A stretch of DNA of 64,000 nt from Isurus oxyrinchus. Lineage: Eukaryota. Position 1 is the stretch's first letter; each line of letters begins with the position of its first letter. The translations under genes were made by a program, and so were the position numbers. The notes under the pieces are model-generated. The model ran no database searches and was not told the origin of the DNA. It worked only from the letters and a program-made list of their open reading frames with translations. Location: contig JANJGN010000026.1 in NCBI GenBank assembly GCA_026770705.1, positions 5,952,001 to 6,016,000 of the forward strand. Reading direction: 5' to 3'. Shown in pieces: positions 1-64,000 of this stretch.

Positions 1-5
1 GGGCT

Positions 6-929
6 TGAACACTGAGAATTCAAAATTTAGTTCCCTGAAAGAAGGTGGCTATGAGTGTAATAAATGTCGGCTCAAAGTGTATCACACAGCCTTGTTAACA
101 AATAGCATCTTAGGAGAATTGTATGGAGCAGTTAACAGTAGCATCAGAGTTAAAAATGGTCTTCATAACAGTTCATTGATTGCAATTATTTGTTAAATTT
201 ACGAATAAACAAGTGGAGGATAAACGAAAATATCAGTAACACATTTGACTATCATTTATAATTTTGTGCCAATTAGAAAATATGGTGATCTGTAATAGTT
301 ATGCTCAAACTGCCACAAAAAATCCCGTCCACAAATTGTATTCCTTCTCCCACAGTTAGCTCATTCAGTTATCCAACAACAACCCTTCCCAATGTTCTGT
401 TCTTCTCTAAACTATTTGCTGTGCCATTTGAATTATTGCTGGTAGCAATTTGGATATGAGACTTCCTGTTGCTTCATTTTGATCCTTCTAAATGCGGTGA
501 AAAGCTGAAGCCCAAATACAAATCCTGCCAATAAGCTGTCACCTCCTGTCAATTGAACTATATTCAGATTATCCATCAACAAATCAGATGAGCTTTGTAC
601 ATACCACAGCCATCGCGAGTTAAATTTAGGTCGATATCAAAAACATCTAGGCATATAAAACCTGTTTAACTAAGAAATTCATGTTTTAATGACATTATTG
701 AAGTAACAATTAAGCTACATTGTGCATCACGTGTATGATTGCCAAAACGTCCATGAACACAAGACACAAAATTCGCGGGAACACATAAAGCAATCTTGAA
801 TGCTCGGCTGTTAGAGGGCAGCCAAACACCCGTAGAAGTCAGATAGTAAACATCTGAATCTCAAGGCTTCACAGTTAAACAAAGATTGATAAGACCTAAT
901 TCAGGAAAAATATGTAGAATACAATGAAT
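6..929 (+). repeat. Local segmental duplication, copy 1 (copy 2 at 1906-2863)
   Basis: Colinear shared blocks ~1.9 kb apart, e.g. CCTTCTCCCACAGTTAGCTCATTCAGTTATCCAACAACAACCC, CAGCCATCGCGAGTTAAATTTA and AAAAATATGTAG.ATACAATGAAT. Confidence 0.9.
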
Positions 930-953
930 TCAGATTCAGAATGATTCCGTTTC

Positions 954-1124
954 GCATTTTGAATGGTTCAGATAACTGACTGGAAACTTAGCAACCGTAA
1001 ACTGGCTTAATACCAGTGTAATGATAATAACAAGGAGATCCATCACCGCCATGGATGCCAGATACTGTGTATCTCGAGAGACCACATCTTCCTCGGGATA
1101 GGATCACGATAGTCAGAAAGTTAG
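954..1124 (-). pseudogene. GPR139-like GPCR exon-2 5' fragment (TM1-TM2)
   Basis: Acceptor AG (1126-1125), then ANFLTIVILSRGRCGLSRY / frameshift / YLASMAVMDLLVIIITLVLSQ, matching the other copies in the window; truncated near the end of duplication copy 1. Confidence 0.85.
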
Positions 1125-1905
1125 CTATTAGGCAGAGAGAGAGGGAGAGAGAGAGAGAGAAAGAAAGAGAGGAGAGAGAAGGGAAGAATTAATGCTCAAA
1201 CTCCCAGCTGGACCATCAGTTTGGCTGGAGAATAGTATGGCATATGGACCATCAATAATTCATTCACCGCTGGAACTGATTAGTTTACCAGTGTATTAAT
1301 GCTGGTCCTTTTTTTATTTATATTGTCCCAAATAAACTGGAAGTCGGAATATAAATAACACAAAACAATTATTTTCCGATTCATGAAAATTTTATGTAAC
1401 CTAGAAGTTGAATGTATTGAGCTTCACTAACGTGACGAAAGGGCATTGAAAATGGCATAAAAATACAGATGAAAAATCACTACATTTATTCATTTAAAAA
1501 TACGGTAAATAATGTTATGAAACATTAAACCACTTTAATAGTGAAACCAATCGGATGACAGGAAATAAGATATGGGTAATAACGAATTCTTAACAAATAT
1601 CAGAAGGAACCAAGGAACAATGCAAAAGAAAAGTTGAGCCAACACCATTGATTCAATTTGGGTTTTGCCCCTGTGGAAACAAGTCAAAGCTCATCAAAGG
1701 CTTTATTGCAGTTCAGTGATTGCTGTAATGGGAGGTTAGGTCTCGCAGTAGTAGTGAGAATTTTCAACTGTTAAAGCAGAAAGGCCTCGGTTTAGAGCCT
1801 CATCAGAAGGACGACAGAATAGATAGTGTTGAATTTGCTCAGGGTCATGGAGCTAGGCTTCCGACACAAGGTCGGAAGTAGGGCTCAAACACAGGGTTTT
1901 CCGAA

Positions 1906-2863
1906 TGAACAGTGAGATTTCAAAATTAATTTCGGCTAAATAAAGTGGCTATGAGAATAAGGAATTCCGGCTCTGAAGGTTATCACACATACTTGACAAC
2001 AAAGTGCACTTCTAAGGAGAACTCAATGCAGCTGTTAACAGCAGCAACGGAGTTAAATGTGATCTTCATTGCTGTTCATCGTTTGCAATGATTTGTTAAA
2101 GTTACCCATTGCAAAATGAACAACAGTAAACATGTGGAATGAAAGCATAAACATTGAAAACCTTACCATATCATTTATAGTTTCACACTAATTACAAAAT
2201 ATGATGACCTGCAATGTTGAAGCTTAAAGCGCCAGAGAAAAGCACCCTTCGACAAATTCTATTCCTTCTCCCACAGTTAGCTCATTCAGTTATCCAACAA
2301 CAACCCTTTTCAATGTCCTGTTCTTCTCTAAACTATTTACTGTACCACATGACTTATTTTCGGCAGCAATTTGGATACGAAACTTACTGTTGGTTCATTT
2401 TGATCCTTCTAAATGCGATGAAAAGCTGAGGCCCAAATACAAATCCTGAGAATCAGCAATCACCATCTGTCAATTGAACTGTATTCACATTATCTATGAA
2501 CAAATTAATGAGCTTTATACACACCGCAGCCATCGCGAGTTAAATTTACGTCGATATCAAAGTAAATTAACTTCTTGGCATGTAAAATTAATGACCCCTT
2601 TAATGAAGAAATTGTGGTGTAAATTACAATATTGAAGTAAGAATTAAACTACATTTTGCAGCATTTGTATCATTGCCAAAAATCCGATCAGCACAAGACG
2701 TAGAAAGCGCGGGAACACATACAACAATCTTGAATGTCTTGCCACTGGAAGGCAGCCAAAAACGTGTAGAAGCTAGATAGTAAACATTTGATCCTCATGG
2801 ATTCATAGTTAAAGAAAGGTTGAGAAGATCTAATTACGGAAAAATATGTAGCATACAATGAAT
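1906..2863 (+). repeat. Local segmental duplication, copy 2
   Basis: Colinear, diverged match to 6-929. Confidence 0.9.
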
Positions 2864-3648
2864 AATGCCAGATAGCACAGTAAACTACAGAGACAAGACG
2901 CATGCCCCTGTAAAAGCCATTTCCCAGACACAAAACCACAGAGAAATAGCTCAGCCATCTTTGGAATGCAAAGGGTTGAGTTTTGAGAGAATTCCTTTTA
3001 AAAGTTAAGACAAAGGCACACTATACTATTAAGAAATTATACTGGATTTTAAACATAGCTTCTTCAAATAAGTCTTCAAATAAGTATTTGTTTGAATATC
3101 CAGATTGTTCATTAAAGTGGATCTATAATTTTATGCTATCTTACATAGGATTGTTAGGTTTTATGCGATGATGACAGTATTGATATAGATATGAGTTGTA
3201 GCCTCTTACTAAAATCCTCACAAACCCACATATAAGTAACAATATCGTAGAAATGGTAAGTTTGCTTTATACGTGCGGATATTAGTCAACTTTTAAAGAG
3301 GTTTTTTCTTACCATAATATACCTGTAGTAATATTCTAAACTCGCAAAATTCTGCTGATTCGACAACACCGAGAGGTGAAGGTATTTAATTTTGGGACCA
3401 AGTTTATAGCTGGCAAACCTGACTATGTTATTTTAATGATCTAATTTTTTTCTCTCAGATGAAGTTTTAAGCCAACAATAAGTTTGAGTGGGTAGATTTA
3501 CCTTTCTGTATGGTAAAGAGAGTAAAATCAAAAACAGATAGACTTAAAACCTCCTGCCAAATTCTTTATAATCTAATTTACATCATCATTCAAGGTTAAA
3601 ACCTACTTCATTAATTTTTGTTCCTAAAGATGTTATAATCAGAGCTGA

Positions 3649-3687
3649 GGTTTTTGTATGACTGCTGCCACTCCTTACTACACTGTG
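3649..3687 (-). other. Consensus 23-spacer recombination signal sequence (RSS)
   Basis: CACAGTG (3687-3681), 23-nt spacer (3680-3658), ACAAAAACC (3657-3649), directly after the V exon. Confidence 0.97.
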
Positions 3688-3958
3688 TGTACAGCACAGA
3701 AGTAGGTCGCGGTGTTTATGAGACTCAAGGCTGAGATGGTCAGGGATCTGCCTTTCTCCAAACTTCGAATGACGGCTCTAAATCGACCTGAATGTTCACT
3801 GCTTGTCAACGCCATTAACAGCAGATTTGGGCTCTGGCTTGGAGGCTGAACGCACCAATGTATCACAGGGAATGGAATGGTTTTGCGGAAGTGTATCGAT
3901 ATCATTTTCTGTTCACCCGGAGTCTATGATGGTTAAGCTTGTATAACATCTCTTTTAC
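3688..3958 (-). pseudogene. T-cell receptor V segment pseudogene (alpha/delta-like)
   Basis: Phase-1 acceptor, then GKRDVIQA*PS*TPGEQKMISIHFRK..IHWCVQPPSQSPNLLL..GRF..SLTISALSLINTATYFCAVH. Two in-frame stops; first Cys position reads TTC; abuts a perfect RSS. Confidence 0.9.
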
Positions 3959-6900
3959 CTGTAACACACAAAGAGACCACGGGAGCAAAGCCATCAGCTC
4001 CAATCAGTCCCAACGTGTATCTCGGAACATAGGGGCAGGTTTTGGACTTTCAACTCTTCAGCCCTGTTCCAAATTCACATAGTTCTCATTTCGTCTGATG
4101 CCTAAATCTATTTGCTCTCCTTAGCCCAATACCCCGTGATGTAATTGTCCTTAGCTAAGGGACACCCTGGAAATATAGCGAAAGAAATACAAAACAAATG
4201 TGTTTGTGTGTGTGTGTGTAGTCATTCATTTTTATTTGAAATAATAAGGAAGTAAGATACCCCTTGATAAAATAGAGTCACGAGGGGCAGTTCCATCCTA
4301 TAGGAAAGGAAGAAACACCCAGTGCATCGCCCTGAAATACAGCCCAGATGTTTTTGCTGGCAGATTAGCAGCCGAGGTTTTATATATCAGTGCGATTCGA
4401 CCCGCATCACAATAAGAGACTAGTGTTTCAGTTAAAATCAATTATAGATATTATTTCAATGATAATTTGCTCATTGATCTGCTGACACTGCTGGAACAAT
4501 TGCTCAGAACTGTTCGATTTCTAAACATTCGGCTTTTTGAAAAAAATGTCTTTATTTAAAACATCACTTAGTGGATATCGGATATTTTTGTACATTTTGG
4601 AAAACCAGCGTGAAATTTTGAATGCTGATCTGCTTTATACTAAATGAAGTTTCTAAAAGATGTCTTACAGTATTGTTCACCATCTCTGGGGATTTAAGAA
4701 CAAAATGTGTTTCAGGCACTTTTTACGGCAGCCAGTGTGACAATAGCAAGAAGTGCCTTTCATGTTTAAGCTATTACGAGTGACGATCCACAGATGAGTC
4801 AAGATTAGCACATTCTTCCAAACGCTGATTAACAGGCAGTGAATTGTTGGTCTGGGGGCTCAAGCAGATATCGGGCCACATTTAATGTCAACTAGTATCT
4901 GCTTCCATTTTAAAAAAATGCAAACACTTATATTTTGTTTGTTATTATTAGTGGTTAGAATGCAACCAAACTAGGACTTTTAAAACACGTATTTTTTTTT
5001 GTTTTGCTTTTCAAACGGGCAGTTTCTCTGCAATGATGAGGGCTTGCGAGCACAAATCCACAGAGTTACAGCCACCCTCATGGTCCGGAGGTGTATTTAC
5101 ATAATTTTATCTTTTAATTATACGAATAAGTCGTATAAATGTTCACGCAATAATGACAGAAAAATGTCACATATTTAACATTCAATCAGCTCACATTCGG
5201 CACTGAGCATGGAGACGTAGTCTCGTTGCCTGTAATTTATGTGCCATGTGGGAAGTCCAAGACGATTGGTGCATCCTCTTTCTAAAAATAAGCAGGAAGT
5301 ACCTCCAATTGTTCGTTGTCCAGCACAGGCTCTCTGAACTTACAGAATCACTGCGATCCCTGCAGGTCATATGGAAGGCTGAGAATCATCTGGTCCGCAC
5401 GTTGGGATAGTTTCAATTGGTTTTCGCGCCATAACATCTAAGTTTGCAGATGATTGGAAACCATGTAATCCACTAATGACATGGAAAATAATTAACACAT
5501 TCTGGTGATATAGGCAGACACATAACAGGTAACACTTACATCGGAGAAGTATTAAATTATCCACTTTCGTAGGCATACTGAGGAAAGGTAATATGGATTA
5601 AATGCGTGATTTTATCAGGGGCCAAGAGCTCCTGGGATTTTATGGAACCAAAATTTGAAGGTCGCAGGATGAACAGAGATGGCTGCTCAAATACATACAG
5701 GATCATCGTTTTCCTAATAGAGGAATACGTACAAGAGGAAGGATTTTCATATAAGCCTTTGTCAAATACTGGTTACTCGTCCAGATTTAGGATTTGTGGT
5801 TGTATTAATAGATTACGTGCTAAATAAAAGATCGGCCATTTTGCACTGAGGTGTCATTAAAAATTCACACTCAGAGATTCAAGACAGAAATCGAGAAATC
5901 AAAGAAATCAATGAGAATCAAATAAATGTCGCAGAGAATTTCAGTCAATAATTTTAGTCAGGCTTCTAGCAAATGCCAAAGGAGCCAGGAGTATCAGAAT
6001 CACCTGATCTTGCTTCTTTATCGTATCTATTTTATCCAAATGAATAGGATAGAAAAAATATTAATTCTAACTTTATCTGCTCGTTTTCATCGTCTAGAAT
6101 AGAACCGAGGTGGTGATGTGTGGGATATGTTTCATGTTGATGCCTTTGCGAGACATGTGACAAACATGACAGACATTTCCTTTTATCGATGTGTTGTAAT
6201 TTTAGTGAATGGTCCCTCTATGTTAAATTTATACGTTATCTGACAATTTAATAAGGTTCAAGGCCATACGTTCACCTTCATAATCATTACCCGTACATAG
6301 AGAAATACTATTGATAACAGTTTCTCGTATAGATTTCCAAAGGACTTTATGCAGATTTAAAATGAATTACCTATGGATGTAGGTATAGGAGAAACAAGCT
6401 GCATATGAAAACATATTTCATGATGTTTTAACATAATGCGATGTATATTTATGGGTTTCAACCTTATTGCCAATGTTTGTGATGTTTCATTAAATTCGAT
6501 TTTCCACCTGGTTGAAAGCCGTCTCCAGCTGTTTCTGAGTGTTTTGATGAACATTAACGCATCATTAACAGTGTTAACGGTATGAATTTTAGAATAGCTC
6601 TAAAATTAGTCATCTGTTTGGCACTGACAGTTTTGTTCTGAGCTCAGGTGTAGTCTCTATGCTTTGAACGTTTGAAGTTGCAGAAGGATTTTATTGATAT
6701 TTTACATTAAATAGAGCGTTTCGGGCAACACAAGCTCCTGGGGAATTCCTATTACAGATCCCTGGTTGAAGAGAAACGGCTGATTCGTGCCTGCCCTAAC
6801 ACCAACTTTTTGATCTTTACTTTCTCTCATATTACATGTCACCTGTTCCGGGACATTACTTCACCAGGTATAGCTCCAGAAATATCAGTTTTAGCAAGGA

Positions 6901-7510
6901 TCACTCCCCAAACATTGCCCTTGGCTGAACTACCAATCTAATCATGCAACGGAAGACAATTACAGCACCAAACAGGGAGTCCCCACATTTCTAATGCCAC
7001 CGGCCTCGATGGAGGCATTTTCTGAAGGTATACCGTATAGACCAGGAGGTTAGCAAGAGAAATGAAGACTAGCTCTACCAGTAAGCAAAGTGAACTCCCA
7101 AGCAAGGAAATCTAACCTTGATGAACTGATCTCCCTTCACTGCTTGGAAATGCTTTCAATTAAACTGTGTACTACTCACAGAAACTCACTTCATCGACAA
7201 CGTTTTTAAAAAGAAAAAAAACGTTATAATGTAAACCTACTCCTTGCTGAATTCTTTATTTACTCTTTTACTGGAGATGCACCAGAGAAATATGACTTTC
7301 ATGTCTGGATTGATAACTGGAAATTAAAACGAACTCAAACCATTCTATAGGCCATGTTGGTACATTTGAAGCTTTGGTACAGTTTGCAAATATTTACCTG
7401 AACCTCTACATTATATCTGTCCTGTGACCCTGACAACACACCGTATACTTCTCACTACCAGGCTCCAGAGTCGCAATGAGAGCTTACCTACAAGTCACAA
7501 GGGCCTAGCT

Positions 7511-7549
7511 AGTTATTCTACGAGTTTCGGGCTGGTTCCTATCTCTGTG
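7511..7549 (-). other. Degenerate 23-spacer RSS
   Basis: CACAGAG (7549-7543), 23 nt, AGAATAACT (7519-7511). Confidence 0.8.
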
Positions 7550-8002
7550 AGAGTCAATACGCAGTAATACATCGGCTCCGTCAGAGAGCCGCAGTTTGGA
7601 AAATTTTAAGGTAATAGTGGCATTCGTAGTGACCAGTCCAAAGGAGAAAATGCTTCGAGCAAAAACTGCTCTCATTTGGTAATCAGCCGAGAACCTGCAA
7701 AGGAGAATTTGTAATTTTTTGCCAGGGTATTGCAGGACCCAGAATTATCTGAAGGAACTCTTGGCACTGAAATAGAAGCAGTCTGAAGTTGTAATGCCTC
7801 CTTTCTTCAAAATCACTGTCAGGAGGCGTTGTGTCACAGAGATTTCGTGAGTCAGGCCTGCATTAAATGCAAAATAAAGTCAAAAACTAACCAATTTTAA
7901 AGTGCTGGTACGTTTGGTTCAAAATTACTTCCCAGAATAATTACCCGTAATAACTGCTCCAAACACAGCACTGAAAATGACTAAGCACACTGCCGCTTTC
8001 AT
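7550..8002 (-). pseudogene. T-cell receptor V gene pseudogene (leader exon 8002-7945, V exon 7857-7550)
   Basis: Leader MKAAVCLVIFSAVFGAVIT with phase-1 GTAATT donor and an 87-nt intron. V reads GLTHEISVTQRLLTVILKKGGITTSDCFY..FR*FWVLQYPGKKLQILL..ITLKFSKLRLSDGA / +1 frameshift / MYYCVLT, then the RSS. Confidence 0.92.
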
Positions 8003-9159
8003 TGACGTGTATTAACTTAGGAACTTATAGAAACTGGCACAAATTGATCTCTGAAACTATCCGCATTGAGGGTCGATGTTCCCTTTTTATGCTCCCACTG
8101 ATATGTCGTGATGTTGTCTTTGGGGTAAACCACGGCTACGAGTCTCCAGACAATGAGAAAGGAAATGTTCCAATCGCACAAGCTGCAAGCATTAAAAGAA
8201 CCAAACAGGATAAGGATTGCATTCAGAGGGAAGCAATATATTTTTATAGTATCAAGCTTAGATTATTCACTCTTGACGTATTTGTGAACTTGTTGCAATC
8301 ACTAACAGTTGGAAATAACGACTGAATTTCACCAAGTACATTGAAGTTTACCAACGTCTTATATATAATGTAGCGTGTCACAGAACGTGGCAGAAGTTAG
8401 TCACTTCCGGGGAATATTCTACAAATATTGAAACTTTCTTTTTTGGTTTTAGTTCCATTAAAGGCACCCAGATATTAGAGTCCTGCATGAATTTCACAAA
8501 AATAATCAAGGGACATATAAATAAAAGGTTTCCCCTGTGGACAGTTCTGTTACATTATTAGTTACCAATTGCTCATCAAAACGGTACTTTGTATTTTACT
8601 TCCTTCTGTGACATTAACATGTGCAATAATTTGCATTGTCAATGAAATGCTAACTGTATCGCGTTTGCCCTGCCAAAGCTTCCAAGAGAGATAAAACACA
8701 CGTTGTCATTTTTAATCGTTGAGGTTATGTTAAAACCACCTCGTGAGGTGAACCTTCTCGCTGCTGCTGTAACCTGGGAGTGACAGTTGCGGTACAAGGT
8801 GCGTCAGAACGAGACAGGTGCACTTCCGGCTCTAACGGCGGCTCCTCATCTCCAACTGAATCGAAACAGATAAAAAGGCTGAACGGAAAGTAGGGCAATT
8901 GTATGACGAAATTATTCATAGAAAATGGTTCAGCATTTGAAAACACTGGTGACACCACATTTTCATTCTCCAAGTGCATTTCTGGGGACATGATTATAGA
9001 ATTAAATTTGAATAAAAAAATAAAGGACATGAATTAAGATCGAAACAGACAAGGGGGTGGGGAGAATGTTTTCATGGAATACACGAAACTAAGGCAGCTC
9101 TTTACGTACTTTGCGTGTAAAGTAACGCCATGCAACATCACCTCTTAGAGAGCAGACAA

Positions 9160-9520
9160 TGGCTTAGTAGCAATGTCACTCGAATAATTATTCAGAGACT
9201 CAGGCTCATCTTCGGAGGATGCATATTCAAATACCTCCACAGAAAGGTGATAAAATTAACTTAACAAGATCTGAATAGAGAATTCGTTTCAATGATCGTG
9301 CCTGTGAATTATCGCAAAAACACGTGTGGTTCAGTCATATCCTTCAGGGAAGGAAATCTGTTGCCCTTACCTGGCCTGGCCTCTATGTGACTCCAAATTG
9401 ATTGTTAACTGCCCTCTGATGAAGCACCCTAACAAACGATTCTGCTCAGTGACACTTAGGCATGGATAGCTTATGCTGGTCTTGCCAGCGACACCGACAT
9501 CCTATGAAAGAAATAAAAGA
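9160..9520 (+). mobile_element. tRNA-derived SINE with LINE-derived 3' tail
   Basis: Central GGGAAGGAAATCTG..CCTTACCTGG.CTGGCC..TGTGACTCC block; tail ATGCTGGTCTTGCCAGCGACACCGACATCC resembles the LINE end at ~30950-31010. Confidence 0.7.
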
Positions 9521-9839
9521 AATTTAAGAAGCACGACAGGAAACTTTAGCCCAGCAAGCTCCCAAAAAGCAGCAATGTGATCCTGACAATGTCACCCATT
9601 TTTATTATATTGGTTGAGGATAAATGTTAACCAACAGATCAGGCAGATCTTTATTTTCATCCCTTCCATCCTACTCACCTTCCTAACTTCATCCTTCCTC
9701 GGCCCCTTCCTAATTTCGTTCTTCCAATCCAGCATTGATATCTCCATTCCTCCCATCGCAATCCTTCAATATGTAACGTGAAGTTTTCACTGTCACAACT
9801 GAATGTTGTATCCTCACAGGTGATACACCACAACTGCTC

Positions 9840-10019
9840 TGTTATTGGGCAGACTCCGTGTGACTTTAACACTGTCTATTCCTGAGCACACAGGTATACC
9901 GCAGAGTACCCAATTATAGACTTGTGAATATCAAATGCAGTTGGCCATTTTATACAACAGATATTGATGTGGAATCTGCAGACCGTGTAATCGCTGCCAA
10001 ATGGCGGGATGAGCCACAT
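9840..10019 (-). pseudogene. Internally deleted TCR V relic with degenerate RSS
   Basis: FR1-like AAITRSADSTSISVV*NG joined directly to FR3 QLHLIFTSL*LG / frameshift / SAVYLCAQE, then GACAGTG (9876-9870), 21 nt, CCAATAACA. Confidence 0.65.
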
Positions 10020-10590
10020 TTGCATTAAACGAAAACAAAAATAAAAATACATGGAAAAAACTCAAAAGTTCTGACAGTTTCTGCGGGGAGAAACACAGTT
10101 TTCGTTTCGAGTCCATATGACTCTTGAACAGATCGTGCCTGCTGTCCAAATAAACCCATGTAAATGGACATAGTTTCTTCATCGTTGCCCCTCATCTCAT
10201 TGTGTTTATTTCGCGATCTTAGGACTTCCGAATGTTGACAACACATCCCATCATCAAAGTTATGTTCAGACGGAGTCTGCCGCTCTGCCGGCTTGAAGTA
10301 GTGATTCAGGGCACTGGGAGACGTGCTTCTGGAAAAATGCCATCCCTTATGTGTAACGGAGGAAGCAAACGGAGCTTCAGTTTAACAATACATTCGAAAG
10401 GTCTCATAGTCCTGCACCGAAAGGACAGTCTACATTATATGCGCAATCTCCGGACTGGGACTTAAAATAGCATTTTCTGATTCTGAGGCCAGAGTGCTAC
10501 CGCTGATCCACAAATCTGTAAATGAATGCCCGAAGTGCGATGCCTGATTGAAGCGGGGAATTCAGAGAATTCACAACAACTGGAGATGAT

Positions 10591-10629
10591 AGTTTTTGTA
10601 CTAGTGGTAAGGGGTTATGTAACGTGGTG
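10591..10629 (-). other. 23-spacer RSS with non-canonical heptamer
   Basis: CACCACG (10629-10623), 23 nt, ACAAAAACT (10599-10591). Confidence 0.8.
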
Positions 10630-10937
10630 CTTCATAGCCGCGCAGTAATACAAGGCTGAGTCAGAAAGCTGGGTGTCTGTGATCGTCAAAGGGATGTTTG
10701 TCTTCCTCCTGTTCTGTACGGCCGAAAAGCGCTTTACAAAAGCTGGTGCATTCTCTTCATTCCCAGCCGTGTGTCTGAGCAGCACATACTGAAGGCCTTT
10801 TCCCGAGTACTGTACGTACCAGAATAGGTAAGCAGCTGTGTATGTCACTGGGTAGATACAGGACAACACCGCAGTATCTCCTTCACTCACTACTACAATT
10901 GAGGGTATTTGGGAAAGTCTGTCCTGTTGGCTGTATT
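10630..10937 (-). CDS. T-cell receptor V exon (alpha/delta-like), open reading frame; leader exon not identified
   Basis: TTTTCCAG acceptor, then EYSQQDRLSQIPSIVVVSEGDTAVLSCIY..YLFWYVQYSGKGLQYVL..RFSA..PLTITDTQLSDSALYYCAAMK; both Cys, the Trp and DxAxYYC are intact. Confidence 0.92.
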
Positions 10938-11322
10938 CTGGAAAACAATAACAGAATGTTATCAAGGCAACTTTTCGATTTTTTGTTTCATTTGGATGAA
11001 AGAGGCATTTCAGTGCACACGCACACGCGTGCGCACACGGGCTCACGTTAAATCATTCCCTTCAATACGACGGTCGAATGCATTTCGAGTGTGAACAACA
11101 ACAAAAAAAACCACGGAGCTCCTGCGATTTCGCCCCTCAGTTAACTGAATCCAGGCCATCATCGTGCAATTTCCTTCTGGATGTATTCATCAGCCAAGGC
11201 TACCGTTTGCGCAGGAAATAGAGAAGCTCTTCTCCGGCCCGTTGAGACAGTGACAGATCAGCTTGTGGCTAATGTAGATACTGTACGCTCACTCACTGAG
11301 CGGTGAGCGAAGCCGAGGAAGC

Positions 11323-11335
11323 TGACGTCACCAAT
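11323..11335. promoter_or_regulatory. Perfect CRE (TGACGTCA) with adjacent CCAAT, candidate V-gene promoter element
   Basis: TGACGTCA at 11323-11330 and CCAAT at 11331-11335, ~390 bp upstream of the open V exon; CRE-type motifs are established TCR V promoter elements. Confidence 0.5.
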
Positions 11336-12328
11336 GGAGTGAAGAAAGATTGGAGGAAAATAACAATACAATAAACAAAATAAAAGCGTTACAATTGCAT
11401 GAAATACTTACTTGCTTGAACATTGATGAGAAAAATGCACACTTTGGTGAATGTTATTGTGGTCCACGAGACACAATGGCGATCAGTAAACATGTTGATT
11501 TCGTATTCTGTATGACAATTCCATACAGTACAGAAGTAAGCGGTGTATATTCAAGATATTTGCAACCTCCTACTACCGCGTTTCACATGAGCACAAATTC
11601 GAGATTTCTAAGCAACATGGCAATCGCAAATGTCAGTTTACTCTTTTTGACGTCTTATAGCAGCTAATGGGTGCGATGCTGGGAGGGGTGGGGCAGACAA
11701 ACAAAGTCAACGAATCAAAGTTTTTAAAAAAGTTCCAAATTCATAACTATAGCCCCGCCACAGAGTTGATGGACATCAAAGGTCATTGTTACTTGACAGA
11801 TACAATTGATTGTTATAATGTCATTCAATCCATTCTTTTACCGACGCAAGTGTCTATTGTTATGTGTTTGGAATCGATGACTTTTTAAATTTAATGGCGG
11901 TAAATGGTTATTCTTATTCAACAGCCAATACTAATCAATGCTATGAATGGATACCAATGAGCATCGTTTTGTGATGGACACCAATAGCCACTCATATATA
12001 ACAATCAGCACTTTTCAGCGTTACTCAATGCAGAAATAATACATTTTGTTTTTTGGTCGGACAGAGCTTGAGTATGTCTGAGAAAGAGACAGGACTAAAC
12101 TTATCGCCCTGCAATCATCAGGACACTCGGAAGAATGAAAACATAAAGGGGTGGGGGGACAATTTATGGTGTATGTGAGGAGAGCGCTGATTGGTTGGCA
12201 TGTGGCATTGCCATGAAGAATGCATCGCCGATGGTGATTGACAGTTAACTGCCAAGCATTGTTTGAAATTTAAAACAGGCAGCTCGAACCTGATTGGTCA
12301 AGGCTGACACATTCATGATGATGATGAA

Positions 12329-12377
12329 AAGAAGAAGAAGAAGAAGAAGAAGAAGAAGAAGAAGAAGAAGAAGAAGA
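12329..12377 (+). repeat. (GAA)n microsatellite
   Basis: Uninterrupted GAA run. Confidence 0.98.
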
Positions 12378-13059
12378 CGAAGATAATGTTGATGATCTGT
12401 GTGGTTTGTTCGCCAGAGGCCCAGCGAAGACTGTGCATTTCGAATGCCACCAGCACCCGTGCACCCCTTCCCCTCCAGCCTCCTTTAATGAGACTGGTGA
12501 ACTTGGTTGCACCAATCTATGGCAGAGGTACCCTGCCCCAGTTACGTAGACGAACACTGAGCACAGTACTCCAAATACGTTGTTTGCAAAGCTTGCAGCA
12601 AAGCTTCCTTACACACTTAATCCAAACGCCTTTCAACAGCTTCACAGACACTATTAGTTATTCTTTTTTCCAGTTTTCTATCCATCTCAATACACTACCA
12701 ACAATTTAATTGTGCTTTAAGTTTACACGCTAATCACTTATGTGGGTAAAGGCTTATTTCAAAAAGTAACCTTCTTAAAATATTCTAGGTCACCCCCTTC
12801 CATAAAAAAGAAGGAAAAGGAGTCCTTGTGTCTACTAGCAGTGAACTTAATGCCGTTGGATGTAGGCTGTGCAAATCCACACTGACCGTAGGATTGCTGA
12901 ACTGCATCTGTCCTGATTTACTGCTCACCCCACTGCACCTGATCCGGACATGGATCTGGCCGCATTGAATGTAAACGTACAGAATTGTATCTTACCACAA
13001 TTAACATAACTCTGCCGAATGCGACCTGACCAGAACTATGGAACAATGCTTGAAGGAAC

Positions 13060-13880
13060 TTTCCCCTAACTTAATCTATTGCATTCGTTGCTCCCAATGC
13101 CGTCTCCTCTACATTGGAGAGACCAAACGTAAACTGGGCAACCGCTTTGCAGAACAGCTGCAGTCTGTCCGCAAGAAAGACCCAAACCTCCCTGTCACTT
13201 GCCATTTTAAAACTCCACCCTGCTCTCTTGCCCATATGTCTGTCCTTGGCTTGCTGCATTGTTCCAGTGAAGCCCAACGCAAACTGGAGGAACAGCACCT
13301 CATCTTCTGACCAGGCATTTTACAGCCTTCCGGACTGAATATTGAATTCAACAACTTTAGAACTTGAATTCACTCCTCCATCCCCGCCCCTTTCCGTTTC
13401 GTCCCCCTTTCTTTTGTTTTTTCCAATAATTTATATCGATTTTTCTTTTCCCACACATATCCATTATTTTAAAATATATATCTTTTATGCCCTGTTAGCC
13501 TTTCCACCCCACCCCCACTAGAGCTGTATCTTGAGTATCCTGCCATCCATTCATAATTAACACATTCATTTAGATAATATTACCACCTTCAACAACTCTT
13601 TGTTCTTTTGTCTGTGACATCTTTTGATTATCTGCTCCTATCACTGTTTTCTTGTCCCTACAAGCACACCACCCGCCACACTCCACCCCCCCCCCCCCAC
13701 CTTAAACCAGCTTATATTTCACCCCTCTCCTTATATTCACTCAGTTCTGTTGAAGGGTCATGAAGACTCGAAACATCAACTCCTTACCTCTCCGCCGATG
13801 CTGCCAGACCTACTGAGTTTTTCCAGGTAATTCTGTTTTTGTTTTGGATTTCCAGCATCCGCAGTATTCTGTTTTTATCT
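13060..13880 (+). mobile_element. Penelope-like retroelement 3' fragment (GIY-YIG endonuclease plus terminal repeat)
   Basis: NLIYCIRCSQCRLLYIGETKRKLGNRFAEQ..PVTCHF..RKLEEQHLIF*PGILQPSGLNIEF; hammerhead-like motif at 13741-13782. Confidence 0.92.
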
Positions 13881-14580
13881 CTGTATTTATTTGAAGGAAC
13901 TTGGCCCATCGTGAATTGAAGTATGCTTTGGGAACAGAATGCAACCATGCTGAACTAGACCAGAATGCACTGAATTTTCACACGCAAAAAAGGCACCTCG
14001 ATGGCAAACGAGATTTGGAGGAACTGGGTATATTCCCACTGAACGCAACTGTACTCTACTGGACATGTCCACGATGAACCAGACCTACCATCAGTGAATA
14101 TGCCAACAATAACCTGGAAAATCTGCACTGAATCTTTTCATGAAGAACTTAGCCTATTAACAACTAATATAATGGTTTTTAACAGGGCATGTCGACAATG
14201 AACATACAGGCAGGTGCCTTATAATGTGTGTAAATTCTCAGAAATATTTGCAACCACGTTGCACCTGCTCCGTAACCACAGAGACTGAATATTGAACAGG
14301 ACTGAGAACCCGACTCAGTTTTATGTTAAATAAAAGTATTCCTCAACACGCTCAGGACTGAAAACCAATGACTTGACCTGGCCCCAAAATCCAGACAGTT
14401 GAGTATTTTATAAAGAACTGCAACTATTATCATTATGAAGTTTCTGTGTGTTTCACTTTAGAACTATTTCAGATCCCATCAAAAGAGAAAGACCAGCCCA
14501 GTGGCAGCTGCATGAATTTGTTTGTTGCAATAACTTTAATTAATTTAAAATGTCAAACCAATTGGTTATCTCCCCGGAGC

Positions 14581-14602
14581 CTAACAGCAGGTATAAATGT
14601 GA
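14581..14602 (+). promoter_or_regulatory. TATA-containing core promoter of a GPR139-like gene
   Basis: CTAACAGCAGGTATAAATGTGA with TATAAA at 14592-14597, ~50 nt before exon 1; the same motif and spacing occur at the 47.3 kb paralog. Confidence 0.75.
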
Positions 14603-14647
14603 GCATTTTCGGTGAATTGCAGAACGTGCTCAGGTCTCCTGGGAGAA

Positions 14648-14717
14648 CTGCACAGAGTACCAAACGGTCGGGTATTTGCCATTTACTATCCCGTCATTGG
14701 GGTAATCAGGGTTCCAG
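14648..14717 (+). pseudogene. GPR139-like exon 1 (start codon reads CTG)
   Basis: 70-nt exon (L)HRVPNGRVFAIYYPVIGVIRVP with phase-1 GTAAAA donor; homologous to 47251-47182. Confidence 0.85.
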
Positions 14718-16237
14718 GTAAAATAGTGTAGTCTGTCAGCAGCTGCAAGAATCATTGGTTGGCAGCAAGAATTCTACAATTTTCCCTGTAGCGCATCTCA
14801 ATGATGCCGGTATCCTTTCTCCAGTAACATGAGATGCATATTCCACCCTTACCATTATATTTTCTGTCCCTAAACTGGTATAACTTCAGACTTTTACAGA
14901 ACCATTTTTCCACCTTTATGGATTAATTCGCCATTTTACCTTCGCACTTCAGTCAAGTTATTTTTTCGGTATTAAAGGCTTCTATTTCCCCTTTAATAAT
15001 GTCCCCTTTGCCAACATAGTTTCTTGACATTACCTGTATAATTTCTCTCGTTTAAATTTATAGTATCTCCCTTTGACTGATAACATTCCATTGTTTTAAT
15101 GATATAATTCCTTGCCATTTGCTATTGCCATCACAATAAGTAAATGTAATTATATTAGGCTATTAACATTGTTACAATCGGTCGATTATCATTATGTGAA
15201 CACAGAGTAATGGAGCTTTGTTGTGTTAACGGCGCTGTTACTGAAGTAAAATTGTCACACATGTTATTACAATGCTAAGGTAAAGGGATTCTGTGGTTGA
15301 CAATGTTCCAGTGGGTGAATTAACACACATTGAAGACAGTACAAATGTGGACCCATTGTATTGTTACCACTGTTATTGCGGGTAAATTATCACATTGTTG
15401 TCACGTTGAATATATCGTTCTATTGTGCCTTTCACTTACAGAACGGGAGAATAATTTAATAAACGATTGTTTGATAATCGAACCTTTGAATTGTTCCCGA
15501 GTGAATTTCATGAATTTATTTATTAAAGGGACATTATTAATGTTGACAGAAAGTCCAGCAGTGTAGGAGGTTCTTTCTTCAAATTGGACCTCATCACTTG
15601 CAAATTCCAATGATCCAAATAGATACCGAAGACCCCACATGATTGTCAGGTGAAGGGCTCGCAGTTACAAATGCGCCCTTCACACCATTTCCTCTGCAAA
15701 GTCAGAGAAACGGTACTTGTCCATCACTTACCCCTGTTTGAGGATATGTTTCATAAATTTGAACATCAGCTTTACTACGGTCAATAATATTACAGTAATT
15801 TGTTGGAAGGATCTACTTTTGATTCTCCGTGAGTATAATCTACATTTTTCTTCATTTCTACGCTGGCTGGTGTGTTATTCACCCGCTTCAATGTGTTGCC
15901 TCATTGTGTGCTGACTTGTCATTTCCCGTTTTTTTTCACATTTCCATCTTGGTTTCGGTTTCTTTTCTGTTCCTCTTGTTCTTAGTTAAGTCTGATTATC
16001 GCATTTTGCATTACCTCGCATTTCACCTGCCTTCTGTTCATTGAATTGAGTGCAGAAATAATTCTTAATAGCTTGCAGCACTCGCTCTCTCCCTTTCTCT
16101 GTCTCTCTCCCTCCATCTCTCTCTCTATCTCTCTCCCTCCCTTCGTCTATCTCTCTCGCTCCATCCCTTTTGCTTGGATTGAAACCGAAAATTGACAGTT
16201 CTCACTCAGTCGCACACAGACTTTTTTTGTGTTCCAG

Positions 16238-17220
16238 TCTCAAAGAAGACGTGTCACTTCTAGCGTGGTGTCCATGGCGGTGACAGGTCTTGGCTGTAAT
16301 ATTAAACTGTACTGGTCTAATTTATGTTCCATCCAGCTCCCCGTCTCTCACACCAGTTTGCAGTTTTAGTCCTGCCTTAAATTTGGCAAGCCATTGACAG
16401 TTCGACTTGATTCACGGTGGCTTTTCCCTTTGATCTGTTTATGGACATTTCTTGCCAGAAGCTGAAAATAAATATTTCACCGGGATGATGGCTACGCGTG
16501 TTCCAGGAATAGTTTCTGCACTGTGCTGTGGATAAAATAGCACTTGATTTGGTTATGAACCTTCGTACATAATTAACAATACACCCTATTTCTGCCACAG
16601 AAGATTCACATTTTATGCGGCACCTGCATGGACCGCATATGACTGGATTCCGTCGATTGTCACTCCTTGTCTCCCATTCATTCTGATTTCACTGTTCAAT
16701 GCTCTGACCGTCAGACACATTTTAGCGGCAGGAGACTCCAGGCACAGAGTATTGGAGAGAATCAGAGTGACCCAGAGATGGAGAAGCGGAAGTTCATTGC
16801 TTTACTCTTCGCCATCTCGGACAGTTTCACCCTGTTATATTTGTTGTATTATATAGCCATCCTCTGTCTGAATGGAGAATGTTGTTAATTTCTCTGTTTC
16901 CGATTTCAATTCTGAAGAAGTCATAATGGACTCGCATTACCTATGTTACCTATGTTCCTCCTCCAGAGTTGCTGCCAGGCCTGTTGAGTTTTCCCAGCAC
17001 TTTCTATTTTTATTACAGATCTCCAGCAGTCGCAATATTTTGCTTTCTTATTCTCATTTCAGTGATTCCACAATTATCCTCCTGCAAAAAATAGTTATGA
17101 TTCAGTTATCCACTTCCTGCGCTAAACCATTTTTAAAATTCTGGTAAACAGATTAAAATGAGAGCCGAGTTAAAGAATGCGGTGAAGTGTACATTGAGCG
17201 TGTTTGTTCAAATTTAAAAT
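16238..17220 (+). pseudogene. GPR139-like exon 2, copy A (heavily decayed, interrupted)
   Basis: Recognisable VSMAV, CQKLKI, TPCLPFILISLFNALTVRHILA, GENQSDPEMEKRK and RAELKNAVK blocks with many frameshifts; insertion at ~16911-17051. Confidence 0.88.
16911..17051 (+). mobile_element. Short Penelope terminal-repeat-derived insertion
   Basis: CTGAAGAAGTCATAATGGACTCG..GCTGCCAGGCCTGTTGAGTTTTCCCAGCACTTTC resembles 13747-13880; absent from paralog B, which reads TCCGATTTCAGTGATT. Confidence 0.75.
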
Positions 17221-17809
17221 TTGTAGTAGGAAATTTAATCACGAACTGTATTTCATGCATGTAAAATTGAATGGCTGGCACAATAACTCAGACTGTTTGT
17301 GGGACGGGCGTAACAATCGATTGCCTTATCTGGTTGCACGGCCTGCGCGGATCAGATTGGTGAAAGCAGTACTGCGTTCGCTCCCTGTTCCTTCCTGTGG
17401 AGATTTGAGATCTCCCTCAATGCCCTACGTGTTGTGGGGATTGCGGCACTCTGGGTAGAACCTACCTTCTCAGGCCGAGAACTCAAGAAGAAATTTCGAT
17501 TCTCCCGTGTTGGCTTCAATGTGTTTACGAAGCCTTTTTGTTCTCGGTTGGCTCTTAATATATTAATTGGTATCCTTATGTCATTGACATATCTTATTTC
17601 TAATATAGGCGATTGTTGCAAAAACTACAAACAATTGTCTCCATGTTAGCGAATGTCTTGCTCATCAGGATAATGCCTGAAAAGTATCAATTTTACACAT
17701 CATGATGAAAAACAGATTTTTTTGGCAACTCAAACATGTAGCTTTGCTGACCTCTCTCCCTCCCAAACAAATACCACTGCCTCTATACCTATATTTCTCT
17801 CTATTACAG

Positions 17810-18690
17810 CTAACATGTCTCAAAGAAGATGCGGACTCTCTGGATGTATCACTTACTACCTGGTGTCCATGGCGGTGGCGGATCTCATGGTCTTGATCAC
17901 TGCTGTGATTTTAAGCCGGGTTGTGGGAATTTATTTCCCATCCAGTTTCTTGTCCATCACACCGGTGTGCAGCCTCCGAGCTTCCTTAATCTACACAGCT
18001 TTCGAAAGCTCCGTTTGGTTAACAGTTGCTTTCAGATTTGTGGCCATTTGTTGTCCGAAGCTGAAAGTAATATTCAGTACTGAGACGGCAGCGTCGCTGG
18101 TTATAGGTATCGTGGCAACACTGAACTGCGTAACAAGTTCCTTCATGTATTTTGCAACAGAACCTAAATACATAATTAACAATGTACCCTGGTTCTGCAA
18201 CATAAAATTAGTATTTTAGACGTCACCTGCATGGGTCGCATATGACTCCATTCGTTCGATTTTAATCCCGAGTCTCCCATTCATTCTGATTTTGCTGCTC
18301 AATGCTCTGACCGTCAGACACATTCTAACGGCCAATAGAGCCCGCACGAGACTCTGGACCAGCAATGGAGAGAATCAGAGTGACTCAGAGATGGAGAAGC
18401 GGAGAAAGTCCATGGTTTTACTCTTCACTATCTCAGGCAGTTTCATCCTGTTATATTTGTTTTTTTTTATAACGGTACTTTACATCTGAGCTGCGAATCT
18501 TACATATTCTTCAGTTTCCGATTTCAGTGATTTCACGTTTGGTCTCTACCAAATTGGATACATGCTTCAGTTATTGAGTGCCTGCTTCAACCCGTTTACT
18601 TATGCTGGGACCCCGAGTAAAATCAGAGCCGAGTTAAAGAATGGGGTGAAATATCCACTGAGGTTAAATGTTAAAATATTTAAACATTGA
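17810..18690 (+). pseudogene. GPR139-like exon 2, copy B
   Basis: TTACAG acceptor; single frame ANMSQRRCGLSGCITYYLVSMAVADL..GYMLQLLSACFNPFTYAGT..KH*. Stops at 18217-18219 and 18487-18489; in-frame deletions in TM1 and at the DRF motif (TVAF-RFVAIC). Confidence 0.93.
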
Positions 18691-19199
18691 AAATAGGAAA
18701 CTAGCATGAGCTTTACATTGTTTCCATTGCATTCCTTATTCAATTCCACAATTTCTTCTTCTTGCCCCTGAAAGACACGGGCCCACTTCCAAGGTGACTT
18801 TTATTTTATGTCCATTTCCTGCGTGTGAATTGAAGAACACATGAGAAAAGCTGTATTCCCGCTCAGTTCAAAGCGGTAAACAGTCCGAAATTGAATTCCC
18901 ATCACCTGTCCCGCGGTGACTAAAGCTTGGTGTTTCCATCAACCCTGTTGACTCTGGAGGCCAGCAAATAAACTCTAAACAACACTTATTAACACATGCA
19001 GGAATGATATAATAATAACAATTATATTTTATTATTTTTGTTACTATTATTATGATGACATGTGATGCAAGGGTCGCTGGGAAGGTCAGTATTCCTTGCC
19101 AATGCCTAGTTTGCCTTGTCAAACCAACGTCTTGGCTGCACTCATGGACTGGATTGACTCCTCCATGGTTCACACATGAGCGCACAGTGCCTGAACCTG

Positions 19200-19850
19200 T
19201 ACCAGATTTCTACTTCCCGCTGCACTTCCAGGCTTTGCCATCTTGCTGATGACTCCAGGCGTACCTCCTCGACCTGACACTGAGCACTGCAGGGCTATCC
19301 CATGGATTTCCGAAAGTTAGTTGCCTCAACTGTGCCTGTCGCAATCAGCTATTCGGGTGCATCTCAGCGGTGCTCACCAGGTTGAAACCCTAATGCTCCT
19401 CGCATGCCTACAGCTTTCAAGTTAGGGGTCCCTGTTGTGGTAGAGGGTGCAGGGAAATTAAGTGATGTGCACCCTCTGTGATCTCTTTCTCCCCCGCAGA
19501 GGACGAGGGTTTTTGCAGAGACCCTGGATCTGACTGCTCTTTTCATGACCTGCACCAGGGTGGAGAGCAATGAGAGGGCAAAATATCCATCTGACTACTC
19601 ATCATGTGGAGCTCCATCTGAGACTGGAGTACACACACACACGATCACTACGCTTTTTGCTAGGCAGACGGTGGCAGTAGCATCCAATCGTCCTTCACTC
19701 TTTGAGACCTCTAGCCCCGACTCACTGTTAGTGATTGCCTGTCCTTCCTCGATGCAGCCTAACTCTTCCTCTACAGATGTGGCGTGCCCATGTAAGGTGC
19801 ACGCCTCCAGTCCCTCTCTTTCCCTTGCATTATCAGCTCTCTTCTCCTTT
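19200..19850 (-). mobile_element. Remnant of a PIF/Harbinger-type Myb/SANT-like ORF
   Basis: EKRADNARERE / TGG..ATSVEEE..EGQAI resembles the EKxAHNxRERxxTGGG motif of Harbinger-derived Myb-like proteins; recognised from memory only. Confidence 0.5.
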
Positions 19851-20307
19851 AAATGCATACATTTACAATGTTGCTCAACATTCATGGCCAAGCTAGATGA
19901 CCAAGCTGTTGACAGTCAAACGATCCAGAATGATGTCACAGGCATGCTTCCTGTATGTGATCGTTGAGTAATGTTTGACACATAAATTTCAATTTTACGT
20001 AGCTTTAGACAGATATGGTACAAAACCTGTTTTTCCCCGAAATTGACTTTTTGTAATTCCGTTGTTGTGCCGTAAGTTTAATGCAATGTTTGATATTTTG
20101 ATGCAACCAGCATTATAAAATGTTTTATAGTCTGAAATACATTATCATTGAGAACAATATAATTGATTCTGAAATTAACCTTTATTGATAACAATGCTGC
20201 TAAAAAAAACAAGAGCATTAATAATAAAAGCAAGAATGATAATAAGAAATTGAAAACAAGTCAGAAAGATTGATAGGCAGAAAGATCGTTATGCAGACAG
20301 GAAAATG

Positions 20308-20477
20308 NNNNNNNNNNNNNNNNNNNNNNNNNNNNNNNNNNNNNNNNNNNNNNNNNNNNNNNNNNNNNNNNNNNNNNNNNNNNNNNNNNNNNNNNNNNNN
20401 NNNNNNNNNNNNNNNNNNNNNNNNNNNNNNNNNNNNNNNNNNNNNNNNNNNNNNNNNNNNNNNNNNNNNNNNNNNNN
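20308..20477. other. Assembly gap (170 N)
   Basis: Run of N. Confidence 1.
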
Positions 20478-20797
20478 CAGACTGAACGCAGAGAGAGGCA
20501 TGTTAGCGTGAGTGGAGGCATGGCTCTGGTGATGTACGAATGTATGATAGTTAGATGTATGAATATTTTGATTGAAGAATCAATGATTAGATTGAGAGCT
20601 GTCTGGAAAAGATGATGTATGGTTGGATTGATAGACCTGACACCTCTTGCTTTATTTCTGCCCTAATAATAAATCGGGAATAACATTAAGTTCTTTTATA
20701 CAACCTGTTTTCAAATCATCAGATAACCGGATTATATATCAGGAGCTTCGTGCTGGTGATGAGGCAATTATTTGTTGACTGCTGGGTAGCTGTTCAT

Positions 20798-23700
20798 ATC
20801 ACAGAATCACAGAATTGTTACATCGCAAAAAGAGGTCACTTAGCCAATCGTTTCAGCACTGGCTCTTTGAATGAGCAACTCACGCAGTATCATTAACGCA
20901 CCTTCTTCCCAGAATCTTGAACACTCTTCCTTCTTCGATATTGTTTAATTCCCTTATCATTTTCTCAATTGAATTTGCCTCCATCACATTTTCATGCAGT
21001 TCATTCCAAACCCTAACCACAGGCTGCATTGTATAGTTTTCCCTTGTATCAATTCCGCTTCTTTTAAAAATTATTTTAGCTTTGTTCCCACTCATTTCTG
21101 ACCCTTTCAAGAGAGGGAACAGTTTCTCCCTATCTACTCTGTCCATGCCCCTCGTGATTTTGCACAGCTCCATGAAATCTCGTCTGAACCTTTTTTCTCT
21201 CTCAACGAAAACAGACCTAATTTTCTCACTTTATCTTCATAATTGAAGTCCCTCATCACTGGAAGCATTCACATGAAGCTTTTCAGCAACGATCTATCGC
21301 CTTCACACCCTCCTGAAGGTGTGGTGCCCAGAACTGGATGCAATACTCCAGCTGAAGCAAAACTAATGACTTACCTATATTCAACATAACCACCCTCCTC
21401 TTGTACTCTTTGCCTCTATGAATAAGGCCCGGGATGCCGTATGCTTCATGAATCACTCTCTCAACATCTCCTACCTCCTTCAATGAGTTATGCACATATA
21501 CAACCAGTTACCTCTGCTCCTGCATTTCCTAAAGAGAGGTACTCTTTATTTGATAATGTCTGTCTATGTTCTTCCTAACAAATGAATTAGTTTAATTTTT
21601 TATGCTTTGAACTTCATCTACCACCTGACCGACCATCCCACCGATTTAACTATGCCCTTTTGAAGTTCAATATTGTCCTCCTCACAGCTCACAATGACTC
21701 CAAGTTATGTATCATTCACAAACTTTGAAATAGTGCCCTGTACACCAAAGTCTATGTTAGGAATATATCAAGAAAAGCAAGGGCCCCAACACAGAACACT
21801 ACAAGCCTGCATCCTGCCTGAAAAACATCTATTACCAATTACTCTCTGCTTCCTGTCACTCAGCCGATCTTGTATCCATGTTACATTGTTCCTTTTATTC
21901 CTGAGCTACACTTTTGCTCACAAGTCCGTTGTGTGGAATTGCCCTTTGGAGTCCATGTACACCACATCAACAGCATTTCCCTCAACAACCCTCTTTGTTA
22001 CCTCCTCACGCAACTCCAACAGTTTAGCTAAACGAGATTTTCGCTTAATAAATCCATCTAAGCTTTCCCTAATTAACCCTTATTTGCCCCCATGATTATT
22101 GATTTAGTTTTGAATTATTGTTACTAGAATTTTCTCCACCACTGAAGTAAACGTGAGTGGCCTATGGTTGCTGGGCTTATCTTTACACCCTCCTTTGAAT
22201 AAATTTGCAACATCTGCATTTGGCTCGTCTCCCATGAGAACCCCGAGTTTAAAGAAACCTGAAGAGTTATGGTACCCCGATCTAATATCATCTCATGGAT
22301 CCCACACCACTGCCTCTGCCATTTCCACCCTACTTCCATCAGTATCCTTGAAGTATGTCAAGCAGTCCTGCTGCCTTATCGAAGTTAAATATAGATAACC
22401 TATCCAATATCCATTTTTTTCTTTTCAATTATAAACCCATTTGTACCTGAATTCCCTTATTGTTCAGAACGGTCTGGGTCGCTTCTTCCTCCTTTGTCAA
22501 GACAGATGCAAAATATTCATTTGACTCTTCAGGTATACCCTCTACCTTCATGTGGTAACCCCGTCTTTAGTACCTAATCTGCCACACTTTTCATTTTACC
22601 ACACTTTTCCTATTCATATGCCCATAGAATGCTTTGTGATTAAATTTTCAGTTAGTTGACAGTCTCTTTTCATAATCGCTCTATGCTTCTTTTATTTGCT
22701 TTTTCATCTCGCCTCTGAACGTCCTGCAGTCAGATTGGTTTTCAATGGTATTTTCTCCTGACAACTGTCAAACAAACATTTTTTCTTGTTTGTCTTGCTT
22801 TCTCTTTTAAGCATCCAGGGAGCTGTGTATTTGTTAGCTCTACCTTTTCCTTTCGAGGGAATATTGCTTGACTGTAGCCATTTGATCAGCTATCTTTTCC
22901 CTCCCAACTTTTCACACCAATAATTCTGCCTAGATTCGTTCTTACCCGATCGAAGTTGGCTTCCCCTCAGTTAATTTCTCTTACTTTGGACTGTTATTTG
23001 TGTTTTCTCACAGACAACTTAAAATGTTTGATAAAATGATCATTGTCCCCTAAATGGTCACCTACTCACATTTGATCTGCTTGGCTCATCTTATTTCCAA
23101 GAGCAACGCCCCCGTTGGAGTGGAAACATAATGCTGAAGAAAATTTCCCTCACCACATTCCAGGAACTCATTCCCCTCTCTGCCATTAACACTTCCACTG
23201 TCCCAAAATATATTTGGACAATTAATGTCCCGCATTCTAAGTACAAGTAAATGTTTGCACCTCTCTGTAATTTCTTTTCAGATGTGTTTCTCTACATCAT
23301 CCTCATCATTTGGTGACATATAGCTGACGCAGATCAATGCAATTGCACATTCTTTGCTCCTGAACACTAGCCAAATAGATTCTGCCCTTGATCCATTTGT
23401 GTCACCCTCTTTCTCCAGCATTGCAATGCTGCACTTAATTAATACAACTCTGCCCCCCTTTCCTTCCTTTCCTATCATTCCTGAATACTTTCCATTGAGG
23501 GATATTTAACAACCAGTCTTGCCCTTCCTTGAGTCAGGCCTCTGTTACAGACACAACATCGTATTTCCACATTGCAACCTGCGGCTCTAACTCATGAATC
23601 TTCTTTACCGCAAACTGTGCATTCACATGCATGCACAGTAACCTTGAATTAGAATCAATTACTTCTGCCTGTACGCTAACCCAGCCTATTAGCTTACTAC

Positions 23701-24270
23701 TCCTTATGAGAGGGAGATCTGTCTCCCGAAGTGCTCTCTCCAACTTGGTGCTCCTGTCTAATACCATCTTATGGATCCCACACATCTGCTTTGTTAATCT
23801 TATTGCTTCCGAGTAGCATTCGCAAAACACCCCTCAAGGAACTGTGCTCAAGTGCAACCCGTTTGGCCTACTTGTCTCACCTACCCCACAAGCTGTCCCA
23901 ATATCCCAGGAATCTAAAGCCCTCCCTCCTGTATTCACTTTCAAGCCATGCATTCATCTGTCTTATATTTTTTTTTTTGCATTCACACACGCTTGGCACT
24001 GGGACTAAACCAGAGATTATTACATTTGAAGTCCTGCATCATAATTTTTTACCTACCTCCCTAAATTCTACTGCAGGACCACATCCCTCTTTTTACCTCT
24101 ATCTCTGGTATGGATGTGGACCACGACAACTGGCTGTTCACCTTCCCTCAGGGTGTTCCATCACTGGCGTTAGGACGGGGAGGGCAACACACCATCATGG
24201 ATTCACATATGTGGCCACGGAAAAGCCTATCTATACTCCTAAATATGAATGATGTTGCAGTCTCCCCTGT
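20798..24270 (-). mobile_element. Decayed CR1 LINE (ORF1, endonuclease, RT, 3' tail)
   Basis: (ATTCTGTG)n tail; fragments SLVLLQLEYCIQFWAPH, RGMDRVDREKLFPL, ESIWLVFRSK and CMHVNAQ..KIHELE..YDVVSVTEA. Confidence 0.9.
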
Positions 24271-24568
24271 CAGCTTTAGATATAGCGTTAGATTTTTGCA
24301 TCATGCATCACCAGTGGAACAGACCCTATCCTCCAGCAGAGGAGGAGAAGGTTAATAATAAGGGTCACAAAGATAAGGAATGAAATTCACGAATTATAAA
24401 TAATTCAAAATGATAAGTCATTATACTTAACAACTATTTTCAATATTTTATTTTATTCAAAATATATTTAAGTTCATTTAATATCCTTAAGATTTATTGA
24501 GTTCTCATTGTTCATTCTGTCACTGAGGAATCATCTATGTCATCAGTGAAATGTCCGTGATGGTGCGT

Positions 24569-24701
24569 GTTACGATGCCGCCATTGGTTAGCATGTCCTA
24601 CTTATAGAGCAGTACAGTCAACTGGCTATGCCAAGGTACTTATAGAGCAGTACAGTCAGCGCGCTATGCCAAGGTTATGCGTTCGAGTCTCAACTAGGGC
24701 A
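24569..24701 (+). tRNA. Intron-containing tRNA-Ile(TAT) pseudogene with tandem duplication of the anticodon/intron region
   Basis: ATTGGTTAGC..TACTTATA-intron-ATGCCAAGGTTATGCGTTCGAGTCTCAACTAGGGCA followed by TTTT, matching the vertebrate Ile-TAT gene layout; a 38-bp unit is repeated at 24599-24636 and 24637-24674. Confidence 0.8.
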
Positions 24702-25429
24702 GAAATTTTACTGGAACGACATTTGGATAATGTGGACGAGATTCTGGCATTAAAGACACCGTTTGCAGCTGGTGGCATTGCAATCGAACTACATGAGAGA
24801 GCCTCAGCCCCCGCCCCCCATCCACCCATTGTGCTGGTTTATTAATGTCAATTAGGCAGGGGAGCACAAGGAAGTCTGGAAGGCCAACAGTGATTCATTT
24901 CCGAACTCTCCTGTGCTTGTAACTTGTTCTCTCTGACGAAAAGCATCAAGAAAGCCGTCTTTATAGAACAAGGTGTTGCATGCCCAGCGCTGACCACACT
25001 CGTAACAACCACCCCCCCCACCCCCCCACCCTGCTGGAAGTGGTTAGCAAATGCTGCTCCCCAGGTTCCACAGTGACAGAGAGTCTGCTACTTTATACAT
25101 TTCTTGATTCCCATATGGGGAAAGCAGACACCACCTGGCTCATGAAACAAACATAGATTATCACCAATCTCATCCTTGGGACCAAGTGGATAGTGTATTA
25201 AGGCAGAATTTTCATTATCTTGTCTGATTGTGAATCATGGCCGGCTGACAGTTATCAAGAAAAGAAGATCCACAATTTTCACCTGTGTTGTGTGCAGTGG
25301 TTAAGGGTACCTCTTTACAGAACACAATCAGGGATGTGGCAGTCCTCTCAAAGACAGAATCCCCAAGTCTTTAGTCTCATAAAGCAGAGGAACAATGGAT
25401 GGCTCGGATCCGTCTACAAAACTATAAAA

Positions 25430-25690
25430 ACAACTGCAATGAGTTATATTTATATAGAGATTTTATCATAATAAAATGTCCCACAGATTTTCACAGTGGC
25501 ATAAGGATATATTAGGTCAGTTGACCAAAAGCTTGGTCAGTGAGATAGTTTCTAGGGAGACTCTTAAAGAAGGAAAGTTAATTGGAAAGTTGCAGAGGTT
25601 TAGGGGGAAATTCCAGAGCTTAGTGTCCAGGCAGCTGAAGACACGGCCACCAGTGGTGGGGTGATTAAAATCAGGGATGAAGGACATGCG
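25430..25690 (-). mobile_element. L2-type LINE 3' fragment
   Basis: GACCAAAAGCTTGGTC..GGGAAATTCCAGAGCTTAG..AGGCAGCTGAAGACACGGCCACCA pattern typical of L2 ends. Confidence 0.6.
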
Positions 25691-26929
25691 GTTATGGTGT
25701 TCCATGTATGTGGGCCCCACATCTCATGCTCAAGGCCCAGGCTTGAACTTTGGGACATAGTTTTACCATCCCAGGTCTCAGATAAAAAAATAATTCTCCA
25801 TATAAACATCTTATAAGATTATTGTTAATTGATACCATGAGAAAACTAGGACCGGTGGAATCCTCCTTTGTTCTCGGTTGGGGATTGACTTTAATGGAGA
25901 TATAATTCTGTGGATTTCAGTTGCGATAATAAAAAAGATATATATAAATACTGAAAAAGACAAACCTGGGACAGCAGGTCAATCGCCATTAGAATGTGAT
26001 GAATTAATGGTCACTGTTTCAGGTTTATTCCGCTGTTATTGAGAAGTCTTAATGACATCGTTGAACTGGGACTGGATGGCATCATAAGTGTCCATTGTTT
26101 CTTCATGAGCCATATCAGTAATAAGAGGAAATATTAATAAACCTGAGCACATTATTTAGGCTGACACTCTAGGTTGACATTGAGGGACTGCTGCACTTTC
26201 AGGGACAGCATCCTTCAGATGGATCTTGTGGAGGCTCTGGTCAAAATCTTCCAATACTACTTATATACTAGTGGGTCAAAGGGCTAAAAGATTGCAAATA
26301 TTACGCCTCTGTTCAAAAACACAACAATTAAAGGACAGCTTCACGTCAGTGGTGGGGAAAGGGTGGAGCTAATAATCCCGGACAAAATCAATTGGCACTT
26401 GGAAAAGTAAGGATTATTAATTCCAGCATTTACTGCTTTTAATACTGATATCTTCCCTAGATCCTAAGGTGAAGAACGGATCTCTGGGAGGAATCAGAGA
26501 CTGGAAATTGTCCATGAGAGTAACCAAAAGGAATGAGAATTCAAAGAACCTAGAGCTAGAAAGGGAACAAAAGGCCCACAAATGGAACTGTCGTTAACAG
26601 GACATCAATTAGTTTCCTTTTATCTTGGAGAAATCAATGACTCGACATACTGTGTGTTTGAAACAAAGCTGATTTAACAGACATCAAGGTATTAAACTCC
26701 TGGACAGTTACAGAGATTATTAACATCAGTAGAAATAAATCCCAACTATCAGAATGAGCATGGTTGAGTTCCAGATTTATTTAATTGTAACAGCAACAGC
26801 AGAATCAATCATCTTAAGGAGGACAGGGAATACATGTAAATTATATCCGCTGGTTAGGCAGTCTAGAATTAGATGGTATAGTCTAAGCCTTAGGGCCAGG
26901 CCGTTCAGGAGTTTAATTACACAGGACTC

Positions 26930-27620
26930 ATGATACATAAAAATGCCATTCGGTCCAATCAGTCCATGCTAGTATTTCAGCTCTACTCGAGATCACTCCC
27001 ATCTTACCTCACCTCAATCATCGTAACCCTCTATTCCCTTCTGCCTCTTGTGCTTGTCTAGCTCACCCCTTGAATAATATTAGGTGTGATGGCACGATTG
27101 TACAACACTTACTGAAGAATCCTGATCATGCTAAGATGTACACTACCAACCAATTAAATATCATCAGTTGGGCTCACAGTGTGGCTCACTTGTACATTCT
27201 AGAAACTACATGTATTCACACAGCAAAAAAGAAACACCTACGCACTGCACCTTTCTCAACTAAACAAAAGCTCTACAATTCACTCTAAGCACTCCCAGTG
27301 CTGGTGAGCCTGACTTCCTCAAAAGTCTTTGAGTGAAGACAATTCTTCTGAATTCCCTATTGGATTTCTTGGTGACTATCCTATATAAATGGTCCTAGTT
27401 ATGCTTTTCCCACCAAGCAGAAACAACCTCCGTCCATCCACATGAGCAAAACCTTTCGCATTTTAAGGACTTCGATTAGCCTAAGCCTTATTTTCCCAAG
27501 AGAGGATACCAAGTCTGTCAATCCTTTCCTGATATGTTTACCTGCACATTTTGTGCATGATTACGAATATGCTGTGTACCCTATCCAGTGACTCGATATC
27601 TTTTTCTATAATATGGCGAC
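26930..27620 (-). mobile_element. CR1 3' fragment with nested Penelope fragment (27070-27290, plus strand)
   Basis: CR1-end phrases (GCCATTCGGTCCAATCAGTCCATGCT) flank NIRCDGTIVQHLLKNPDHAK..IISWAHSVAHLYILETTCIH, a GIY-YIG C-terminal-like stretch. Confidence 0.7.
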
Positions 27621-28819
27621 AAAATCTTCCCTCTTAATTATAGCTAGTAAGATTTAAGATCGAGAGTAGCAGATTACCGAAAAAGGGGGGCAGAGCTCAG
27701 TAATGATTTTAAATTAGTTTATTGAGGCGAAGCAGTTTAAATATGATGTATCAGACAAATAGGGAAGAAAAACACAGGACCTGTGACAGGTGAGAACGGT
27801 TTACCGGATCCAGAGGTTAACCGAATGGATGATGCAGATTGAGTACTGGTTTCTGTAGCTGGCGGCGGCAGTCTCCTCTGAACAGTTAACTGGTGTGAGC
27901 ATGAGTGTGGATGTTGAGCTGAAGCCAGTATCGATCACTTCAAAATCAATGTGCTCTCGAGAGCCTGTTTTACATTGTTGGTTTGCTAATGGGTCATGAG
28001 ATCCAATCGTATCAGGATTAGAAATATCTTGTTTCAGGGACTGTTCTGGAGATTTATACATGCCAGAGATAACAGACCAGTTCTGTATTTGTTAGCCAGC
28101 ATGCTACTATGGAATCTTTCTTCATTAGAGAGAGAGAGAGAGCTGTTTATATAGTATTACCTAAACTATTGTAGCTTTAATAGGGTCAGTAGACAGCGAT
28201 TTCTTACAATCCGTTATTTGGATTGAACGTGTCTCCATTCCCTTGCCGAGAGGAGTTCTGGACCAGTTGGGAGGGCTAACAATTTGGAATTCCTAATTCT
28301 GCTCCAATTCCCATTCCTCTTCTTTCTGGTTCAAAATGGAAGTGTCACTATGCCTAATATGCAAGTCAGTAAAATTTGTCAGCAAGGATGAATCAAAATT
28401 TTTCAATTGGAGATGTTAATCAGTGGAACGTTTCAGGCACTAAATTTTAGTGTTCTTACTAAATATCAATTTAGGATTGAAGTAAAAGTTCAGAATCCTG
28501 TTGTAAACTAATTTCTGATGAAAATTCCATAATCCTGGGAAGAGATGAAAGGCAGTGGCTCTTAAAGTGAAACTGCAGCCCGGAGAACACAATCAGCTAT
28601 AGATCCATAATATTAAACTACAGCCCTGTTACAAGGATTATTAACATGAGCAGAAACAAACGTCAACTTTGAGAATGAACATGGTTCAAACCTGGATGTG
28701 ATTAAGAGCAACAATATGCTTTTGTCATTTCCGGTGCATGTTTCGATGCTGGGTTGCACATTTGGATACATTCCTTTAAGGCTTTTTCGTTGATCAATAC
28801 AACTGAGTTGCCTGCTCGT

Positions 28820-29112
28820 CTATTTCAGAGGGCAGTTAAAAGTCAGCCACATTGCTATGGGTCTGGATTCAAATGTACCCCACAGAAGGTAAAAATGGAA
28901 GATTTCCTTCCCTTAATAGCAATTTCGAGTCTGGTGGTCTTATTACAATAATTGAAACTGGTTTCATGTTCATCATTAAACTTTTAATTCGAGATTTTTC
29001 TTGAATTCAAATTTCACCACCTGCAACGGTGAGGTTCCAACTTGGATCCCCTTGGCATTGCAATGTGTCTCTGCATGACTAATCCAACGATAATAGCACT
29101 ACGCCACTGCGT
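28820..29112 (-). mobile_element. SINE, same family as 9160-9520
   Basis: CAGAGGGCAGTTAAAAGTCAGCCACATTGC..GATTTCCTTCCCT is the reverse complement of the SINE core. Confidence 0.7.
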
Positions 29113-29114
29113 CT

Positions 29115-31010
29115 ACCCAGGCATACATAAAAATGAGGAGCCAATCTGATGAAGCTGCAACACAGCACTACTTACTTGACAAACAGCATAAGTGGCAAGT
29201 GATACAGAGCTATGCAATTCCACAACCAATGTATCAGATCAAAGCTTGGCAGTTTTGCTGTATTCAGTTTTGAATGGTGGTAGACAATTAAACAACACAC
29301 TGAAGGAGCAGACTCCAAAAATATCCCCATCCGCAGTGATGGGGAAGCCCAACACAACAGTGCAAAAGATAAGGCTGAAGCATTCGTAACAACCTTCAGC
29401 CAGAAATGCCGAGTGGATAATCCATTTCGGCCTCCTCCGGAGGTTGCCAACATCACATCTTCAGCCAATTCGATTCATTCCACATTAAATCAAGAAACGG
29501 CTCAAGGCACTGAATACTGCAAATGCTATGGGCCCTGACAATATTCAGCCCATTGTACTGAAGATCTGTGCCCCAGAAGCTTTTCCGCGCCTAGCCCAGC
29601 TGCTCCAGTACAGCTGCAACACTCGCATTTACCGGGCTATCAGAAAAATTGCTCAGCTTTATTCTATACAAAAGAAGCAGGGCAAATCCAGCCGACACAC
29701 TTAGCGCCCCCTCAGTCTGTTTTGGGTCATCAGTAAAGTAATGGAATGGATCACCAACAGTGCTGCCAAGCTACACATGCTTAGCAATAACCAGTTCACT
29801 GACGCCCTGTTTAGTTCCTCTCAAAGCCACTCAGCTCCTGACCTCATTAAAGCCTTTGTTTAAATATGGAGAAAAGGGATGAAAGACAGAGGTAAGGTGA
29901 CATCACTGCCCTTGCTTTGAACGCCGCATATGACCAAGTGTGGCATCAGAGAGACCTAGCAAAAATTGGAGCCAATGGGAATCAGGAGGTATACACCCCG
30001 CTGGCTGGAGTCATACCTTGGAAAAGGGAGATGATTATGATTGTTGGAGGTCAGTCATCTCAGCTCCAGGACATCACTTCAGGATTTCCTCAGGGTAGTG
30101 TCCTCGGCCTAACCCTCTTCAGCTGCTTTATCAATGACCTTCCTTCCATCATATGGTCAGAAGTGGGGATGTTCCCTCATGATTGCACAATATTCAGCCG
30201 CATTTGCAATTCCTCAGATATTGAAGCAGTCCGTGTCCACATGCAGCAATATCCTGGCTTGGGCAGACAAGTGGCTGGTAATTTTCGCACCACACGACTT
30301 CAACGAAGACCATCTCCAATAAGGTAGAATCCACCCATCGACCCTTGAATTTCAATTGCATTATTATCGCTCACTCCTCCACTATCAACATCCATTGACC
30401 AGAAACTGAACTTGACTAGCCATATACATACTATGGCTACAAAAGCACAGCAGATGTTAGGAATCCTGAGGCGAGTAACTCATCTCCTCATTCCCCAAAG
30501 CCATCTACAAGGCACAAGTCAGGATTGTGAAGGAATACTCCCCACTTGCCTGGATAAGTGCAGCTCCAACAATACTCAGGAAGCTTGACACCATCCAGGA
30601 CAAAGGATCGCGCTTGATTACCCCCCACCCCCTCCACAAACATTCACTCACTCCACCACAGGCACACAGTGGCAGCGGTGTTTGCCATATACAAGATGCA
30701 CTGCAGAAATTTGCTAAGGCTCCTTAGGCAGCACCTCCCAAACCTACAACCACTACCATCTAGAAGAACTGGGTTAGCCTTATAGTTGAGGGTGCCATCA
30801 CAGGGAAGTTCTACTTCAAGCCACTCACCATCCTGACTTCGAAATATATGGCCGTTCCTTCACTGCCTTTGCAAAATCCTGGAGCCCCATCCCTAACCCA
30901 CACCACATGGAGCGCAACGGTTCAACTAACTTCTCAAGTGCATCGACAGAATGGCAATAAATCCTGGCCCAGCCAGCGAAACACACAAGCCGTAAATTGA
31001 TTTGAAAAAA
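29115..31010 (+). mobile_element. CR1-group LINE, RT region to 3' end, 5'-truncated
   Basis: AYDQVWH, GFPQGSVLGLTLFSCFINDLP..MFPHDCT and EYSPLAWISAAPT..LDTIQ; GGCAATAAATCCTGGCC tail. Confidence 0.9.
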
Positions 31011-31583
31011 AGTAAGGCATACACACAGAAAGTGATAGAGGCCGAAGGAGAGACATACACCCAGAAAGCAACGGTGTCACCATCTTGTGTCAATTTGTGC
31101 TTCGTTTTGGATGGCAAATTTATAAGATTATGACAATTGATCATGAAAAGCAGGTGTGTATGGATTACTTTTCCTCTTTTTCAATAATTAATTCTGAAGG
31201 CACCTGGTTCAATCCGTAACAATGAGCAACACCATCAGCAGAACTCAAACCTATATAGGGAAACCCCAATGGATGTGGCATCCATCGTTTTAATCACTGG
31301 ACCACGAACAAAGAAGCTACTGAGATTACACTAATGTTCACACAGCAATAAAAGTGATTATTAAAGAGAAAGTTCACATTGTGCTCTTTCTGCATTCTCC
31401 ATTATCACAACATATCTCCAGAGACTGCTGTTTATAATGGTTCTGCTCATTGTTGTCACCAAGCTGGAAATGAAAGAGTGAGTTTGAAAGAGGAAGAGAA
31501 GTGATTCGTTTTGTAGATCCCAGGGGAACGAGACTCCAGGATCAGATTATTGTGACAGTTAACACAGCAACAAGAAAACAACA

Positions 31584-31640
31584 TTCCCTGATGAGGGCCA
31601 AACCCGGGCGGCAGGAGTGGGAGCGCCGAATTATAGCATG
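31584..31640 (-). tRNA. Degenerate tRNA-Glu-derived pseudogene fragment
   Basis: Minus strand ATTCGGCGCTCCCACTCCTGCCGCCCGGGTTTGGCCCTCATCAGGGAA resembles the 3' two-thirds of vertebrate tRNA-Glu(CTC); T-loop and anticodon are mutated. Confidence 0.6.
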
Positions 31641-32044
31641 ATTAGTTCAAACACAGACGACTTGCTCAGCCAATAACAACAGCGAGTTTGTTAGACATGA
31701 AAATGAAGTGAACAGTGAGCTGAAATAGTGCCACAAGCTGCGGATGAACAACTTTCAATTTCCAAAACCTACCAGCCTAATCAGGGCGGCTCCTCTGAAT
31801 CTTTCAAGACAAATTTTCACCCTTTCTAACGTGCCGTTCCCAAAACTATGCACAGCCCGCGAGGGGTGATCTAGCCGGGGCTTTGTATAGATGTGGCAAA
31901 CCGTTTCCTCTACTCAATTACAGCCTCAGTCACAGGCTGTTCAACAAGAGCAATTAAATTGCAAGTATGGACTGAGGAAAACGAGGAGGTGCTTGAACTC
32001 ACAGCCTGGTCAAGGTTCATCCCTCCATCAACTTCACAGAAACA

Positions 32045-32220
32045 TATCATCCTCTCATTGTGACGTTGCTGTTTGTGGGATGTTGCTGAGCAGTGATTGG
32101 CTGCCGTGTCTCCTACATCACCACAATGACTACAAAATGCCCTTCATTGGCTGGAAAGCACTTTGAGACGGCCGCTGGTCGGGAAAAGCGCGATAAAAAT
32201 ATATGTCAGTCATTCTTTAA
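32045..32220 (+). mobile_element. SINE fragment with L2-like tail
   Basis: TTGCTGTTTGTGGGATGTTGCTG..TTGGCTGCCG..TTCATTGGCTGGAAAGCACTTTGAGACG; an inverted relative lies at 55500-55745. Confidence 0.65.
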
Positions 32221-34599
32221 TTATCTTAAATCCCAGTCCTCTGGTTACTGACCCTCGTCAGTGGAAATAGTTTCTTCCCATCTGGTCTATCAAAACATCC
32301 TTTCCAATGTCCTCAACCTCCCCGCCAACCAATGTGAATCTCAAGAAACTCCTTGGGAACCGGAATCAGAGGAGAATGAAGGATGAGCTGCCCGACTGAC
32401 CAGAGTCAGTCAAGGCAGTTTTCCCTTTAAGACGCTGGAACATTGACTCTGATGTTATCAGGGAAATTAACTGATCTGAGACTTTGGAAGGATTCTCTTA
32501 ACTGCACATGAGGAATTCAAGCCTAATATCGGCTTCGGAACAATCAGAATACTTGATAACAGACAAGACTGCGAAAGGCTCGAAGGGAGACGGCGCTGGT
32601 TGTAGGAGAGTGGCTGTCGCTTGCATGCATGTGTCTGCAGTGGGTGGCATCAGGTTGTTTCCATGTATCCACTATGAGAGTCCCACCCTTTATTTTGGAA
32701 CGGTAAAACTGATAGAGAACATTTGTCATTCCGGTAGCGACAATCTGAAGCTTTAACTCACTAACGATCTGCTTTAGGGCGTATTGCCGGCTTCGGACAC
32801 ATTAGTGTCTCCGGTGCATTTGGTCAGGGCCTTCGGCTATTATGTGAAAGGTGGGTGTTCCGAGGCCATCCGCGGACGAAGACTTCACTGTATTCTCATC
32901 GTCAGCATTCATTGTCGCACACTTCTGGGTTATGAATGGGTTCTTTAGCTGCAAAAGCATATCCCCCAAAGTTGCTAACTCTACGGCTATCCAATGACTT
33001 TTCACATTAATACTTTGATTAATAATGCTTTGAAATATAATAGAAATGACCGACTATGGGCATATAACGAACCCTTTGGAAAACTGTGAATTTATTGTAT
33101 TCAAACAATCCCATCAATTATTCTCACTTCCTCAGCTCCACGGTCAGTGAGAAAGGGAAAAGCAGAAAAGCAGCAATATTCTGGCCCCGCACTTTCCAGT
33201 CACCCGCTGCCAGCAGGAGGATTTTCACGCATAGCTGAATGATTATTTTGTGAAGTGGCGAAGAGCGAATGTAACATGGGTGTAAAATCTGTAAGATGCA
33301 ACATTCAGTTTATGTTCAACAACAAATAATACTGATTCAACTTTTCTCTGGCTTAGATAACTAAGTTTGTTAATATTTCTCAATGGTTTCGAAACAGAAA
33401 ACATGTATATGTTGGGCAAACGTGAGCATTAAGGAAACAGTTCGCTGCAAATGCCCCTGGAGAAACCGGTTAGTAATACATTCTGCCACTTGTCATGCAG
33501 TAGCACTGTGGGTCTTTACACAGGAAATACTCAACATAAACAGGACATTGCGCCCAAACAGTCCATGTCGGTGCTTATGTTTGTCTCGAGTCTCCTCCCA
33601 ACTTTCCACTTCCAAATCTGTCACTGTAACCCGACATTCCCTTCTCCCTCATATGCTTGTCTAACCTCCCTATAATTACATCTACTTCAAGCACTCCCTT
33701 TGGTCGCAAGATCCACACTTCTGGCTCGTTTGAGTTGAGAACGTTCTTCTGAAATCCCTATCATATTTCTTGGTGACTGGCTCGTATTGATGGTCTCGAG
33801 TTTTGCTCTTCCCCAGAGAGGAGACATTCTCTCTGTATCTGCTCTTTCAAATATTTGTCCATCCTGCAGTTTATTACGGTCCTCCAGTAATTTGTTGTAG
33901 CTCTACTCAGTACTGACTATCTCCGCAATCTGATGTCATCCCCAAATTTAGAAATTGTGTCTTTGATTCCAAATCATGAGTGCAAATTGTGAACAGCAGT
34001 TGTCCCAGCACTGATCCTTGTGGAACACAATTTCCCATTTTCTATCACTATGAATAAATATCATTTACTCCCTCGGATTCTGTCTTGAAACCTGCCAGCA
34101 ATACATTCTGCCACTTGTCTCCTGACTCCACATTCCCTGGCATTATTCAAAAGTCTATTATGGGGCATCTAATTCTGCTACAGTACCATTGTCCATTCAC
34201 TCTATTACTCCCTCACAACATTCAATAAGGTTGGCCATGCATTGTTTTAACTTTTGAGATCCACTCAGACAATTCATTGCTATACTTCACATTTCTCGAT
34301 GTTCGATAATTCCCTTGTTCGATAGGGTTTGCATTGGGCTGTATCTTCCGGGCTCCAGGCCAGTTTAACCGGCGGGTACCCAGCAGATGCGCTGGGGAAC
34401 GCCAGCCGCGGAATTTCCCAGGTAGGATTTTATCGGCAATTGCCCACAATCTGTGAAGTTCCGATGGGCAACTGTGCTGCACTGGGAACCATCCAAAATA
34501 CAAACTGCATCGCCAGCTCCATATAGTCCCAGCTGTCCTGCATCTGTAGTTACTGAGAAAATGTTGGAAAATTGAACTATTCTACCTTATGGGTAACTA

Positions 34600-35640
34600 T
34601 TGTACACACCCACATTGACGCCCCGTAGGATTCCTCTACTACTTCGACTACACCCAACTGAATTACTTCCCCCATCCCCGCCCCCAACCGTCCAATAGAC
34701 TCAAGCACAGCCCCCGACTAACACCCGTCCAAGGATCTCCCCACACACAGGGGAATCTTTCCCGTACAGGAACTTCAGCACAGAAGACTGCATAACCAAT
34801 CGGCTCCATGAGGCTCCAAAAGCCCCGCTGCATAGGGCTGCCCCGAACCCCCAAATAACATGCCCTGACACGGCGCTACTCAACACCATCTGACTGCCTG
34901 ACAGGACCCCGACTGGTTGACCACAGCACCTGAATGGCAGACACCACCCTCCACAACACCATCGACTGAAGCCATTCACCCTCAGTTGACCAATACCCCC
35001 GTCCCCGCCCTCCCATCACATCACAGCCCGAATGGTCCAAACCTTGAATTGCCGACAAACCCACCCACTTGCCGACCCTCCTTCCAGGTGCTCGACAGCC
35101 CCACCGCCGACTGGCTGACAAACTCTCAGCTGCCCAACAGCCCCCTACTCACTGACTGACCAACAGCCCCGTTTACTGTTTAACTGACACAACCCCCAGC
35201 CCTGGACTAGCTGACCCTTCCTCCGACTATCCGACACCAGTGCTCATGGACCTGGACCAAAATCCTCGCAACTTTCCGACAACCACACCTACACCCCAAC
35301 TGCTGACACCTATCCCCAACATTGCCTGATACGACCACTCTCCCCTAATGGCTGATTGGCCAGCTCCCCCTGACTGGCCAACCCCGCTGCCCCCCAACGC
35401 TCTCCGACTGGCTGACATCGTAACCTCCCAAAATGGTCGACATACCCGCCAGATTGGTCGATCCCCGCGACTGACTGATGCACCCTTACCTCATTGGTCA
35501 TTCCCCTGCCCCACGACAATTGGCCGAACCCCTTACTCACTCAGCCCTCCGACTGACTGATCCCTCACCTCAAATTCAACCGCTTAGCCGACAAACCTAC
35601 TTTCTCCCTGGCTTCACAGGTCTGTACCTTTAACCTCGCC
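34600..35640. repeat. Degenerate C-rich minisatellite/low-complexity tract
   Basis: Recurrent CCGACTG(G/A)CTGAC and CAGCCCC motifs with strong C/G strand skew. Confidence 0.75.
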
Positions 35641-37659
35641 TCATTTATGGCAACCAGGACCGTACTTGCCTCTGATTCAGCCGCGCTTGACTGAAGACGT
35701 CAGGGGCGCGCTGCCGTGAACATTTATCACCTGGCATGACTTGGAAGGTCGGGCAAGTCCCCCAATGTGAATTGGGGGACTTTGCAGGATCAACTAGGTA
35801 TTCTGTGTCCTGATTGTTTCCTTTATCTCGGTCGATGCTGGGTGTGACATCCGGTTTTATTTTTGGACTATTATAGTGGTTTGAAATATGTTGAAACAAG
35901 CCTCAACTACATTCTCATGGATGTGGGACCACATGCAGGCCGGAGGAAGTAAGGATGGAAAATTATTTTCCTTAAATGGTATTACTGGGCCAGATAGATT
36001 TTTGACAATGGAGCAGTTTAATGGTTATCACTGGCAATTTTTATTTTATGAAGTTTCTAATGCGTGTATTATTCTGGACAACTCTCAATGAATACAAATG
36101 TTAATTTGGTAGGTTCTGCCTTGTGAGCAAAAGTCCTAACTAGTGATGAATAAATATTCAATATGGCTTCCTTTTTCATTGTACTCTATGCCGCTCTTTA
36201 CAAGGCAGAGGTTTCTGCTCAGGATTTTAAAAGCTTTTTAAGTTGCTCTGCTTCCCATGTTTGTAACCGTGCATCCTGATGTCTCTCTTGTATCAGTATG
36301 TTTGTAGAATTATACTATTTGAATAATATTGACACTGATATCATTTTCTAACAAGATGCATCAGTACGCCCTTCTTTGCAATAAATTACATCAGCTTTGT
36401 GTCTACAAAGTCACCAATTTCTCAATGTCCCCCTCAAATCTCCCCTATTCCCCAAACATATATTTGCAAATTGTGTGTCGTCTGCAAACATTGAAATCAT
36501 ACCAAATAGTGCAGCTAATTAGCCTACATGGAATCGAGCAGTGATATTAATATCAAGTCTTGATGAAATAATTGCTTCCAGTGTGAAATCAAACGCCCAT
36601 CACTAGTACCACACTTTCCATCAGTTCATCTAAGAACTCAATCAAATTTCTCCGCTAATGATTTCTTTTAGAAAAGCATAGTTTCCCGAATTTCTAACGC
36701 TCATGTTCCAATTTACAATTAGTTCCATCCAGGACTTTAATCACAAAAATTGTACTGTCAACAATGTCTTGTATTGTCAGTTTATGCCCAAACTTTTTTT
36801 TAACAACACTCTCCCATTTGCAGTGCTTCAGTGTCTGCTCCCTGTTGTGCACTCAAAGAAGGTTAAATGCTTGTATCCCGACCCTCCCCCTTTCTCCCAG
36901 TTACACACACAAGAATTTATTAGCTATCCCATCCGGACCAGTTCATTTTCGACTTTGAGTGCTCCAAATATTTCTATGTATTTTCGTCCTATCCAGTTGG
37001 ATCAAAATTTATTTTTTTTAAAGTGAAACTGGTAGGTTTCTCCGCTGGTGTGAACACAAATTGAAATGAATTGAAAACATGTTGTCCAAAATAAGCATAA
37101 TCATTTAATCATTACATCATAAGCCAATAGATAACTGACAATTTATGCCAATTACATAATTACGTGTCATTATTAGTGAATTGCTGATTCCACCAGCAAA
37201 TAACTCCTTTCTTGATCGCCTTGATGTATTGGAAAGGATTGAGTTCTTGTTTCAAAGAAAGCTATCCTGCTAGGAATCCATCGAAAGAAATAAAGCAGTT
37301 ACAGTCATAAATGGGATGCCGAAGAATCAAGTTGGGTTCAACACCAAAAAAAGCATACCTTGACTGTTAAAAAACGCATAAAAATGTTGATAATACATTT
37401 GAATTTTAATAGAGTTACATTACGGAAATAAATAAAATACATTGAAATGGCATCAGCTATGAAAATTTAATTGGTTAACAGCATGAAAACTGATGCTGCA
37501 CACGTTGCAAATACCATAACTAAGTTACTTGTGCCTCAGATTTTTTTTTTTGAACCAAAGAGGGAGGAGGTGAAATGTTGATTCTGGGATTGGATGTAAA
37601 ATATCTTCCAGTGGGGTGCTGCAACACTACTCAAATTCCCACAAGCACGGTTGATAAAG

Positions 37660-38055
37660 CGTTGTGCAAACCTCAGGTGAAACAATCTCAGATGTTAGAT
37701 GAGATGCATCCGAGAATCCTCATGGAAATAAGTCACAAAATTGCAGGGGGCTGCGCAAGAACCTCAGAGAATGTGTCGAATACAACAGATTTGGGACGAG
37801 GGAAAAGCAAATTAAGGGAATTTCAGGAAACTACACACCAATAAATTTGACGTTCTCTGCGGGTAAATCTTTGCAAACCCTTAAAGAAAAGTTCATGGGA
37901 CACCTGGGAAACAAAAATTTAAGATATTGTCAACTGGTGTTCATGAAGGGGAGGCCTTGCCAAGCTTGAGCACTACCTACATTTGAACATGTGACAGAGG
38001 GGACTGAAATGGTAAAGGCATTGAATGTGGTGCATTTGGCATTCTGATTCCTTTT
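37660..38055 (+). mobile_element. CR1 RT fragment
   Basis: LDEMHPRILMEI followed by decayed RT motifs. Confidence 0.65.
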
Positions 38056-38104
38056 TTATTCTTCCTCTGGAAAAAAAAAGTATGGACCTTAAAACATCTT
38101 TTGA

Positions 38105-38650
38105 TTCAATCATGGGATGTGGGCGTCGCTGGCTAAGCTGGGAGTTATCATCCATTCCTCATTGCCCTTGAGAAGGTGGTGGTGAGCTGCCTTCTTGAAC
38201 CACTTCAGTCCATGCAGGAGGCCGTTTCAGGATTTTGACCCAGTGACAGTAAAGGAATGGCGATATCTCTCTAAATTAGGATGGTGACTGAATTGGAGGG
38301 GAAGTTCAAGTTAGTTGTGTTCCCATCTATCTGTTGCCACTTTCCTTCCAGATGGTATTGGTCGTGTGTTTGGAAGGGGCTCTCTAGTGTGACTTGGTGA
38401 GTTCCTGTACTGCTTCTTGTAGATGATACATAATGGTGCCAACGTGCGTCAGTGGTGGAGAGAGAGAAAGTTTGTGGATGTGGTGCTAATGAAGAGGGTT
38501 GCTTTGCCCTGGATGGTGTCAATCTTCATGAGTATTGTGGCATCTGCACTCAACCAGACAACTGGATAATGTTCATTTACACTCCTGACTTGTGCCACGT
38601 AGATGGTGAGCATACTTTGGGGAGCCAGCAGATGAGTTACTTGCAGGGAT
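38105..38650 (-). mobile_element. 3' fragment of the LINE family at 29115-31010
   Basis: TCATGGGATGTGGGCGTCGCTGGC..CCTTGAGAAGGTGGTGGTGAGCTGCCTTCTTGAACC is the reverse complement of that family's 3' end. Confidence 0.85.
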
Positions 38651-39207
38651 CACAGGAATCAGTGGTAATATTCAACAAGGGATTTATAATTAGTTAGATC
38701 GATGCAACCCTGAGTTTGGTGTTAAAGTGACTCCATTGATCGGAAGAATACTACCAAAGGGTCGCATAGAGGTCTGCTTCGACATATCTTGTATTTTTTT
38801 TTTTACCCATTTCACCTACATGACTGGAGCGTGTGGCAGAGTGCTTCCCTCGTATGTTCCCTTATTCATGCCGCTGCTGACTGCCTCTATGATCAACAAG
38901 GGGCTGAGTAACCTTGTGGAGATACCATGTGTTCCATGACAGCCTGTAATGCTTAAAGAGGTTTGTCTCCTCTAATAAAGCTGCCCAGAATAATATTGGA
39001 GGAATTCAAATAATGTGGAAAAAAAACCCAAGGGAGAGTCAAGGTTCCAGGTGGATGGATGAAACATAGGCGACAAAAGAAATGTATCTGGTCAAAAAAA
39101 TTGTCATCATGATTACCCGGTGAGCTATGGGACCACCCAGACTGGCGTGAGGGAGGCATGGGACACCTTGCCCAGAATGTCAATGACAAGCGCCTGGTCC
39201 CAAGTAA

Positions 39208-42200
39208 ATAGAATCTTAGAAGCATAGAAAATAGGAACAGAAGAAGTTAATTCAGCCCTTCGAGGTTCATCCGCCATTCATTGTGATGATGGCTGATCGT
39301 CTATCTCAACGTGGTGCTCCCACATTATCCTCAATCCCCTTGATACCTTTTGGGTGAAGAAATTTTTCTATGTCTTTCTGAAATATATTGAGTGATTTTC
39401 CCTCTGTGGCGTTCTGTGGCAGAGAGTTCCATAGGTTTACCACCCTTTGAGCGAATGTTCTCCTCATTTCAGTCCTAAATGGCATACCCCATAACCTGAG
39501 GCTGTGGCCCCTTGTTCTAGAACCCTCCACTCCCATAGCCAGAAGAAATACCATCCCCACATCCAGCATGCGACCCCTATCAGAATGTGGTACTTTTCCA
39601 TGAGGCATCCTATCATTCTTCTATATTCCAGTGAATATTGGCGTGGTCAGGACAATCTCTCCTCATACGACAATCCTGCCATCCAAAAAATCATTCTGGT
39701 GAACATTTGCTGCACTCCCGCTATGGCAAGTTTATCCCTCCTTATGTGAGGAGAACAAAACTGCACACAGTGCACCAGATGTGGTCTCACCAAGGCACTG
39801 TTTAGCTGCAGTAATTCATCCATGCTCCCGCACTCATGTCCTCTTGCAATGAAAGCCAACACAGCATTTGCCTTCTTAACTGTTTGTTGCACCAGCATGC
39901 ATGCTTTCAATGTTTTGTGTAGAAGGACAGCGAGGCCCCTTTGTGCATCAATATTTCCCAATCCATCACCATTTAAATAATATGCTGCCATTCAGTTCTT
40001 CCAACGGAATTGGATCACTTCACACTTATCCACGTTATACTGCATCTGCCATGTATTTGCCCACTCAAGCAACCAGTCTAAATCACCTTGGAGTCTCTTA
40101 ACACCCCCCTGATCATTCACATCTCCACTTAGTTTTGTGTCATCAGCAAAGTTGTAAAAATTACATTTGGTTCCCTGATTCAAATCATTGATACATATTG
40201 TGAAGAGCTGGGGCACAAACAGTGATCCCTGCAGTATCTCCAAAGTCAATGTCTGCCATTCTGATGAAGACAAATTTATTTCTACACGCTGTTTCTTGTC
40301 TTCTAAGCAATTTTTAATCCATATCAATATATTACCCCCAATCCCAAGTGCTTTAATTTTACACACCAATCTCATATGAGGCACATCATCAAAAACTTTC
40401 TGCAATACATCACATCCACTGGTTCTCCCTTATCTATTCTGCGAGTTAGGCCCTCAGAACACTCCAGAATGTTTGTCAGATATGATTTCCCGTTCAGAAC
40501 CCACGTTAAATTTGTCTATTCTCATTGATATTTTCTAAGTGTCCTGTTATTGCTTCCTTTTTAATAGGCTCTAGCATTTTGCTGACTACTGATGTTATTA
40601 TTTAAATGATGAAGGATAGGGAAATATTGATGCACAAAGGGGCCTCCGTGTCCTTCTACACCAAACACTGAAAGCATGCATGCCGGTGCAACAAACAGTT
40701 AAGAAGGCAAATGCTGTGTTGGCCTAACATCTCTCTTTTCTCACTCCCTCCTTTCTTCATTCATGGAGTTATATTATCCACCCTCCAATCTGCCGGGACT
40801 CTTGCAAAATCTGCAAAATTGTGGAAAGTGACAAGTAACGCATGCACTATTTCCACGCTACCACCTAAAGTAGCCTGGGATATGCACTATCAGGCCCCAA
40901 ACATTTATCAGCTTTCACCAGCACTATTTTTGTAATACTAATTTCCTTCAATCCTTCCTTCTCACTGGAACCTCGATCCTAGTATTTCTGGGAAGTTACT
41001 TGTGTCTTACTCCATGAAGACAGAACTAAAGTAGTTATGTAATTGTTCTGCTATTTCCTTGTTCTCCATTATAAATTCCACCATGTCAGATAGTTAGGGG
41101 CCTATATTTGTCTTCACTAATCTTTTCTGTTTCCTTTTAGATGTTTGTAGAAGGTTTTACAGTCCGCTTTTCTATTCCTTGCAAGTTTACTCTCATCCTT
41201 GATTTTTCCCCTCTTAATCTATTGGTCTTCCTTTGCTGAACTCTAAACTGCTCCAAATTCTCAGGCTTACTACTTTTTCCAATAAATTTATATAACGTCT
41301 CTTTGTATGTAATAATGTCCTTAATTTATTGTGAATGGGGCGCAATTCTTGTGCAGTTTATTTTGTGCCATAAAGGAACATATAACTGTTGTGGCGCATT
41401 CATTAGTCCCTTAAACATCAGCCATTGCCCTTCTACCATCATGCGATTTAATGAAGTTCCCCAATCGATCTTACCCAATTCATGCATCATAGCTTCATCG
41501 GTTCCTCAGGCCGGAGTTTCAGATCGGACTATTTCAATTTTGATCCGATTAAGGAATTTTGTCCTCCTGTGGTCAATTTTTCCTGAAGGCCCCGGCACAG
41601 CAAAATTATTAATTAACCCTTTCTCATTACACAGTACGAAATCTAGGATGGCCTGCTTCTACGCGGTTCCTGGAAATATTGGTCTGAAAAAGGCATCTCG
41701 TGCAAACTCCAGGAATTCATCTGTCGCAGTATTATTGCCAAGTTAGTTTGCCTGGTCGAAATTCAGTTTTAATGCATTCATGCTTACTGCAGCGCCCTTG
41801 TTACAGGCATCACTAATTTCCCACTTATTGTTATCCTCTATACTATCACTGCTGTTTGGAGGCCTATTTACAACTCCTAATAAGATTTTTCACCACTTGT
41901 TGCTTCTTAGATCCACCAGGACTGATTCTGCATCTAGATTTACTAAGCCAATATCCTCTTGCACATTCACACTGATTTATCTCTTAACAAGCAATGCAAT
42001 GTGATCATCATAAATACATTAAATGGATATTCAGTTCCCAGCTTTGGTCATCCTGCAGCCATGTCTACATAATCGCAATCATATCGTACCAACTTACATC
42101 TAACAATGCCAAGCCAGTCTCTTTTCATTTTTGCTTGTGCTGCCTAAATATCGAGTCTCCTTGGATATTCAGTTCCCAGCCTTGGTCACCTTCTCCATAA

Positions 42201-43392
42201 TCGCAATCATATCGCACCCATTTACATGTATTTGTGCTGTTAATTCATTAAACTTATTGTGAACACTCGGCACATTCAGGCACAGGGCCTTTAGACTTGT
42301 CCTTTTAAAATTTCTACGCTATGAACCTATTTCATGCTAGTGCTTGTTCCCTCTGCCTTCCATTTTTGCTTTTTACTTTTCTCTTTTTCATTCTTAACTT
42401 TGTTTCCCTCCTTTGAGTCTCTTGTTCAGGTTCCCAGCCAACTGCCAAGCTAATTTAAACTCTTCCCAAAGGTATTAGCTATTACCCATGCAAGGATAGT
42501 CGTCCTGGTACTGCTGGTGTGCAACCCATTCAGCTTGTACAGTTCTCAACTTCCCCAGAATCGGTCCCAATGACTCGTGAATCTGAATCTCTCTTCCCTA
42601 CACCACCTCCACGGACATACATTCATCTTGCCTATTCTCCTATACCTGACCTCGCTAACACGTGACGTGGTGATAATGCTGAGGCGACTATCTTTGATGT
42701 CCTGCTTTTTATTTATTTTTTTCCTGGCTCCTTCAGAATGTAATCTACCTTCTAACATATTTAGTTTGCACCGAAGTGGGCCACGAACCCTGGCTGTTCA
42801 CCACCACCCCTCCCCTCCGGTTCAGAATGTTCTTCAGCCACTCAGCAACCTCCTTCACCCCAGTACCACGGAGAAAACATGCCATCCTGATGTCACGTAG
42901 GCAGCTGCAGTAACGTCAATCTGTTCCTCTTACAATTGCACCCCCTATCACTTCTACCTCATATTCCTTTTTCTACTCAACTACTTTGCAGCTGAGCCAC
43001 TCGTGGTGGCATGGACTTAGCTGTTGATGCATTTGCCTGAGAATCTCCCTCAGCAGGATCCAAAATGGAAAATCGGTTAGAGAGGTAGATGGCCCGACAA
43101 AACACCTGCAGTAGCTGCTGGTGATTCTACTCTGTTTGGCGATCACCCATTCCCTTTATGCCTTTGCACTCACTGCCTGCAATGCCACCATCTCACTGCA
43201 CGTGCTATCCACAAGCACTTTATCGTTGCGAATGCTCCACAGTGACCCCAGCAGCAGCTGCAGTTGCGACACATGGGTTTCGAGTAGCTGAAGCGAATCT
43301 TCCCTTCACACATGGTTGCCCTGTACCCTAGAAGAATCCCTGACTTCCCAGAAAACACAGGCGCATTCAACATGCTTGATCTGCCCTGGCAT
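39208..43392 (-). mobile_element. Decayed, near full-span CR1 LINE
   Basis: QKVFDDVPHMRLVCKIK..QGSLFVPQLFTICINDL..FADDTKL, ALVRPHLVHCVQF and RTRGHSLRL..QRVVNLWNSLP; ORF1-like RFTSHWDRFWG. Confidence 0.92.
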
Positions 43393-44820
43393 GACCTACC
43401 CTTAAGAAACTCCCTTTATTTTTACTTCCTCTAGTTTGAACAATATTATAGACAGGGGAAGAAAGAAAAACTTTCCAGGTCCTATTTACAAAGGCTAACA
43501 TTCTTCTTACTGAGGCAAGGTAGGAAATGAAAGGATCACTCTTTCCTCTTCATCAAAATCACCCTCTCATCAAACTGCAGCTAGAACACTTTAGTGTTGC
43601 ACAAAGCAGCACTCCAGTGCAGACAAAGGCAACACTGTAGATGGCTTGGTTTTATGCCGTCTGAATCTATTTTCCAAAACCCTGTTTAATCCAGTTAACT
43701 GATTAAGTAGCTGCAGTGCAAGCAGAGCTTGTATAAGCCCTGTTTCAAAGTTAGATGGAAATAAACCTTCCCCGACCTAAAGAGAAAATTTTAGTTGATT
43801 GCAAAATTAAGGAATGATTAGGCTTTGGATAGATGTTAACTTTTAAAAGATCCTCTCTCAACAAGCTCCAAATTGAGCTTTCTAATGCAGCCCAAGGCAG
43901 CACTCGAGCTCCTCTCAGCAATGCCACGAAATCTCCAATGACCACTTGTTGGTCGAATCCTAGGAAGCCCTCTTCGCATGTCATCTGCTGATAGATTCTA
44001 AGGCTATGGCTGCTCGGAAGGAGACTTTTTGGCCTATCAAGTCCATGTCTGCATCTCATAACACGAACCACCAACTTCCAAATACAGATTATATCACAGC
44101 TCCTCACTCAGCAGCATTGATTGGAAATCAGAACACATGCCTGACACCCAGAAATTTCGCCTCACTATCGTACATTTACCGATGCCACCACCTTCCTGCC
44201 CACATTTCTCTGCCATCACGGAGCTCCTAATATTCAGAAATAGCAACAGTATCAACACATCATGGTGCTAGACATACAGACATTATGTCCTCTCCCTTCC
44301 TTCACCAACACAATCACTCCCCCTCCCCCCACCCCTCCCACATCTCTGAAAGCAAAAGGTCACAGTCAAGATCAGGGACCAGAGCATAAACAGCGTGGCG
44401 TGCGGGCTGTGGGCCCTTTAGAGTCTCTGGGCAGCGTTGTAGATGGCTTGGGGTCGATAGGGACTGAGTTCCTGCCATTCAGCATCGCTGAGTTTTTTTT
44501 TGATGATCATGGCACCTTCCCGTTTTATGCACGTTCTCAAATTCAAAATCATCCTTATTCGTTTACGTGGCATGACATGTAAGTTTATGATGGTGAAAGC
44601 AAAGATCACTTATATGTCGCCAAATTATCATTCAATCTCAGCTTGTCTTTCTAATTTCTCGTCTTCATACATGGAGGGACTGTCAAATGCCCAGCACTGC
44701 AAAGCTCAAGAAAAAGTGACAAAGCAAGAACACAGACCTAATGAAAAGGTCACATGTGGCATGAGCAGGACAAGCAATGGATGGAATATAATGTCCAGTG
44801 GATGGAATATAATGCTTTTA

Positions 44821-47251
44821 TCACCATTTCAAGAATTTAAGCATTAGACTCAGTGGATATTTCAACCCATTCTTTAACATCTCCCTAATTTTACTCTGGG
44901 TCCCTTCATATATAAAGGTGTTAATAGAGGAACTCAAAAGCTGAAGCATAAATCCACCTTCATCTAGATTAAAGTTTGATTCTTCATAATTGGAGCCCGA
45001 GAAATAGCTAACATTCTGAATTTGGGCGCAGAGACTGTCATAACAACTAACAATTATAACAGGATGAAACTTCCAGAGACACAATAAAGTAAAACAATGG
45101 ACTTTCACCTCTTCTCCATCTCTGGGTCTCCCTGATCATCGCCATTGCTATTGTCCTGGAGTCTCTGTGGGCTCTACTGGCCACTAAAATGTGTCTCACA
45201 GTCAGAGCATTGAACAGTAAAACCATTATAAATGGGAGACAAGGAGTTAAACTGACAATAATCCAGTGAAATGCAAGCCAAGCAAGTGACATATAAAATA
45301 TTGTTTTTATATTGCAGTACAAAGCTATAATCAAAAAAGCAGGCTCATAAGTAAAGTACATGGGGATATTTCTGACACAGTTAAGAGTGCAGACAGCTCT
45401 TGTAATCACAGCCGCTGTTTACTCTGTGCAATAATTGATTTTCAACTTCTGGCAACAAATGGCAACAAATCGATCCAAGGTGAAAGCGACAGTTACGCAG
45501 ACAGATGACTCTCTGAGTGCATAAATTAATGCAAGATGGAAACTGCAGGCTCGAGTGACAAACAAGAAGCTGAACTGGAAATAAATACCTACAATCCGGT
45601 TCAATAACACAGTGGTGATAATGACCAGGAGATCCATTACCGCAATGAAAACTAGGCAATAAGTGATAAATTTGGAGAGACCGCATATTCCTCGAAAAAG
45701 GATCACATTCACTGTGAAATTAGCTGTGACAAAGAGACATAGCCAGGGAAAAAATGATTGGGACCAAGGCCAGAAGAGCAGGAAATTTTGGAGATACTCG
45801 GAGGTTGTTGAGCAACTGCAAAGGGATTAAAACTCTTAGCATTTCAGGTCGATGGCCTTCCATATCACTGGAGAAAATGAAACCTTCCTTAAATGCAGCA
45901 AACCCTCAACGCTGAATTGTGCTGTGAGAAAGAATATGGTATCAGTCCTATAGTGAACTTGCTACTTTCTGACCCAGTTACAGAAAATTCACTCAATTAT
46001 CATTTCTCTCAATGTGTAAAGAAGAACGAAGGCAAGAACAGTTCAAGACATTGGCCAATCGAAGCAGCACTACTCTACCTACTGGGGAATTGAGCAGAAA
46101 TGCAAGACATGACATTGAATGAAAAAAAATTAAAAATGTTCCACATGAGGGCAAAAAGCTAGGATGGGACGATCACGTAAATGAAAATATTCTAATTTGC
46201 ATGGAAATTGAAAGGGAACTTAAACTCACGATTGATAATGATTGAAAGCCAAACTTTCAATGCTTCACAGCAACCAGTAAAGCAACTCAACAAGCAATGA
46301 TTCATCTTCAGGTCAGTTAGCAGCACCCTCACTTCTGAGCAGAAATTGCAGGTACAATTGCTGCTGCAGGACTCGAGTGATGAAAGAGTGTTGCACTGCC
46401 ATGGCCACCGTGTTTCAGGCCAGATTATGAACTGAGAACCCATCTAATAAAATAAAAGCAAAGTTTGCACCGATCTGGTAGAAAGCTGCCTTCGCATTCC
46501 ACTGCAAGGGACAAAGTATACGATGGGAAATCCAATAGTTGTGTCGATAAAATAATGGTTCTCCATATACATTTTATTAGTTCCCATACGGGGGCAGTGG
46601 AAGTAAGACAATTGAAGTAAAATTAAACAGTACTAAAACTGAAAAATCACTGTAAGCAATGGTGTTACAAATGCAACAGAATTGCATTTGCACCTTGAAA
46701 TGGTAGCGGTAAATGGAAGAAATTATATAATTGAGAGGATAAAATGGTGCTGGTCACTTTCCAACAATGTGGATAAACCATTCTAGACGCAGGGCACTGC
46801 AAAATTGGCGAAACTTCAACAGTAAAACAGATATTTATGTCAGTAAATGCAAGATGAATTGTTAACGGCAGGTCACCATCATCTTCTCAAGGGCAATGAG
46901 GGATGGACAATAAATATTGGCCCAGCCAGAGAAGTCCACATCCCGTGAATGAAAAAAAAAACTAAACTGGAAAAAATTATACTTTAAAAGGGAAGCATTG
47001 TGTACGATAAAGGGACAGACCATAAAAATGGAAAAGTTGCCCTGTTAAAAGTGAGAAAGAATATGTGTACCGGTGGAACAGCAGTACTGCTAAATGAGAG
47101 GAGGGATCAAGTAAAGTCAGAAGATGAGAGACGTGATTCAACAATGATTTCAATAATGAACCAGTGACTAAAGTACTTTACCTGGAACCCCGATTGCTGC
47201 AAGGGTGGGATAGTAAACGGCAAGGAACAGTCCTCTTGGTATTCCGTGCAT
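44821..47251 (-). pseudogene. Two-exon GPR139-like GPCR pseudogene (exon 1 47251-47182, exon 2 45723-44821)
   Basis: Intact exon 1 MHGIPRGLFLAVYYPTLAAIGVP with GTAAAG donor. Exon 2 ANFTVNVILFRGICGLSK..AFTLDRFVAICCQKLKINYCTE*..TPCLPF..GFMLQLLSSSINTFIY..KW*, with a stop and frameshifts. Confidence 0.93.
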
Positions 47252-47297
47252 TTCTGTCACAAGTGGAGAATGCGATTTATACTATTCTGTAAAATTG

Positions 47298-47320
47298 TCA
47301 CATTTATACCTGATGTCAGG
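47298..47320 (-). promoter_or_regulatory. TATA-containing core promoter of a GPR139-like gene
   Basis: CCTGACATCAGGTATAAATGTGA with TATAAA at 47308-47303, ~50 nt upstream of the ATG. Confidence 0.75.
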
Positions 47321-48158
47321 CCCCTGAGAAATAATAAGTTAGTCTGATCTTGCACATTAATTACAGTGATTGAATCAACCAGCTGAGTAATGATGCTGCC
47401 GAACATGTGCATTTTTCGAAGGAGAGGAAAGTATTTTTTAACTGACGCTACATAAAAGTGGAGTCACCATAAGATATAATATATTGTCAGCAATAATAAT
47501 GATCAGCAAACAGCTTCTACATCGACAAGTCCTCAGCATTGCCTCTTCGTGACAATAGCCAAGAGCTTGGACCCTGGCGGCCCCAGGCTAAAGCTGCAGT
47601 GGAACTCGGAGTAGGATTGGCCCCTATACCTGCACTCATGAGTAAAACTGCCAACTACAGTCAAATGGCTTCACTGCATTTTGGATACGTCGGGAGAGTT
47701 GAAGGCCCCCTTGTGAAACTTGACAAAATAAAATCCAAGAAATCGATTTGGGGTCCAAAGCTGGGCTGGTGTCCAAACTTAATATCTTCCCCACGGTTGC
47801 GCCCTGGAAGCAGAAGCCAATTTCACTGCCGATCATTAATACAACACGTCTCCAATAGACAGAGTTAAGTAATCCAGATAACTATTAACTAGTTTCCGAA
47901 TATTACTGTAAGATGACAATGTAAATATTAAAACATGAGACCATCATCAAATAGAACTCTTGCTGCTGGTGGGTAAATGAATACAGTTGGCTCCATTGGG
48001 CACTAAACTAAGATCATAAAGCTCCCATACCGCCGTTGAATCAAATTAATTATCTAACATCCATAGTTTCTGACATCGCCTATCCTTACCCACTCCGGAC
48101 GAAATCGAGTCTCACTCATTTCCCAGCCAACTTGGATCTTCATCATTGCACGTTTCCA

Positions 48159-48292
48159 TGAAGTTTCCACGTCCTTGCACACCGTGTTACCGTTTCCAGC
48201 CTCCGCATTTGACAATCTGCTGAAGTTTCCAGATCATTGCACACAGCTTTACCGTCTCCAGCCTCCACATTTCACAATCTGCTGAGGTTTCC
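48159..48292 (+). repeat. 62-bp tandem repeat (~2.2 copies)
   Basis: TGA(A/G)GTTTCC recurs at 48159, 48221 and 48283 with conserved TTACCGT.TCCAGCCTCC.CATTT.ACAATCTGC. Confidence 0.9.
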
Positions 48293-50161
48293 GCCACCTC
48301 CAGCATGATGACATCACAAACGCATCGACCCCTGACCTTTCAGAATCTCGAAGGGAGAGTTCACTCCGAGGCCCCCTGCTCCATTATTTAACCACCCTCC
48401 ACAGATCCTCCTCTTCCTGCATCACGTTCATAACGTGCAACACCTTCTCATTCACGTCCATTCTCTTCCATATAACTTCCACACATGCTTTCCATGTATA
48501 TACAGCGATTTGCATGAACATATTCTAATCTATCACATTCTATTTGCTGGTCGTTATGCTGCGTCCTGTACAAAGTGGGAAGCAAAAGCAGATGTGTATC
48601 CCATTTTTTATTTGCATTTGGAACTGAGTATTATTCCCTCTTAACTGATGAGGTTAGAGGCGAACCATGCTAATCTTCGGCCTCTGTTCGGAAACACTCA
48701 GGCAACCGTACACAAACTGTTCTAGGAGGCAGTGGGAGGAACAAATTTGATTGTGGCGTTGCTGTTGATCGTGTATAATTGGCGTGTCCTGAGCTCAGCT
48801 AAATGTTGAAGACAGCTTATCTGATCAGACCGTGAATATATCGTTTGATTCTGTCTCAGTACAAAAGCACACTCCATAATTGAGGCTTCCAGTTCTTACT
48901 GAAATTCTGCGTTTTAAGGAGGATGGGTCAGAAAAGCGACAACAGGTCTGGTGGGCACTTTGGCGAACATCTATTCAGTGTGTGCATGTGAACCTGCACT
49001 TTCAACCAGCTGCAGTTATAATTCTGCATCCCACTCCGACTGATGTCCTTCTGCCCTTGACCTTCTCTACTGTTCTGCTAAAAATCAACGAAAGCGAAGG
49101 AACAAGACTTCAATTTAGGTTTAGGAAGTGTCCAGCCATATGGCTCAAGACTGAGTTGAACCATTTCAGATCAAACGCCTTCCTGCCATTTTTTTTTGGA
49201 CAACAGCCTTAGGCAATTATTCTATCAACACTGATTCCGCTTCCTCTTGTCCTATTTCCTGAAAAATATTGTTAAGTTATGCTGCTGCATCAAAAGGCAG
49301 CAAGTTTGAACTCCGCTCCTGAATCCGAATCTGTAATCAAGCTCCGTACTCCCGGTGCATTGCTGGAGAACTGCAAGACCGTCAGACCGGCCGTCCTTCT
49401 GAGGAAAAGTTGAGTGGATGTCGTTCCACTTCTTCAATTACAGGAAACTCGTGACACTGTTAGAAGATCAGATGTTTCTGTCTGTGAGACATAAACAGCA
49501 ATCTACTGGCAAGATATATCAGAAATACATGCAGACGAATCTATAATCTCCCAACCTACTGTAGCAGGATCTCACTGATGATAACAGCTCCCACTAATGT
49601 ACATTAGCGTACTGCAAAAAAAAACTGCCGATGCTCCTTGACTTCTTTCCAGAGGAGTAGAGGCCGCATTCAACCAATATTATTGGTGCATGGCTTTCTT
49701 TTCCTCAACCTTCAACCTTAATGATATTTATTAAAACTTTCTTATTAACCATATATTACTTCCTATCATTCGCTTCATTCAGCTTTATTTCTGTTCTTCT
49801 GCAGTTCTTATTGTGATCATTTACTATGGTTTATTATGAATCAACGTGCGGTATTTTATTATAATTACTTCCATGTTAACGTTGCTATTAGTCCATTAAT
49901 ACCTATATAAATTATGTTCCCTCTACTTCTCTATTATATAAAGTTTTCATGGATCTAAAAAAAGAAATGCTACGTTTCCTTTATGTTTGGCATTCCAGTT
50001 TTATTTGAAACAGTCATTTGCTTTGTTGAATAAAGAGCAATGCATTGATAAAACAATCAGTTTCAGTGTTGATTAGTGCAAATATCATACCATCCTGCCA
50101 CCAAAGTGATGTTGTAGCTATGACTCTGATTACGACTTCCATCCTTCTCTATGTCTTACAG

Positions 50162-51070
50162 CTAACCTATTGACGATTGTGATCCCACGCCGAGGAAGGT
50201 CTGGTCTGTCCAGATGTATCACTTATTACCTGGTATCCATGGCGGTGACGAATCTCCTTGTCATTATCACTGCTGTGATATTAAGCCGGCTTCGCGCTAT
50301 CTATTTCCCACTGAGTTTCCTTTCCACTACCCCTGCCTGCAGCCTGATAATTGTCCTCAGCTGCACTTACAGAGACAGTTCTGTCTGGTTAACTGTCGCC
50401 TTTAGCTTCGATCGCTTCATGGCCATTTGCTCCCAGCAGCTGAAATGGAAATACTGCACTCATGAAACAGCAGCTATGGTTAGTGGAATGGTCTGTGTCT
50501 TCTTCTGCTTGAAAAACCCCCCTTTTTACTTCATATATGAACGTATGTATGTCAGCAATAACGTACCGTGGTCCTGCAGAATTAGGGAAATCACTCATAT
50601 TTCCGTCCCATGGAGGGTGTTTGACTGTCTGGACCGCATTCTAACTCCATGTCTCCCTTTTGTGCTCATTTTCCTGCTCAATGTACCGACTGCCAGACAT
50701 ATTCTATCAGTCAGTCGAACACGGGGGAGACTCTGAACCCAAAACATTGGAGAGAATCGGAGCGACCCAGATATGGAGAACCGCAGAAGGTCCATCATTT
50801 TACTTTTCACCATTTCTGGTAGTTTCCTTCTGCTTTGGTTGACATATGTTGTAAATTTCCTATTTGTACAAATTACAGTCAATAACTATCCAATAGGTTC
50901 TAATTCCAATGACCCGAAATTTATTCTGCAGGAAAGCGGGTACATGCTTCAACTCTTGAGTTCCTGCAAAAATCCGTGTATTTATGCAGGGACCCAGAGC
51001 ATATTCAGGGAGAGTTGAAAGACGCAGTTAAATATGCTATAAATCTAATTAGGTAATGGCGTAAACAGTG
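50162..51070 (+). pseudogene. GPR139-like exon 2, least decayed copy
   Basis: TTACAG acceptor; ANLLTIVIPRRGRSGLSRCITYYLVSMAV..FSFDRFMAIC..TPCLPF..RL*TQNIGENRSDPDMENRRRSIILLF..GYMLQLLSSCKNPCIYAGTQ. One internal TGA (50734-50736) and a frameshift after TM7; exon 1 not found. Confidence 0.93.
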
Positions 51071-52339
51071 AATATAGCTGTATGAATTATTACAGTAATT
51101 CTGCCTCTGTTTCTAATTACAATAAAAAAGAATGTAAAATTTAGTCAGCCCGATGTGTACACTGCTTGTTCAATTCTATTTTCCTTCTTAATGTTCATGA
51201 ATTTATTTGTGCTTGACCAGCGTGTATTGTGATCTTTTGGTACGGTACTGGGATCACTACACAGATTTCCAATGCCACGGTAGGGAGTTGTGAATTTGAG
51301 TACAATTAAATTCTGCTTATATTTGAGCTGCCATCGAACACATCCCTGAAGACTCGCCGCGGTTCTGTATGAACTCGCCTAAATTCTTCCTGTCATTCAG
51401 GTAATGGAATTTTCCGACTGTCCCCAAACAAGTCAACTTAAAATCCAATCTCACACCTTCGTATTGATTCTGAATTCCCTCAGGGAAACTGGGTAAGGCC
51501 ATTGGGCACAGTTACGTTTTCAGCCCGGGCTATCTTTGACGCTGCTGATTGGCAGGCCAGTCCAGACAGAGTCTGAAGTAATTTTTTATCTGTTTTCCTT
51601 GAGTGCGCATTTGATATCTTCTATAAATATTAAACACTGTGTTCATCCATTTTTGACCTAAAGGTGATAAACTCCCTTTCCAATGAAAAATAGAGTAGTG
51701 CTTCCCATAGTTACATATTTGTTTTGATTTGATGCATTCACTTTGGTATTGCAAGACTGAAATGGATAAATTCTTATAACCTACTGCCGGGCAAGTTATG
51801 TAATCCAATTTCCTCAGAGTATTGATGGTTATATCTAGTTTTGACAAAGTTTTCAGGACTGCAGGAACATTAATGTAACCAATCACCATCTTTCATCAAA
51901 GTCTATATTCCACTACCAATATTCTTTCTAGCATCCCGTGTCTTACTTTTTATGTTTAGGAATTATACTCATATATACCAGTGAGATAGGGGTTAAATTG
52001 CTGGCCAATGAGATTCTCAAACTTTGCTCAGTTCATTTAACATTTCCTTTATTTGTCTCATTCAAAGTGTTCCTCTCTCCATCTAAATCTCTCTCTCTCT
52101 CTCTTTCTCCCTCTCGCTTTCTCCATTGCCCCTTTTTTCTTCTCCAATTCTGCAATTTCCAACTCTCTGTTCATTTCAACTTAACGGAAACTTTTTCACA
52201 TCATTTTTACATGCATCAGCTTTTCCCAAAGTACTTCAGATTGATTATGTTTCTAGGCCATGACTTAATGCCGTTGGATGTGAAGCAGTTCAGAGTATGG
52301 GCAGTAATGGAATAAGTTATTACACAGGAAAATATAAGA

Positions 52340-53150
52340 AAAGACTAATGGATGCTCGAAATTTGGGAAGGACAGGCAAAAGGGAAATATAGAGATCCGG
52401 CAGCGATGATAATAAAAGATGAGACATTACATTAGTGACAGGGGATCTTAGGTCAGACAAACAAGATGAAATATCAGTTTGGGTGGCACTAATAGACAAG
52501 CAAAGACCGAAACATTTAGTAAGTGTTGTTTATAGGCAACCAAATGATTTTAGGGCACTGTGAAAATCAGGAAATAAGAAATGCATGTAATAACGGTTAT
52601 GGAATTGTCATGGGAGATTCAAATCTTTATATTGACTTGGTTATCCCAATGAGGACAAATGATCAAGGTGATTTCCTGTAGTGAGTACGAGATGGTTTAC
52701 GAGAGCAGGGCGTTGAGGAAGCAATCAAGGAACAGGTGCAACTTTGTGCAATGAGAGAGGGATAATTAATAACTTTGTTGTAACAGAGCCATTAAGGAAG
52801 AGTGACCATTGCATGAAGTTTGTTCATTATTTTTTGACAACAATCATGTTCATTCTAAACCTAGAATCTTATTCAAATCATAGGAAACAGTCATAGTATT
52901 TGGGACACGTTCCCTGTGATGGATTAGGAAAGCACATTAAAAGGTAAATGACAGTGGGCATTCAATGGCTAGTATTTAAATAACTAATACATACTTTACA
53001 AAGCAAAACAATACCCAAAGGCGCAAAAAACCAAAACAAAATGTGAATCATCTGTGGCTAAAAGCGGAAGTTAATAATTGTATGAGATCAAAGGAAGGAT
53101 TTATACATCTGCTAAAAAAAAAGCAGCAAGCCCGAGGGTTGGGGGCTGAC
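52340..53150 (+). mobile_element. CR1 endonuclease-region fragment
   Basis: Decayed SVWVAL, VVYRQPN, IVMGDSN and LRKSDH motifs. Confidence 0.7.
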
Positions 53151-53399
53151 GTGAGCATAATAAATATCTGTAATTCTGTCACTTGGAATGGAATGTAACA
53201 CTTTCCAATCTCAATGAAATTCAATAAAATAAAAATGAATTTGTATATGTTTGTGCTGCCTTGTGCTACATGTTACCTTCACTATTTCCTCATCAGTTTC
53301 CATTACATTTGCCATGTTCGGGATTACTGGTGCTGGTAAAATGTTAACTGAACAGAAACATAACATAGGGCATTAATCTCTGAGAAACGGTCCATTGTA

Positions 53400-53830
53400 A
53401 AATATGAACAGATATATTCTCTACTGTAATTTTATTAGAATCATAGTGTAAAAGATTATAAATAGAGACAGTCTCCAGTGCAGTAACAACAGAGGCAGGA
53501 TCTAGTCTAATACTAACACACACATACCCTGGTATAGTAATAACTGAGACATGTTCCAGAGCGATATAAGCAGACATGGGGTATGGTTCACTAATAACTG
53601 AAACAGAGAGTTTTATAATATAAATATAGAAATGCTCTGATGTAGTAATAACTGATGCGGGGGCCGATCTGAAACAAAGATTTGATTAGCACAGTCATAA
53701 CTGTGGCGGAGCTTAGTGTAATACCACTGCAAATACCATTTTAAGTATCCAAAAATTTCACAGGTTTGAGCCAAACTAAAATTGCGACTTGAACTCATAG
53801 AGTCACAATTGAGGCAGGATCTGGTGTAAT
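53400..53830 (-). repeat. Inverted, more decayed copy of the 54-bp minisatellite
   Basis: Minus-strand translation LEHVSVITIPGYVCVSIRLDPASVVTALETVSIYN has the same 9-codon periodicity as 57-63 kb. Confidence 0.75.
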
Positions 53831-54374
53831 GCAAAGGGAACCAGTTGCTAGCGAAACATTTCTCTTCATTGCCCGTTTACAATTCTGCTAATAAATTATA
53901 CATATATATATATTCAAATCTATGATCACTGGGTATTGACGCAATTAGCAGAAGGAATTGGTTATCTCTGCTAATTCTCTCAAAACCTCTCATCATCTTA
54001 GAAACAGTGATGAGGTTATTGCTTAATCTTGTTTATCACAAACAGAATGCTCCTAATTTGTCCAATTTATCGTTTTACAAAAGGTGCTGATCTCTGTTAA
54101 CAAACTGATTACTCTCCACTGTACACGTTCTGAGACCTTAGCACACTTCTTAGGATCCGAAAATGATAGACTTGTGCCGCTCCGAAAGACAGCATTCCTC
54201 ACAACCTGTTCATAATGGCTGGAAATGATCTATCGAATCTATTGCCAGTTCCCAGCTTTTTCTCCAGAGCCCTTGAGGCTACATTACTTCAAGTGAACAT
54301 CCAAATATTTTTCAGCTGTGATGAGGGATTCGGTCTGGATCACCATTTCATGCAGTGAATCCGAAATAAAACGA

Positions 54375-54670
54375 AACACTCCTAAGGACAGATACAGGGC
54401 AGGTTAGGCACAGAGTAAAGCTGCCTCTTCATTGCCAAATTCAGGAGTGAGGGACAGAGTAAAGCTCTCTGTAAACTATCCAGACAAACACTCGCAGGAC
54501 ATGTATGGCACTGCATAGACATATGATTCGGTCGAAGCCTCCCACGGATGATACAACACTATGAGATTCAGAATAAAGATCCTTCTACAGTGTCCTATAT
54601 ATCACTCACAGGAAGGTATAAGAATGTTAATATGCAGAGTCGTGGTCCCTCTAGACTGTTATTACTCCCA
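54375..54670 (+). repeat. Degenerate ~65-bp tandem repeat
   Basis: Recurrent ACAGAGTAAAGCT..CTCT...ACT.TCC..CAAACACTC..AGGACA units. Confidence 0.6.
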
Positions 54671-56019
54671 TGTTGTTGAGTGCAACAGGCACATTTTAGA
54701 TTTAAGCTCCTTCTGTGAACAGCCATCTATTTGGTTAACAGTCAATGAATAGGGCTGGGAATAAACTTTGGTAAGATACTAACTTCATGTCATGAGTTAA
54801 ATACCATGACACATTAATGAGAGCCAAGGCACGACTGGGATAAGAGTGGAAGGGAGGCAGAGCGGGATAGAATGCAGGAAACTCCGCAAACACATTTTCA
54901 ATGCTGCTATATACAGGGATCAAAAGAGTCTTCGCCAGTTTTGAACAGAGATATCTTTATATTGTTATTCAAAATATCAATCATTACTGAAAACCTTAGT
55001 GTGATTTGCATTTCTCTCTGTTGACATTTCTATCTTCTGTTGGTGGGGAAACATCTATTGTATTTCTGTCGCTCAATATTCTATTCTGAGGCTTCTATTT
55101 CTGTGTTTATTTACATAAACGCCTCACTAGTTTCAAAGTGGTGTTCATGGCAGCAAAATCAGATCAACTGTCAATTGTTGATTATCTTCAGCTCAAAACA
55201 AGTTTATTTTAAAAATATTCACGAATGATATAAGACAGAAGTATAATTATCCGAAAACCAATAGGTAAAAATGTTATTTATTTTATACAAAAGAAGTAAT
55301 TTAAAAAAATGTCTCTGAAAGTTCTGCTGCTTAAATCATTTAAGCATTTTGAACAACCTGATACTGTGCTGAAAAAAATGTTAACACCTTTAACATACAC
55401 ATGTTTAAATAATGAACAGAGACATGACCTATAATCACATTAATCTCAGACTTTCAAATACATCACCATGTGTGTTTTGAAATGTTCACGTTTAGTAAAA
55501 ACTTTGTGTTTATATAGCACATTTCACCATGTCAGAATGTCCCAAATCATTTTGACTTCACTAATGTACCTTTTTTCGAATTATAATCACTTGTGTCATG
55601 TATGAAACACAGGAGGCAATTTGTGCACAGGAAGTTCCCACTAACAGAGATATGATAAAAGCCCAGATCACTTGCTTATTAATGATGTTAGTTGCGCGTT
55701 AAATTTTGGCCCAAGATGAAGGGGTAAACTGTCCTGCACTGTAAAATAGGGTCAGCGGAGATTGATGCTGTGTATTTCCAAATTTTCTGGCCTTATCTTA
55801 GATAGAGAGAATCCGTAATATTTTGCAAAGCTTTGAACGTTGTTCTTATTTGTTCTTTTGTTGTGAACGTCGAAAGCAAGGCCAACCTTAACTGTCCAAC
55901 CACAAGTACCCCTGAGAAAGTGGTGTGGAGCCGACATCTTGAAGAGTTGCAATTTCTGCCTTGCGCCTCTTATTTGACTTTCCAAGAAGTGCTTTGACCC
56001 AAACAAGTTGCCCTCTGGG

Positions 56020-56310
56020 CCATTCCAGCGGCCGTTAAGAGTCAACCACGTTGTTGTGGGGCTGGAGTCTTACGTAGGCCAGGCTGGTAAGGGTAAGACT
56101 TCCTCCCTGAATTACATTAGTGAGCCAGTTGGAACTGTACAGCAATTCGGTTGTTCGATTATTAATGCAATGAGTAATTTTATTCCAGTTTCGGTTTCAA
56201 TAAATTAATTGAACGTAAATCACGCCAGCAGCTGTCGTGGGATTATAAATCATGTCTCCGGAGCATTTGTGAAGTTCTCTGTATTACTAGCCCAGTCAAT
56301 GTACCTCTTT
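56020..56310 (-). mobile_element. SINE, same family as 9160-9520
   Basis: GTTAAGAGTCAACCACGTTGTTGTGGGGCTGGAGTC..GTAGGCCAGGCTGGTAAGG core. Confidence 0.7.
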
Positions 56311-56395
56311 GCTGCTGTTCCTGAAGACTCAGTTGACATTACCAAAGCCACATCTGAAGGAGCACCCTACTGGCCATGCCTCCAACCTGCAGTTG

Positions 56396-56500
56396 AGGCT
56401 CTGAGGAAGAGTCATACGGAATCGAAACGTTAACTCTGTTTCTCTCTCCTCAGACCCTGCCAGGCCTGCTGAGTCTTTACAACACTTTCTGCTTTTTGTT
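56396..56500 (+). mobile_element. Penelope terminal-repeat fragment with minimal hammerhead core
   Basis: CTGAGGA (56401-56407), AGAGTCATACGGAATC, GAAA (56424-56427), CGTTAACTC, then CTGCCAGGCCTGCTGAG. Confidence 0.7.
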
Positions 56501-57019
56501 CAGTAGTGGGTTACTGGCCAAGTATGAGAGCCACTAATGCACGAGATTGGACATTTTGCAGTTGCTCTTTTGAAATTATAGCATTTGGTTCTCTGTATCT
56601 AAACTTCAGGAGCAGACTCTAATCTTACACACATCAATTACGTTGCAAGGGATCAGTTGACCTCTAGCCCGATGTTTTAGCCTGACCCTTTTGTAACAGT
56701 GCATTGTATTTCCACTGGGCCAACATAACAGTGTCAGCGATTGCTAAATGATCATTTCGAAGAAACAATGCAGAAGGTTTCCTGGAACTTAAGTTTGCAC
56801 TGCACCTAACTATTTGCACAACGGGGATCTAGGATTGCTCTCCTCATCATCGAGAATTTTAGGACAGATCTACCAGTAATGGTCCAATGTGTGAGGGACT
56901 TTTTGTTTAATTAGGGAGAAGCTATTCCACTGGCAGGTGGATCAATGATGCAGATGTGTAGAGTAATTTGATATTAATTCACTGATTATATTGCACATTA
57001 TGATGTTTCTAATGATGTA

Positions 57020-60000
57020 ACACTAACCCTGTCTCTCTTTATATTGCACTAGGTTACTTATTAATTGTAAATTCGTTACACTCTGCCCCTTTCAAAATGT
57101 AGCAAAGCCCTGCAGCAATTGTTTCCACACTAGATTTATCCCTGGTTGATTTACACTTGGTACTATGTCAGTGGTTATCACTTTAGTCCCTCCCTCAGTT
57201 TTATTAAACTGGGCCCAGTATCAGTAATTCCTGTCCTGTCGCAGTTGATATTACTCTAGGCCATCTACCAATAATCACTGCACTAGACCCTGTCTTTGTT
57301 TATATGAATACAGACCTTGTATATGTAATCACTGTAATAGGCCATGTCTCAGTAGATATTAATCCATACATTGTATCAGTAACCACTGAAAGAGACCCTC
57401 TCTCAGTTCATATTAATGCAACCTTGTATTAGTAATCACTGTAACATACCTTATTTCAGATTATATCAATACATACATTGTAACAATTATCAATGTAATA
57501 AAACCTGCCTCAGTTGATATTAATCAATACCTTGTATCAAGAATCAAAGGAGTAGACCCTGTCACATTTTATGTTAATCTACACTATGTATCATTTATAA
57601 CTGTAACAGACCCTGTCTCAGTTTATTTTAATCAATACCATGCATCTGTAATAACCATAATAGACCCTTTCTCAGTTATATCAATACAAAAATTGTATTG
57701 GTAATTACTGTACTAGACACTGTTTCATTTTCCAGTAATCTGGTCGCTACATCAGTAATCACTGTACTGGAGCCTGTCTCAGATTATGTTAATCTAGACT
57801 CTGTATCAATAAGCACTGTAATAGAGCCTATCTCACTTGATATTAATCTATGCCTTGTATCTGTAAGTACTGCAATTGGCCCTTTCTTAGTTTGTATTAA
57901 TACCAATCTTGTATCAGTAATCACTTTAATAGACCCTTTCCAGTTTATCATAATCCATACCATGGAGCAGTAATCACTGTAATTGACCCTCTCTCCATTT
58001 TTATTAAACCAGATTCTGTATCAGCAATTATTGAAATTGACTGTGTCTCTGTTTATAATACTCACTATCAGTAATCACTGTATGAGGCCCAGTCTCAGTC
58101 TAAAATAGTCTAGGCCCTGTATCTGTAATCATTGTAACAGAAGCTGCTTTAAATTATATCAATCCAGACCCTGTATCAGAAGTCACTATAATACATGCTG
58201 TCTCAGTTTACACCAATCCAAACCTTTTATGACTAAATGCAATGATAGATGCTTTCCCTTTTAATACCAATCCATACCTTGTATCAGAAATCCACTGTAA
58301 GTCACCATGTCTCAGTTTATATTAATCTAGGCCCTGTATCAGGAATCACTGCAGGAGGCCCAGTCTCAGTTTATATTAAACTAGGCCCTGCATCAGTAAT
58401 CATTTACTGTACCAAGTCTCATTATATCAATTCAGACTGTGTATCATTAGTGGCTGTAATACACCCTGTCTCAGTTTATACCTGTCTAGACCATGCATCA
58501 ACAATCACTGTAATGGACCCTGCCTCAATTGATATTAATACACACCTTGTATCAGTAATCATTGAAAGGGACTCTGCCTCAGCTTACATTAATGCAGTCC
58601 TTATATGAGTAAAAACTGTAATAGACCCTGTCACAGTTTATATTAATCTTGGCCCTGTATCAGTAATCATTGTACAAGGCCCAATCTCAGATTACATTAA
58701 TCCAGGAACTATATCAGTAATGACTGTACTGGACCCAGTTTCAGATTTTATCAATCCAGAGCCTGTAGCAGGAGTCACTGTAATAAGCCCTGTGTCAGTT
58801 TACAGCAGTCTAGTGCTTGTATCAGCAAACACTGCAATAGACTCTGTCTCGGTTTGTATTATTCCATGCCTTACATCAGTAACTAATGTAATGGACCCTG
58901 CCTCAGTTGATATTAATCCATATGTTGTATCAGTAACCACTGAAGTAGACCCTGACTCAGTTTATATCAATCCATACATAGTAACTGTAATCAACTCTGT
59001 CTCAGTTGATATTAGTCAATACATTATACCATCAATCATTGTAGTAGACCCAGACTCAGTTTATATTAATACAGATCTTGTTTCGGTGATCACTATAACA
59101 GGCCCTGCCTCTGTTTATTTGAATCTATTGCATTTATCAGTAATCACTGCAATCGACCCTGTCTCCCTTTATATTAATACAGACATTGTATCCGTAACCA
59201 CTGAAAGAGAACATGTTTCCAAATATATTAATACAGATCTTGTATCATTAATCAATGTAAAATACTGTGTCTCTCTTTAAATCGAAACATACATCGTAAC
59301 AGTAATCAAGGTATCAGACCCTGTTTCTGTTGATATTAATCAATATATTGTACCAGTAATCACTGAAGTTTATATCAATCGAGGCCTTGTATTGATAATC
59401 ACTGTAATAGACCCTCTCTCTGCTCATGAAAGTCTAGACCATGTATCAGTAATAACTGTAACAGACCCTTTCAGTTTAGTTTAAACCGTACTCTGTATCA
59501 GTAATAACTATAGGCACTGTCTCAGTTGATATGAATCCAGACCTTGTATCAGTAATCTCTGTAATAATGTCTTTCCCATTTTCTGTTAATACAGACCCTG
59601 TATCAGTAATAACTGTAACAGACCTGCATCAGTTGATATGAATCCATCCCTTGTATTAGAAATCATTGTAATAGACTCTGTCTCAGTTTATATTAATCCA
59701 GACGTGTTGTTGTTAATTACTGTAATTCGCCCTGTCTCAGTTTATGTTAATCAAATACTTGTATCGGTATGCACTCTAATAAACACTGTCTCAGTTTACA
59801 TTAATACAGACCTTTTTTCAGTAATCACTGTAATGGACCATGTCTCAGTTTATGTCAATACAGACATTGTATTGGTAATTACTGTAATACGCCCAGTTTC
59901 AGTCATTTTTAACCTAGTTCATGTATCAATAATCATTTTGAGAGACCCTGTCTCCGTTTATGTTAATCTGGACGCTACATCAGTGATCAGTGTAATAGAT

Positions 60001-60305
60001 CCTGTCTCAGAGTATTTTTTTCTAGGCCCTGTATCAGCATTTACTATAATAGACGTTGTCCCAGTTTGTAGTAACTGAAGCACTGTATCTGTAATTACTA
60101 CATTAGGCCCTGACTCAGCTTATAATGCTTAGGGTGTGGTAAGCTATTACTGCATTCTTCTCTTTTTTAGTTAATACTGATCTCGTCCCTGGTTCTGTAA
60201 TCATTCCACGAGACACTACCTTCGTTCATATTAATATAGACGCTGAATCAGAATTCACTGCACCATGTTCTATCTCATTCTAACTTAATGTAGAGACTGT
60301 CTCCT
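57020..60305 (+). repeat. 54-bp minisatellite array built of two related 27-bp subunits
   Basis: Approximate consensus GACCCTGTCTCAGTTTATATTAATCCA + GACCTTGTATCAGTAATCACTGTAATA; produces the DPVSVYINP/DLVSVITVI ORFs. Confidence 0.95.
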
Positions 60306-60309
60306 TTTT

Positions 60310-62182
60310 CTTAGGCATTCCCTCATGATCGAGGATGACATGCTGCCATGAAACCTCTGTAGGTTCTGATCTGGCTGTTAAGCCCAATGCACGGTCTGCA
60401 GACAATGCTGAAGATGGTCGGACCAAGAACTTTACTTTAATGAACTCCTACAGTGATGTTCTGGAACTGAGATCATTGATCTCCAACAACGACAACCATT
60501 TTCCTCCGTGCTACATATGACACCAACCAATAGAGAGTTTTCTTTGTGCTGCTCATTGGCTTCAGTTTTGCTAAGACTCCTTGATGCCACACACCGTAAG
60601 ATGCTGCCGTGATCTCAAAGGCAATTGCTCCCAACTCACCTCTAGAGTTTAGCTCATTTGTCCATATTTGGACCAAGGCTGTAATGAGATCAGGAGCTGA
60701 GTGGTCATGATGGAACTTACCTGAAGGGCATTAGTCGACTTCAGCATTCCTGAATAATCTTCTTTTAGTTTGCTCGGCCACAAATTAGGGACCCCCATGA
60801 TTTGGCGGATATGTTCGAACTGTTCAGGAATGCTTTGAGCACATTCCTCGAGCACTTTTGTTGCCTCCTGCTGCGACAGAGTTTCTCGTGGAATAATTAA
60901 TTTCGGGGAATTGTATTAGGCAGTTGAACGATATGTTCCACCCAGCAGAGCCGGTATTGAGCGATGAGCGCCTCTCTGTTGGGCATGCTGGTTTGAGAGA
61001 GGACGCTGCTGTCTGACTGCATTTCCTCACATTGGATTTGTAGAACATTCTGACAGTACCGCTGCTGTTAATTCTCTGGAGCTTTGATGTGCCTGCTCTT
61101 CATTGTCCAGGTCTCTGGAACATTTAGGTGCACGGAGATCACTGCTGGCCAGTAAACCATGGCCTGAGATTTGTGTTTGGAATTCTAGTCCTCAAATACT
61201 CTGATCATCTTTCGGCGGAAGGCTAAGCTGTTGCGTTGAACTCACCGACGAATTTTGTTGTTCAATCCTGTCTTCGCCGAGAAGAGTCTCAGGAGATATG
61301 GAAGATGATCCACGTTTTCAGGGTCTTGCCAACGGGGGAGGTTTTGTGGGCTGGGAGTTGGTTAGAAGTGGGTCTCAGTTTTCTGGGTGTTTAATCAAAA
61401 GCCAATTTTTTTCATATCCTTCGAAGAAGGTGTGAGAAATGACCTGGAGCTTAGATTTCAGTCAGCATGTACGCAAGAGCCAAACGCATACTGAAGCTTA
61501 ATGAATGAGTTTGAGAGCTTTTGGTTTTGGATTGAAAGTGGTCTCGGTTTCCCCTCTGACCGTAGATTTTCCCCCGCCTGTGGGTAACCTGCTGGAGGTG
61601 AGGTGAACTATTACATTGAGAAAACAATGAGGAGAGGTTTGTTGCGATGACAGAAGCCTGTCTGTTACCATTTATCACTAAGATACCGTCTGTACTGGTT
61701 CCATTCATAAGATTCACGGATTGCAATCCTTCAAGGAATAAATGGAGGATGGTGACAATTTTCTGGCGGCAGCCGAATTTGACAAGGATGCTCCATAAGG
61801 CGTCAGCACTGGCAGAGGAAAAGGATTTTGCGATGCCGAGAATGTCTGTGTGCAGCGGTTGTTGCTGTTCCTTGTACTTCCCGTGGATTTGCCACACAGT
61901 TAACATCATGGTGCCTCTCGATGGGCGAATATCACACTCCGTCTCTGTAAAGAGCTCTGCGGTCACGGTTAGAGTGTGATTCAGGAGGATGCTTGCAATG
62001 ATCTCCCCTTTGGCAGGCAGCAAAGTGGCTCCTTTTTGGTCACTGCAATCAGGCTTGTCTTGAATCGACTCATGATCAGAGCACCCCGAGGTCCATTTCA
62101 CCCGGCCCAATATCAGTAATAACTGCATTTTCCCCCATCCCATGTTATATTCACTAAGGCTCTTAGTCAGTAATTTCTTCAC
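60310..62182 (-). mobile_element. RTE-clade LINE fragment inserted in the minisatellite, with a nested CR1-group piece (~60440-60718)
   Basis: GEIIASILLN..ETECDIRPSRGT..KYKEQQQPLH..AKSF..ALWSILVKFGCRQKIVTILHL..GNRQASVIA is a decayed RTE RT; nested AASYGVWHQGVLAKL matches the 29.9 kb LINE. Confidence 0.85.
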
Positions 62183-62900
62183 TAGGTACTGTCTCAGTTT
62201 AGGTTAATCTCAAAACAGCAACTGCACTTGGCCCTGTCCGAGTTTATGTCACGTTAGATCCTATATCAGTAATGACTGCAATTGCCCCGGTCCCAGTTTA
62301 TATTAACCAAAACTCTTAATCAATAATTCCTTCCCTCCGCACTCTCTCAGTTTAGATTTATCTAGGCACAGTATGAGTCATCACTGAAGCATGCACTTTC
62401 CCAGTTTATATCAATCGACATCCTGCATGAGTAATCACTGCACTTGACAATGCCTCAATGAATTTAAATGTATATCCTGTAACACAAATCACTGCCTCAG
62501 TTAATATTCACCAAGACTCTTAATCAGTAATCCCTTCACTGGGCCCTGCCATAGCTTATACCAATAGAGCTTTACATCGTCAATCACTTTTCTTGGCCCT
62601 GTCGCAGTTGATATTAATAAAACCCTGTATTATCAGCGACTGCACTTGACCCTGTCTCAATTTATATTGAGCAAACCCTGTATGAAGATACTATAGTGCA
62701 TATATTTTATACGCAATGGCTGCACTAGATTCTGTCTTATCACTGCATTAGATATTGTTACTGTTATTATTAGAGCTGAAGCTGCCTCACCTACTATTGC
62801 AAAAGTCTATATCTCTATTGCTATTAAATTAGCCCCTGTCTCATTTATCACCTTAGAGCCCAAGTCTATTAAAACTACACTAGGCTCTCCCTTGGTTAGA
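62183..62900 (+). repeat. Continuation of the 54-bp minisatellite
   Basis: CCCTGTC.CAGTTTATATT and CAGTAATCACTGCACTTG units resume after the RTE insertion. Confidence 0.88.
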
Positions 62901-62974
62901 CTGGTCAAAAATGCTGGCTTTGTTACATCACGCTAGGCCTCAGCTCATTTAAGACTACGTTAAACACCACCTTA

Positions 62975-63048
62975 TAGACAGACAGAGAGAGACAGATAGA
63001 TAGGTAGATAGATAGATAGATAAATAGATAGATAGATAGATAGATAGA
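62975..63048 (+). repeat. (GACA)/(GATA)n microsatellite
   Basis: Direct tetranucleotide runs. Confidence 0.95.
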
Positions 63049-64000
63049 TTGAGAGTGAGGGCGAAAGGCGAACAATTATTCACTCTGCTCATTGAAAAAC
63101 TGTGTTGTATTAAAGTTTACACATTCGCACTTGTCTTGTACTGTGCAAAGTTACCCCCTTCCTTGAAGCTTCACAGAACTCACTTAACCTCTCTCTCCCT
63201 ATCACTCTCTCTCTCTCTCACTCTCCATCTCTACCTCACCCGCCATCCCTTTCTTTCTCTGAGACACCAGCTCCCCTAATGGTCCTCTTTTTCTTTCCAA
63301 GACAGCAACTCACTCACTTAAAGTTTGTCCCGCAAAACATTGATTATTTAACCCCGCTCTCACACAGAGGCCATTTAATCTCTTAAACTCTCTACTCCCG
63401 CCCTCAGACAACATATGATTCATTTAAAACATTCTTTATCCAAATACTCATCCGGGAGGGATTTTTTATTTTTATTTTCTCTCATTTCTCCAATTGGTAA
63501 CCCTCACTCCACCTCGACGTTCAATCAATATGTTAAAACGAAAAGAAGCCCATACGTTTCTTTCTTTGACATGAGAAAGAAGTTGAATGCAATGTTAAAA
63601 GTAGGAACAATCTATGACGTGCTTCTTGATGCAGTCAGAGTGAGCCCACCCTCAGAAGCAGGAAGACTGTTCATGGTGATAACATGAAACTGACGCTTGC
63701 TGTTCCATTCTCAGGTAACACAACTTCCTGTTTCTCTGCTGCCGGTTCCTAACCGCACAACTAACTTCTGAGCACAGAAGTAAATCCAGGGGCCATAATC
63801 TGTTGGAAACATCTGTCAAGGCGGCCTATGTCTGGCCACAGAGTCAGTGCAGAGTCTCACATATCACAGTCTGGTGAGATTTACAAATAAAACCGCTGAG
63901 ATCTGGTTCGAGCTTCCATTCCAGGACATAGCTGGATGTGTCTTTGGATCAGTCACTGATTTTTCCCTGTTCTCTAACGCCGGGAAATGACCGTTTTCTC

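Follow-up and report, generated by a model that had tools for sequence, protein, structure and literature searches.

Receptor genes in the window

The window, the whole stretch of 64,000 nucleotides of Isurus oxyrinchus DNA that was analysed, carries TCR V segments of alpha/delta type and exons of class A GPCR genes. At least four RSS-flanked V segments had been claimed in a preliminary description. V segments are indeed present, but only three were found and a perfect RSS was detected in one. With a TRAV profile in all six frames, the three sites gave E values of 5e-20, 7e-8 and 5e-5; the next best place of the window gave 3.4. All three lie on the minus strand. The pseudogene at 3649-3958 (V 3688-3958) has two stops in FR1 and lacks the first Cys. 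Its 23-RSS at 3687-3649 is perfect, and perfect matches in 30 shuffles average 0. The pseudogene at 7511-8002 consists of a leader (about 8002-7945) and a V exon (7857-7550) interrupted by a stop and a frameshift, followed by a degenerate 23-RSS. For the third segment (10591-11083) the V exon at 10937-10630 is open. An in-frame stop interrupts the apparent leader, read by eye at 11083-11047, and 3 positions of the heptamer are mismatched; judged by these defects the segment is probably non-functional. The RSS of the 7.5 and 10.6 kb segments have 4 mismatches each, a level reached by 4.5 matches per window in shuffles. A functional V needs an open leader and exon, both Cys and a usable RSS, and each of the three fails in at least one of these.

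A V-set exon, TRAV/TRDV as nearest relatives and a 3' 23-RSS characterise a TCR alpha/delta V segment and were found here; this class assignment covers alpha and delta jointly and was made by comparison with mammalian sequences only. Homologue searches with V sequences of the window gave 19 and 9 matches, only to mammalian or unnamed proteins. When 33 read-through frames, from 1.3-10.6 kb and from the final 600 bases, were scanned again with Pfam, the 7.5 kb V alone was detected (E 0.04). Since this score is marginal, a fourth V in a more advanced state of decay could have escaped notice. Candidate sites for a fourth V (5.0-5.4 kb, with C..W and 'ICAR' motifs seen by eye; 8.7 kb; 63.7-64.0 kb) were rejected, as neither the profile nor Pfam gave a score. 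A J-like 'FGTG' near 4.07 kb was rejected for want of an RSS. The search of the window revealed neither J nor C nor IgH exons. Among 103 other ORFs, Pfam identified only two RT fragments and one GIY-YIG fragment, and no Rfam match was obtained for the window.

A GPR139-like fragment and four exon 2 copies in both orientations, all disrupted, had also been described. This was borne out: five copies of a class A GPCR exon 2 were found and all five are broken. The first (966-1125, minus strand) is a truncated fragment of the 5' part (TM1-TM2) with one frameshift; 35 of 53 residues are identical to P0001, an intact horn shark member of the family. The copy at 16247-17214 (plus strand) is the most decayed, with 3 stops, 6 frameshifts and an insertion of about 150 bases. 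At 17803-18687 (plus strand) there are 2 stops and in-frame deletions, which follow the acceptor and affect the TM3 end. The copy at 44824-45730 (minus strand) has 3 stops and 2 frameshifts. The last one, at 50161-51065 (plus strand), belongs to a second subfamily; it has 2 stops and 1 frameshift and shares 76% identity with horn shark P0001.

Exon 1 was found twice. At 14648-14719 (plus strand) it comprises 24 codons with CTG at the start codon, and the GT donor is kept. At 47180-47251 (minus strand) it is intact with a GT donor and belongs to the 45 kb copy. For the 1, 17.8 and 50 kb copies no exon 1 was found (scores of 22-27 compared with a null range of 23-33). An assembly gap of 170 N lies at 20308-20477; three of the GPCR copies and the whole V group are located to its left in gap-free sequence. 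The interleaving of V and GPCR genes formerly described is modest: a single V group has the GPCR fragment on one side and the remaining four copies on the other, and no V was found beyond 11.1 kb. Going by their sequences, all eight copies (five GPCR, three V) appear to be dead.

The elasmobranch GPCR family

The proposal of a lineage-expanded GPCR family under birth-and-death evolution is supported. We identified an elasmobranch expansion with 745 matches, carrying the automatic NCBI label 'probable GPR139'. Among the 120 matches listed, 117 were named and all of these were elasmobranch; 113 were labelled probable or putative GPR139. Of the 120 listed, 47 are intact members of the horn shark, distributed over six contigs (26, 9, 8, 2, 1 and 1). 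The copies of the window nest in this family with support 100/100, are 58-77% identical to its intact members and share its two-exon structure with an exon 1 of 24 codons, which is seen for two of them. With support of 100/100 in both cases, three copies belong to one subfamily and the 50 kb copy to another, which holds sharks and batoids. A single clade for the window's four copies was rejected (p-AU 4e-43), and the copies are 43-54% identical to one another.

Among bony vertebrates, the closest relatives found are those of salamanders, the coelacanth and teleosts. A gene from a salamander clusters with the elasmobranch family (100/99), and coelacanth and teleost proteins are the next relatives of the family with 25-32% identity. 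GPR210A/B, orphans of coelacanth and fishes that stand close to GPR139/142, were described in a survey whose text holds no shark data (Rinne et al. 2019, PMC6504862). That the coelacanth and teleost relatives correspond to GPR210 is only a lead. Literature searches on GPR139 in sharks and cartilaginous fishes gave no description of the elasmobranch family. This large orphan GPCR family, hidden under a wrong automatic name, is apparently undescribed.

The term 'GPR139-like' holds as far as a distant relationship is meant, but judged by identity (about 22%) and by E108/R244, which are not kept, the genes are not orthologues. Horn shark P0001 and human GPR139 share 22-23% identity, compared with 70% for the zebrafish orthologue used as benchmark. 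A copy of the window matched GPR139 with E 0.005. By profile, GPR139 was the best match with a solved structure (E 2e-16, next 3e-11), and with Foldseek it ranked first narrowly, by a small margin over CXCR2. The sequences show a 7TM rhodopsin fold, with GPR139 as the closest solved relative, and fit a GPR139/142-related branch of class A. Olfactory receptors are a poor fit, the best Pfam 7tm_4 score being 17.5 bits for one piece of the window against a cut-off of 27; in the 57 relatives scanned this domain was absent.

The residues F109, H187, W241, N271, R244 and E108 of the Trp/Phe pocket of GPR139 were compared with 120 near members, positions being read from a profile alignment to the solved GPR139. 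At 3.32 I, T, S and N occur 53, 29, 19 and 14 times and E is outside the five commonest residues. At 6.51 Y was found in 83 and R in 5 members, at 5.42 D in 77 and H in 26, and at 7.39 N in 56 and Y in 45. Y at 3.33 (84) and W at 6.48 (92) prevail. Thus, the Trp/Phe pocket of GPR139 is not present in these members. With human GPR139 and GPR142, orphan class A receptors sensing Trp/Phe, the family shares the two-exon gene and, for the most part, an aromatic residue at 3.33 and W6.48. In contrast, it lacks P6.50 and usually P7.50, the E108/R244 positions are changed, and there are many copies instead of one gene. Pocket-facing positions vary more than other TM positions (mean entropy 2.04 versus 1.19 bits, 176 sequences). 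In the same set the extracellular halves are more variable (1.85 versus 0.96 bits); as this is generally so among GPCRs, the variable pocket speaks only weakly for a sensory repertoire.

Probable linkage to antigen-receptor and MHC regions

For the elasmobranch antigen-receptor complex (AgRC), TCR alpha/delta V in small groups, some of them pseudogenes, were tabulated over 8-17 Mb (Flajnik et al. 2025, PMC12227049). The V group of the window resembles these small scattered groups outside the main translocon; it differs in that no J, C or IgH exon accompanies it. The text of that paper is silent on GPR, GPCR and G protein, and its table contains Ig, TCR and psmb5 genes only.

In six chromosome-scale batoid assemblies the listed matches lie on one contig each (3/3, 3/3, 3/3, 7/7, 5/5 and 4/4). 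Catshark P0006, the sister of the 50 kb copy, is located on a contig of 133,841,611 bases; AgRC genes of catshark chr17 reach 133,540,320, and chr16 measures 144,966,053. The sawfish relatives XP_051882927/929/930 are on a contig of 57,793,762 bases, and on sawfish chr12 the interval 54.0-55.6 Mb contains IgM and TCR delta. Numerically near to these relatives is sawfish IgW (XP_051883159), for which the source gives no chromosome. Against an inference from accession order, UrIg2, also an AgRC gene of the sawfish, is 17,000 accessions away. Contig size and accession order, rather than coordinates, indicate indirectly that one shark and one ray have probably both retained the chromosome-level linkage of the GPCR family to TCR alpha/delta. 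Other subfamilies were found elsewhere, on contigs of 98.3 Mb in catshark, 23.5 Mb in thorny skate and 24.7 Mb in Rhinoraja.

Furthermore, the published gene table of the sawfish MHC contains 13 genes of the same name, matched by name: 10 of them form a tandem array between class Ib clusters, and the other 3 are neighbours of C4/TRIM genes. All 13 are in the sawfish sheet; the lists for reedfish chr1, chr9 and chr12 and for the lungfish AgR chromosome in that supplement do not contain the name. MHC and AgR regions have been proposed as paralogues (PMC10751288).

A niche like that at the V end of the mammalian TCR locus had been suggested for the GPCR genes. In mammals, olfactory receptor clusters are found at TRA/TRD and in the extended MHC. 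They too are birth-and-death arrays of class A GPCRs beside antigen-receptor and MHC genes, but belong to a different receptor family, so the likeness is one of analogy, not homology. The suggestion stands with regard to the probable linkage to the TCR alpha/delta chromosome. A niche specific for the TCR V end is unsupported because of the same-named arrays in the sawfish MHC and the members on other chromosomes. Nor can the mammalian 'V end' be transferred directly, since V groups of sharks scatter over many megabases among IgH clusters.

Origin and meaning of the V and GPCR neighbourhood

In the reading we consider probable, two birth-and-death families share a duplication-prone region of the immune chromosome, and the window represents a decayed piece of the AgRC. 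The AgRC consists of IgM/IgW/IgNAR miniclusters and scattered TCR alpha/delta V groups, and a tandem array of orphan class A GPCRs would have resided on its chromosome since before the split of sharks and rays. Both families would grow by local duplication and shrink by pseudogenisation. V and GPCR genes would be neighbours because of this shared region and not because of joint duplication or function as one unit. The pseudogenes, their family membership, the two old subfamilies and the lack of a repeated cassette are shown, whereas we infer the chromosome identity of the window and its conservation. Points against this reading are the spread of the listed horn shark matches over six contigs and the finding that no read contig bridged V to GPCR in 4 of 24 runs from two organisms, with all 30 bins of 900-18750 covered; the N gap, which lies outside this range, was not bridged either.

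Co-duplication of the GPCR array with V genes, as formerly proposed, is unsupported: no V and GPCR cassette repeats in the window, and the GPCR copies belong to two old subfamilies. A cassette duplicated across the AgRC, each V group carrying GPCR copies, is improbable, although the 1 kb GPCR fragment is only 2.5 kb away from a V and V groups recur along white shark chr27. A high-depth contig of run X1 joins sequence of this fragment (to 1096) to sequence from 2870, beside the 3.7 kb V, which hints at a multi-copy unit elsewhere. Against a cassette, the three V regions show no mutual nucleotide similarity, their proteins are only 24-30% identical, and the GPCR copies diverge as stated above. 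Among 57 long or outlying gene models of the family, 8 are mis-joined to foreign domains (hemopexin/MMP, integrin alpha, sodium channel, hexokinase, TRIM, trypsin, uromodulin-like, Ig) and none to a V-set domain.

The varied neighbours in these 8 models would also suit an incidental adjacency, in which copies of a large dispersed family land near V genes in any genome and no link is conserved; so would the subfamilies on separate contigs in catshark, thorny skate and Rhinoraja. We regard this as unlikely, as the clade of the window's copies is confined to one contig per batoid genome and that contig matches the AgRC chromosome in two species. Little probability is likewise given to a functional role of the arrays within the immune complexes, with intact members as sensors of leukocytes or barrier tissue that are kept linked to MHC and AgRC, perhaps since a proto-MHC/AgR. 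The 13 sawfish MHC genes, the probable AgRC linkage and the proposed paralogy of the two regions are consistent with such a role. However, the MHC genes are known by name only and the name is confined to the sawfish sheet. Moreover, the term 'GPR139' is absent from four supplement files of the shark immune-cell atlas, which may use other gene identifiers.

Within the shared-region reading, the intact members are most likely a repertoire of ligand-diversified sensory-type GPCRs. They would combine a conserved signalling face with a variable pocket and may bind peptide or amine/amino-acid-like ligands. The window itself is a graveyard of pseudogenes; its interest lies in the GPCR family that it exposes. 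Elasmobranchs are thought to be poor in class A chemoreceptors, with 2 canonical and 6 OR-like genes (8 in total) and 32 V2R in the catshark, yet the horn shark has its at least 47 intact members. A speculative and rather doubtful extension of these sequence comparisons is an unrecognised repertoire of dozens to hundreds of GPR139-related GPCRs, which would outnumber the known odorant receptors of sharks and rays. With arrays in the MHC and the antigen-receptor complex, it might represent a fifth vertebrate GPCR family of chemosensory type (or for immune sensing), most of which bony vertebrates would have lost. Should the members prove to be receptors of sensory cells or leukocytes, views of shark chemosensation and of the gene content of the primordial MHC/antigen-receptor regions would need rethinking.

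Disrupted receptor and V sequences of the window

The DNA of the window is of vertebrate origin and rich in repeats, with an assembly gap of 170 bases at 20308-20477. Five copies of the GPCR exon 2 were located in both orientations: a 5' fragment at 966-1125 (minus strand) and four near-full copies at 16247-17214 (plus), 17815-18684 (plus), 45730-44827 (minus) and 50161-51065 (plus), named the 1, 16, 17.8, 45 and 50 kb copies. Lesions were detected in all five by frameshift-aware alignment to intact relatives, which confirms the preliminary description of one fragment and four further disrupted copies. Furthermore, two short GPCR exons 1 were identified, one for the 16 kb and one for the 45 kb copy, each lying some 1.5 kb upstream. 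Their flanks (14519-14733 and 47166-47381) are 70% identical and share an AT-rich element some 55 bases before the start; judged from sequence, these conserved flanks are a candidate promoter or 5' UTR. The 1 kb fragment lies between two direct repeats of about 930 bases (6-929 and 1906-2863, 77% identical), the second of which carries high-depth contigs in both organisms with contigs matching the window.

With a TRAV profile applied to all six frames, V exons were recovered at three positions of the minus strand (3.7, 7.6 and 10.7 kb), and no other place in the window scored better than E 3.4. When 33 read-through frames were rescanned with Pfam, no fourth V was found; since the 7.6 kb V itself scored only E 0.04 there, a very decayed one could be missed. 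The closest relatives of the segments are TCR alpha/delta V domains. Hence, TCR V segments are present as described before, but instead of at least four RSS-flanked ones three were found, one of them with a perfect 23-RSS. This segment, at 3.7 kb, contains two stops and lacks the first Cys. One stop and one frameshift disrupt the 7.6 kb V; the exon at 10.7 kb is open, with a stop in the apparent leader and three mismatches in the heptamer. A stretch at 5050-5370 (minus) with C..W and 'ICAR' motifs, maybe a very decayed V, was rejected, as it gave no profile score and has no RSS. CRE-like palindromes are known from TCR V promoters, and one is located at 11330-11345, some 250 bases upstream from the leader of the 10.7 kb V. 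No exon of J, C or IgH type was detected in the window.

Retroelement fragments were the sole matches among 103 other window ORFs scanned. LINE reverse-transcriptase fragments were recognized by Pfam at 29896-30324 (plus) and 39995-40429 (minus), and by eye at 61454-62203 (minus). A GIY-YIG endonuclease fragment (13005-13307, plus, E 0.001) embedded in a repeat of very high copy number (12.8-14.0 kb) is presumably the remnant of a Penelope-like element. A degenerate 54-base tandem array (27-base subunit, about 65% matches) at 57170-60260 and 62100-62700 is probably a satellite; its plus-strand frames are stop-poor (up to 223 codons), rich in V, I, D and P, and gave no Pfam match.

Identity of the GPCR family

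With the 50 kb copy as query, 745 proteins among 1783 candidates were matched at E <= 1e-5. Within the best 120 of these, all 117 named entries are from sharks and rays, and 113 carry the label probable or putative GPR139. At E <= 1e-30, a profile of 25 family proteins detected 132 representatives (50% clusters). The proposed lineage-expanded GPCR family is thus borne out.

Among solved structures, human GPR139 comes closest by profile (E 2e-16) and ranks first, by a small margin, in a Foldseek search with the model of a family member (pLDDT 77). The family is about 22% identical to GPR139, whereas 70% is reached by the true zebrafish orthologue. Of the six ligand residues of GPR139, most members retain the aromatic 3.33 and W6.48, but the charged E108 and R244 are not conserved. 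Therefore, the term 'GPR139-like' holds for the nearest structure, but the window GPCRs are no orthologues of GPR139.

In a 51-row IQ-TREE tree, calculated without true GPR139 or GPR142 sequence, the elasmobranch family and a salamander gene group together with support 100/99, and coelacanth, teleost and amphioxus proteins fall outside. The latter may correspond to orphans to which Rinne et al. (PMC6504862) gave the name GPR210. A larger FastTree run included four window copies and 195 of 278 rows; those covering less than 255 profile positions were dropped. The salamander gene is a close, well conserved relative with about 33% identity in three species (P0245, P0299, P0302) and a candidate bony-vertebrate orthologue. 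Several RefSeq transcript variants exist for relatives of the 50 kb copy in catshark (P0006/P0314) and stingray (P0016/P0315). Such variants usually reflect RNA support, so this subfamily may be expressed.

Linkage to the antigen-receptor complex

In elasmobranchs IgM, IgW, IgNAR and TCR alpha/delta are located on one chromosome as an antigen-receptor complex (AgRC), with V groups interspersed among the IgH clusters (Flajnik et al. 2025, PMC12227049). In catshark, the protein that is sister to the 50 kb copy lies on a contig of 133,841,611 bases; AgRC genes of catshark chromosome 17 extend as far as 133,540,320, and chromosome 16 has 144,966,053 bases (PMC12227049, PMC10751288). Three sawfish relatives are found on one contig of 57,793,762 bases, and IgM and TCR delta map to 54.0-55.6 Mb of sawfish chromosome 12 (PMC10751288). 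The accessions of these three relatives are about 230 away from a sawfish IgW, and catshark accessions ascend in the order of the contigs of 133.8, 98.3 and 71.0 Mb. RefSeq accessions are generally assigned chromosome by chromosome, and chromosome numbers usually follow size. The sawfish UrIg2 accession, 17,000 away, counts against linkage. In six batoid assemblies one contig each holds all family matches listed (25/25); those listed for horn shark are spread over six contigs. Contigs from two organisms cover V and GPCR sequence of the window, none bridging V to GPCR. On this indirect evidence, the V/GPCR linkage is probably conserved at chromosome level.

The gene table of Verissimo et al. 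2023 (PMC10751288) shows, by name, 13 'probable GPR139' genes on the sawfish MHC chromosome: a tandem run of ten flanked by two class Ib clusters, and three more next to C4 or TRIM genes. The text of that paper does not mention them. The named reedfish and lungfish gene lists in its supplement contain no such gene, and this speaks against a link that predates cartilaginous fish. In three species other subfamilies were placed on other contigs. Thus, of the suggested GPCR niche at TCR V genes the probable linkage to the AgRC chromosome stands, but the family is not confined to it.

Co-duplication of the GPCR array with V genes had also been considered. One hint in favour is a high-depth contig of the sequencing run X1, in which the 1 kb GPCR fragment and sequence adjoining the first V are connected. 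Apart from a SINE-like piece, no duplicate of the V region was detected within the window. Three window copies were assigned to one subfamily; the 50 kb copy belongs to another, batoids included. Forcing the four into one group lowers the log-likelihood by 159 units (p-AU 4e-43). A V-set domain was found in none of 57 long or outlying family gene models, eight of which are joined to domains of other neighbours. Co-duplication was therefore not supported.

Likely working of the family

The window is most likely a dead corner of a larger region, where two multigene families grow by local duplication and decay. In general, the preliminary observation was partly confirmed and its interpretation partly supported. 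Public genomes already carry annotations of the family genes, with a label that misleads; searches of open-access papers and preprints, subscription journals not being covered, yielded no account of the expansion or its MHC/AgRC placement. In mammals olfactory receptor clusters are located at TRA/TRD and in the extended MHC, a parallel to the placement of the elasmobranch GPCR arrays. PMC5278385 gave no passage on this parallel, and the supplement of PMC11372145 no match for GPR139.

For catshark 8 OR or OR-like genes only and 32 V2R are reported (PMC11979771), so a GPCR family of such size is notable. All 120 near members keep C3.25, the ECL2 Cys, D-R 3.49-3.50, P5.50, N7.49 and Y7.53. The pocket positions of intact members vary more than other TM positions (mean entropy 2.04 vs 1.19 bits), and the kin of the family are peptide-receptor-like. 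The conserved residues together with the variable pocket would fit a putative ligand-diversified receptor repertoire formed by the intact members.
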